Position numbers and translations under genes: made by a program
Shown here: piece after piece, positions 1 through 64,000 of the stretch
How positions within the stretch are numbered: position 1 is the stretch's first letter
How the letters are laid out: every line of letters begins with the position of its first letter
Assembly (NCBI RefSeq): GCF_030684315.1
Contig: NC_081387.1
Location: forward strand, 5,746,497 to 5,810,496
Direction: 5' to 3'
Source: Stegostoma tigrinum
Taxonomy: Eukaryota
DNA length: 64,000 bases
The notes under the pieces: generated by a model
Database searches by the model: none
What the model saw: only the letters and a program-made list of their open reading frames with translations
What the model was told of the DNA's origin: nothing

Positions 1-1255
1 AGAGGGAGCTTCTGCTTTCCCACCGTATCCTTCCATATTACTTTTAGAAAAATAATTTTCCAATGCCCTCTTGAATACTTCAATTGAACCTGCCTACATC
101 ACATTTTCAGGCAATAAATTCCAAATCCTAAATATTTGTGTGAAAAAGCTTTTTCTTTTGTTGCATTTGACCCTTATGCAAATCACTTTAACAGTTTAAA
201 AAGCCTCTGTCAGATCTCCTCTTTGTCTTTTTATTTCCAGCAAGAAAAGTCACAACCTCTTCAATCCATCCTCATATCTGAAGTTCCTCATTCCAGGAAT
301 CATTCTTGAAAACTGTTAATGCACCGTCTCCAATACATTCATATCCTTTCCATAATGTAGAACCCAGAACTGTACACAATACTCCATATGCAATCTTACA
401 AGTGTCCTGTGCAAGTTCGAAATCACTTCCTTGCTCTTGTTCTGTGTGCCCTTATTAATCTAAGGATATTGTATGTTTTACTTGCTGCAATCTGCACCTG
501 TCCTGCTACCAAAATGATCTGTGCACAGATACACCCAGGTCCCTCTGCTCCTGAACCCCTTTAGCATTGTATGCCATACTTTATATTGCTTTTCAATATT
601 CCTCTTCCAACATGCATCACTTCTGTTCGCCGCACTGAACCTTATCTGCCACCCATCGGTCAACCACACGAATTTGTCTGTGTCTTTTGTATTTTCCAAC
701 ATCCTCCTTAGGTTGCAGTTCTTCTAAGTTCTGTGTTGTCTACAAGCTTTTAAGTTGCCCTCTGCATGCCAAGATCTAAATAATTAATGTGTACACCAGG
801 AAAAGCAAGTGTGCCACTTGGGAACTGCACCACAAACCTTTCTCCAGTCCAAACTGTCCATTCACCATTCGCCTCTGTTTCCAAATACTGGCCAATTTTG
901 TACCTGCATTTCTACTGTCCCTTTTATGTCATGACCTACACCTTTCCTCACAAGTCTGTTGTGTGGCACTCTATCACACAACTTCTAGAAGTCCATATAA
1001 ATCACATCAAGCATTTCTGTTACATTCTCCAAAAACAATTTCCCCTTCAAAAATCCATGCATTTCCTAACCAACCACCATTTTCCAGCTGACTATTAATT
1101 CTATCCCACATAATTACTTTTAGAAACGTTCCCGCCACTGAAATTAAACTGACCAGTCTATAATTGCCGGACATTCCTTACAATTTTTTTGAAGAAAAAG
1201 ACCTTATATCTACAATTCTCTCATCTTTGGGCAACTCTGATATCTGTTAATAATC
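1..1255 (-). mobile_element. Degraded CR1 LINE ORF2 (RT) fragments
   Basis: Minus-strand resemblance to the better-preserved CR1 copies in this window (DKVPH-like and 3' region); many stops. Confidence 0.65.
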
Positions 1256-1259
1256 GTAA

Positions 1260-2400
1260 AAAAAAATCAAGAATGATTGGCTTGGATTTAAAGTGATTTG
1301 CAAAAGAAGCAAATGTGGTATGAGAAAAACAAAACTTTTTTTTAACTCTAGGGATTCAGGCCTGGAATATAATGTCAAAAAACATTTGGCAAAGGCAGAG
1401 ACAATTGAGGCACTTAAGAGGGCATTAGATGATTATTTAAATGGAAAAGATCTGGAAGGGGAAGGGGAAAAGACTGGAAAATGGAAGTAAGTCAAAATGT
1501 TCATTACAGAGCTGGTGCAGTCAAGATTAACCAAATGGCCCCCATTTGCCCCATAACATCTTGTTAAACAGTGACAGTATGGTGTCACATAAAAGTTTAC
1601 TAGACAAGATGAAATCATGTAATGTTGTAGATGATGCATTGGCATGGATATGGGACTCCCTCAATAATAGGTAACCGAGGGTCAGGAGAATTAATTTCAC
1701 TTTGACAAACTGTAACTAGTGGAGGGAGCAAGAAGCAGTGCTCTATGATTTACGATCTACATAATGGAAAAGTGTGAGGCAATGCACTTGGAGATGACTA
1801 ATAAGGTACAAGAAATACACTGTGAAGAGAAGGATTCTGGAAAGTGCCGAAGGTCAGAGGGGTCTTTTTGTACACATCGTTTATCCCTAAAGTAGCAGGG
1901 CAGGTAGAACAGGCAATGAAGAGAGCATATAGCATACTAGTGTATGAGTTGAAACATACAAGGGTAAGAAAGGTAGGTTGGAACTGCATGAAACACTGGT
2001 TGAGCCCCATGCTATAGAAAGGATGTAATTGGACTTGAGATGGTGCAGAGGAGACTTACCTGAATGCTGCCTGGCCTGGAGTGTCTGAGCCATGAGGAAA
2101 ATTTGACAGTTTGGGACTATTTTCCTTGAGCAGCAAAGGATAGGAAGGCCCCTGATTGAGATGTGTAAGATTGTGAAGGGCAAAGACTTCATTGACTAGA
2201 GTTACAAAATAAAAATAATAAGTGGAAGACAACAAGGAAAATTGAAGGGAAATTGTTTCATCTCAGAGGGTAATTTAAATCTGGAGCTCTGCCTGAGGGT
2301 GTAATTGAGCCAGAAACTTTCATAACATTTAAACAGGATTAACATATTCACTTGAGCTATAATGTTTCTGGCTTTGCGCCAAAATCTGGAAAATGGATGA
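1260..2400 (+). mobile_element. Degraded CR1 LINE 3' fragments
   Basis: ETIEALKRALDDYL-type 3' ORF2 motif and RT C-terminal remnants. Confidence 0.6.
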
Positions 2401-2986
2401 TTGTACCCAGATTTTACTTAACTTGCCAACACATTTTCTTGTCTCCCGCAAATATCTTGAATCTATATGAATGTCTTGGATGTTCTGATGAGTGCAAGAT
2501 GGAAATCTTTGGCAAATGTCTCTCTTTAGGTGGGAAACATTGACAGACACCCCGATTTATAGTTACTATGGGAAGGGAGGGGTTCTAATAATTAAATGTC
2601 ATTAATAGACTGGTTATGAAATAAAGGTCAGATTAAAATGGATCAAACGCTTAACCTCCAGATGATATCTAGAAGTACATCCTCCACTCCTTTAATGTCT
2701 ACACAGATTGTCTGGGGATTTATTTGTTGTTAAATCAAACTTAAACCAAGGTATGAGTGATCGAGTAGGCAGCATTTGGGCTGTTGTGCCTAGGCTTGTT
2801 CTCTTGCACACTTTTTCATTGCTTTTCCTTTATTCCCAATCCACTTTTCTTAGTTTTTTAAGTTTTTGCTTAAACTAACCTTTTAAAGAGAGCCCTTCTG
2901 CAGCATGGGCAACTTTGATGGCATCTGGAGCAGCGGTAACTTCACAGGCAGCATGGCTGCAGAGTTGGCCAGCCTGTGAAACATGG

Positions 2987-4955
2987 TAACATAGAAAATA
3001 AAAAGGTGTAGGAATAGGCCATTCGGCCATTCGAGCCTGCACCACCATTCATCCAGATTGGATCATGGCTGATCATGCAATCTCAGTATCCCATTCCCAC
3101 TCTCTCCCCATATCCCTTGATACCCTTAGCCACAAGGGTCACATCCAGCTTCCTCTTGAATGTATCTAATAAACTGGCCCCCAACAGTTTTCTGCAGGAG
3201 AGAAGTCCACAGGTTCACAACTCTCTGAGTGAAGAAATTCTTCCTCATCTCAGTCCTGAAAAGCTTACCTCTTATTCTTGGACTGTTACTCCTAGTTCTG
3301 CAATTCGCCAACATTGGATACATTCTTCCTGCATCTGGCCTGTCCAGTCCCATGAGGGCTTTATGTTTCTATGAGATTTCCCCCTCATTCTTTTAAACTC
3401 TTTCAAGCCCAGACTTGGGCTTTCCAGAGTTTCAGACTTTCAGATCCAGACTTTCTTCATATGTCAGTCCTGTCATCCCAGGAATCAGTCTGGTGAACCT
3501 TCATTGGACTCCCTTAATAGCAAAAATCTCCTTCCTCAGACTAGGAGACCAAAACTGCACAGAATACTGAAGGTGTGGCCTCGAAAAAGCCCTGTGCAAC
3601 TGCAGCAAAACATCCTTACTCTGATACTCAAATTCTCTTGCCATGAGGCCAGCATGCCATTAGCTTTCCTCACCACGTGCTGCACCTGCATGCCAGTCTT
3701 CAGTGACTGTTCCACCTTGACACCCAGCTTTTGTTGCATCTCACCTTTTTCTAAACTGCCACCATTCAGATGATAGAGATAACAAGATATAGAGCTAGAT
3801 GAACACAGCAGGCCAGGCAGCATCAGAGGAGCAGGAAAGTTGAAGCTTTGGGTCTGGACCCTTCTTCAGAAGTCAGAATTTCCTGCTCCTCTGATGCTGC
3901 CTGGCCTGCTGCGTTCATCCAGCTCTACACCTTATCTCAGATTCTCCAGCATCGGCAGTTCCTACTATCATCATTCAGATAAAAATCCACATTCTGTTTT
4001 TATGAGCAACATTGATAACCTCACATTTATCAAAATCATATTGCATTTGCCAAGTATTTACCAACTCAGCCAGTCTGTCCAAGTCACCCCATAACCTCTT
4101 AGCATCCTCCTCACAGCACACACTGACACCCAGCTTAGTATCATCTGCAAATTTGGAGATATTACGTTCATTTCCTTCATCCTAGTACTGAATCCTGCGG
4201 TATCCCATACATCACTGCCTGCCCCTCTGAAAAGGTCCGATTTAGTGCAAATCTCTGCTTCTTGTCTGCCACCCAGTTCTCTATCCATGTCAATACATTA
4301 CCTCCGATGCCATGAGCTTTAATTTTCCTTATTAATCTCTTGTGTGGAACCTTGTCAAAAACATTTTCAAAGTCCAGACACACACCATCTACTGATTCAC
4401 CTTTGCCTGTTCTACAGGTCATATCATCAAAAATTCCAAAAGATTTGTCAAGCATTATTTCCCTTTAACGAATTCATGCTGACCTGGACCAATTCTGACA
4501 CCATTTTCAAAATGCTTAGTTATTACATCCTTAAGGATTGACTCCAGCATTTTCCCACCACTGACATCAGGCTAACCAGCCTATAATTCCCCATTTTCTC
4601 TCTGTCTCCTTTTTTAAAGAATAGAGTTACACTAGCTACCCTCCAGTCCATTGGAATTATAGAAGGCTGGAAAATGATCACCAATGCATCCATTATTTCT
4701 TGGGCCACTTCCTTAAGTACTCTGAAATGCTGAGCATCAGGCCCTGGGGACTTATTGAGTTTTAACCCCATCAATTTCCCCAATACCACTTCCTGACGAC
4801 AAAAGATTTCCTTCAGTTCCTCCTTCATGCTTGACCCTCTGTTCCCAAGCTTTTCTTGAAGATTATTTGTGCCCTCCTTAGTGAAGACAGATCCAAAGTA
4901 GTTGTTCAACTGGTCTGCCAACTCCTTGTTGTCCATTATGATTTCACCTGATTCT
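2987..4955 (-). mobile_element. CR1 LINE (5'-truncated, frameshifted RT)
   Basis: ORF pieces KSPGPDAQH..VLKEVA, VCLDFENVFDKVPHKRL, KNFFTQRVVNLW; CR1-type tail near 2990. Confidence 0.9.
3772..3971. mobile_element. Fold-back Penelope-terminus insert inside CR1
   Basis: Inverted arms gatgaacacagcaggccaggcagcatcagagg / cctctgatgctgcctggcctgctgcgttcatc; flanking CATTCAGAT at 3763-3771 and 3972-3980. Confidence 0.8.
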
Positions 4956-4959
4956 AATT

Positions 4960-6626
4960 TAAGAGAAGAAAATGTTCCCGAGTCTTTCCTAGGAGCCATT
5001 TATCAGATAAAAATGGACAAACAATACAGATAGGGAGGAGGTATTGGGGGCCTTGAAGAACATTAATGTAGACAAGTCCTCAGGACCTGATGTGATATAC
5101 CTCAGAATACTGAGAGAGTTAAGGGAGGAAATTGCTGGGGCCTTGAGGGAAGTCTTTGTAACCTCACGGCTACAGGGGAGATCGCAGAGAATTGGAGAAT
5201 AGCCAATGTTGTCCCTTTGTTTAAAAATGGTGGCAAAGATAATCCAGCTAATTATAGGCTTGTGAGCCTTATGTTAGTGGTAGGGAAATTATTGGAGAGG
5301 ATTCTTCAAGACAGGATTTACTCGCACCTGGAAATTACTGGGTATATTAGTGAGAAGCAACGTTGTTTTGTGAAGGGTAAGTCACGCCTCACCAACTTGG
5401 TTGAGTTTTTGAGTAAGTGACGAAGATGATCGATGAGGGTAGGGCAATGGATGTTGTCTACATGGACTTCAGTGAGGCCTTTGACAAGGTCCCTCATGGC
5501 AGCCTGATACAGAAGGTAAAGTCACACGGGGTCAGATGTGAGCTTGCAATATGGATAAAAAAACTGGCTCGGTAATTGGAGACAGAGGGTAGCAGTGGAA
5601 GGATGCGTTTCTGAATGGAGGGCCGTGGCTAGTGGAGTTCCTCAGGAATCAATGTTGGACTTTGCTGTTTGTAATATATATAAATGATTTGGAGGAAAAT
5701 ATAACTGGTCTGATTAGTAAGTTTGCTGATGACACAAAGGTTGGTGGAATTGCAGAAAGCAATAAGGACCGTCAAAGGATACAACAAGATATAGATCGGT
5801 TGGTGACTTTGACAGAGAGATGCCAGATGGAGTTTAATCCAGAAAAATGTGAAGTAATGCATTTTGGAATGTCTAATCCAGATGAAAATTACAGAGTAAA
5901 TGGCAGAACCCTTAAGAGTACTGACAGGCAGAGGGATCTAGGTGTACACAGGTCACTGAAAGTGGCAATGCAGGTGGAAAAGGTAGCCAACAAGGCATAC
6001 GGCATGCTTGCCTTCATTGGCTGGGGCATTGAGTTTAAACATTGGCAGGTAATGTTGCAACTTTATAGGACCTTAGTTAGGCCAGAATATTGTGTTCAAT
6101 TTTGGCTGCCACATTACCAGAATGATGTGGTGGCTTTGGAGAGGGTACAAAAAAGATTTATCAGGGTGTTGCCTGGTATGGAAGGCATTAGCTGTGAGGA
6201 GAGGTTGGAGAAACTAGGGCTGTTCTTACTGGAACGATGGAGGTTGAGGTGGTGACCTGATAGAGGTCTACAAGAGTATGAAGGGCATGGACAGAGTGGA
6301 CAGTCAGAAGCTTTTTCCCAGGGTGGAAGAGTCAGTTACCAGGGACCATGGGTTTAAGATGCGAGGGGCAAGATTAAAAGGTGATGTACGAGGCAAGTTT
6401 TTTACAGAGGGTAGTGGATGCCTGGAACTTGCAGCCCGGGGAGATAGTGGAAACAGATACTATAATGACTTTTAAAGGGTTTCTTGACATATACATGAGT
6501 AAGATGGGAATAGAGGGATATGGTCCCCGGAAGGGTAGGGGTTATTAGTTGTGATGGACAGCATGTAATTGCAGGCTTGGAGGGCTGAAGGGCCTGTTCC
6601 TATGCTGTAATTTTCTTTGTTCTTTG
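4960..6626 (+). mobile_element. CR1 LINE ORF2 RT region with 3' end
   Basis: NPANYRLVSL, YINDL..SKFADDTK (RT catalytic motif), ALERVQKRF; 3' tail gggcctgttcctatgctgta. Confidence 0.93.
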
Positions 6627-6888
6627 TTTATATGCCAGGCTTGACAGGGTTTAATTTGTGAGGAAGCTGTGCTGTCTGTGTCCACAGCAATGATGGACCT
6701 CAGAGTGTGATATCTGATCAGGGGCTGAGATACAAACACAGAGATGATGTACAAACACAGGCACTGATAAACCTATGGGAACGTGACAGCAGTAGCAGCC
6801 CAGGGCTGTCTCCATTGGCCTCAGTTGTGGCCAACATAGACCAGGGGACTAAATCCAGCACATAGTGAGGGCAAATGTGTGTGGCCTT

Positions 6889-6916
<28 letters not shown>
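6889..6916. repeat. (AG)n microsatellite
   Basis: Direct reading; a second GA-rich low-complexity tract spans about 7445-7790. Confidence 0.95.
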
Positions 6917-6919
<3 letters not shown>

Positions 6920-7069
6920 CAACTTGAGAGCAGGAGAGACAACAAATGATGGAACTTCAGAGCAAGGTCATTGATGAGAGGAAAAGTGGGGTGACGCTCA
7001 AAAGGGAGAAAGATTTTGTAGCGAGATTGTGTGAACTAGGACAAAACTCACTGAATTTGGAATCATTGG

Positions 7070-7445
7070 GGGGATATTATAGAAACTATAAAATTACAAA
7101 GTAAATAGATAAGTTAGAGGCAGGGAGCTTGTTTCCACTGGTTGAAACTTGAACTAGTGGGCATGGCCTTGAAATAAGGGGGAGCAGATTTAGATGAGTT
7201 GAGTAGGAACTTCTTCACCCAAAGGGTTGTGAATCTGTGGAATTCCCTACCTAGTGAAGGCAATTGAGGCTACCTCATTGAATGTATTTAAGGCAAAGAT
7301 AGATTTTTGGACAATGGAAGAATTAATGGTTATGGTGAGAGGGCGGGTAAGTGCAGCTGAGTCCAGAAAAAGATCTTATGTAATGGCGGAGCAGGCTGAA
7401 TAGGCCAGATGGCCTACTCCTGCTCCTATTTCTTATGTTCTTATG
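7070..7445 (+). mobile_element. CR1 3' end
   Basis: aacttcttcacccaaagggttgtgaatctgtggaa; tail ggcctactcctgctcctatttcttatgttcttatg. Confidence 0.85.
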
Positions 7446-7753
7446 GAAAGAAGAGGATAGAGAATAAGAGTGGCTACGGGGGAAAGAGGAAATGGCTCAA
7501 GTGAGATAGAGATTGAGAGAAAAAGAAAGATGGGGCGGTGGGGAGATGGAAAGAGATTAGAGAGAAAAAGTCCAGCAATAGGGAGGAAGAGAGATGGAGA
7601 GAGAGGAGTGAGCAAAAGAAATGGAAAGTGAGGGATCTGATAGATTCTGTGCTGTGTTCTAACACAGGGGTGGAAGGGGAAATGACTGGAGCTCATGAGA
7701 CAAAGAAGGGAGAAAGAGAGATGTTGAGTGGAGAGGAGGGAGAGAGTGAGTGA

Positions 7754-7789
<36 letters not shown>

Positions 7790-7791
<2 letters not shown>

Positions 7792-8400
7792 GGAGTGTTT
7801 TGCATACTGTGCTGGCATTTCATACCATGAGGAGTTGATTGAGGTGGCAGAATGGAGTGCAGAGTGCAGTGTTATGGCTGCAGATAAGTTGCAGAAAAAG
7901 AGATATGAATTAATATTTGAGAGGTCTGTTTGGTGGGGAAGAAGCTGTTCTTGAATTGGTTCATACCTGTTTTTGGGCTTTTGTGTCTTCTGCTCAATGG
8001 AAGAAGTTGAAAAAGTGTTTGGCTGGACTGGGACGGGCCTTTGATTGTGTTGGCTGCAATTTTCGAGGCAGCGGGAAGTATAGATAGAGTCAATGGATGG
8101 AAGGTTGGTTTGTGTAATGGACTGGGCTGTGTTCACAATTCAGTGTAGTTTCTTGCCATCTTGGGAAAACATGCTGTGATGCATCCAGATAGGATGCTTG
8201 CAATGGTGCATCTCTAAAAATCAGTAAGAATCTTTCTGCACATGTCGAATTTCCTTAGACTCCTGAGGAAGTAGAGGCATTGTTGCGCCTTCTTGACCAT
8301 CGCACGATGTGTGTGGACCAGAACAGATCGTTGGTGATCATCCCTCCTAGGTACTTGATATTCTTGACAACTGGTCCGTGGTGACAGCCCTTTGGTCTCC
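7790..8400 (-). mobile_element. Rex1/L2-type LINE 3' fragment
   Basis: VKKAQQCLYFLRSLRKF, LPSIDSIYTSRC and FKNSFFP motifs. Confidence 0.75.
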
Positions 8401-8719
8401 TGCACAACAAAAAGCGCAGTATACGTCTGTCCATCCTCCCTTCAAGCAGTCACCAGCCATGGGGAGAGGTGAAGATTGCCAGGAAATGGGGGATGACATA
8501 AAAATCTCCCACTGTGAACCATGAGTCAGGTCCATCTGAGAGTAGAGTTAAAAAAAAGAGCCAAGATCCCAAGTGAATGTAACTGCAGACCACAGATTGT
8601 CCTTTTTCTCTTTTAATTACTCCAGCTCAGAATCACTTCTTTAAAAATAACTCCTTTGACAGGATCAAGGGAACATCTGCAGACTATAAATTGGCGGCAG
8701 TATTAGATTCAAGAGATCG

Positions 8720-9265
8720 GACTTATATTCTCTCGAGGTTAGAAATAATGGGAGGTGATCTCATTGAAACATATGAAATTCTCAGTGAGCCTTCTTGGAT
8801 AAACAGCGAGGGGTACTTCCCCTGGGCTGGCGAGACAACAAAACAAGTATGTCGTCTTGGGATAAAGGGCTCGATCATTTTCATTTAGAGTCTGACGTGT
8901 GACGTAGAGGTTTATAAAATCATGAGGGGCATAGATATGGTGAATATCCAAGGTCTTTTTCCTCAGGTACGAGAGTCCAAAACTAGAGGGCACAAATTTA
9001 GAGAGGGGACAGAATTGGAAGGGACTTAATGGGTAACTTTTTCATGCGAGTGGTGCATGCGTGTATGCAATAAGCTGCCAGAATTGGTGAAAGCTGGTAC
9101 AATTACCACATTTAAAAGTCATCTGGATGGGTATATCAATAGGAAGGGTTTAGAGGGATGGAGCCAAATTCTGGCAAATGGGATTTGATCAGTTTAAGAT
9201 ATCTGGTCAGCATGGACGAGTTGGACTGAAAGGTTAGTTTTTGTGTTGTATGATTCTATGACTGA
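8720..9265 (+). mobile_element. CR1 3' fragments
   Basis: GDLIETYEIL motif; ctatgactg-type tail. Confidence 0.8.
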
Positions 9266-9269
9266 ATGA

Positions 9270-9912
9270 TTCTTTCACTGCAAGAGACCTACATTTGTCT
9301 TCACTTGTCCTTCTCTTCACAGATCTATAGAAGTATTGCAGTCAGTTTTTATGTTCTCTATAAGCTTACTTTCATACTCTATTTTCCCTTTGTCCTCCTC
9401 TGCTGAATTTTAAACTTCTCCCTATCCTTGGGTTTGCTGCTTTTTCTGGCCAGTTTATTTGCCTCCTCCCTGGCTTTCACACTGTTCCTGGTTTTCCCTT
9501 GTTTGACATGGTTGAGCCACCTTCCCTGTTTACTCTTATGCCAGACAAGGATGTACAATTGTTGACATTCATCCATGTGTTCTTTAAATGTCTGCTATTG
9601 CCTATCTATCGTCAACCCCTTAAATATCCTCAGCCAGCTTATCCCAGCCAATGCATACTTCATGCTTTCAAAGTTAGCTTTATTAAAGCTCAGGATCCTA
9701 GTTTCAGACTTAATTGTGTCACTCTCCATCTTAACGGAGAATTCTACCATATTATGGTCATGTTTCCCCAAAGGATCTTGGATGACAATGTTGCTAATTA
9801 ATCCTTTCCCATTATGTAATACCCAGTCTAGGATGGCTTGCTCTCCAGTTGGTTCGTCAACACATTGGTCAAGGAAACTATCCCTCATACATTGCAGGAG
9901 CTCCTTCTTCAC
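9270..9912 (-). mobile_element. CR1 ORF2 endonuclease/linker fragment
   Basis: FLDQCVDEPTGEQAILDWVL..PLGKHDHNMVEF. Confidence 0.85.
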
Positions 9913-10614
9913 CCCAAGCCTGGAGGTGGCACATGGTGTGGGCTGGAGTGGGCCTCTGGCTGAAGAGTGGAGCCTGGAGTGGGACTGTAGAGGTGGAGAA
10001 GGAAAAGTTGGACTCTCTTTCAGAAATGTTTCTTTATTTTTCATTTTATTTTAATTTAACGGGAATGGCACCTATGCTTGGCAATGGTATAGCATTTTCG
10101 CTGTATTTTATGTTGAATACATCTGATAATAAATGAAACAAAAAGACAACACACCAGGCTGTATTAAATCATTTGTTTTATTGCCAAGAAGGTGAGAGCT
10201 GATTAAGGGTAATATTTGATTTAAACGAAAGTTTGACTAATAGAATATAGCAATACTTACAAAAAATTCACTTACTTTCAAAACTGGAAAACAGAGCACA
10301 AACATTTCTTCGCATAAAATTGCAAACTATGACACACTGGTGAAGAATTTCAGAATATGATACTATACATTATTATTTTAGATTACAATTTTAGAATTCA
10401 ATAAATTGGATTTTTCCAACAATCACATTTTGTTCAGTAATTGCTCATAAACAACATCATTTATCATCTGTTATTTAATTATTTGTGGAAAATATCTGAA
10501 AGAATAAAATAAAACATAATCATAAGAATTGAGTAAAAATATTCATGTCATGTTTATTATCTCTTTGTCACAGCATTAGAAGCATCATTTAATTGCCACG
10601 TTAAGTGATAGATC

Positions 10615-11425
10615 TATGGAATCACACAGCACAGAAACTCATCAACTTGTTCAACTCGTCTGTGCTAAACATATATCCTGACTGATATAGTCACATTTAC
10701 CAGCATTTAGCCCATTTCTCTCTAAACTCTTCCTATTCATGTACCCATCCAGATGCCTTTTCAATGTTGTAATTGTACCAGCCTCCATCACTTTGTCTGG
10801 CAATTCGATGCACACACGCATCATCCTCTGTGTGAAAAAATTGCCCCTTAGGTCCCTTTTAAATCCTCCGCTTCTCGCCTTAAACCTATGCCCTCTAGTT
10901 TTGGACTCCCCTACTCTGGGAAAAATACCTTGCCAATTCACCCTATCCAAGTACCTCATGATTTTATAAAGCTCTACAAGCTCACCCCTCAGTCTCTGAT
11001 GCTCCAGGGGGAAAAAAGCTGCAGCCATTTCAGCCTCTCCCTGTACTCAACTTCTCCAATCCCTGCAACATCATGTAAATCTCTTCTGAACCCTCTGAAG
11101 ATTAGCAACATCCATCTTAAAACAGGGAGAACAGTATTGCACACAGTATTCTAAAAGAGGCTCTAACCAATGTCCTGTACAGCATAACATGGCATCCCAA
11201 TTCCTATACTCAATGCACTGACCAATGAAGGCAAGCGTGCCAAATGCCTTCTGCACCATCCTATCTACCAATGACTCCACTTTCAAGGAACTATGACCTG
11301 CACCACTGGGTCTCTTTGTTTGGCCACAATCCCCAGGGCCCTACCATTAATTGATTAAGTCCTACCGTGGTTTGCCTTTCCAAAACTAAATTCTATCTGG
11401 CACTCCTCGGCCCATTGGCTTATCT
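10615..11425 (-). mobile_element. CR1 3' portion
   Basis: KAFGTLAFI, LEYCVQY, RLRGELVELYKIM, GNFFTQR. Confidence 0.9.
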
Positions 11426-11896
11426 GAGTAATCCTTATCTTTTTGATATCAATGTATAATGACTAAACAATGAGACTTCCAAATGCAAGTTATAAATAGG
11501 ATATAATACAAATTCATGGCAGTCATTGGAAAGAGAAAAGACAACTTTTTTTAGATGGAGATCCCTTTATTTAAATTTAGTGGGAGAGATTCGACTTCCA
11601 GCTTGGGGATGAAACAAGAGACTCAATTAGATATCTGTCACAGTCTGGATTCTAGACTGTGGAAATCACTAAAAGGTGAAGATACAATTACCCCAAATTT
11701 AATTTTCTGTTTAGTTCTTCACATGTGGGAACTGGTGATGAAAGGTGAAATTTTCCACCTGTTAAACATTGGTTGCACATTTCAGAAACTCCTCCAAACC
11801 CGGCAAATAGGCTGGAAATTTCTCAGAGCTGCTCTCACTCCCACTCCATAACGTCTGTGGAAGGTTTAAGCCGAGGACACCCTAGCAAAGAACTTT

Positions 11897-12060
11897 GGAT
11901 GTAAGTTTGCTCGCTGAGCTGGAAGGTTCGTTTTCAGACGTTGCGGAGGGTCACTGATGATGATACCTAGAATGGTGACGCAACGTCTGAAAATGAACTT
12001 TCCAGCTCAGCGAGCAAACTTACATCCATCAACCTGAGCTACAAATCTTCTCAAAACTCG
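11897..12060. mobile_element. Fold-back Penelope-type terminus insert (second subfamily)
   Basis: Inverted arms 11897-11945 and 11979-12027; AAAGAACTTTGGAT duplicated at 11887-11900 and 12061-12074. Confidence 0.75.
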
Positions 12061-15000
12061 AAAGAACTTTGGATTGAAAGTGGGAGGTAAGACCGGCAGA
12101 TTTCCAGAGGTAGGGGCTTGGAGCAGGAAGGAGCAAAGCGGGAGAAGCAGATAGCTCTGAGATTTAGTGCTTAGACCAGGTGCGGAGGGCTAAAGAGGCA
12201 TCTCAGGCTCAATGTTTGAAGCCAATTAGTTAACAGAACTCATCAACCTTCACATTGTATTTATCTTCAATGTCTTTAAAACCTGTTCCCAAGATAACTT
12301 CCAACTGGAAATACTGTCTGCTCTTTTGCTGCGTATTTATCAGCAAACTGGACACTGAATTTGAAGAAAACACATTTCCAAAAGGCTGATGTTTCAATGT
12401 TGGTATCAGCTGGAATATTCCAATGACTGTACTGGGTGTTGAGATCCCTGTAATTCTTGTAAGAAAACCAGTTCCCCCAGTGTCTTTATTCCAGAAACTA
12501 GCATCACCTGCAACACTTGTCATATAATTTTCTGACACCAGTATCTCAGTAATGGTGTATCTGCAACCCTTGGCTCCGGTGATATTCAGCACTGTGCTGT
12601 GAGTGCTCCCTGTTTGTACAATCACACAGGACACCACAGAAAGGGCACTGCACCCCACAGCCACATAACATTGTGTACAATTCACTGGATGGATCTGTAG
12701 GGAAAGAAGTGAGTTTTCCAGCAATATCCTTTCCCCAATCCTTAACCCTTTCAGTCAGATGATTTATTTTGATAAAACTTTCAATTTCTTGTTTAACGTT
12801 CTGAGAATTCTCTTTTCAGACTGAAAAGTAACAGGTCCCAGTGTCTCCTATGGAATCTGTATCTCATCTCCCAGATTGTCTTTAAATTTCTAGATGAAAT
12901 CACTGACTGACTTCTCATTGCTTGGGAGAGTTATATTCTTCAGAGCCTCTTTGACCTGTGTGAGTCAGCATAGGAGAGAAACTTGTTCATCATTTGTGGC
13001 TGCACAGTGTTGAAAAACTTGTTTTTTAAGCCAATCTTTCTCAAGTGACATGGTCTGTTTTATATATAGCTGAAGGGCCTGTACTGTGCTGTACTCGGCA
13101 ATATTCATCAAATTTTCCCCTCTTCTTCAAATACAGAATCAGAGCCACCTGGAAGTTTTACTGGTACAAGAACTTCCCTCCTTTGCAGTGGTACCTCATG
13201 TACTGAACAATTTCTAATCCCAATTTTTTATCAACAGCTTGGATGATGGCTGAGATCAGGCAATTTTCACAGAATAATTCTGCTCTCTGTTTGGTTTGAT
13301 CTTTCTCCTGACAGATGTCCTTAAAGCTTTGGCAATAACCTGCTTTCTCCTTTTCTATTGCTCCACAGGATTGTTTTTCTTTTGAAAGTTTTTGTGCAGA
13401 TTTCCATATTTTCTAACTGCAAATATACAGATACAAATTTTAAAATCCAACTTAAAATGTTAAGTAAAAGTAAATCTCTGATCACGGTTTTGCTGAATTT
13501 TCTCCTCTATGACTCTCAGGAGTTCTCTGCAATGATTAGAATCAGAATCCTGCTTCTAGTTCACTGTCTGATTCACAAACTGTTTGCACTACCTCGCTCA
13601 CGGATCTCACAGCTGCTGGGCTCTATGAATGTCATTTTTATTTAATCGTGAGCAATGCTGTTCAGAAATAAAGTTGCAATAATATTCAGGATAACAAGGT
13701 CTTGAGCTGGATGAACACAGCAGGCCAAGCAGAATCATAGGATCAGGAACGCTGACACTTCAGGCCTAGACCCTTCAATTGGCTCAGTATGATTGTAAGT
13801 GACTTGGAGCCTTTTATCCCTCAGTGCAAACACAGTTTTCTTGTTAAATCTCTTCCTAAGTTTTCTGCTTGTGGGCAAGTTCTGGCTCATTTTCACGTCT
13901 TTCATTATATTTGATGGTGGCGAATAATTAGATGTTGAAATTGTCTTCTGCCATAGGCTTTCTTCATTTCAGTTTGATGTGATTATTTTGTCGATTGCCT
14001 TAAATTAAGTATTGGTGCAAGCACCTGTGCCTTCCGATTGTTGATGCTTCTACCAAGTGGGAAGTTATCCCAATCTTCTCTTTCCAGTAAACAGGGCAAT
14101 TCTGACTTTTAATGCTGCTATGAAATCACTTCCTAGCCATCTATTCTACAAGCAAACTAAATCCAATCTATTTACTGGTCTTCACATTGTCTGTCTTTTG
14201 CATGAGTGGCTCAATATGATTGTAAGCGACTTGAGGTTTTCATCCTTCAGCGCAAACACCGTTTTCTCATTAAATCTCTTCTGGAGTTTTGTGCTTGTGG
14301 GCAAGTTCTGGCTCATTTTCATGTCTTTCATTATATTTGATGGTGGCGAATAATTAAATGTAGAAATTGTCTTCTGCCATATTTTCCCAAAAGCTTTCTC
14401 CAGTTGTGTTTTATTCATTTCCTCATTTTCTTGTCTGCACTTCTGTAGGAGTTCATTGACCTGTTCTTCAATCCGACTCTGATACTTATCCTTAATATCA
14501 TTCAGCTTCTGCAGAGCTCTCCTCCTCTGCACTGCCTAATCACACTTCCTGTCCATATACATTCCATGTTCAATGATCAGAGATTCAATGCTCTGGACAA
14601 AATCCTTCCTGCATTTTTCAGCAAGGTTTGAGTTTTTGCCAGTGGAATAATAGTTCTTCGATGTAGAAGAGCTTTTTCTTTCTGTACATTGAGGAATTCC
14701 ACCCGTTCTCTTTTCAAATGTTGAACTACATTTTCTGGATCCTGTTATGTATTAAAAATTCTGTTCTGTGCTCTTTCCAGGAAGAAATGTATCTCTTTCC
14801 TCAGTTCCCACTCCAGCTCAGTGTACATGACAGGAAATTCCTTGTACCAAACTGTTCTGGAAACTGAAGATGAAATTCTCATATTTCACTGCCTTCCACG
14901 GGGACTTAATCCAATCGATAAACGCAGAGATGGTCTACAGTCTCCTTTTATTTCTCTTCTCTTTCAGATTCTGAAAAATCATTTTCTTCAGCTCAAAGAC

Positions 15001-15231
15001 CCTGTGACTATAGCCACTATTGACAGCTGCCATGGGTGGATTCCCATGCCACAGCCCTGGGATGTTCCAGTTATTCTCCATTGCACCATACTCCAACACA
15101 TCCGAGAACTTGCTGAACTCTCGATCACATTTTTACATTTCAGTCGCTGCTTGTGTCATCACATCCAGATGTTCCGGCCGATGTCTGCAGCCTCTGATAT
15201 TCTGATCATGAGCAGCCACGTCACTCACATT

Positions 15232-15906
15232 CTAGTGAACAAAATAACAAACCGGCCTTTTCCCCACTTCTCTCATCTGTATAAATGCATGGACCACTAT
15301 CTGCAGCACATCCTGCATCTCAGTAGAGTTTTCCATGGCCATGTTTATCAATGCTATATCACTTAACCTGATCACCAGTGCGGCATGCTCATTGTCATGT
15401 TCATAGCTGTCGTCGATTTCTGACAGCCCTGGTGCTTTCAGCCCCTCAGTGTCGATCATCATGATGTACCCACAACCCAGCTCCATCAGCAGATTTCATG
15501 TGATCTTAATGTGTTGCATGTAGGCCCCACAGGTACATCGCCCACTGCTCACAGCAAACTGCAAACCAAACGTGGTGTTGAGATGTGTGGACTTGCCTGT
15601 GGTCTGTACTCCCAGCACCGTCAGCACAAACACACTGGTTTCACTGCCAGTCCTGTCTTCAACTGTGTCCGGTACATCAGTGATCCACTTTAAAGGCATG
15701 TTGGAAACATCTCCATCGATGAGTTCGAAAGGGAATCCATCCAACATCAGGTCAGCAGCAGTTTGGGGTAACATTTGTACAATGTTCTCTTCCTCATTAC
15801 CTTTGTCGTCCTTTATCAATGTTGCATAGATACTCCGATTTCTCGCATGAAGTTTTCGAGTCCAAGGGAGCTGGCAGTTATCTGTTGGTCTAATTTTTGT
15901 AAACAC
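15232..15906 (-). pseudogene. GVIN1: VLIG-type G domain of the GVIN pseudogene (frameshift between G1/G2 and G3)
   Basis: ORFs 15496-15906 and 15232-15486 are in different frames; P-loop GxxxxGKS and DTEG present. Confidence 0.93.
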
Positions 15907-16212
15907 TTTTTGGTTGTAGAATCTTTCTGCTTTGTTGACTGTCCCTGGGATTTCTCATACAGAGCTTCGTATTTTTTATGTAACCCAAAGAGACAGTCTC
16001 TTGATCTAGAATCCAACCCAAATTTTATCCAGTGCAGGAAATATTTCCTCTCATCCCTGCCTGTCAGGTCTGTAATGAATATTTTCACATCAACTGATAT
16101 ATCTTGTGCTCACTGTTGCATTTGAAGTTTCCTTTTCCTTTCTTCAAGGTCATTACAATATTTTTGTGTTGAACTCTCCTTTCCCTGCTTTGGGCAACAT
16201 TGTTCTTTTTCT

Positions 16213-16390
16213 AGAGATAATGGGAACTGCAGATGCTGGAGAATCCAAGATAACAAAGTGTGAAGCTGGACGAACACAGCAGGACAAGCTGATGTTTCGG
16301 GTGAAGGGTCTCGGCCTGAAACGTCAGCTTTTGTGCTCCTAAGATGCTGCTCAGCCTGCTGTGTTCATCCAGCTCCACACTTTGATATCT
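16213..16390. mobile_element. Fold-back Penelope-terminus insert within the GVIN exon
   Basis: Same family as 45310-45522; CATTGTTCTTTT duplicated at 16198-16209 and 16391-16402. Confidence 0.85.
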
Positions 16391-16989
16391 CATTGTTCTT
16401 TTGACGGGTTAGTTCCCAGGCTTTTTTCAATATGAGTCGCAGTATCTCAGTAAATTCTGCATTGTTCCTTTTGCCTTGTGATAATATTTGTTTCCGTTTA
16501 AACACTGAAGATGTAACAAATCTCCTCAAGTGTTCTTTAGTCTGATTGCTCACACTGCTCTCAGTGAGCACGATGTATGTACTCGCTGGAGACTGTGTGA
16601 GGGACTTCAGAATCTTGCTTAAATCACTGTTGATATTATCAATCCAAATAAAACCAGCTGAAGAGATGTTTGTCAGAAACTGAACCTGTGTGTGGGACTC
16701 TTTAATATCACTTTGAAGGTTTATACCACACTTGGCTCCATGAAAAGATTCAATTCCTCACTCTCACTGGGCAGGTACCATCTCAACTTGACAAGGCTAT
16801 CAGAAATCCTGCGAGAGAAATCACCACCATCGATATTGTAATGGATGAAGAAGTTGTGATGTTGCTGGGAGGAGCTGAGGACTTCATTTAGAATCACAGA
16901 TTTGCAAATGGTGCAGGAACCTATTTGGATGAAGGAAAAGATGGGAATGTTAGCAGTCACCATGTTTGTTTCCTTAAAACCTGCATAAT

Positions 16990-17988
16990 AGAACATAGAA
17001 CATAGAACAAAGAACAGTACAGCACAGAACAGGCCCCTCAGCCCACAATGTTGTGCCGACCATTGATCCTCATGTATGCACCCTCAAATTTCTGTGACCA
17101 TATACATGTCCAGCAGTCTCTTAAATGACCCCAATGACCTTGCTTCCACAACTGCTGCTGGCAACGCATTCCATGCTCTCACAACTCTCTGCGTAAAGAA
17201 CCTGCCTCTGACATCCCCTCTATACTTTCCACCAACCAGCTTAAAACTATGACCCCTCGTGCTAGCCATTTCTACCCTGGGAAATAGTCTCTGGCTATCA
17301 ACTCTATCTATGCCTCTCATTATCTTGTATACCTCAATTAGGTCCCCTCTCCTCCTCCTTTTCTCCAATGAAAAGAGACCGAGCTCAGTTAACCTCTCTT
17401 CATAAGATAAGCCCTCCAGTCCAGGCAGCATCCTGGTAAACCTCCTCTGAACCCTCTCCAAAGCATCCACATCTTTCCTATAATAGGGCGACCAGAACTG
17501 GACGCAGTATTCCAAGTGCGGTCTAACCAAAGTTTTATAGAGCTGCAACAAGATCTCACGACTCTTAAACTCAATCCCCCTGTTAATGAAAGCCAAAACA
17601 CCATATGCTTTCTTAACAACCCTGTCCACTTGGGTGGCCATTTTAAGGGATCTATGTATCTGCACACCAAGATCCCTCTGTTCCTCCACGCTGCCAAGAA
17701 TCCTATCCTTAATCCTGTACTCAGCTTTCAAATTCGACCTTCCAAAATGCATCACCTCGCATTTATCCAGGTTGAACTCCATCTGCCACCTCTCAGCCCA
17801 TCTCTGCATCCTGTCAATGTCCCGCTGCAGCCTACAACAGCCCTCTACACTGTCAACGACACCTCCGACCTTTGTGTCGTCTGCAAACTTGCTGACCCAT
17901 CCTTCAATTCCCTCGTCCAAGTCATTAATAAAAATTACAAACAGTAGAGACCCAAGGACAGAGCCCTGTGGAACTCCACTCACCACTG
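16990..17988 (-). mobile_element. Young 5'-truncated CR1 inserted in the GVIN exon
   Basis: Uninterrupted RT C-terminal ORF (SGVPQGSVLG, FINDL, FADDTK, to stop at 17084); (ctatgtt)n tail; ATAAT at 16985-16989 and 17989-17993. Confidence 0.95.
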
Positions 17989-18914
17989 ATAATGTTGGAG
18001 TGAGAGTGGGCGCTACTTCTTCATAATGGAGTGCAGGGCCCACAGTAGGAAGGTGCAGCCCTTGTTACCAGCCGGCAGTAATAGGTCAGGAACGGGTCAG
18101 TATACAGGAAAATTTCCTTTCTAAGTATCTGCCTACGGAATCTCTGCAACAATGATATCCAAGGAATGGTATAAATCTTCACAGCTTTCATCCAGAAACA
18201 GAAGATCCAAGCTATCTGATTCTGAATGATTTTGTATCTTTGTTGGTTTGTATTTTGAGCTTCTTGCCTGTGAATTGACAATCATTAAATTCCAGAGAAA
18301 ATATCCTGGAATATCCTGAGGGGAATTTGGTGATTTATTTTGAAGTGTTTCTGTATTTAGGTTGGGAATGTCGCTCAGAAACAGTTTCTTGCTTTGTAAT
18401 CCTAATTCTGTCAAGAATTCTGGAATATTGATTCCTGCATTAGATTTTCCAGTATTTACATTGGAATCATTGTTAGTAGGAATTGATTCATCTCTTTGGA
18501 CTTGTTCATTAGTGATCTTGTTTTCTTCCAGTGTGTTAAGTGATACTGCACTTTGTTGTGATTGTCTCTGAACAGGCTTTGCTCTGTTGGATTCAGTCAT
18601 CTTTAGTCTCACCTCAACATCCTGGCCTCCTAGCGGTGAAGAGTGAGATCTGCCTCTGGCTGTGCTGAAACTAATAAAGATTTTAAATTAAATCATTTCA
18701 GAGGCTTATTAATAATTAACATTATTAGGCCAGTGATTTAAACAGGATTGTAAAAAATTAGAATCACACTGGTTTGTTTTCCTTTCATCATACAGTCTGT
18801 GCCCTGTGCCAACTGTGGTCTGTGACTTCAGCTAACGAAGTCAATCTTCTTCTCAAAACTCCTTAGTGTCTCTCTGCCCAATGTTTTCCACACTGTTTTC
18901 TGTAATCATTGGTC

Positions 18915-19245
18915 CACATTCGTACCATCCACAAGATGCACTGTATATAATCACAAGTCTTCAAGGACAGCTCAAGACCACCACCAACTTGAACAACAAG
19001 AGCAGCAAACACATGGGAACACCACCACCTGCAAGCTATTCATCATACTGACTTGGAAATGAATCACTACTTCTTCCGTGTAGCTGGGTCAAAATCTTAG
19101 AAGTCCCTTCCTAGCAGGATTATGGGTGCATCTACAAACAAATAGACAGCAGTGGTTCAAGAAAGCAGTTCACCACCACCTTCTCAAGAGGAACTAAGAA
19201 GAGGCAACAAATGCTGCCTCTGCTTGCAAACCTACATGAATGAAT
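18915..19245 (+). mobile_element. L2/CR1-group LINE 3' end
   Basis: gcagtggttcaagaaagcagttcaccaccaccttctcaag tail shared with copies near 26000 and 34350. Confidence 0.75.
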
Positions 19246-20414
19246 GAGAAAAATCTTACATTATCCTGCTTTTATAGTTCATGCAGATTCTGTGTATGTA
19301 TTGATTACTTGCTGCTTGGTAACTTTTCCGTTAATAATTTGTAATCATTTGTAATAGTTTTATTGAGACTTAAGGTTCCAAGCACCTTTTCCACTTTGTC
19401 CTTTGCTTTAAGCTAAAGCAACTCATTCCAAACACAAACAATCACTGGGAGTTAAAAAAAAAGTAACCTCTAAAATCAGTCATTATTAGGTGTTTGTGTG
19501 GAGTCTTACAGGAACAGAGACCATCTGTAATGGGAATGACGGCCCTGTGAGTATTCTACATTTTGAAGTTTCAGTCAGGGGATAGTGGGAAGTGACATCA
19601 ATTGATGACAGTTTCCCCAAAGGGCCAACAATGGACTAGCCACACATATTGGAATATTGCAACAGATTGGAAACATGCCTGGCCTCAACTTGGCCAATCA
19701 GACATAATAATGTTATTGATCATCCAGTGGGTTGTGGCTTGGCAAGTGTTAATAAGCAACGGCTTTTGGTGAGTGAGGTTTCCACCAAGTTTAAAACTGA
19801 AACTTACAGAGACTGCTGTCCAGGCAGAAGGTTCCAGAGGCACTGAAGGGAAGCCAAAGACTCAGTAGAGACTCATGCTCTAAGGTGAATTGGAATGCAC
19901 CTGTAAAGTTACTGAACTGCTTTGTTAACTGTTATTTAGTAACTTAAGTAAGGTTTAATGAATTCTTTCACGAGACTGTCTCCTGTTGCTGGAATGGTTA
20001 AAGCCTTAAGTAACAAAGAATTCCATTTGGAAGGAAAATTGAAAACAAAATTTCAAAACTGACGGAGCACATTACAATGCTTGGAAAGACAATGAAATTT
20101 TTAATGAAAAGCAGGAAGCGATTGAGAACTCAATGAACAACTTCAGAAGAAAAATGTGCAGACAAATATTTTAAGGAAAATAGTTCATCATTTAGAATTA
20201 GGAGCTGAATAGTCAATACCATAATAAAAGTAGATCATATCTAGTATGCATGCAAAAGCTACTTTGGTTGAGGTACTGTACATTCTCCAGGGAAGGAGCT
20301 CACAGAAAGAAGAGAAATAAAATGGCAGGCTGACCTAGGAGTTTTCTGATGTTAAACAACTCCACAACAAAGCAGATCATTCTCTGTATAAACTTAGCTC
20401 TGGGGTTAAATGCA

Positions 20415-21455
20415 TAATATTTCCAAGTCAGGATGGCAAGTGGCTCGGAGAGGAACTTGCAGGTAGTGGTTTTCCCATGTAACTGCTGCCCTTGTCCTTC
20501 TAGATGGAAGTATTCTTGGGCTTGCAACATGCTGTCTGAGGAGCTTTGGTGAATTTCTGCAGTGTGTCTTGTAGACAATACATACTGCTGCTGAGCATCT
20601 GTGGTGGTGGGAGTGGATGCTTTTGGATATACTGCCAATCAAGTGGGCTGCTTTGACTTGGATGGTGTCAAGTTCTTGAGTGTTGCTGAGGCTGCACCCA
20701 TCCAGGAAAGTGGGGAGTGTTCCATCATACTCCTGAGTTATGCCTTCCAGGTGGTGGAAAGGCTTTTGGGAGTCAGGAAGTGAGTTATTGCCCACATTAT
20801 CCCTAGTCTCTGAGCTGTTCTTGTAGCTACTGCATTTATGTGGTGAGTCCAGTTAAATTTCTGATCAATGATACCTCCCAGGATGTTGATACTGGGAGAT
20901 TCAGTGACAGTAACAGCATTGAATGTCAAGGGTTGGTAGTTAGATTGTCTTTTATCGATGATGGTCATAGCCTGGCACTTGTGTGGTGTGACTGTTACTG
21001 CCATTTGTCAGCCCAAGCCTGGATATTGTCCAGATCTTGCTGTATTTGGACATGGACTGCTTCAATACCTGAGAAGTCATGACCAATGCTGAACACTGTG
21101 CAATAGCTGCAGATATCCTAACTTCTGACCTTATGATGGAGAGAAGGTCAATGATGAAGAAGCTGGAGGTGTTTGGGCCAACAACACTGCAGAGGAATTC
21201 CTGCAGAGATGTCCTGGAGCTGAGCTGACTGACTATCTTCCAAAGTGTCAGGTGTGACTGTAACCACCAGAGAGTTTGCCCCTTGATACCCATTAATTTC
21301 AGTTTTGCTAATGTTTGTTTATGTCACACTCAGTCGAATGCACCCTTGATATCAAGGGCTGTCACTCTTACCTCGCCTCTGTAATTCAGCTCTTGATCCA
21401 TGTCTGAAACAAGGCTGTAATGAGGTCAGGAGCTGAGTGGCCCTGACAGAACCCA
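20415..21455 (-). mobile_element. L2/CR1-group LINE RT C-terminal fragment
   Basis: GIKGQTLWWLQSHL, PHKCQAMTI, INILG.IDQKFNWT.HIN. Confidence 0.8.
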
Positions 21456-22449
21456 GAATTCTGCACCAGAACTGGATGGACTTCTGAGAAATCTGATGCC
21501 CTCTTTCTACTACAGTTTCCAACCATGTATTGAAATGATCAATTCTCCTGTTCTCACTCTCATCAAACAATCTAAAGTAAGAAACGTCCTTTCCATATTG
21601 TCCTAAACCTCATAGTGCATTAATGACCACATTTTAAGTGCTATCCATTTAACACATTGTTTACCTCATACCTCAGAACCAAGTCGTCCTCTCTTGATGA
21701 ATTGTGAATATGCCTTTGTAGAACTTTTCTCTGAGGGTCTCTTGGAACTCTTGCACTTCACTATTCTTTACACTGTTCCAGTGCAATTTGGTTCCAATTT
21801 TTTTATGATTGCAAATGCCCTGTTCCAATCAACATTCTATATATAATAAAATGAGCTGAGCATTAATGGCTGATTTCAGCACTCAGCAACCCCTGCAGTG
21901 GAGAATTTCCCCTATCCAGGCCACAGGAGAGCTGTGTGTAGATGCAGAGTTCAGAGCAGGTGCAGTGTGCGGGGTGCCCATGGGTGGGGACACCTTTTTT
22001 TCCCCCAAATGCAGTTGGTGAGGATTTGGGAACGAGGAGGGAGCATTGGACCCAGAGGTAGATGGGAAATGGCTGAAAACATTTCAAATTATAATTTTAT
22101 ATCATCCATAAGTACAGACAAAGTGTCCTAAAAGTCTTTGCAGAGGGGGAAAAAAAAGACAAACCCCCATTGCAATTTGACATTCCCGAGAGGTTCCCTA
22201 CAGTTGCAAAACAAAGAATAGTAAAGAGCAAAAGTTTCAAAAGTGTCTCAGAAAAAGTTCTACAATGGCATATTCACAATTCAACAAGCGAGCAAGACTT
22301 TGCTGTAAGGAATGAGGTGGGCAATGTGGTAAATGGGCAGCATTGAAAATATGATAATTTTCTATTCTCACAGGAAACTATTTATATTCATTTTGAGGCA
22401 AGGAGTGGGGGATAGGTGGCGGTGGTCTGAGAATTGAACGGACCCTGTT

Positions 22450-23265
22450 ACACTTTGGTAGAGAGTCTGTGGACTGTGTTCTTTTCCTCACTGTGCCTTG
22501 ATAGCAGGTGCGCCAAATTTTAATGTGTCCCTCATCATGTAGCCCTGGACCTTGGAGTGTGACACTTTGTCGAGGGTAATTCCTCACACTGGATGACCAA
22601 CAAATTTTGAGAAGACCAAAGAGTGGCTTTCACCGAGTCAGTGGTCTTCCAGGTACAGTTAATGTTTCTCCCTGTGTGCGTCCCAGGGAACAGACTGTGG
22701 AGAATAATGTCCTGGCTCATGGAGCTGCTCTGGACAAACTTGCACAATATCCACTGTATCTGTCTCCAGGTCTCCTTGCAAAGGTGCATTCCAGAAGGTG
22801 ATGAATGACAGTCTGTTCACCAGTGCAGTCACTTCAAGGGCAGCGTGCAGTAGCACAGAGACTGGGTGTACATGAAGGATCCGACAAATATTGCCCAACT
22901 TGGTGTTTGTTAGAAAGTTCTGGTGATGAGGCATTCTGTCAAATGACTTTGACAGTTTGTTCAGGGAACCAGGGGATAGGATCAACCATCTCCTTTTCCT
23001 TTAAGATCTGCCAGACGTTACCACCTTATGGATTTGTGGTCAAAAGTGTTTTTCTTTACATATTTTTTCCTGAAGTACAGGTGACACAAAACGATCCAAC
23101 TTCAGTACGTGGTGATGTTTGGTGCTTGTGCATGAGGATCCATGTACAGCTTGATGCAACCAACTGCAAATGAAGGGCAGTGTTGGGTACATGTGGGCAC
23201 CCCCAATTCCAGACTTTTGTAAATGGATCCCTGTAGACATGGCCCATCTTTGAGCTCCAGACGAA
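22450..23265 (-). mobile_element. L1/Tx1-type LINE ORF2 3' fragment
   Basis: VPNTAL.., GCIKLYMDP, LFPGTHTGRNINCTWKTTDSVKATLWSSQNLLV, resembling fish/shark Tx1 C-termini. Confidence 0.75.
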
Positions 23266-23274
23266 GTAGAACTG

Positions 23275-23545
23275 GAAAACCTTTTATCTTTGGGACATGG
23301 TACCTCAGCAACATTGATGGCCTCCAGAACAGGGGGAGCCTGCCCATCTGCAAATGTCACTAGGATTTGTATGTTCTCTGCAATATCTTTGTCAAAAATG
23401 GAAAGAATTGAATCAAAGACATTTGTGTCTGGGTCAGATGAGCCATAGAGCCTTGAGCAACGAAACACACAGCATCGATCTGATCAACACCATCTGGGGA
23501 AGTGAAGAACTCTTGGATCTGATCAGTGAGCAATTTATATGCTTC
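23275..23545 (-). pseudogene. Fragment of a septin-type/AIG1-like GTPase of the fish immune-associated family
   Basis: LTDQIQEFFTSPDGVDQIDAVCFVAQGSMAHLTQTQ (frameshift) VFDSILSIFDKDIAENIQILVTFADGQAPPVLEAINVAEVPCPKD; cut off by CR1 (right) and Tx1 (left). Confidence 0.75.
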
Positions 23546-23559
23546 AAAAGCAGAATAAT

Positions 23560-24720
23560 GTCAAATACAAGGGCACTCTAACATAAAGCATGCAGCATTC
23601 TCAGGAAGGTAAATGATCTCAGCACATAAATAGAGCTCATCTGTATGACCTATGTATTATTACAGAAACAATGTCTGTGCAGTAATCAGGACTGGGAATG
23701 CAATATTCAAGGATATTCACCATTCAGGAAGGAGAGACAAGATGGAAAAGAGGGTTCAGTTGTGCTGATTTTGAGGGATTGGAGCAGTACATTAGTCAGG
23801 GAGGATGTCTGATCTGAAGGACAATGTGTGGAATCTATTTTGGTGGATATAAAACAGCAAGTGGCAATAGATATTGGTTGGATTTACTTATATGCCACCA
23901 ATTGGAGGTGGTGGTGTGGGGCACAGCATTAATCAGGAGATGAGAGAGCCATGTAGCATGCAAAACACAATTATCATGGGTGAATTCAACTGCATTTAGA
24001 ACACTAAAACAACTGGGCACGAAAGATGTGGAGAACAGGATTTTGCAATGCATTTGGGCTGGATTTTCAGAGCGGCTTTTGGGTAACCAACTGGAGGACG
24101 TGTGTTAAATCGAATATTTAGGTGTGAAAAAGGATCAATTAACATACTACTTATAAAAAGACAGGACTGCAGAGGCCATGGTGAAAGAGAATTAATTCAG
24201 ATGCTTTTAAGTTCATTAAAAAGGTATTTGACAGGCTGTCTGTATTTAAAGTTGTCATGGCACCAGAACTGGATGAGACGTGTTCATTTTGGCAGGAAGA
24301 ACATGCGGAGATAATACAAAGGGTGAACTTGGAAGTGTGTAAAGAACAGAGGGCCCTGGGGTTTTCTGTGCATATATCATTAAAAGTATCAGGATTGGTG
24401 GAGAGAGTACTTAATAATGCTCAGGGCTTTGATAATAGGGACTTATAAAATGAAAGCATGGATTTGATATGGATTTTTTACAATACAGCAGTTAGAGCTC
24501 AATTTTGATTACTGAGTCCAGTTTTGGGCACCACACTTTAGGAAGGATTGGAAGGCAGTAAAGGGCAGAACAGGTTTATGAGAATTGTTTCACAGATGAG
24601 GATCTTCAATTACAAAGATAACCAGAAATATGAAACAGATGGAGAAACTGGGAGAATGGAATCTTCACAGGTAAGAAGATGAGAGGATGTATAGTGGAAA
24701 TCAGAGAGCATGGAGTGGAT
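23560..24720 (+). mobile_element. Degraded CR1 ORF2 (endonuclease, then 3' part)
   Basis: ITET / NIQGY / FRKERQDGKRG endonuclease motifs; later ccagttttgggcaccac. Confidence 0.75.
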
Positions 24721-24729
24721 AGTAAACAA

Positions 24730-25660
24730 AAAAAATCTGAATGCTAGAAATCAGAAACTAAAACAGAAATTGTTGGGGAGAAAAGAAATCAGATCTGGCA
24801 GAATCTGTGGAGAGAAAGTAGAGTTAACATTTCGGGTCCAGTGACTCTTCTGGACCTGAAACATCAACTCTGCTTTCTCTTCACATCTAATGCTAGAGCT
24901 GCTCAGTTTTCCCAGCAGGTTTTATTTTTGTCGAGGATACTGGTAGCCAGACTATCCTTAGAAATTAAAACAGATGTTGAGACAAGAAAGGGGGGAGTCA
25001 GATATTGACCAGCTGAAGGTGAGAGCAGGGTGAAAACTGGAAACTGGTTTTTACAATTCTGGATGAGAGAGGGAATCAACATTGACAATGTCATAGCTGT
25101 ACCAGAGAGAGAGTTCAAGATTGGGATCTGAATAGGATTGTAACTGGGAATATTTCATGTACCCCATAAAGAGACAGGTGTAACTGGAGTGTAATTAATT
25201 ACACCACAGCAGAAGAACAGCATCTCACTTACCACCTGGGGACCCTGTAGCCTTCAGACTGCAATGTCATGTTCAGTAATGGTAGGACCTAAACATGTTC
25301 CTCCACATCCCTCATCCCTCTACTCTAGGCCTTGTCATCACATCAGCTCCTTTCAGTGCAGCCAACCCATTTGCACGTCTTTATAGTCCCTACTAATAGA
25401 TTTTCTCCTTTCTTGGCATACCATCATCCATCCTTTTGTTTGCCTGATTGCCCGCGTCTCCCTCAGGGCTCTGTCTTTACCTATCTTTACTCGATGAACC
25501 GCCCCCACCTCTCCCACATCCTTTCATGGGCATAGGAAATACCTTTTTTTAAAAATGACTAGTCCTGATAAATGGTCACTGGACCCGAAACATTGTCTTT
25601 GCTTTCTCTCACCTCGGTCTCTACAATGCTGCCAAATCTGCTGACATTCTACACCAATTT
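24730..25660. mobile_element. Penelope-like fragments (hairpin end, RT piece on minus, 3' end on plus)
   Basis: Homology to the 48137-50194 element and to terminal motifs. Confidence 0.6.
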
Positions 25661-25934
25661 CTGAGGAATTTAATCTGGTTCTTTGTCATGTGACCTGTAC
25701 AAACTGGAGGGGTTAAACCCTTAATCCGGCTGGAACAGACATCCTCACAGGGTGATTCGATTGGGGTGGGTTTATACCAGCTTGTCAGGGGCATGGTATG
25801 CTTGCTGTGGGGCATGGTGTTAATTAGGCGATGAGAGTATGTTCTAACATGGGCAATACAGCTACCATGGCTGACTTCAAGCTGCAGATGGACTAGATAA
25901 AACAAATGAGTACTAAAAACAATGGAAGACAAAA

Positions 25935-26500
25935 TTTTATTTCAATTCCCTCATGGCATATGGGTGTCATTGGCTGGGTTTGGGTTTATTGCCTATCCTT
26001 AGTGACCCTTAAGAAGCTGGTGGTGAGCTGATTTCTTGAATATATGCAGTCCATCTGCTATAGGTAAATCCACAATGCCAGGAGGTAGGCAATTGCAGGA
26101 TTTTGATTCAGAAAAGTAATGATGATACAGTTCCAAATCACAGTAGTGAATGCCTTCAAGGGGAAATAGTAGATAGTGTGCTTCTGAGTATCTGTAAATC
26201 TAGAAGGAAATGGTAACGGCTTTGCAAGGTGTTGTCTCAGGATCTTTAATTTCTGTGGTTCATCTTGTAGATAGTACACAATCGTGCAACGGATCATCGC
26301 AGGTGGAGAGAGTGGATGTGGTGACAATTAAACAGTTTGCTTTGTCCTGGATAATTTGAAACTTAAGTGGTGTTCTTAAGAGTATTTTAAGTATACGGGG
26401 AGTATTCCACTACACTCCTGACTTGTGCCTTGTAGATGGTAGACAGACTTTGGATTTAGAAAGTGAGTTACACAGTGCAATATTCCTCAACTTAATGAGG
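25935..26500 (-). mobile_element. L2/CR1-group LINE 3' fragment
   Basis: Reverse complement of the tail seen at 18915-19245. Confidence 0.65.
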
Positions 26501-26559
26501 TGGGCTTGTCGAGTTAGTCAACCAACTAGAGCATTTCATTTTAATCTAGTTTTTGTAAT

Positions 26560-28530
26560 GCAAGTGTGCAAAATAATCATCTTGTTCTTAAACAACCTAC
26601 TGGAGTGAGTCGTTACTGATAGAATGTTACATTATGTATGCAAATGAAGTTCATTCTGAATCAAAAATGTTAAATTTTAATAAAGGAAATGATGAAGGCA
26701 TGAGTGAGAAATGGTTGAAGTGAATTGGAAAAATACTGTATAAGGCATGACTGTACAAAGGCAATGGCTAGTTTTTAAAAGGTTTGTTGCATGGCTTACA
26801 GCAATCATCTATTCCTTCATGCTACAAAACCACAAAAAAGGTCAGTGAACTGTGGCAATCCAGAAGTTCTGGATTGCCTAGGATTAAAAAGGAAAGATCC
26901 AAAAGGTTGCTCGTAATAGCAGTAATTCTAAGGATAGGGAGGTTTATAGAATGCATTGACAGAGGACCGGGCGACTGTTTAATTATTAATTCAATCTGGC
27001 AAATAAAATATTTAAGAGTCTGTGAAAGCTTGTATAGATATGTAAAACGAAAACACACGATCAAAATGAAGTTGAATGTGATAGATAATTTATATTGGGG
27101 AACAAAGAAATGGCAGAGAAGTTTGTGTATATTTTCGATGAGAAATATACCAGATGTCTCCTGAAATAAGAGACCCAGTAATGACTGACAATGAGAAGTT
27201 GAAGAGAACTAACATTGCGAAGAAGATTTATACTAGAGAGCATAAGGTCATACTGGAGATATTAATGCAGCTTAAAAATGGATAAATCCCAAGAACCTTG
27301 TCGTCTTCATCCCAACGTGTTTGAAGTAATAAAATGTGAGGCTGGATGAACACAGCAGGCCAAGCAGCATCTCAGGAGCACAAAAGCTGACGTTTCGGGC
27401 CTAGACCCTTCATCAGAGAGGGGGATGGGGGGAGGGAACTGGAATAAATAGGGAGAGAGGGGGAGGTGGACCGAAGATGGAGAGTAAAGAAGATAGGTGG
27501 AGAGAGTGTAGGTGGGGAGGTAGGGAGGGGATAGGTCAGTCCAGGGAAGACGGACAGGTCAAGGAGGTGGGATGAGGTTAGTAGGTAGCGGGGGGTGCGG
27601 CTTGGGGTGGGAGGAAGGGATGGGTGAGAGGAAGAACCGGTTAGGGAGGCAGAGACAGGTTGGACTGGTTTTGGGATGCAGTGGGTGGGGGGGAAGAGCT
27701 GGGCTGGTTGTGTGGTGCAGTGGGGGGAGGGGACGAACTGGGCTGGTTGAGGGATGCAGTAGGGGAAGGGGAGATTTTGAAACTGGTGAAGTCCACATTG
27801 ATACCATATGGCTGCAGGGTTCCCAGGCGGAATATGAGTTGCTGTTCCTGCAACCTTCGGGTGGCATCATTGTGGCAGTGCAGGAGGCCCATGATGGACA
27901 TGTCATCAAGAGAATGGGAGGGGGAGTGGAAATGGTTTGCGACTGGGAGGTGCAGTTGTTTTTTGCAGTAGGTGGCTATAGACATAACTGGTATGTTCTT
28001 ATTATCTTTTCTTGCTGGTTGGAAAGTAGTGAATGTCACTCCATTACTTAAGAAGACTGAGAGAGAAAACAAGGAATTACAGAAGTGTTAGGCTCACATT
28101 AGTAATAGAAAAACTGCTAGAATATATTGTGAAAGATGAGATAAATACATACCTGGGTGTTGAAAATTGATTTGGACCTGGTCAGCATGGGTTTACAAAA
28201 GGAAAATTATCTGACAAAATTGTTGAAGTTTCCTTAAAACAGAATTTTAAAAGGAGCCATTGATGTAGTATACTTAATTTTCAAAATACGTTTGAAAAAC
28301 TTGCCTTAGAAGGCTGGTTAGAAAGATTAAAGCACATGGGATAGGAGATAACACACTGGCATTGATTAATGGTTGGTGAATAGACAGGAACCAGTGTCAG
28401 TATAAACGGTCATTCTCATATTGGTAGGTTGTGCTTCAAGGAATAGTACAAAGATCAGTACTTGGGTTCCAGCTGTTCACAATATATGTCAAGGATTTGG
28501 AGGTGAGGACCGAATCTAATGTTTCCAATT
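26560..28530 (+). mobile_element. Degraded CR1 ORF2, split by a Penelope insertion
   Basis: DKSQEP, QHGF (ggtcagcatgggtttac), VLGFQLFTIYVKDL. Confidence 0.7.
27327..27965 (-). mobile_element. Young 5'-truncated Penelope-like element (3' end)
   Basis: QLHLPVANHFHSPSHSLDDMSIMGLLHC..QEQQLIFRLGTLQP; nearly identical to 48140-48780. Confidence 0.9.
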
Positions 28531-28789
28531 GCACCTCATATCAACATAGGAATGGGAGTAGGCCATTTCGCCCCTTTAGCCTATTCCACCATTCATTGCT
28601 GACTTGTGGCCTGAACCTATATCCCTGCCATGGGCTCATACCCCTTGGCATCTTTAATAAAAATCTGTCCATTTCAGATGTAGCAATCTACAACTACTCA
28701 AGTAAAATCAAGGCATTAAAAAGGAAAGCCAGAAATATGAGCACTGTACGTAAAATAAACATTGCACAGAAACTGTCCAAAAGGCAATG

Positions 28790-30150
28790 TACTCTGGGAA
28801 TACCTAGCCAAGACACTACGAGACACATATTCCCCTCCCCTGTCCACCTGCCAAAAGGATGGGTCCCTCCACAAAAATCACATCCACTCTTCCTTCACTC
28901 CAACATCCCCCCCCCTCCGTCCAAGGCACCTTCCCTATCATTTACCTCCTCCCTCTTCAGTATCCAACAGCCCAAACATACCGACCAGGTTAAGCAGCAC
29001 TTTACTTGCACTCCATGCAATCTAGTCTATTGCATTCGCTGCTCACAATGTGGTCTCCTCGACATTGGGGAAACAAAGCATAGACCAGTCGACTGCTTCA
29101 CCAAATATATACGTTCTGTCCACAAGACCCTGCGCTTCCAGTTGTCTGCCACTTTAACACACCTCCTTGGCTAACATCTCTGTCTCAGTGCAAGTTGGAA
29201 GAACACCTCATTTTCCACTTGGGGACCCTGCAGCCCTCCAGACTCTCAATAGAGTTCAATAATTATAGAGGATGAACTCTCCCATGTCTTAGCCCCCTAC
29301 CCCACACACCAGGCCTTGTTATCATGGTCTACCATTATGCACTACCTATTGTTAGCCACTGATAGTCTCCATTAACAGCTATTCACCCTCCCAGCCAGAA
29401 CATTACTGACTCCTTTGTCTGTCCGATTGTTGTTCTCTCTCTCTCTGTCCCTTCCTGTTGTTGACTCCTTATCCCCAGCCCCCGTTCTATCTTCTGTATA
29501 TAAACTGTGGGTTGAGAGGATGTATAGTCCAGGTAGCTGCAGGAATCAGTGGGTTTGTAATGGATATTAGTGGCCAGTTTATCTCCAGAAATGGAAACAG
29601 AAATGTCAAGAAGGGAAGGGAGGAGTCAGAGATAGACCAGGTGAAAAAGTGAGAGCAGGTTGGAAATTGGAGGTGAAATTGATGAAGTTTTCCAATTCCA
29701 GATGAGGGGGAAGCAGCACTGATGATATCACCGATGTTTGAGAGAAAGAGTTGTGGGTGGGGGCCGGAATAGAACCAGAACAAGGAATGTTCCACATACC
29801 CCATGAAGAGACAGGCATAATTGAGGCCCATGCAGGTATCCATGGCCACCCCTCTTACCTGAAGAAAATGAGAGGAGTTGAAAGAGAAGTTGTTGAGGGT
29901 GAGGACAAGCTCGGCCAAGCGGAGGTGGGTGGTGGTGGGTGGGGATGGTTCAGGTCTTTGCTCCATCAAGAAGCGGAGAGCCCTCAGACCTTCCTGGTGG
30001 GGAACGGATGTGTAAAGGGATTGCACATCCATGGTAAAGAGGAGGTGGCTGGAGCTGATAAACTGCAAGTTTTGAAACTGGCGCAAGGCGTCAGATGAAT
30101 CATCAATATATGTGGGTAAGGACTGTACCGGGGTGGGGGGGAGACTGAGT
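28790..30150. mobile_element. Penelope-like fragments: GIY-YIG part (plus) and RT part (minus)
   Basis: NLVYCIRCSQCGLLDIGETK (plus); FTMDVQSLYTS..LTLNNFSF..GVAMDT (minus). Confidence 0.85.
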
Positions 30151-30445
30151 CAATCTTCGGAAACTTGAATACTTCCCAGACCCTCCGCTTCCGAATTCTT
30201 GGTCTGCTCTTTTTCCCTCCCTTTCATCCATCCTTCCATCGGCAGGCAGCCATCTGTTAGTCAAGGTTTGCATTCTTTAATAAATGTTTTAAATCATTTC
30301 CCGTCCACCCTCCGGCTCTAATACTCCCCTGTCATTACCACATCTTCACCCTCACTGCCCGCTCGTGAACGGAGAGACGAGGAATGCAACACTACCCACC
30401 GCCGTCTCTCTCAACGCGCATGCTCCAAAGACGCCGAGGCAGTGC

Positions 30446-30572
30446 CAGAGATAACGGGAACTGCAGATGCTGGAGAATTCCAAGATAATAAAATGTGAGG
30501 CTGGATGAACATAGCAGGCCAAGCAGCATCTCAGATAAAATGTGAGGCTGGATGAACACAGGAGGCCAACCA
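30446..30572. mobile_element. Penelope-terminus insert with partial tandem end
   Basis: aaaatgtgaggctggatgaaca occurs twice; GAGGCAGTGC duplicated at 30436-30445 and 30573-30582. Confidence 0.8.
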
Positions 30573-30899
30573 GAGGCAGTGCGTCTGCACACCGCACGCG
30601 TGGCCTGGATAGAGGAAATTCTCAACCGCGGGGACTTCTGGGTATATAAACTAGCCATTATTATTTAGCCCCTTTCGTTAGATGAGGAGTGTGGGCGGAG
30701 AGATGGCGTTTGCATTCAGTAAAACTTGGAACTAAATTATTCTTGAATAGTGGGAGCAAAGAACAGAGAAGTGTAAATGTTCCGAGAGTGTTTTGAAGTA
30801 AATTTTCAACATCTTTGTTCAGTTTGAAAAGACTGCAAGACTTCAGAAGTGGGCAACGTTTTCATTGGGGAACACTTAAAGGCGGTAGTCATTCTATAA

Positions 30900-33380
30900 T
30901 GAGTTTCGGGCCGATTAAGGCAAAGGACGTTGAACAGTAAGAAGTGATCGTACGAACAGGAAGATTGATTGCTTCAATACATGTCTTGATAACTAGCCGA
31001 GGAGGCAAGACATCAGATTTGAGGAATTCAGTCCAGTTGTGGGGAAGGTGGAACCTGTACAAGCTAGACAAGATACACCTCAACTATTCCCACTCGGAGA
31101 TTTGCTAGTGCTGTTGGACTGGGTTTAATCAGACCATTGCGGATTCAGACCTAATTGGAAGAACATAATGTTGATAACAGGAAATAGAAAAGATGCAAGG
31201 AAGACTAGAAAGCAGGAGAGAGAAAGCTGAGCATCAAGTCTGGTTTGAAAGTGGAATGATTTCGAAAATATTACTTCAATGGCAATCTACCTGAATGCCT
31301 TATTGTGAATGCTATGTCCAATCAATTAAAAGGTTCAAATAGAGCTTATTGCTATGATCTAATTGTTATCATAAAAACAAAGGCAGCATGTCTATCAGGA
31401 CTGGGAACTGAATAGTCGAGGAAATTCGAAGATTAGGAAGAAATGACTAGTAGGAAATAAAGGTGATGTTGCAACTAAGTGATGTCATTAATGGACTAGT
31501 AGGGGAATGGCTCAGATAGGAAGTATGTGGGAGAGAGAGTAGGAACTGAAGAATCTGAGGTAACAAGGTGTAGAGCTGAATGAACACAGCAGGCCAAGCA
31601 GCACCAGAAGATCAGGAAGGCTGATCTTTCTAGCCTTAAGGGCCTAGGCCTGAAACGTCAGCCTACCTGCTCCTCTGACGCTGCTTGGCCTGCTGTCTTC
31701 ATCGAGCTCTACACCTTGTTATCTAGGGAATATATGGAATGTGTTTAGGTGTCGCTAAGAAACCTCAGGGGGCAGCCAACATCAATTAGATTCATTTATA
31801 GGTCTCTAAATAGTTATGGTAATACGTGGCATGGCGTTAATCAGGAGATGAGAGAAATATGTTATATGGACAGCACAGTGGGTTACTTCTATCTGCATAT
31901 ATAATGAAAAATACAACTAAGAACTGAAGCTGTGAAGAACTAGATTCTGGAGTCTGTTTAGGGTGATTTCTGAAATCAGTATGTTGAGAGCCAATGAGAG
32001 GATGCATTATTTCAGGTGTAGTATTTTGTGGTTTTTAAAAATGGCTAATTAATAATCTTGTTATTTTAAAAAAAGTCTTCAGGAGTGAGTGATCTTAAGA
32101 TAGTAGAATGTTATATAATCTTTGCAAGTGTGGTAGTTCATTCTAGCAAGGGTGTTAAAATTTTTCATAAGGGAAATTATGAAGGCCTATGGTCTGAATT
32201 CGTTTAGGTGTAATTGGAAAATAAATTAAAAGGCATGACACTGTACAGGCAATGGATTATCCCATAACTTGCAGCCACTATACATTCTGTCAACTTGTTA
32301 TGAAGAAAGAAGATGTCAGTCAACTGTGGCTATTAAAAGACTTTCATGAGTGTGTAAGAGTAAAAGCAAAGGCCTAGACAATTGCCAGAAATAATAGTAA
32401 TTCTCAGTATTGGACGTTTGTAGAATGCAACAAATTAGATGCAAAAACTGATAAGCAACAGGGGAATAAAATGCTCATGTACTCGGGCAAAATAAGATAA
32501 AAACAGATGGTAAACACCTATCAGATATATAAGATGGGAATGCTTGCCCAACACAAATAAAAGTAGGGTCAAGACAATTTAAAAATGGGAATAGACAAAT
32601 GGGAGAGAAGCTAAATGAGTGCCTTGTGTTTGTTTTTACCGAGGAAGATACCATCCGTCTCCAAAAATTTAAGATCCAAGTAACCAAGGAGAATAGAGTT
32701 AGAGGGAACTAACATTAGTAATAAGATTGTATTGGAGAAATTAATGAGGTTGGAAGTTGATAAATTCTCAATGTTTGGTAGTCTTCATCTCAGTATTGAA
32801 GGAAGAGGATGAGAGCTTTTTTGGAAGGTAAAAGGTGGAGACTTAGAATAAAGAGAGTGTGTTCCCATTTACTGAATTTGATGCATTATATTCTTGAATT
32901 CCTCAGAATACTGATCGAGCACTTTTTGTTCAGTCCAGTGGCACAGCAATTAGTAAAAGTTGAAATGGAATCAGACTGGCTTACTTTATGAAAGTTAGAA
33001 TTAATTCAGACCCCAAACAGTTGGGAAGGGATAGAGGACAGAAATATAGACAAATTTCAGTGTCATAGATTTCAACTTCAACTGTGATAGACTAAGTGCG
33101 AAAGGCTCAGAGGAGGTGGAATTCTTATAATGTATCCAGGAGAGCTTTCTAAGCCAACATGTAGAAAACCCTACAAGAGAAGAGGTGGTACTGTTTTGAG
33201 TGTTCTGGGTGTAGAAGCCAGACATGTAGCACAGGTGTCACTAAGAGGACATTTTGGTAATAGTGACCATAACTGAGTCAGATTTAAGATAGTTATGGAA
33301 AAGAACAAAAGGATAAAGTTAGACCTGAAACAAAGGTTCTGATTTGGGATAAGGTCAATTATAACATACTCAGACAGGAT
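30900..33380 (+). mobile_element. Old CR1 copies with ORF1 esterase remnant and ORF2 endonuclease
   Basis: RKID.FNT..W, WGRWNLYK..HLN ORF1-like remnants; endonuclease motifs; hairpin insert at about 31545-31723. Confidence 0.65.
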
Positions 33381-33384
33381 CCAG

Positions 33385-33710
33385 CTGCCTGAGTATCTAA
33401 CAATGATGAGTTGAACTACAAAAGAGAAATTGAGAGCTTGGTGCCATGGTCCAATGAAAACAATCTATTTCTCAATGTTGGTGAATCTGAAGAACTGATC
33501 ATTGACTTCAGAAAGAAAGGAGGAGAACATGACCCCATCTACATCCACAGAACTGAGGCTGAGAAGGTGAAGAGCATCAAGTTCTTGAGGTGACGATAAT
33601 GGACTGCCTGTCCTGGACTTCCAATGCAGATGTGACTGTCAAGAAGGCACATTAACTCCTCTTCTTCCTCAGGTGGCTCAGGAAATTTGACATGCCCATA
33701 AGGTCCCTCA
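33385..33710 (+). mobile_element. Rex1/L2-type LINE RT fragment
   Basis: YKREIESLVPWSNENNLFLNV..ELIIDFRK. Confidence 0.75.
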
Positions 33711-34869
33711 AACACTCTTTTTCTTCTCTAATTCCTATCTGTTTATAATAACAGTCTTTGACTGTTCATTGGTTTCCTTCTAAGACAATCCATTTATCCC
33801 TGGGATCAGCTCAGTGAATTTTTTCTGGATTGCCTCGAATGCCATCAGATTGGGGGCCAAAACTGTTGACAATGTTTCAACGTAGTCTAACTAGAACTTG
33901 TACAATTTTAGCAAAACCTTCACATTTTTACACTCCATTTCCTTTGAAATAAATCCCCTGACCTTTTACTCCTTCATGTTGCTGCTTAAAACCTACCACC
34001 TTAACTGCATGCGCTTTTGCAGGCTAGTGTTAAATATTTCCCAATAACATTCCTGTGTTTTGAGACCATTCATGACATTAAAATAGCTAGATAACTGGAA
34101 TCTGCTGTTGTTTTTCTGACTTTCCTCCTTGGGTTTATAGTCTTATACCATCAAAAAATACTCTCCTTAATCAACAGCAACACCCTTCCTCCTTTTCTTT
34201 ATTTAATATATTTCCAGGAACTCATCGCAGGTTCTTAGACAGCAGCTTCAAAACCTGTATATTCCACCTTCCATCCATGGCAGGGTTAAAGTTCATGAAC
34301 TTCATCCTGAACCCTACTGTGGATGTATCCATGCCACATTTATGGCAGCAGATCCAGAAGACAGCTCACCACTTCTGAAAGGCAACTATCGATGGAGAAT
34401 AAATGTCAACCTTACAAGCAATACTTACATCACAGATGTAAATAAAAGCCCCCCCCAATCTTGGGTATTCACTAACCAATCACAATCCTCTTTCAGCTGG
34501 AGATAACACGCTGTAAGCTGGAGGAATACAGCAGGCCAGGCAGCATCAGAGGAACAGGAAAGCTGACGTTTCGGGTCGGGACCCTTCTCTGAAGAAGATG
34601 CTGCCTGGCCTGCTGTGTTCCACTAGCCCCACATTGTGTTATCTCAGACTGCAGCATCAGTGGTTCTTACTACCTCTTTCAACCTGATTATGTCTGCGAC
34701 AGCCACAACATTGAATTTCAACACTGCAATTCACCTGTAATTGACCAGTCCTAATTACCAAACCTCATTCATTAATTTCCCTCCACAGTGACTCTGATTT
34801 AGGTGTTAAGAAGTCAATTGGCAAACTCCTCTTAGGTTACATTTACAGAGTTTCATTCCAGTACCTTAC

Positions 34870-34977
34870 CCCACTGGGAGAGCTTAGCCTCTGCCAGGCT
34901 GCTGAGTTCAATTTGACAGGCGTGTTGATCCTCATCTCCAGCACTGATCTCAATCTCTTTCTGGATCTGATGTGTTC
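34870..34977 (-). pseudogene. MHC class I alpha3 exon, 3' half only
   Basis: THQIQKEIEISAGDEDQHACQIELSSLAEAKLSQW followed by a GTAAG donor (34869-34865); paralogous to 47665-47760. Confidence 0.85.
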
Positions 34978-34979
34978 AC

Positions 34980-37060
34980 ACTCCCCACCAACACCTCCAC
35001 CACAACTGATACTCTCCTTTGCAAACGCAGGAGGTGCTATACCTGCTCCTACACCTCCACTCCCACCTCTGTCCAAGGCCCCAAACAATCCTTCCAAATC
35101 TGACAGAGATTCACCTGCACTTCATCTAATCTGATTTATGGTATCCATTGCTCCCGAGGTGGTGTCCTCAATAGTGGGGAGACCAAATGCAGACTTCGGG
35201 ACTATTTTGCGAAGCATCTGCACTCTGTGCACACCAACAAACCCAACCTTCTGGTTGCCACCCACTTTATCTCCCCCTCCCACTCCCCTGGTGACATGTC
35301 CATCCTTGGCCTCCTCCATTACCAGAGCAAGGTCAAATGTAAACTGGAGGAACAACATCTCATATTTTGTCTTGGGAGCTTACAGCCCAATGGTGTGAAT
35401 ATTGACTTGATCAGTTTCAAAACATTTCCCCCCACATCCTGTCCATCTTCTAATTCACATATCTGCTCCACTCTTCCCAATAAGCAATTATAATAACCTC
35501 CAACCTGCGTCACCAGCTTCAAAATCTCTCCACTCCAAACTTGCCCATCTTTCTACTCACCTGTCTGTTCCACCATTCCCACTGACAAACCCCAATAACC
35601 CCCTAACTGCATGCACCTATCTCCATCTACCATCTACCAACCCTCTCGCCAACCCTACCAGGGGATTTCTGGGCTCCCCTCTATCTCGCCAGTCCTGATG
35701 AAGGGATTTGACCTGAAATGTTGCTTTCCTGCTCCTCTGATGCTGTCTGACCTGCTGTGTTTTGCTAGATCTAGATTTATTGATTCTGGCTTTCAGCATC
35801 TGCAGCCCTGACTGTTTCCACATACAAAGGATTGTCAGCAGCCATTCTGTCACTTTCAGTGGGATACCATGACCAGACGCATATTCCCATTCCCTCCTTG
35901 AAAGCATTTTATAGTGTTACTCTGGTCTAGTTCTCCACCATTCCTAATACCATCTCACACTCCCAACAGTACTTCCCTAAAAAATTGCAGAAGGTATAAT
36001 TTGCGTTTGTTTATTTTCTTCCTCCTCAATATCCAAGGCCCTCAGACACACCTCCCTGATGATGCAGCAATTCATTTACGGTTAATTCAACCTGGCCTAC
36101 TGTGGTCACAATGTGGTCTCCTTGACATGGGCAATATGAAATACAGACTAGGTGACTGCTTTGCAGAAGACCTAGGTTCTGTCTGTAAAAATGACCCCGA
36201 GTTTCCTGTTGCCTGCCACTTCAATACACTACCATGCTCCCTTGCCAACATTTCTGTCACAGGCCTGTAGCAGGGTTCCAGCGAGCCTCAGCACAGCTCA
36301 AAGAACAGCAGTTCATAATTTTTGCTCTGAGGAATGGTCATCAGACTCAAAACGTTAACTCTGATTTTTTTCTTCACAGATGCTGCCAGGCCTGCTGGGC
36401 TTTTCCAGCAACTTTATTTCTGAGCAGCTTATTTTCTGCTTGGGGACACTGCAACCCCTAGGACCAAACATCAAGGCCAATAACTTCAGAAACTAATTCC
36501 ATTCTTCCATGTTACCCACCCAACACTCGGCCCTGTTATGACGTGATCTGTTCTGAGGAAGGGCCACCGGACCCTAAACGCTAACTCTGATTTTTTCTTA
36601 AAAACCGAAAGAACTGGGGATAGAGTTCACGGATGCCGAGCTTTTGCAGCAACTTCTGTTTTTTTGTTCCTGTTATGCTTTAAGTATAATCGCTCATTCT
36701 CACCTCCGCCTCACCCTGTCATCACATTATATTGGTTGCTTTCACGACAACCTCGTCCATTTTCTCCTTCTCTTAGCTCATATTATTATTTAAACAGCTA
36801 GTCTTCTGTCCAGGCCTGCTATCCATCTTCTCCTTGGTTACCTAAATCTTTCACATCCATCTCTGGACTCCATGTCCACCTTCCCCAACCTTGTCTTTAG
36901 TATAAATACCACTCCTCCTACCGGCTAATAGTTCAAATGAAGACACACTGGATTGCAAGTGTTAATTCTGCTTTCTTCCCACAGATGCTGCCAAACTTGT
37001 TGTGTCTTGCTTGCAATTTTTGTTCTTATTTTAGATCTTCAGCATCCACAGTTTTTTGTT
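34980..37060 (+). mobile_element. Stacked Penelope-like fragments and termini
   Basis: VATHFISPSHSPGDMSILGLL..LEEQHLIF; QCGLLDMG..YRLGDCFAE; several CTGA(T/G)GA..GAAA-type ends. Confidence 0.8.
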
Positions 37061-38709
37061 TTAATTTATTTGTACTTTGAATATTTCTGCAGCACCCCCT
37101 TACCTATCCTTACAGATCTTAAAGCTGCTCTTGATTCCAGTGGTAAGGAGGACTCAAGCTGTTTTTGTTAATGTTTTGCTTCATCAAATTTAGGAACTGA
37201 GTGGAACCAAGGCCAATATCTATAATAATTTTATCTGGTAAGCCATGAACAGCTAACTTAGATCAGAACTCATCCAATATTTGTTCAGTATTAGTATACT
37301 TTTACTTTGTTCTACTTTAAGTTGCTATAATGACTATTAAGAACTTGTTGTTTCCTCATCACACTAAGAACTGTATGACCTCTTTAAAGTGGTCAACTTG
37401 GTTGTATTGCATCAAGGTTATAATGAGGCTTCTGGCTGCTTTTTTCTACTGTTTTGGTGCAGAGTATGTCTGTGTGCCATTCATTCTGGATTGCTGTCTA
37501 TACCAGGCCAATAAGCAAATAGCCATTGATTTTGCCACCAGCATTAATCCTATCATTTCCCAGCTATTTCAGGTCTGCTAAAGGGTCACTGAAATTGAAA
37601 CATTAACTCTGCTTTCTCTCCACTGAAGCTGCCAGACCTGCTGAATTTTTCCTGCACTCTCTGATTTTGTTTCAGGTTTCCGGCATCCACAGCACTTTGT
37701 TTTATTATGATGACTGGATCTTTCCTTTCCCACTACAAGTTCCTGTCTAGTCCTGAGCAGATGTCCTGGACCATGGTAATACATGGACAATGGAGCCATT
37801 TGGGATCTCAGCTTCAGAGCATGGTGTCAATCACCTTCATGAGATTGTATTGCACTATATTCCTTCCTATTCCCTGTTGCTGAATGGCTTCCTGGACCAT
37901 GATGCAACAGTCACATAGCTCATCTCACTGCAAACCCCACTCTCATCCAAACAAGTTGAAGGAACCTTAAACCTGAGGACAATAATAAAGACTGAGGGTA
38001 CTGACCCCTAACCTACCTCACTCATAGCCTTGCTGTCCTATCCCTTAACACTGGCCAAATCCAATGCTGAGAAGTGTGACCCCTCATAGGATCCATGAGC
38101 TGGTTTTTTTCCCCGAAAAGGGATGGCACTTTATATCCAGCAGACATGGCATCAGGTCCCAAAAATCCACCCATTCTTCACAATACAGGAGTCCTGTACA
38201 TAGGACACTCCTGTTGAATGGAACATAGACATCTGGCAGTGTCCAAACTCTATCAGTATGGTTTGTGCGTGTTTGTGTGCGTGTGTGTGTGCGTGTGTGT
38301 CCCAATGAGGCCCGGTCCAATCTATCACATGTCCCCAAAAACCTCACTGACCGCAGGCTGGAAGCACTCAATGGACTCTCAGCACTTGCAGCATTTTGCT
38401 GAGAGTTCCAGATTTACACCCCCATTTCCGTGAAGAAGAGCTTTCTGGTTTCACTCCAAAATGACCTCACTCTAATTGATGATGGTTCTCTCGTATTCCG
38501 GATTCCAACACCAAATATTGTATACTTCCATTAATGGGATGTTTTGAGACTTTACTGGAGAATGAAATCGGGTGAGGGCCAAACCAGCGTTTCAACCAAT
38601 CCCATCAATTTCAAATGAATGGGTTTTGTTTAAATTGTTCCCAATCAGCACAAACTGGGAAAGGATCCAGGAACAGAGACAATTCTAATATTATTCCAAT
38701 GTGTTTCAG

Positions 38710-39642
38710 AAATCCCAGAAAACAGTGTGGTAACATTCCCATTCTGTAATTGTAATTGGATTAGTCACTGCAGTAACTACAATATTTGGAATAATCATCT
38801 GGAAAAGACCCTGCAGAGGTAAAATTCAGAGAGAGAGGAATGTAAAACTGATGGGACCAGTTGAGTGTGGGGAATCTCCAGTACTAGGACCACAGGATAC
38901 TGTGTTGAATGGAACTAATTGAATTCCCACATAGAGATACACGCATATAAATATATCTTGTTCCCTATCTGATCTTTCAGGCCGGGTCTAATATTGTTCA
39001 TTGTGGTCACCACATCCTTACTGACTGAAAATCGATGGAATGGGAGAGATCTTCAGAGGCTCTGTAAAGTGTAAGCATGGAGGTGAGTGTGGGATTGAGG
39101 ATTTCTTTCACAATCATCATTCCCTCACACTCATTGTGTTCTCACTCTCTAAGAATGGATTATTCCCCATTCTAATGGACATTTATTTCTGCAGATTCAC
39201 CAAGTGGGACCAAGCAACAACTCACAGTAAGTGCCTGAGGGGAATGTTGGGAATGAATCAGAAAAGTTTGAAAAAGATATAGCAATATGTTCACCTGGGA
39301 GTTTCTCAGGATGACACATGTCCACTCCCCTCATCTCCAATCCCTCAACCCCCAATCTCTTATCATACACATCCCGATACCCCTACTTCCTCCCTTTCCA
39401 AAGTGCCCTCATTAATCCCTCACTCTCCATTCCTTATCCCCCACTCCTTTACCTTAAAAGCCCTCAATCCCCACTCATTCACCATCCACTTCTGCACTGT
39501 TCTGTTAATGTTGACAAAGATTCTTTCTCATTCGCTGGATACAAGATACAATGTCACACTGTAATTTTATATTTTGCTCCATTTCACACATTCTGTTTTA
39601 ATTTTCTCAGATTCTGATGTCTCCGTTCAAGGTCATTCATGA
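38710..39642 (+). pseudogene. MHC class I-like TM exon (38710-38818) and cytoplasmic exons (39195-39226, 39611-39642)
   Basis: AG/GT-bounded exon encoding SVIVIGLVTAVTTIFGIIIWKRPCR (frameshifted); 32-nt exon; last exon SDVSVQGHS*; inverted homology with 43650-45130. Confidence 0.75.
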
Positions 39643-41619
39643 TCCTGTAAGAGATATTTTAGCTTTCCTCCACTGAGATATTTTTAAGAATTTCACTCCC
39701 CTCCTGAGCCTGCCTCTCCCTCCCAGACACTGTTAAAACCTGTCAGACTAATTTCACTCCCCTCCACACATTGAAGTGATACCCTTTTGTCTGTCCATTT
39801 CTTATCTTGTGGGTTTCCTCGGTGCTATTGCAGCACTTTCCTGGAGTGTCACTGAGGGATAGTGGGATTCTCCTGCTCCAGGGTGAACATGTCACTGCAG
39901 ATACTCAGATTTACAACTCTTTGTTCACACCCAGTTCTTTGAGGATTGAGATTGCTTTTTCTTGGGTTTGTGTTTCCACAGATTGCTCAGTGGATCCATA
40001 GTTTTGGATCTTGATTCTTCAGGTTGGACCTTCTCAAGTCATGCTTTCATCGCATCTCAGAAATGTGAGCAGTGTCACCATCAGAGGGATCTTCATGGAT
40101 GGTTTCTCCCTCACTTTCTCATCTTCACTGGCCTCAGTTGGTCAATGATTTACTGGAAATGAAGCAATTGTCCTGAAGTGACTCAGAGGCATATTTCATA
40201 TTATAAGAAATAGGTCAATTTTGCACTTTGTGTCAACGATTTTAGTGATCATGTACATATATGTATAAATTTTGCAACTTTCTTTTTTATGTTGACAAAA
40301 ATCTCTATTTATTTGCTACTATTTTCTATTTATTCAATTTTAAGCTGAACAGATGTGTTTTGAAATCAAAGTAACCATTGTGAATTCTTGTTCGATGAAT
40401 ACATTTTCTAACTGGGGCTTATTTACATAGGCAAATAACTGTTACTGCTTGTCATGAGCGTTTAACTACAAATACCAATAATTGTGGTTGGTAATTAATA
40501 AATAATTGTTTCGGGTTGATTTTGAGCATATTCTTCTTCAATTAATTCACAAGAAAGGGTTAATTCATTCAGTCAGTAGCTTGTGGCTCTTGGGATCAGC
40601 AGTTGTTGAGCTTCAATTCAATGTCAACTGGGGGAGTTAAGACCATTCAACTCCCCAACACCTTTCCCCAAACCAACCAGGAAGCACAAAGTGATGTTTA
40701 TATGTTGTGTGTTTAGAGTTCGGTGGTTTTTAATATCTTGGAGTGTTCATTCCCTGGGGGTGGAGTGTCCTTTCTGAAGGATCTGAATGAGTGTGAACAG
40801 AGGGCCAGGGAGTTGCTGGGAATCAGAAATACATCACTAACTGGTGACCAAGCCAGGATTGGATTGAGGAAAGGCCAGGGTCACCAGCTGAATGTTTCAA
40901 CCGGGTTTGAGCACACGGGCCTCTGGGATGTGACAGATGAAGAGGAATCTTATTGCCAATGTTTTCCTCTGACAGGTGTTGTCTTTAGACACACCGGCTG
41001 GAGGTGGTGGGGGGCAGTTAGTTGTGAGGTGGTTAGGGTCAGCAGTCAAGGGAGTTCAACGGAGACCTGGAGCAGTCACTGAGCCCCAGGTCACAGAGGG
41101 AAGTGAGACGGTAACTGAACTAGAGGGGGAAGGGGAGTGACATCCAGATGAACAGGAAGGTGAGCACCTGGGGTGAGAGGGCAGGTGATGTGGCACTCTC
41201 ACTCCTGTCCTCATGCTGCACCTTCAGGGTTAAAATGTGGGGAGTGTCCTGAGCCTGGGATGATAATCAGATCACCAGCTCTCTGTCTCCAATCCCCTCT
41301 TGGTCTGAGGGAAGCACAAAGGACAACTATGAAGATGATGGTGTGGGGTTACTAGGAGAGTGTGTGATAAACTAGTCTGATCTGTCGAGGACCGAGGAAC
41401 CTCCAACAGTTCAAGGACTCACTCCGTGATCTTCAGTGACACAGGGACCACCTCAGGCCCATGGTGACACTGTCCTGGAAGAGATGTTCATTCCTCACCT
41501 GAGGAATGGCCTGGTGGCTCAACATGACAAGCACCTTGACTCTCTGCACTTGAGCAGAGATGAGAGAGTTTCATACAAGGGCTTCTCAACAGCTGGGCCT
41601 TTGGAGAAAAAACATTCCG

Positions 41620-41780
41620 GAATCATCCCACAGTCCAAAGATATGCAGATTAGGTGGATTGACAGTGTTAAAGTGACCATTGTGTCCTGGGGATGGGTCT
41701 GGGTGGGATGTTCCTCGAAGGGTTAGTGTGAACTTGATGGACAAAGTGGCCTGCTACACCACTGCAAGGATTCTATGAAG
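41620..41780 (+). mobile_element. HE1/V-SINE-like 3' fragment
   Basis: cccacagtccaaagatatgcagattaggtggattg core; CR1-like ggattctatg tail. Confidence 0.7.
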
Positions 41781-42183
41781 TTGCCATTATTCAGCGCTGT
41801 CTGGCACAAATATCCTGTAAAGTCTATTTGCTGCTGAACTAAAATATGCCTTGTTTTCCTCTCCATCTCCAGAGCTCTTCTGTCTGATTTCCTAGGGGAG
41901 GGAGAGGGATTTTCTCCATATCAATGTCCAAATCCATCAGCCCCCAGCTACACTCAAGCTGCCCGGCTTTTAACAATCCAATTATGCTCTTCACTGTGTG
42001 ACATGTTGAAGAGCCTTTTACCTTAAAATATTGCAAGTCAGGTAACTTGATGTGAAATCCAATTTACATTTAAAGGTTTTAGCAAGATCAAACTTGATAA
42101 AACTTCTTTTATGTTATATCAGGAAAAAAAAACTTGATAAGAAAGTCACGTGTATTTCTGTATATTGTAAAGGCTATTTCAAT

Positions 42184-42189
42184 TTTATT
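42184..42189 (-). terminator. Candidate poly(A) signal of the minus-strand class I gene
   Basis: AATAAA on the minus strand about 1.5 kb after the last exon, in an AT-rich tract. Confidence 0.35.
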
Positions 42190-42834
42190 AAAAACAGCAA
42201 TTAAATAAAATCCATTGAAAAGTCAGATAATCAGACTAAAACTTTACAACCAATTGCAAAATCAGATACATTTCAACATTTAAATGAACAAACTCTCTGA
42301 TCTGGAAGTTCCATTCTGCTGGTGTTTCTGGAAAGATGGAACTGGGATATGCTCCTGGATAAAGCAACCCAAAGATTACTCAGTGAAACACCAACATCAG
42401 CTCAGGGAACTGAGCCTGAATTCTTGTGTCACACACCCCACTGTTAGAGCAGTGAAAACCTGTTCAGAGCCAAATAGTGTGTGATGGAAATAGGAATCAC
42501 ATATTTAGACCATAATCTGAAATGCAATCACTTAGCCCTGAGCTTCCTGACACTGCCAATGAAGATCAGGTGATTAAACAAGATCCTGACACCAAAATTC
42601 ATTTAAAAGCTGAGCTGTTAGGTACTGAAGCATAGCTGTCACGGTTCCAGTGTCAGAGGATCCAATCCTGAAGCTGATCTTTTCAGGAATATTTCAGGGT
42701 GAACAGTAGGATGATAAAGTTTACTGAAAAGCAAGACAGAGGTTTGTCATTGGGGAAGTTATTGACATTGAGAAAGTATGAGGAGAACCTTCCTTGAAGA
42801 CCTCTTCGACATTGCTGACACTGGATGGAAACAC

Positions 42835-43098
42835 CGGGGAAGGCAATGGCCTATAGTGTTTTCACTGGACTGTTAATCCAGAAACGCAGAAAATGTTCTG
42901 GGGATCTGGGTTCAAACCCTGCCATGGCAGGTGGTAGAGTTTGAATTCAATAAATATTTGGAATTAAGAAGCTAACAATGACTGGGAATCTAATGTCAAT
43001 TGTTGGATGTACCCATCTGGTTCACTAATGTCCTTCAGGGGAGAAACTGTCATCCTTACCTGGTCTAGTCTACATGTGACTCCAGACCTACAGCAATG
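42835..43098 (+). mobile_element. tRNA-derived SINE with L2-type tail
   Basis: Box A/B-like tggcctatagtg and gggttcaaaccc; tggttcactaatgtccttcaggg..catgtgactccagacc. Confidence 0.7.
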
Positions 43099-43652
43099 TT
43101 CCTGAGGAAGGGTGGCCAGATCTGAAACTTTAATTCTGTTTTTTCCTTTGCAGATGCTGCCAGACCTGCTGAGCTTTTCCAGCCGCTTTGCTTTTGTTCC
43201 TGAATTACAGCATCCACAGTTCTTTGGGCTTTTATTAAGATCTTGATCGGTTTTGACAGGTGTAGATTTGGACAGGATGGTCACCCATTTGTGAGAAAAT
43301 GCTTTTCCTTACCTCTGTCCTAAATGGGTGGCCCCTTGTTTTGAAATATCGACTCCTAGCTTCAGATACTCTTATAAGAGGAAACGTCCTCTCTTCAAAA
43401 TGCGATTGAAGCAGAATATTTGAGTATTTTTAAGACAGAGTTCGATAGATTCTTCATAAACAAGAGGATGAAAGGTTTTCATGGGTAGTTGGGAATATGC
43501 AGTAATCAGATCAACCATGATCTTACTGAAAGTCAGAGCAGGCTTTAAGGGTCAAATGGCCTACTCCTGACCCTATTTCCTTTGTTCACATGAATGTAAT
43601 GAGAGCAATGGGGCAAACGCTGAAAATTACAATTGGATCCATATCAGAAAAA

Positions 43653-43705
43653 TCAAAATGTCACTGATTGAATCATGGAGGAAGCTGGAACTGAGACTTC
43701 AGAAG
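43653..43705 (-). pseudogene. Class I last cytoplasmic exon
   Basis: ttttctcag acceptor; SEVSVPASSMIQSVTF*; paralogous to SDVSVQGHS* at 39611. Confidence 0.6.
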
Positions 43706-44456
43706 CTGAGAAAATAAAAACAGATTGTAAGTACTGTAATAGAACATAAAAACAGAGAGTGTGAGATATTCCCTATCATTGCCTGGGCCCAGGATTCAAT
43801 CAACTTCCCAACCTTAACTAAACAGACTCCCACAGCACAGAGGGAGTGGAGAGTGAGGGTCCCAAGTGAACCTCACAGTATTATCCCCAGGAGAATGTGA
43901 TTCTACACCTTCCAATTCCGTCTAATCATTCCCAACACTGTTCCCTCTTTTTTGGTTCTTATTTAGTATTTAACCCACTGCCACATTTCTTCCAGGCATG
44001 CCCACCTTGAAGAAGTTCTGCTCCTCACTCCGACGGGATTTACGTTCCAATCTCTCTTCTTGCCCACAAACTTTAATTTTACTCTCACTCCTGGTGTTTG
44101 ACCAGATATTTGCCAAAACTCATTTCCACAGCCAAATCACATTCTTCAGTGACTGCCTCTGGGTCAGACTCACCCGACGTGGATTCCATCTCAAGTTTCA
44201 TCCCTCATGTTTTGAATCCTTCCAGGATCACAGATATCTCCATGATGTTCAAGGTTCCATGGACAGCTGCTCTCACCACATCCTGAGATCCACACTCAGT
44301 GCCATGCGGCGTCATCACATGTATACTCTTAACCTGTTCTGAGGAAGGGCCACCGGACCTGAAACATTAACTCTGTTTTGTCCACCACAGATGCTGCCAG
44401 ACCTGCTGAGCTTTTCCAGCAACTTTGTCTTTGTTCCTGTTCCCTCAGTTACTTAC

Positions 44457-44489
44457 TGTGAGCTGTTGTGTCGGTCCCATTTGGTGAAT
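44457..44489 (-). pseudogene. Class I 33-nt cytoplasmic exon
   Basis: DSPNGTDTTAH; GTAAGT donor; acceptor reads CTG instead of CAG. Confidence 0.6.
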
Positions 44490-44815
44490 CAGCAGAAAAA
44501 AAATAAATGTCCATTAGAATAATCGATTCTCTGAGAGTGAGAACACAACAAGTGTGAGGGAATGGAGACTGGTATTCAGTCAGTGAGGATGTGTGCGTGC
44601 GTGGTGGATTTAATGATCAATATTAGACCTGGTCTGGGCCAATCACACAAAGGGAAAATCAGACAGGGAGCAAGGTGTGTTTATATATGTGTATATGTGT
44701 GTGGGAATTCAATCAGTTCCATTCAGCACAGTGCCCTGTACTTCCAATACTGGACGTTCCCCCGCACACTCACTCTGTCGCCATAGTTATACATTAGCCT
44801 CTCCCTGTTTCTTAA

Positions 44816-44935
44816 CTATCCATGGACTTTTCCAAATGATTATTCTGATTATCCCAAAAATAACAGCCAGTAGAATGATTACTGATGAAATGACACTTCT
44901 AAGATGGGAGTGTCCTCAGTTGTTTTCCAATATTT
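44816..44935 (-). pseudogene. Class I transmembrane exon
   Basis: tgtttcag acceptor; EILENN*GHSHLRSVISSVIILLAVIFGIIRIIIWKSPWI; donor reads TTAAG. Confidence 0.75.
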
Positions 44936-45309
44936 CTGAAACAGAATGGAGTAATGTCAGGGTTGTCTCTGTTTCCAGATCCATTCTAGGCTCTGTGTTG
45001 ATTGGGGAAAGTTTTAACTGACCCCACCCATTGAAAATTGATGGGATTAGTTGAAATGCTGGTTTGACCCTCACCTGATTTCACTCTCCGGTGTAGTCAC
45101 TAAAGATCCCATTGATGGGAGTATACACTGCGTTGCCCCAATCCTGGGGGTTACCTTCCCAGACAGTTCAGTTCTCATTCTCCCCGATGTCCCTGTGTGC
45201 CGCTCTTGCTCAATACCCAGGGTAAAAATGGACAGCCCGGGGGCAGCATCACTGGATAGTTTTCACATCAAACTTCAAAGCGATGGGGAACAAAATGACT
45301 GCAGTAAAG

Positions 45310-45522
45310 TGATAACAAAGTGTGAAGCTGGATGAACACAGCAGGCCAAGCAGCATCTCAGGAGCACAAAAGCTGACGTTTCAGGCCTAGACTCTCTGAT
45401 GAAGGGTCCAGGCCCGAAACATCAGCTTTTGTGCTCCTGAGATGCTGCTTGGCCTGCTGTGTTCATCCAGCTCCACACTTTGTTATCTCGGATTCTCCAG
45501 CATCTGCAGTTCCCATTGTCTC
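45310..45522. mobile_element. Fold-back Penelope-terminus insert (cleanest example)
   Basis: About 75-bp inverted arms, central CTGATGAAGGGTCCAGGCCCGAAAC, extra tail; TGA(C/T)TGCAGTAAAGTGA at 45296-45312 and 45523-45539. Confidence 0.88.
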
Positions 45523-47513
45523 TGATTGCAGTAAAGTGAGCTCACTTTGTTCAATTTTGTAAGGTTATAAAGTTCCAATCAATGCTCTGAAGGTGTAGTG
45601 ATAGTGTCTCTATGCCTGAGCCAGAGGAGAAAATACTGGAGTACTCAGCAGTTTGAGTAGTTTCAATGGAGAGGGAAATGTTCATAAGTTGAAGAGATTT
45701 ATATTGGAAGTGAAACTTTGATTTTGTTTCTCTCTTTCCACCAATGATGCCAGACCAGCTGAGTTTCTGCAGGATTCTCTTTCTTTGAATAAGAAGTCAA
45801 ACTAAGATTGCTTTATCAGCTAAAGTTGCAAAATTGGTGCTTCTTACAGAAGACGGGGGACGCAAAATTAACATATTATAGGGTTCTGAGGAACATGCAA
45901 TCTTCCTGAAAGCTTATGGACATTTTAATGATAGAATTGTGAAAACAAAATTGGTTTTTACCAACTTCAGCACACATCCAGAGAGGAAAGATGTACAATG
46001 AGAACTTATCAGATCCTGCTTCATGCACAAAATGTGAGACAGCTAGATCAACAGTTTGCCTAGAGTCGGTGAGAGATGATGCCACAGTCAATTAGAACAG
46101 AGCGCATGAAGGCTGCACTGAATTGAGTTCTAACTTTAACTGGACTGAGTTTTTTTTTAATCAATCTGTCCAGGAATACTATGGCACAGCTCTAGGGCAG
46201 GTGGGGCTTAAACCCAGGCTTCTGGCTCAGAAGTGGAGACACTACCACTGTGCCACAAGAGCCCTTATCACCTTTTTTAATGCTTTGTGCAGACCCTGAA
46301 AGATTTTAATAAATCCTTTGGAATTGTTTCAACTCATTTGCATTGTTGAGGAGACACCCATAGGCTTGGTCATAAACAGGTCTTTGGTCTGGATTTAAGG
46401 GAAACAACATTTCATTTTTGTTGACTGAGTATTGAGGCAAATGACAGTTCAGGCACTGCTACAAAAGAAGCACGATGGTACAATCCACCAAGAGCTTAAT
46501 CAAAAGCGACTGCAATGGGCCAAGGCATGGCCAGGGCTTGAAGTAAGTGAGCGAATCCTGCTCAAAGAATTGCTCCCAGAACTGTCCAGAGATTGAGGGA
46601 CAAACACTGAGACAAGTCTCAGCTGATCAAAGAAAGAGTGGTTGGATTTGTGTAAGTGAAAACTGAGGTGTTAAGCTGGCAGTGAAATTGCTCTTGAATT
46701 GAGTATTTGCAAAAAGATAGCCTCGGAAAGCAAGATGAAATTTGTTTTAATATAAAGCAAAGAACCACGGATACTGCAGATCTGAAACAGAAGCAGAAAT
46801 TGCTGGAGAAACTCAGCAGATCTGGCAGCATTGGTGGAGAGAAAGCAGAGTTAACATTTTGAGTCCAGTGACCCTTCTGAAGAAAACTCTGCTCTTTCTC
46901 CACTGATGCTGTCAGACCTGCTGAGTTTCTCCAGCAATTTCTGTTTTCGTTGAAACTTTGTTTTGTTGTTTGTGTTAATATCTTTCTGTCTCAGTCATCC
47001 AAATTTTGTTTCTGTTTCTTGTGTGTAATAAGATTGTGTTCTATTTATAGGTGATCTGTGGGCTCATGTGAATACGTTTCGGCCTGTATCCAGCACTATA
47101 AATGATAAAAATGTTAAGAACATGATCCATCAAGTCAGATTTCCTTTTAGGATATAACCTGTCCAATAGCTCAGATCATAATAACACATTGGTTTGTCCT
47201 TCATATTTAAGGGGAATTCAGTTCGGATAGAGATGAAGAGAAAATTCTGACAAACAGATATGTGAATCTTTGAAACTTTCCTACCCAGGGCTTTGCAAAT
47301 GTTCACTGTGGAATATCCTTAAGCCTAGGACCGTGAGGTGTTTAGGTTACTCAGGGAATCAAGGCTCCTTAGAAGTAGAGAGGCAAGAGAATTCAATGAT
47401 GACGACCAGCCACAAACATGTTGAATACCAGAGTAGACTAAATTGTGTACTTTGAATCTCTATGATGCTAGATGAAATTGTGATGACGAACTCTATAAAT
47501 TCATTGAATGGTG

Positions 47514-47664
47514 NNNNNNNNNNNNNNNNNNNNNNNNNNNNNNNNNNNNNNNNNNNNNNNNNNNNNNNNNNNNNNNNNNNNNNNNNNNNNNNNNNNNNNN
47601 NNNNNNNNNNNNNNNNNNNNNNNNNNNNNNNNNNNNNNNNNNNNNNNNNNNNNNNNNNNNNNNN
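47514..47664. other. Assembly gap (N run)
   Basis: Direct reading; it covers the end of the alpha3 exon. Confidence 1.
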
Positions 47665-47934
47665 TAGAACTTAGGCTGTGCCAGGCTGCTGTGTTCAATT
47701 TGACAGGAATATTGATCCTCATCTCCAACACTGATTTCAATAATTTTATGGATCTGATGAGTGTCATCATGGTCGTTTGAACCCCTGAGGATTGTATCTC
47801 AGACATGAACTCTCCATTCCTTAGCCAGGTCACCTCGATGCCTACAGGATAAAATCCAGTGTCCAGGCAGGAGAGAGTGAGCGGCTTGTCCTGACGATTG
47901 GGCTCACTCCTGGAGATGAACACTTCAGGCTGAA
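47665..47934 (-). pseudogene. MHC class I alpha3 (Ig C1-set) exon
   Basis: VQPEVFISR..LTLSCLDTGFYPVGIEVTWLRNG..SSGVQ, then a -1 frameshift, then HDDTHQIHKIIEISVGDEDQYSCQIEHSSL. Confidence 0.93.
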
Positions 47935-48136
47935 CTGTGATGGGAAAGGGTGAGAACACAAACAATAGACAGCCTCTGAATGGAATGGGACAGCAGTTAC
48001 ATAGATCAGTGAGGTTAGAGCAGAACATGGGATCAAAAACTTTGTAAAGACTGCATTGTTTGTATCATTATATCTCTATAAACTGTGGAGTGTAAGGAGA
48101 AAGAACAGTTTTTAAAAACAGGAACTTTCCAGGACA

Positions 48137-50194
48137 ATGATAATAAAATGTGAGGCTGGATGAACACAGCAGGCCAAGCAGCATCTCAGGAGCACAAAAG
48201 CTGACGTTTCGGGCCTAGACCCTTCATCAGAGAGGGGGATGGGGAGAGGGAACTGGAATAAATAGGGAGAGAGGGTGAGGCAGACCGAAGATGGAGAGTA
48301 AAGAAGATAGGTGGAGAGAGTGTAGGTGGGGACGTAGGGAGGGGATAGGTCAGTCCAGGGAAGACGGACAGGTAAAGGAGGTGGGATGAGGTTAGTAGGT
48401 AGATGGGGGTGCGGCTTGGGGTGGGAAGAAGGGATGGGTGAGAGGAAGAACAGGTTAGGGAGGCAGAGACAGGCTGGGCTGGTTTTGGGATGCAGTGGGG
48501 CTAGGGGAAGAGCTGGGCTGGTTGTGTAGTGCAGTGGGGGGAGGGGGCGAACTGGGCTGGTTTTGGGATGCAGTGGGGGAAGGGGAGATTTTGAAGCTGG
48601 TGAAGTACACATTGATACCATTGGGCTGCAGGGTTCCCAAGCGGAATATGAGTTGCTGTTCCTGCAACCTTCGGGTGGCATCATTGTGGCAGTGCAGGAG
48701 GCCCATGATGGACATGTCATCTAAAGAATGGGACGAGGAGTTGGAATGGTCCGCGACTGGCAGGTGCAGTTGTTTATTGCGAACCGAGCGGAGGATGTTC
48801 TGCGAAGTGGTCCCCAAGCCTCCGCTTGGTTTCCCCAATGTAGAGGAAGCCACACCGGGTACAATGGATACAGTATACTACATTAGCAGATGTGTAGGTG
48901 AAACTCTGCTTGATACGGAAAGTCATCTTGGGGCCTGGGATAGGGGTGAGGGAGGAGGTGTGGGGGCAAGTGTAGCATTTCCTGCGGTTGCAAGGGAAGG
49001 TGCCGGGTGTGGTGGGGTTGGAGGGCAGTGTGGAGCGAACAAGGGAGTCATGGAGAGAGTGGTCTTTCTGGAAAGCAGACAAGGGTGGAGATGGAAAAAT
49101 GTCTTGCGTGGGGGGGTCGGATTGTAGATGGCGGAAGTATCGGAGGATGATGCGTTGTATCCGAAAGTTGGTGGGGTGGTGTGTGAGGACGAGGGGATCC
49201 TCTTTGGGCGGTTGTGGCGGGGGCGGGGTGTGAGGGATGTGTTGCAGGAGACGCGGTCAAGGGCGTTCTCGACCACTGTGGGGGGGAAAGTTGCGGTCCT
49301 TGAAGAACTTGGACATCTGGGATGTGCGGGAGTGGAATGTCTTATCGTGGGAGCAGATGCGGCGGAGGCGGAGGAATTGGGAATAGGGGATGGAATTTTT
49401 GCAGGAGGGTGGGTGGGAGCAGGTGTATTCTAGGTAGCTGTGGGAGTCGGTGGGCTTGAAATGGACATCAGTTACAAGCTGGTTGCCTGAGATGGAGACT
49501 GAGAGGTCCAGGAAGGTGAGGGATGTGCTGGAGATGGCCCAGGTGAACTGAAGGTTGGGGTGGAAGGTGTTGGTGAAGTGGATGAACTGTTCGAGCTCCT
49601 CTGGGGAGCAAGAGGCGGCGCCGATACAGTCATCAATGTACCAGAGGAAGAGGTGGGGTTTGGGGCCTGTGTAGGTGCGGAAGAGGGACTGTTCCACGTA
49701 ACCTACAAAGAGGCAGGCAGAGCTGGGGCCCATGCGGGTGCCCATGGCCACCCCCTTAGTCTGTAGAAAGTGGGAGGAGTCAAAAGAGAAGTTGTTGAGG
49801 GTGAGGACGAGTTCAGCTAGGCGGATGAGAGTGTCGGTGGAGGGGGACTGGTCGGGCCTGCGGGACAGGAAGAAGCGGAGGGCCTTGAGGCCATCTCCAT
49901 GCGGAATGCAGGTGTACAGGGACTGGACGTCCATGGTGAAAATGAGGTGTTGGGGGCCAGGGAATTGGAAGTCCTGGAGGAGGTGGAGGGCGTGGGTGGT
50001 GTCACGGACGTAGGTGGGGAGTTCCTGGACCAAAGGGGAGAAAATGGAGTCCAGATAGGTGGAGATGAGTTCGGTGGGGCAGGAGCAGGCTGAGACGATG
50101 GGTCGACCCGGGCAGGCAGGTTTGTGGATTTTGGGAAGGAGATAGAAACGGGCCGTGCGGGGTTGGGGAACAATGAGGTCGGAGGCTGTGGGTG
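48137..50194 (-). mobile_element. Penelope-like retroelement (RT + GIY-YIG endonuclease), 5'-truncated
   Basis: FYLLPKIHK..GRPIVS, MDVQSLYT, GVAMGT, YIDD; NVVYCIHCTRCGFLYIGETKR; 16-bp TSD GGAACTTTCCAGGACA at 48121-48136 and 50195-50210. Confidence 0.95.
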
Positions 50195-50871
50195 GGAACT
50201 TTCCAGGACAGTTGCATAATGTCACAAGGAAATTGATAGCTGCATGTTTCTGCAATGTGCAGATGATCAGGAATCGAAGAATCATTTACCAGTTAAGCTG
50301 ATCTGTTTTTAATTACCTTAGCAGGTCAGAAGTTACGCAGACACAGCTATAGAGAGAGACACACATGTAGAAGAATGGTTTGATGCTCTCCCCAGCTGAA
50401 GCTACCTGTTTTCAACAGTCCAAAAACAGCTCATTTTAAACTTGAAGAAAACCAGTTACCTTTCCCACTGTGTTTGCTGTGGGCTATGACTTTTGAAGTG
50501 AGAAATCAGGGACATTTACGAAGTGAATGAGTCACTCTGTACTTCTAACAATCTATTGGTAACATCCAGAGAAATACAACTGAACTCCAGTGTCTGGCTC
50601 ATTGACGTAGAATGATATCAACATCGGAATCAGAAAGCAAAACCTACTGAACTGACTTTCCAGATATTCTCTACCTCCTTCAAAGATCTATTTTTCCTAT
50701 TTGTCTAGCTATGTGTGTTTCAAGGATTAATGGGTTAGAGTTTTAGTTACTTATATACCAATAGTCAGTAATAGCCTGATTACTTGTGATAAGTAATAAT
50801 TCTAGGTTTGCCCAGAAACATGATCCATGCTTTCCATAAGAGACAGTAAGAGCTGCTGTTGCTGGAGTCAG

Positions 50872-52162
50872 ACATAATGCAGTGTGGAGCTGGAAGAGCA
50901 CAGCAGCCAGGCAGCATCAGAGGAGCAGGAAACTTGATGTATTGGGTCAGGACCCTTCTTCAGAAATGGGGCAGAGCTCCCTTCCCCCTCCCCAATAAAA
51001 AAGCCCTTCCCACCTCACCGACCAATCTCTACCACTGCCTACTTGAACTCACCTATCACCATTCCACCTGTCTTCCCCAGCAACCCCTAATTATTTCAGA
51101 CCTCCCTTCCCCTTCCATAAAAAAATCTCCTGAACATCCTAAGCTGTCCTCTTATTTCAAGGACTGCAACTTTCCCTCTTCAGTGGTCAAAAATGCTCTT
51201 GACTGTATTGCGTGCATTTCCCACACCTCTGCCCTCATGTCCTCTCCCTTCAACAAAAACAAAGACAGAACCCCCGTTGACATCCGGATTCAACGTATCA
51301 TTCTTTGCCACTTCCGCCACCTGCAAACTGACCCCACTACCAAAGATATATTTCCCTCCCTACCCCTATCTGCCTTCCGTAGGGACCGTGCTCTCCGCTT
51401 CACACTCCCTACTAGCCCTACTATCCCTGGCCCCTTTCCCTGCAACCGCAGGAAATGCTACACCTGCCTCTACACCTCCCCTCTCACCCCCTTCCAAGGA
51501 ATCAAAAACGCCTTCATATCAGACAGAGGTTCACCTACACTTCTTCCAATGTGGTTTATTGCATCCGCTGCTCCTGATGTGGCCTCCTCTACATTGGTGA
51601 GACCAAGCGGAGGCTCAGAGACCACATTGTAGAGCACCTGCATTCTGTTTGCGACAAACAGCAACACCTTCCAGTTGCGAACCACTTCACCTCCAACTCC
51701 CACTCCCTGGATGACATGTCCATCCTGGGTCTCCTCCAATGTCACAATGACGTCACCCAAAAACTGGAGGAGCAGCACCTCATATTCCACTTTGGGAGCT
51801 TACAACCACTGGTCTCAATGTGGACTTTACTAGTTTCAAAATCTCCCCACCCCTGGTCTCATCCGATGACCAACCCTCCCTGTCATCCCCACCTCCATGA
51901 CACAACCTAACACAACCTGTCCGTCTTCTCTCCCACCTATCTACTCCTCCCACCTCACTGACCAAACCCCACCACTGCCTACCTGGACTCAGCTATTACC
52001 ATCTCACCTATGTCCCCAAGCTCCTCCCCATCTCACTCTATTTATTTCAGGGGTCATTTCCCCCATCCCCCATAAGAAACGGTCCCATTTCTGAAGAAGG
52101 GTCCCGACCCGAAACATCAGCTTTCCTGCTCCTCTGATACTGCCTGACTTGCTGTGTTCCTT
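50872..52162 (+). mobile_element. Penelope-like fragment bracketed by inverted termini
   Basis: Internal GPFPCNRRKCYTC / GIY-YIG remnant; left end about 50872-50970 is the reverse complement of about 52083-52180. Confidence 0.85.
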
Positions 52163-52337
52163 CAGCTCCACACCGTGTTATCCTGTGCTTTCAAGAAACC
52201 CTGTTCTGAAAGTCCGAGAAGTTGAGGCACTGTGTGTACCTTAAAAAGAAACTGTATTATTTGGTATGATTCCAAGAATAGTAGGGCTCGGTCTATAGTG
52301 CACTATCCCAGAGGGTTGTAAAGAACAAAATAAATAC

Positions 52338-52628
52338 CATTCCTTTTGAAGTATTTCTTTCCAGCTTGCAAGTATCTCATTAATTGCTGAACACATGCAT
52401 CTTCTAGATGTTCTTCCCATAATGTGTTACAGGATCTAGCAGAATCCAATTTTTCCTTTACCTTCCCTGCATTGTTACTGGATGTGACCCATCTCATTCT
52501 GTCTGGCTCGAGGCTGATGTAGTCCTTTCCATCAAATCCGAATCGAATTGATCTCTTCATGGAACCTTTCCTCACTGTATTGTTTTCATTCACGTCCACA
52601 ATCCTAACCCATTGAAAAATGTGAATTC
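52338..52628 (-). pseudogene. MHC class I alpha2 exon (open, 291 nt, intact splice sites)
   Basis: GIHIFQWVRIVDV..RFGFDGKDYISLEPDRMRWV..LEDACVQQLMRYLQAGK; acag acceptor and gtattt donor. Confidence 0.92.
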
Positions 52629-54449
52629 CTGTCAGTGACCAAAAAAGGATCAACAATGAATTGTGATGGAATATGCTCCACTTACCTGAATGATTTCAGC
52701 TCCAGCAACATGCAAGAGGCTTGAGAGATTCCAGCGAAAGCAACTGCCTAATTGACACTCCACCTATCATCTTAAACATTCACTCCCATCAGCACCAATG
52801 CATAGTGACAGCAGTGCTGTCTACCAGGTACACTGCAGCAACTCAACAAGGCTCCTCAATGCAGCACCTCCTAAACCTGCAAGCTCTACCTAAAAGGATA
52901 AGTTGTAAAGCGATTTGAGAACCCTTCAAACCTACTTGTTCCTCTCCAAGTTCAGCAGAATGTGCACAACGTCACTATTCCTCCACAATCACTGATCAAA
53001 ATCCAGGAACATCCTTCCAAACAGTACTGGGGATGAAGAATGGATTACGGCCACAAGTTGAATGTTGTTCTTTTCATGGAGTGCTAATTTCATTGAGATT
53101 CAAGGAGCCTAATGAATCTTCACTTACTTTTGTCCCAAACTCTCCACAATAACTGCCAAAATGTACCCCTTATACCCAATTCTCCCACTGACAACAGTGA
53201 GAGCTCACCACTGTATGGATATCCCAGAAAGGACTGGCATCCCGAAAGCTGCTGCCAACTTCCAGAGAATTGAGAACGTTGCACAGCTGGTCAAGAACTG
53301 TTTGTCCAGATCTGTCCTGTACACTTTGTGATAATTGGCACAGTGGAGGAGTTTAGTATCTTGCTTTGTGGACAGGCATTTGGAGGTCCTAGAAAAGGGT
53401 TGGTATAGAGGAGAGGTGCTCTATTCCCTAAGGAGCAGCAGGGGAACCCATACACCACAGCCTAACGACCTGTTGCCCCTTGTTCAGTGCAGTGTCAACT
53501 GTCTGGGGGAAGGTCCAGCAAGTGGAGGAAGAAGCTCCTTTACCTTCTCTGTTCTGTCAGTGTAAGTTCCTCCATGAGTTATCTGTTGCTTCATACAGTC
53601 TATCTCAGCCATTGCACCGACTTCCCATCAAGGCTCATCTTGACTACTTACACTATCACATGCAACATCTTCCCTCTCTTGCTCTCTTGCTGCCTCTCAA
53701 CCCTCCCTAATATCCCACAGCACTAACTCTGCATGGTCTGTATGTTGTCTACTCACTTGCTCAGAGACATATCAGATTTATCCCACCTGGACCAGAACTA
53801 ATAGCTGTGCCACCTACTTTGTTTGTCTTTCATTGTTCAATACCAGGAGAAAACAGCACACAATAAGGCATTCAGCTCCTCACTGTTTACAGGGAGAGGA
53901 TCCTAACCCTGACTGTCCCAAGCAGATGAATGACTGTGTCCAAGCCCCTAGACAAGTATCAGGGCTGCCCCTTGATATACTGTGCCGGGAACCCCTGTCT
54001 CATGGCTGTCTGCCTTGACTTGGCTGAGGACTGCTCCTACCAGGACAACCTTCCTGGCTTTGTGTCTTTCCTAAAGGTATTGCAAAACAAAAATAATACA
54101 AGCCTGGTCATTCTGACCGAGGGAAGAAACACAAAAAAGCAGTGCTTGAGTGAGCATCCAGACAGGCTCAAAGTGAGAGAAAATAAACAGCCCAGGATAC
54201 AGCCTGGTCCAGCCTGTGAGCTGTGTGCCCCGTCAATGTGCGAGAAATATTTTTGCAAAGTGGCCGGCAAATATATAATGCCCAGCTCTGTGTGCATAGA
54301 GAGTGTATGCAGCTGCACTGAGAGCGAGATATTAATGCCAGGTGTCCAGGTTGGCAGTTCAGAGGAACAGGTAATGAATTTCACAGGTTTACCACCTACT
54401 GCATGGGGACATTTCTCCTCATCTCATTCCTAAATAGTTTATCCCATAT

Positions 54450-57420
54450 CTTAGGCTGTGACTTCCATTTCTGGACTCCTGCACCATTGGGAATATCCTT
54501 CCTGCAATACTCTGTCTTGCCCTGTTCAACTTTTATTGGTTTCTATGAGATCCTCACTCATTCTTCTGAATTCCAGCAAATATAATCCTAACCAATTGAA
54601 GGTCTCCTCATACATTAGTGCTGTCATCCCAGGAATCAGTCGGATAAATCCTCACTCAAGAACAAGAATATCCATCCTCAGATATGGAGAACAAAATGGC
54701 ACACTATATTCCTGGAGTGGTTTCACGCATGCTCTTGCAAGACATCCCTGCCACCTGCACTCGGATTCTCTCGTTATGAATGCCAACGTACCATACCTGC
54801 ATCCTTCTCACTGTTCATCCTCTCCCCCAGCTTTCTGTCATCTGCAGGTTTGGAGGCATAACACTTTGTTATATCATCAAAATCATTAATATATATTGTG
54901 CATGTCTGTGTTCCTGGCACTGATTCCTGCAGTACCCTACAATACACCACCGGCCAACTGGAAAAAGACGGCTTCATTTCCTTTCTATCCATCTCAATTT
55001 GCTATCCCCTGTGCTTTAATTTTACACGATAATCTCTTACGTGGGAACATTGTAAGAGACTTGTCAAAGTCAAAGTAAAGCAATATTGCACTGGCTGCTT
55101 CTCAACAACTCTATGAGTTACATTCTTATAGAATTGTGGTAGGTTTGTCTAGTGTGATCTCTTTTCTGTCTGATCCTGCTACTCCTTTGCAGCGCTCAGC
55201 TATAAAATCTTGTATAATGGACTCTAGCATTTTCCCCAGATGCAATATCAGACTTATTGGTCTATAATTCTAGTTTTCTCCCTACCTCCTTTTTAACACA
55301 GGGATTATGTTATCTAATCTTCAATATGCAGGAACTGTTCCACAGTCGATAGAGTTTAGGAAGATTACCACCAAAGCATCCATTATTTCCATGGCCAGTT
55401 CCCACCATTTTCCCCACTCTATATCGCTCCTAATACTGATTTCCTTCTGTTCTTACTCTCACTAAGTCATGTGTTCCCAAACATTTTTGGTGTGAACTTT
55501 ATGTTCCCCTTTGTGAACACAGAACTAAATTAGTTAGTTGGTTCACTGTTTCTTTGTTTCCCATTATAAGTTGTCTTGTTTCTGACTGTAAGGGACCTAT
55601 ATTTGTCTTCACCAATCTTTATTTCTTTACACACCTAAATAAACTTCTACAATCAGTTTTTATGTTCCACTTAAGCTGACTCTCGTACTCCATTTTCCCT
55701 TTCTAACTCAGTGCCTTTACCCTCGTTTGCTGAATTCTAAACTGTTCCCACTTCTCAGGTCAGTTTTTCTTTCTGACCGATATGTACATCTCGCCCTTGA
55801 ATCTGCTACTATTTCTAATTTCCTTTGTAAGCTTATTCTATGTAGCTTCAGGACCCTCGTGTAAGAATCAAGCACCTCACCCTCCACATTGATGAGGTCT
55901 TCTAACATATGATGGCCGCTCATCCACAAGGGGCATGGTACAACTGAATTGCCTATTATTGCTTTCTCATTACACAATACCCAATCTCATTTGGCCTGTT
56001 CTCTAGTTGGTTCCTTAATGTATTTGGGCCAGAAAATCATCCCGTAAAGACTCCAAGATTCCTCCTCTATGCTATTGGCACTAATTTGATTTGCCAAAAG
56101 TATGTACAGATTAACGTCACCCATAATCACAGATGTCCCTTTATTGGAGATAATGGGAACTGCAGATGCTGGAGATTCCAAGATAATAAAATGTGAGGCT
56201 GGATGAACACAGCAGGCCAAGCAGCATCTCATTGCATGTGTTTCTAATGTCCTGTTTAATGTGATTCTCATCATCACCCCTACACCTACTAACGTTTCTG
56301 CTCTTTGTGTTTCTTAGCTCTGCCCATATAGATTCCACATTATTGGAGCTAATATCCTTCCTTACTACTGCATGAATTTCCTGCTTAACCAGCAATGCAC
56401 CACCACCCGTTCCTTTTTGCCTGTTCTTCCAAAATACTGAGTACTCCTGAATGTTCATTTTGCATTTCTGGTCACACTGCAGTGATGTCTCCCTAACTTA
56501 CATGATATCGTATCTGTTTTTGTTGAGTTGCACAACTAGTTCATCCATGCTATTGAGAGTTGTAGAGTAATAGAGATGTTCAGAATGGAAAACAGACCCT
56601 CTATCCAACTTATCCATGCTGACCAGATTTCCTAAATTAATCTAGTTCCATTTGTCAGCAATTGGCCCATATCCCACTAAACCCTACTCACAAACCTGTC
56701 CAGATGCCCTTTAAATGCTGTAAATGTACCAGCCTTGACCACCTCCTCTGTCAATTCATTTCATACACATACATGAAAAAGTTGCCCCTTAGGTCTGTTT
56801 AAATCTTTCCCTTCTCACCTTAAATGTATGACCTCTAGTTTTGGACCCCCCCTATCCTGTGGAAAAGACCTTGGCAATTCATCATATCCATGCCCCTCTT
56901 GATGTTGTAAACTCCTATAAGGTCGCCCCTCAGCCTCTGATGCATCAGGGAAAATAGCCGCAGCCTATTCAAACTCTCCTTATCGCTCAAACCCTCCAAG
57001 CCTGGCAACATCCTTGTAAATCTTTCTGATCCCTTTCAAATTTCACAATTTTGTTCCAAAAGCAGGGAGACCAGAATGAATGCAGTATTCCAAAAATGGC
57101 CGAACCAATCTCCCATACAGCTGCAGCATGGCCTCCCAACCCTCAGACTCAATGCACTGACCAACAAAGGCAAGTATATCAAAAGCCTTCTTCACTGCCC
57201 TATCTACTGGGGACTCCACTTGTAAGAAACTGTGAACCTGCGCCCCAAGGTCTCTTTGTTCAGCAACTCTCCCCAGGCCCTTACTGTTCAGTGTCTAAGT
57301 CCTGCCCTTGTTTGCTCTGGCAAAATGCAGCACCTCACATTTATCGAAACTAAACTCCACCTGCTAATTTTCGGCCAATTTGCCCATCAGATCAAGGTCC
57401 CGTTATACTCTAAGCTTGTC
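54450..57420 (-). mobile_element. Several degraded CR1 copies, with a Penelope-end insert at about 56147-56230
   Basis: IYINDFDD..ADD; IMGDVN..EPTREQA; KGTGGGALLVK..ESIWAEL; CR1 3' ends. Confidence 0.8.
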
Positions 57421-58249
57421 TTTTTCAATGTTACTTATCCCATTCCCATTCTTTGTAACTGTGGCTCTGTTTAATCTTGGCCCTTGATTTCTCTGCCTAT
57501 TACTTTTCTGCCTTGTTTTCTTGCCCTTATTTCTCCTTCCCTTGTCACCCTGCATGGGATCCTATTGCTGGGAGGTGTGCTGAGTAGAGTGACTCAGGGG
57601 TCAGTGCTGGAGGCTGGGCTGTGTGGAGTGGCCCAGGGGTCAGTGCTGGGGGAATGGACTGAGTTGAGTGTTCCTGGTAGATTAGTCAGAGAATTAATTG
57701 TCTTGGTTGACTCAAGATAGTTTCAACAGGAATATGGATCCTTCCTCTAAACTCACACACACACACACAGAGTCATTTTAATATCATGTTAATTGTTTAT
57801 GAATGAGGGACTGCCACAGTACAGGCCCATCGGCACAACATCAAGAGCTGAAGGGCCTGTACTGTGCTGTAATGTTCTATGTTCTCTGTTCTATATACTT
57901 GATCCTCTCCACTTCTTTATCTCGCTGAGATATTTACTAAAAAGATTCCTATTCTCTTTTCACACAGCCTCCTGGGTCCACATTGTCCGTTCTGTAATAT
58001 CGAACAAGTTCGAGCCCACTCCATATATGTACATGTGAATTCAAACACAGTGAGGTGATTGGAGTTCTCCAGCAAGCTGCCCGTTCCTGGATGGTTGCAA
58101 TCATCTCACCAGTCTCTCACTCACTAAATCACAAACCTATCTCCTGAACTTCATCATTTTAGCAAACTTTCTAAAAAAGGAGAAGGAACAGAATAACACT
58201 CCCTGTTTCCATGTTCATGGTGTCTCATACAATGTACATCACAGTCTGC

Positions 58250-58960
58250 CATATAACTATGGCCTGCTAGCTGTCTCACATTTGGTACTCAGCAGAGTTA
58301 ATGGATAATTCCACATCACTTCTCACGATACTATGCTTTTCTCTTGAATAGGGGTTTTGACACGATGGTGGAGAGATGTCTGATTCAGAAGCAATTGGTA
58401 AACAGCTTTGAGATCCCTCAGTGTTATTTAAATAACAAAAGAAACATGTGTGTGTGGAGTCAGGCTCACAGAGACCCAGGGCTTTGGTTTTGCTTTCAGT
58501 TAGGGCTTGAAGTTGGCTGTTGAAGCTCATAGTTACAACTCACTCTCTCTGCTGCAGCAAAAGGCTTGAGTTCTCTCTTTGCTGCTAGGCTGCTTCTTTT
58601 GGTGATTTTCCTGGACTGGAGAGGAGATAGCACATGAGGAAAATCTATATTGCGGAATTTGATTTTGCCAAGGCTTTATTTACAGAATGCTGCCATATTG
58701 GAACAGTTGATGATTACTCATTAAATAGCATATTGGTTTGCTCAGTATTTCAACAGTGTTAAAGTCATGCCAATTATTCCTTTTTGTTGTTTGTGTTTTA
58801 ACTGTGTTGTATGAATAAACTGTGTTTTGCTTAAACCCTATCAGTGGTCCAATCAAATCATGTGACTTTAAACAAATCATTGACTTTAAACAAAATAAAA
58901 AAGTTACGGTCTAGGCTATCTCCTTGATATAGTTTGAGAGGCTTGGTTTGGTTCATAGCA
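58250..58960 (+). mobile_element. Possible solo LTR
   Basis: Non-coding, internal AATAAA near 58815, ends ..gttcatagCA; boundaries uncertain. Confidence 0.4.
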
Positions 58961-58971
58961 CATTGACCTTC

Positions 58972-59221
58972 CTAATTGTCTGGTTTGTACTTTTTATCAT
59001 TGTACTCATAAGCTGTTTTGCACTTTATGATAGTGTCTTCATGAGCCTTGCGATACATTTCCAGTATTCCACAACAAAAGAGTCTGCCATGAAGTGCAGT
59101 TTAGGGATGGTCTGACTGATATTAGTGTCAAAATAATCAACCTGAAATCCATTTACCATTACAATACTAGTAACCTCAGGCATATCATGAATGCTAGAAA
59201 CTGATGAAAATGTGTCAGTGA
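58972..59221 (-). pseudogene. MHC class I alpha1 exon
   Basis: ttttacag acceptor; DMPEVTSIVMVNGFQVDYFDTN..PKLHFM..VEYWK..; in-frame TAA at 59025-59027; ends in the conserved NQT glycosylation sequon. Confidence 0.85.
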
Positions 59222-60269
59222 CTGTAAAACAAACAAGAGACAGGTTACTAGCCATTTACACAGATTACTATGTGCTTCAAGTAGGCCCCATCCGCACCAT
59301 GATAGTCTTCCTTAATCCACCACTTTATCACACTTTCAAAGTCCTGTCTGATATTATAAACAGAAATATATTCAACTGGGTCAGAATTAGATGCTGCAGC
59401 CTCTCGTGAATAGGAATTAAGCACTGGATCAGTCAGGCATGCAATCTAGGGGTTGGAGAGTTAACACAGAAGATCACTAACCTGGAACAGGAACCTGGGA
59501 CATACGTAGTATGGGATTAATTGAGATAAATAGCGTGGGATCTATTATTAATCTGGAATACTATCTGGTCACACCCCATCTATCACTAACCCGGAACAGG
59601 AACTGGGGTCTGTGAGTGAATTTGTTATTGAAACTAAGAGAAACAGGAATATTTGCGAGAATAAAGTGTGAGACCATGGGGGAAAATATTGTGTGAATAG
59701 TCTCTCTGTTGAACAGAAGGATGGACAATCCAGTGCAAGATCTCCACTGTCCTTTACTGAGATTTTTAATCATTCCATTATACACGGCTAGTAGGAAGTT
59801 GGTGGTCTGAGTTCATTTGACCTATTCAACCATGAGCTTGGGGTAGGTTAAACATGAAGTATCCTTCTTCTCCCTGCAGTGTTTATGGGACTTTGTGCCA
59901 GGAGCGATGAAGCTGTTGGATTCCAATCGATGTGAAAATTAAAATTGCCCATTGGAACCAATTCCGATTTGCTCCGAGCTTCTCAGATCTCAGGATTTCT
60001 ACAAAACGGGATACAAATCCCATCAGAGTCTCACAGACTGCGCTGCCTTAAGTGTGTAAAATATCAGGCTGACTGTATAACAGGCGGCTGGTCAAACAGC
60101 CCCCATTTCAAACTCTCACCAAGAGATTCACATTCACTCCAGTGGTAGGTAAACCTTTAAAGACAATGTTTCGTAGGCCTTATCAAACTAAAATGAAATT
60201 GTGTGGTGAATTATTTGATTAAATCGCTAGATAGAAGGAAAACTCACGGAAGATGTCATGCAAATATGA

Positions 60270-62660
60270 ACATAGAACATAGAACAGTACAGCACAGTAC
60301 AGGCCCTTTCGTCCACGATGTTGTGCCTACCTATTATCCTACTCTAAGATCAAACTACCGTGCATACCCTATACTTTACTATGATCCATGTGCCTATCCA
60401 AGAGTTACTTAAATGTGAGAACTCATTTCTCCATTAATCCAAATGGACTAGACACTGTCACATCTCCTCCTCCTGTAGGATTTGAGCAGATCTGACAAGT
60501 CAAAACTGGATATCCATGAGGCCCTGTGAGCCATCAACTGCAGCAGAATTATGTCCAAATGCAATGTACAGCCTCATTGCTCCGCATATCCCCCACTCCT
60601 TCATTGCCATCGAGCCAAGGAATCCCCTGTGACTGAAGCTCCATGTCTCTTCTCATACCCAGCTTTACTGGCTCTGAGCCTGAAAAATCACCCTGACTAT
60701 GCTTGAGCTTCCACATCACTGAGACTCAGCAATTGCTCATATTTTTGCATAAGAATATAAGAAATTGGAGCAAGGACAGGCATTTTAGTCCCTTGATAAT
60801 GAGTGATATCATTTGGTTCTCAATTCCATTTTCCTGCCTAAAACCTTTTCTTGTTACAAGCTAAAAATCTGTCTATCTCCTTAAATTTGTTCAGTGTCCG
60901 GTGTTCACTGTCCTCTGTGGTAGAGAATTCTACAGATTTGTAACCTTTTGAAAGATGTAATTCCACTTCATTTCAGTTTTAAATCTGCTCACCCTTATCC
61001 TAAGCTGTGTCCCCTTAGTCCTACATTGACTCATTTGAGGAAGTGTCTGCTTTACGCTGACCTTGTCAATCTCCTTCAGCATCTTATGTACTTCAATTAG
61101 ATTTCCACATAACAGGCAACATAAACTAAAAGAAAGGGTTCATGAAAATGCAAAAAAAAACTGATTGGAAAGATGCAAAGACCAGGACAGGGCCACAAAG
61201 CAGCTTATAAAAGCAACTAAAAGAGGTTGTGAAAGGAAATTTGAAATGCACTTCAAAATCAAGAAGAAGAAATATTACTGTTAAATAAATGCAAAGGGAG
61301 TAGTGGGGGCAATACCAGCCAATTAAAGATTGAATGAGCATAGGGAAATGACAGCATGTTGAATAATTACTTCACCTCATTATTTACAGTAGAAAAGGAT
61401 CACAGCTAGCTTGAACTTCCAAAGAAATGAGTAGTAGATTGAGACATTGAAATGAATAACATTAAAGCCAGTAAAACATCAATAATCAAAGAATTAAGTA
61501 AAATTGAGTGGCAAATTCCTGGGACCTGACAGTTTCCATCTGAGGATGTTAAGGGAAGTAGGGGAACACATTGTAGATGCCCGAACTATAATCTTTCAGA
61601 GTTCTCAATATATATGAATTGTCCATATGGATTAGAAAATTGCATGTGTCACTCTGTTTTGTCAGGATCTCCATGTGAGGACCTATGTTAGGGCTTCAAT
61701 TATTTACATTATGTATTAATTACTTTAATAGTGGCATATAAAGTCTTAAATCCAAACGTGTCGATGATAGAAAGTTAAGTGGCATTGTAGGCAGTTTAGA
61801 TGTAGACAACAGCATAAAATTACAAAGGGATATTGATAGGCAAAGTTAATTGGGAAAAATGTAGCTGGACTTCATTATAGAAGGAGTGAGTGTACCAAAA
61901 ACGTTAGATCAGGGTAGGTTCAAGAAGGCATGAAGTTAAATACAGTGGCTATCCAAAGAGACTTGAGGTTCAGAAGCATTGATCTTTGCAATGTCACAAA
62001 CAGGTACAGAAAATAATGAAGAAAGCTAATTGAACTCTGGCCTTTGTATCTACAGAATTGAAGGATGCAGAAATTATTTTGCAGCTACACAAAGACCTGG
62101 TCATATCCCAGATAGTGAACTGTGAGCAGGTCTGGGCACCATACCTTAGGAAGGATGTATTTGCACTGGGGCTCAAAACAGTTTGCAAGAATGATATCTG
62201 AACTTCAGTTAAGAGGAGAGATTATACAAACTAGGCCTGTTTTCTAGAAGGTTCAAAGCTTAAACTATAAGCCTTCTAGATTAATTCCAGAGATGATAGG
62301 CTTGTCTTATGAAAAGTTATTGAACAGTTTGTACTCACGAGATGTTAGAAGAAGAAACACGAGTAGGCCATTCAGCCCCACAAGCCTGTTATACTGCTCA
62401 ATAAGATTGAGGCAATCAGATTAAAATCATTAAGTTAAATGATTATGATTAAATCATAAATGTCGGTGGATGTAGACCAGTTATTAATATTAAATCTGAG
62501 ATAGATAAATTTGTGTTAAGCAGAAGTATTAATAGATATGGGTCCATAGCATATCTTCTGATAGTAAGTAGAGTTAGACTACAGAACAATCACAATATTG
62601 TTAAATAGTGTAACAGACTAGAGGGGATGAATGGCCTCCTATTTTTGTGTTCTTATGTTC
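60270..62660. mobile_element. CR1 fragments (3' ends on minus at about 60270-60415 and 60750-61110; degraded plus-strand copy 61130-62660)
   Basis: (aacatag)n tails; GPDSFHLRMLRE; gtcgatgat (ADD-like); ggtctgggcaccatacc. Confidence 0.7.
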
Positions 62661-63210
62661 TAAACTCCAGTAAGTTGAGGCCTAAATTGGTGAATATCTC
62701 CTTGTAAAGTAAACCTGTCATCTCTAGAATAAAGCAGTGAACCTGCAGATTAAGATCGAGGAAAGGATCAAGTTTCAATGCAAATCGGGCACAGTCTTCA
62801 AAGGCTGTTATATTATTGGCTTCTCCTGTGTGTAAACAGAACTTGTTTTAGCCCAGTGTGTTTTATTCACAGTTTCTGACTGGAATAGGGACAGTGGATT
62901 CCCAGAATGTTGCTGATTCTTTTCTCCACCTCCCTGTATTTTTTCCTGGGTCTCACCTGTTGCGTACGGAATTCATCTTTCCATTCTCACTCTCTGTTTT
63001 CCAACTCAGGATGAGAACATTACTTTCCTGGAATTTTGCTTGATGGATTTGGTAGCGTTTCATGAGAGAACTGATCTCTCTCCAGTCTGGATCTGAGCCA
63101 GTTTCACAATCTCTCAGGGACTGGGGGCACAGGTTGATAACCCTCCCCGGAAGGCAGGGACATGAGCAGATTCACCCTTGATCTCTGGGCTGGTATTGAA
63201 AGCAACCAGG

Positions 63211-63422
63211 GAGACGTTAAAATGAAATAAGATCCTATTAATCAACTCCCAATGAGAGCAGAGTGCCAGCTGAAAGATAGCCGTGATATAGAGGTACTGG
63301 TGTTGCCAGGCCTGGTTGGTTGATGTTCAACACCAGTACCTCTATATCACGGCTATCTTTCAGCTGGCACTCTGCTCTCATTGGGAGTTGATTAATAGGA
63401 TCTTATTTCATTTTAACGTCTC
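63211..63422. repeat. Perfect 95-bp inverted repeat with 22-nt spacer
   Basis: 63211-63305 is the exact reverse complement of 63328-63422. Confidence 0.95.
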
Positions 63423-63424
63423 AG

Positions 63425-63537
63425 TACATCAGGTGAACCGTTGCTCATTTCACCTGATGAAGGAGCAGTGATTCAACAGCTTGTGGTTTCAAATAAAACT
63501 GTTGAACTATAACCTGGTATTGTTTTACTTCTGACCA
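63425..63537 (+). mobile_element. Degenerate Penelope-type terminus (third subfamily)
   Basis: cacctgatgaaggagcag..aaataaaactgttgaactataacctgg. Confidence 0.6.
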
Positions 63538-63776
63538 AGTGAAAGGGTGATGGGTGCTTGTACTGGTAAGCAGCATTCCCGCTCAGGGCGCGGTACTGAC
63601 AGGTAGCATTTTTGTAGCAGCCCAGGACTGCACTTACTCATCGCTTCCTGCTCTGTGTTGTACACAATGTTCATTGACACTGACTTTGAGAGTGAACGAA
63701 GCTTGAGTCGAAAGAGAGAAGTTATAATAATCGCAACCACAGCCGGTACGACTGGTGAAACAGCCAGAATTATTGG

Positions 63777-63936
63777 CTGCATGATTACCGGCACTGGCCT
63801 ACAACCAGTATTACTGGCACTCGTCTAATATTACTGGCACCACACCTAGTAATTCTGCATGATTACCGGCACTGGCCTACAACCAGTATTACTGGCACTC
63901 GTCTAATATTACTGGCACCACACCTAGTAATTCTGC
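63777..63936. repeat. Exact 78-bp tandem duplication within a degenerate ~20-bp minisatellite
   Basis: Unit starts at 63777 and 63855; sub-unit ccagtattactggcac recurs to the window end. Confidence 0.9.
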
Positions 63937-64000
63937 TGCCGTGACTTGTATAACTAGTGCTCCAGCCAGCGATACTGCCACCATGACCAGTATTACTGAC

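Follow-up and report, generated by a model that had tools for sequence, protein, structure and literature searches.

What brings remnants of MHC class I genes, of a very large GTPase (GVIN) and of a third, G-domain-bearing gene side by side in the genome of a shark, the animals that provide our main view of the early MHC? A preliminary description of a 64,000-nucleotide stretch of Stegostoma tigrinum DNA (hereafter the window, meaning the whole stretch analysed) had placed such remnants at 12230..59221, and this core observation was confirmed (Table 1). The window contains broken GVIN, G-domain and class Ib genes, every gene there being damaged, and its description as shark DNA with non-classical class I genes, a GVIN, decay and real linkage was borne out, the linkage by the co-location of homologues in other sharks. 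We consider it probable that class Ib genes, a stonustoxin-like G-domain gene and a GVIN form a block in sharks of which the window is a dead copy, that this block likely lies on the B2M side of the MHC class Ib cluster, and that the long-standing adjacency likely allowed a class Ib gene to adopt the start of a GVIN exon as its tail. Since the window genes are dead, interest rests with their intact relatives.

Table 1. Gene remnants and associated elements in the window, in order of position.
Feature	Position	Strand	Evidence
GVIN (very large GTPase) coding exon, pseudogene	12230..18670	-	Pfam, tblastn, alignment to P0290, motifs
LINE 3' fragment, presumably CR1-type, within GVIN exon, ~1 kb	16979..17994	-	Pfam RVT_1; insertion in alignment
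Phase-1 splice acceptor and ~95-codon GVIN leader	18388..18672	-	Sequence, tblastn, alignment, two-sample contigs
AIG1/septin-like G-domain remnant, 87 codons in two frames (frameshifted)	23280..23536	-	tblastn with 14 relatives; Pfam of intact relatives
3' half of class Ib alpha3, cut off beside a retroelement	34859..34975	-	tblastn E 3e-15
Gene B remnant: TM 38710-38818 (frameshifted); tail exons ~39195-39226, 39611-39643	38710..39643	+	tblastn, sequence
Gene A TM exon (stop) 44935-44817; short tail exons 44489-44457 and from 43705	43660..44935	-	tblastn, sequence
Frameshifted alpha3 exon of gene A, reaching into the assembly gap	47665..47934	-	Pfam C1-set; tblastn
Gene A alpha2 exon, open frame	52334..52628	-	Pfam MHC_I E 1e-14
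Gene A alpha1 exon with one stop and without its donor site	58967..59221	-	tblastn E 6e-30; sequence
Decayed class Ib leader exon, beyond the interval described earlier	62907..62959	+	Comparison with P0032 leader

Five minus-strand frames between positions 15235 and 17083 match Pfam URGCP or URGCP_GTPase (E 2e-15 to 2e-46), and a frameshift-aware alignment to P0290 extends from 18668 to 12239 with 69% identity and 19 stops; its rows contain 12 frameshifts and eight non-triplet insertions, some of which are aligner artefacts near repeats. A ~1650-residue single-exon frame, with a URGCP domain followed by a VLIG-type G domain, is present and colinear over 1669 residues. G1 is altered and G3 (DTEG) is retained; with its stops, its frameshifts and an inserted LINE, the copy lacks the intact frame and G motifs of a working enzyme. 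The reverse-transcriptase frame of the LINE, which we take to be a CR1 element, is still open. At the 5' end of the exon, the acceptor AG lies at 18672-18671, with a second in-frame AG six bases further. The leader that follows carries one stop and one frameshift and is matched by the leaders of P0290 and P0302 (tblastn E 2e-12 and 2e-11). Sequencing errors were ruled out as the source of the 5'-end lesions, which are identical in contigs from two samples. A PDB sequence search with P0039, a GVIN relative from C. punctatum, gave no match.

The window GVIN falls within a shark-only clade of 18 rows (SH-aLRT 100), nearest to P0039 and P0290, in a tree that left out four ray GVINs (P0123, P0131, P0146 and P0148) and most non-shark matches and that, like the class I tree, was a quick search without bootstrap. 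Eleven of the 17 other clade members sit on the class Ib chromosome record. By eye, an N-terminal CARD is present on ~40 of the 120 GVIN matches listed, a pyrin domain on two and an Ig domain on one; GVIN therefore acquires sensor modules. The shark clade lacks the CARD found on many other GVINs.

The G domain had been labelled septin-like, a label that we replace. The Pfam Septin model has 280 positions, of which intact relatives cover only ~6-76, AIG1 scores similarly weakly, and P0184 found no match in the PDB at E 0.1, which also counts against a true septin. By its sequence, the scrap is a member of the stonustoxin-like (si:ch73-170d6.2-like) MACPF-FN3-GTPase family: tblastn searches gave identities of 74-89% with AIG1/septin-like proteins of sharks (E to 1e-36), of which the intact relatives P0279 and P0302 match Pfam SNTX, FN3 and, weakly, Septin/AIG1. 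Its longest frame alone matched no Pfam family, and it has neither a P-loop nor a DTPG motif. When P0279, P0162 and P0207 were aligned to the window by tblastn, only this scrap was recovered, with no MACPF, helical, thioredoxin-like or FN3 domains upstream.

Remnants of two or three shark class Ib genes were found, in agreement with the earlier count of at least two class I genes. In gene A, the class I heavy-chain exon order (alpha1, alpha2, C1-set alpha3, TM, tail) is complete except for a leader in the same orientation, and three of its exons carry lesions. An assembly gap occupies 47514-47664. The alpha2 exon, in which the first of the two cysteines that normally form the alpha2 disulfide is missing, is 71-72% identical to Chiloscyllium punctatum P0002/P0003, next to which gene A sits in the class I tree (support 98), and resembles the nurse-shark 'UCA' query by eye. 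Compared by eye with published query sets, alpha2 and alpha3 of the window are closer to the UEA lineage (query label UCA) than to UAA, UBA or UDA; from the text of the paper, we take the 'UCA' label in the published query file to mean the UEA lineage. The lone alpha3 half is 86% identical in DNA to gene A alpha3, and 11 of 12 residues of the separate leader exon are identical to the P0032 leader, eight shuffles giving 6-7. The genes had been described as having only repeats between them: 100 further ORFs indeed match only RVT_1 (3) and C1-set (1), but single-copy non-coding stretches exist as well.

The linkage is not peculiar to this assembly, as members of all three families occur together on one chromosome in other sharks. 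Co-location was scored as a shared chromosome record, not as a measured distance: in six of the nine shark species with class I matches, the closest class I and GVIN homologues lie on the same record (GVINs among the matches listed), and in five of the nine the G-domain family lies on the class I record. The six cases are not six independent events, because the species are related. No GVIN from white shark or Heptranchias occurs among the 120 GVIN matches listed, and the GVIN pieces of Chiloscyllium plagiosum are on unplaced contigs. In the covered part of the catshark gene table, the G-domain genes LOC119975566/567 lie at 39.48 and 39.59 Mb, between MHC-Ib genes, with B2M at 41.36 Mb and BRD2 at 41.46 Mb. 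Catshark accessions XP_038671282 and 283 are G-domain proteins, 284 is class I, 290 is a GVIN and 292 combines G domain and GVIN; the GVIN positions (LOC119975573, 575) were deduced from accession order and gene size, not taken from the table. The white shark table, in its covered part, places si:ch73-170d6.2 at 79.19 Mb, between B2M (78.31 Mb) and the MHC-Ib genes (from 79.63 Mb). The suggested MHC location thus holds for relatives, near B2M in catshark and white shark and near BRD2 in catshark, and is likely, by extension from them, for the window itself. Co-duplication, also suggested earlier, finds support for class Ib and G-domain genes, which are interleaved in catshark; for GVIN it is no more than suggested. 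A linkage ancestral to jawed vertebrates was rejected, because reedfish GVIN clusters lie at least 70 Mb from brd2/psmb8 and the sawfish chr34 gene table names no GVIN, in the covered parts of both tables.

In a conserved class Ib gene of five shark species from three orders, the annotated cytoplasmic tail shows homology to the N-terminal ~95 residues of GVIN (55% over 94 aa, E 2e-21); all long tails are predictions of annotation models. Of the 31 class I tails that were scored against the GVIN leader of P0302, five match it with z 14-36, values that none of 300 shuffles reached, versus z ≤3.0 for the remaining 26. The five long-tailed proteins form one clade (support 99), with 83-92% pairwise identity in alpha1-alpha2 (four compared) versus 54-76% among 11 other class I proteins, and in two of the five species several isoforms carry the tail. 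Long tails are present also in P0308 and P0314. At E 0.01, the tail matches only three of the 120 listed GVINs, all within the shark clade, and the residues from the acceptor to the first Met are conserved among the window, Hemiscyllium, Heterodontus and the class Ib tails. Stop points vary between species; the P0308 and catshark tails have identical terminal residues. New here are the start of the GVIN coding exon at a phase-1 acceptor and the homology of a predicted class Ib tail to the GVIN leader. Genes A and B have ordinary short tail exons that are not GVIN-leader homologues, and gene A lies outside the long-tailed clade. The TM exon of gene B is oriented away from the GVIN; this orientation and the short tails count against our preferred reading. 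The long tail is probably an unstructured linker or a docking segment, both putative roles. The sharing of an exon by class Ib and GVIN had gone unnoticed in the preliminary description.

We propose that in an early shark lineage a GVIN exon settled next to the class Ib cluster, where it would have founded the shark-only GVIN clade, and that tandem duplication and loss may have made, and then killed, gene copies. Because exons of class I genes end in phase 1, as also observed in the class I sequence of the window, the GVIN acceptor can receive a class Ib TM or alpha3 exon in frame. One class Ib gene would have fixed a shortened GVIN exon as its tail; a transfer in the reverse direction, from class I to GVIN, may also account for the shared sequence, since the tail matches so few of the listed GVINs. 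The tail and adjacent GVIN leaders appear to go on exchanging sequence; the P0308 tail is 90% identical to a Heterodontus GVIN leader versus 51-59% to the tails of its orthologues. Support for this ongoing exchange is weak, because the tail tree rests on only 95 columns (support 81-92).

The families might instead be passive neighbours in a repeat-rich, fast-turnover region, all joins, including the long tail, being prediction merges or inconsequential read-through. Merged models are frequent (P0001 and P0280 are double class I models, and the stonustoxin-like model P0279 bears a class I leader), P0051 is flagged LOW QUALITY, P0290 lacks the leader and the first half of alpha1, and the reedfish and sawfish tables speak against ancestral linkage. 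However, the tail sits on a single orthologue group across species, orders and isoforms, with shared terminal residues in P0308 and catshark, and independent annotation errors would not converge on the same gene and the same end; we regard mere proximity as quite unlikely. A scaffold mis-join at ~24 to 34 kb would explain the adjacency in the window, where no contig bridges 24-34 kb, pieces of gene B lie on opposite strands and the scaffold has a gap at 47514-47664. Such an artefact is scarcely credible, given that contigs of two samples show 0-1 differences from the single-copy pieces at 18-33 kb, that eight pieces recur as single-copy sequences, ~92-94% identical, in a second species (attesting presence, not order) and that the same three families neighbour each other in other sharks.

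In single RefSeq models, a whole GVIN is joined on to a class I ectodomain and anchor or, in other cases, to a stonustoxin-like gene; both joins are predictions. A working fusion of class Ib ectodomain, membrane anchor and whole cytoplasmic GVIN could thus have been ancestral, the long-tailed gene being its truncated descendant and the window a decayed copy. P0290 (epaulette shark, 1932 aa), which with P0039 lies nearest to the window GVIN, has this layout, and the TM exon of gene B matches P0014 and P0290 best; the conserved residues between acceptor and first Met, the species-specific tail ends and the uptake of CARD, pyrin and Ig modules by GVINs would also agree. Yet P0290 is the only such model and is 5'-incomplete, no second class I-GVIN protein occurs among the best 150 representatives (149 compared), and the several transcript models of C. 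punctatum P0039 all start at an internal Met, so that we hold this ancestor to be unlikely. It is doubtful, too, that sharks possess a membrane receptor with class Ib outside and a whole GVIN inside, the GVIN exon serving as a plug-in effector for class Ib, stonustoxin-like and small membrane-anchor genes and the window being a dead fusion locus. We retain the dead linked block, with adoption of the GVIN exon start by one class Ib gene, as our preferred reading.

We know of no function for the multicopy class Ib genes of sharks nor, after the searches made here, of a class I molecule with a tail shared with an immune GTPase. The linkage had been put forward as undescribed, and neither it nor the shared exon was found in the literature covered, the main UEA paper lying outside that scope. 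No literature was found on very large GTPases together with MHC class I in sharks or in synteny; 'GTPase' and 'GVIN' occur nowhere in the covered main text of PMC10751288, the shark tables of which leave interleaved genes unnamed and the covered passages and supplement parts of which make no mention of a GVIN-like class Ib tail, and GTPase, GVIN and URGCP occur nowhere in the main text of PMC7677710. By itself, the linkage can be read from public annotations and adds modestly to earlier knowledge. The presence of a shark-only GVIN clade and of a pore-former-like GTPase family inside the class Ib cluster points to intracellular defence, and the conserved class Ib gene, whose tail is likely derived from a GTPase, offers a concrete target, distinct from its fast-changing paralogues. 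If whole fusions are real, antigen display and cell-autonomous defence would be united in one protein.

In Almeida et al. 2021, UEA is reportedly a shark-only, MHC-linked, multigene class Ib lineage; the alpha2 matches of the window agree, 36 of 37 being named shark proteins and none coming from rays. The elasmobranch MHC-Ib cluster, in the covered parts of its description (Verissimo et al. 2023, PMC10751288), comprises single-copy UDA and multicopy UEA beside B2M and BRD2. The class Ib genes of the window belong to the same lineage by sequence (query Gcirratum_UCA) and would occupy the same place, and both sets are multicopy with pseudogenes. With stonustoxin-like MACPF-FN3-GTPase genes, the window scrap shares the G domain at the identity given above; those genes carry MACPF and FN3, whereas the window keeps only 87 codons without MACPF, FN3 or P-loop. 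Human GVIN1 coats cytosolic bacteria, according to the covered part of a preprint (bioRxiv 10.1101/2025.03.24.645074). Like the GVIN1/VLIG/URGCP GTPases, the window GVIN is encoded in one large exon and has the URGCP and URGCP_GTPase domains and the G1/G3 sites; it differs from them in that this copy is dead and that its shark clade has no CARD and has a leader shared with a class Ib tail.

Every GVIN (very large GTPase; URGCP and URGCP_GTPase domains), G-domain and class I copy in the window is broken, bearing out the decayed cluster of the preliminary description, and its class I genes are represented by exon sets on both strands from two or three genes. The best full-length matches to the class I and GVIN remnants are bamboo-shark proteins, so the DNA is from a shark. 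Against P0290, an epaulette shark (Hemiscyllium) homologue, the GVIN exon shows 19 stops, 12 frameshift rows and a 1-kb LINE insertion, while class I gene A has stops in α1 and TM, an α3 frameshift and lost splice sites. Single-copy pieces, including the GVIN 5' end, differ at 0–1 positions from contigs of two samples; their lesions are therefore real.

Gene remnants and other features, in window positions
Feature	Position	Strand	Remarks
GVIN coding exon	18670-12230	minus	
Duplication in GVIN exon	13780-13955, 14207-14381		176 bases, 90% identical
G-domain scrap	23536-23280	minus	87 codons
Open frames	24154-24445	both	overlapping, 87-89 codons; single-copy; no Pfam match
Element copy	27327-27966		640 bases, 94% identical to 48141-50285
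Half α3 exon	34975-34859	minus	
Class I gene B	38710-39643	plus	TM and tail exons
Class I gene A	59221 (α1) to near 43660 (last tail exon)	minus	
Young reverse-transcriptase element	48141-50285		342-codon open frame, in gene A α2-α3 intron
Class Ib leader exon, decayed	62907-62959	plus	
Tandem repeat at window's end	63777-63936		perfect, 78 bases, 2.1 copies

The leader exon points away from gene A and is probably either where a further class Ib (non-classical class I) gene on the right begins or a segment that was inverted. The opposite strands of the half α3 exon and the nearby gene B exons, with a retroelement alongside, would reflect a local inversion or the remnants of two genes. A scan of 100 further open reading frames yielded three reverse transcriptases, one C1-set domain and 96 without a match.

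The septin-like GTPase proposed initially does contain a G domain, but septin identity is ruled out: the scrap is 74–89% identical to shark si:ch73-170d6.2-like proteins, a stonustoxin-like family. In its long members, a weakly septin/AIG1-like G domain comes after stonustoxin-type MACPF, helical and thioredoxin-like domains and FN3. For the class I genes, we take the query label UCA and the name UEA to denote one lineage. By eye, the window α2 and α3 are far closer to the nurse-shark query UCA than to UAA, UBA or UDA in the supplement of PMC10751288; in the text of that paper, UEA is the multicopy class Ib lineage adjoining B2M.

The linkage is real and extends beyond the S. tigrinum assembly. 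With equal length of the encoding record in the homologue tables as a proxy, class I and GVIN matches share a record in six of the nine shark species with class I matches (Scyliorhinus canicula, S. torazame, Mustelus asterias, Cetorhinus maximus, Chiloscyllium punctatum and Hemiscyllium ocellatum). White shark and Heptranchias have no GVIN among the matches listed, and C. plagiosum GVIN pieces lie on unplaced contigs. The G-domain family occurs on the class I record in five of the nine species and on the GVIN record in Heterodontus. In the catshark table of PMC10751288, LOC119975566 and 567, which are G-domain family members (XP_038671282, 283), stand at 39.5–39.6 Mb among genes marked MHC-Ib, with B2M at 41.36 Mb and BRD2 at 41.46 Mb. 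The catshark accessions that follow encode class I (284), GVIN (290) and a G-domain plus GVIN model (292). Accessions 290 and 292 would correspond to LOC119975573 (6.2 kb, 40.58 Mb) and 575 (40.72–40.78 Mb), and would stand just past a same-strand MHC-Ib gene; if so, the window order of class I, G domain and GVIN is repeated in catshark. Accession numbers, which merely stand in for position, lie near each other in C. punctatum as well (G domain 406599, URGCP 406601), Hemiscyllium (706692, 706697) and Cetorhinus (GVIN 422950, class I 422958). In the white shark data of PMC10751288, si:ch73-170d6.2 has B2M on one side and the run of MHC-Ib genes on the other.

In a published table for sawfish, a ray, BRD2 and B2M on chr34 have G-domain and stonustoxin-like genes directly next to them (12.82–13.17 Mb), and the MHC position of this family therefore likely predates the shark-ray split. 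No gene named GVIN appears on chr34 in that table, and reedfish GVINs lie at least 70 Mb from brd2/psmb8 in a published table. A quick-search tree with 38 rows places the window GVIN inside a shark-only clade of 18 rows (SH-aLRT 100), whose 17 other members are on the class Ib record (11), a 74-Mb Heterodontus record (three) or unplaced scaffolds (two), or have no record (one); three further shark GVINs fall outside, two of them on other records. Judged by these results, the link to the G-domain family appears common to elasmobranchs, and the link to GVIN specific to sharks.

The GVIN frame starts at a phase-1 splice acceptor (18672-18671), about 16 codons upstream of the Met of P0039, the C. 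punctatum homologue. Several annotated class Ib models have long cytoplasmic tails that align with the first ~95 residues past this acceptor (55% identity over 94 aa to the Heterodontus homologue P0302, E 2e-21). Among 36 class I proteins tried, five had no scorable tail and two TM-less ones were cut too early; 31 were scored, and five tails reached z 14–36, with none of 300 shuffles as high, while the remaining 26 had z ≤ 3.0. 

The five long-tailed proteins belong to S. canicula, S. torazame, Mustelus, white shark and C. plagiosum. They group in a single clade (support 99), and the four compared pairwise are 83–92% identical in α1-α2 vs 54–76% among 11 other class Ib proteins. P0308 is 79–87% identical to this group in α1-α2, and its tail, which the P0314 tail resembles, is 90% identical to the GVIN leader of Heterodontus P0042 and 51–59% to the group's other tails. 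This short alignment hints that tail and GVIN leaders may keep exchanging sequence. The window's own class Ib tails are short.

Whole genes are also joined in annotation. The P0290 model, which lacks a 5' end, runs from partial α1 through α2, α3 and TM to a complete GVIN, joined at the shared acceptor; P0302 (2943 aa; XP_067881250/251) combines a stonustoxin-like gene with a whole GVIN, P0051 places a G domain ahead of GVIN, and P0279 (catshark XP_038671282) puts a class Ib leader on a stonustoxin-like gene. In P0042 (XP_067865890/891), what resembles a signal peptide and a TM segment precedes the shared acceptor, and as a gene model it is possibly a membrane-tethered GVIN. A working class I-GVIN fusion appears unlikely: merged models are common in the class Ib cluster (P0001, P0280, P0279), and the best 150 representatives include no further class I-GVIN protein. 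The joins do show same-orientation adjacency.

The observations are dead genes, shared chromosomes, the phase-1 acceptor and one conserved gene with a homologous tail. In the most likely history, a GVIN exon would have settled beside the class Ib genes early in shark evolution, and birth and death would then have produced and deleted copies. Phase-compatible splicing may have given neighbouring genes access to the GVIN acceptor, one class Ib gene retaining a shortened copy of the exon as its tail.

That class Ib genes cluster, and where they lie in the MHC, was already described in PMC10751288, whose shark tables leave the GTPase neighbours unnamed and whose main text does not mention them. 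We found no description of class Ib-GVIN linkage in a search of mainly open-access literature. The cluster is a real feature. Its linkage is a modest novelty, and the part worth following is the tail that class I has in common with GVIN. According to a preprint, human GVIN1 coats cytosolic bacteria after interferon-γ (bioRxiv 10.1101/2025.03.24.645074), which would suggest intracellular defence as the theme of the cluster in sharks.
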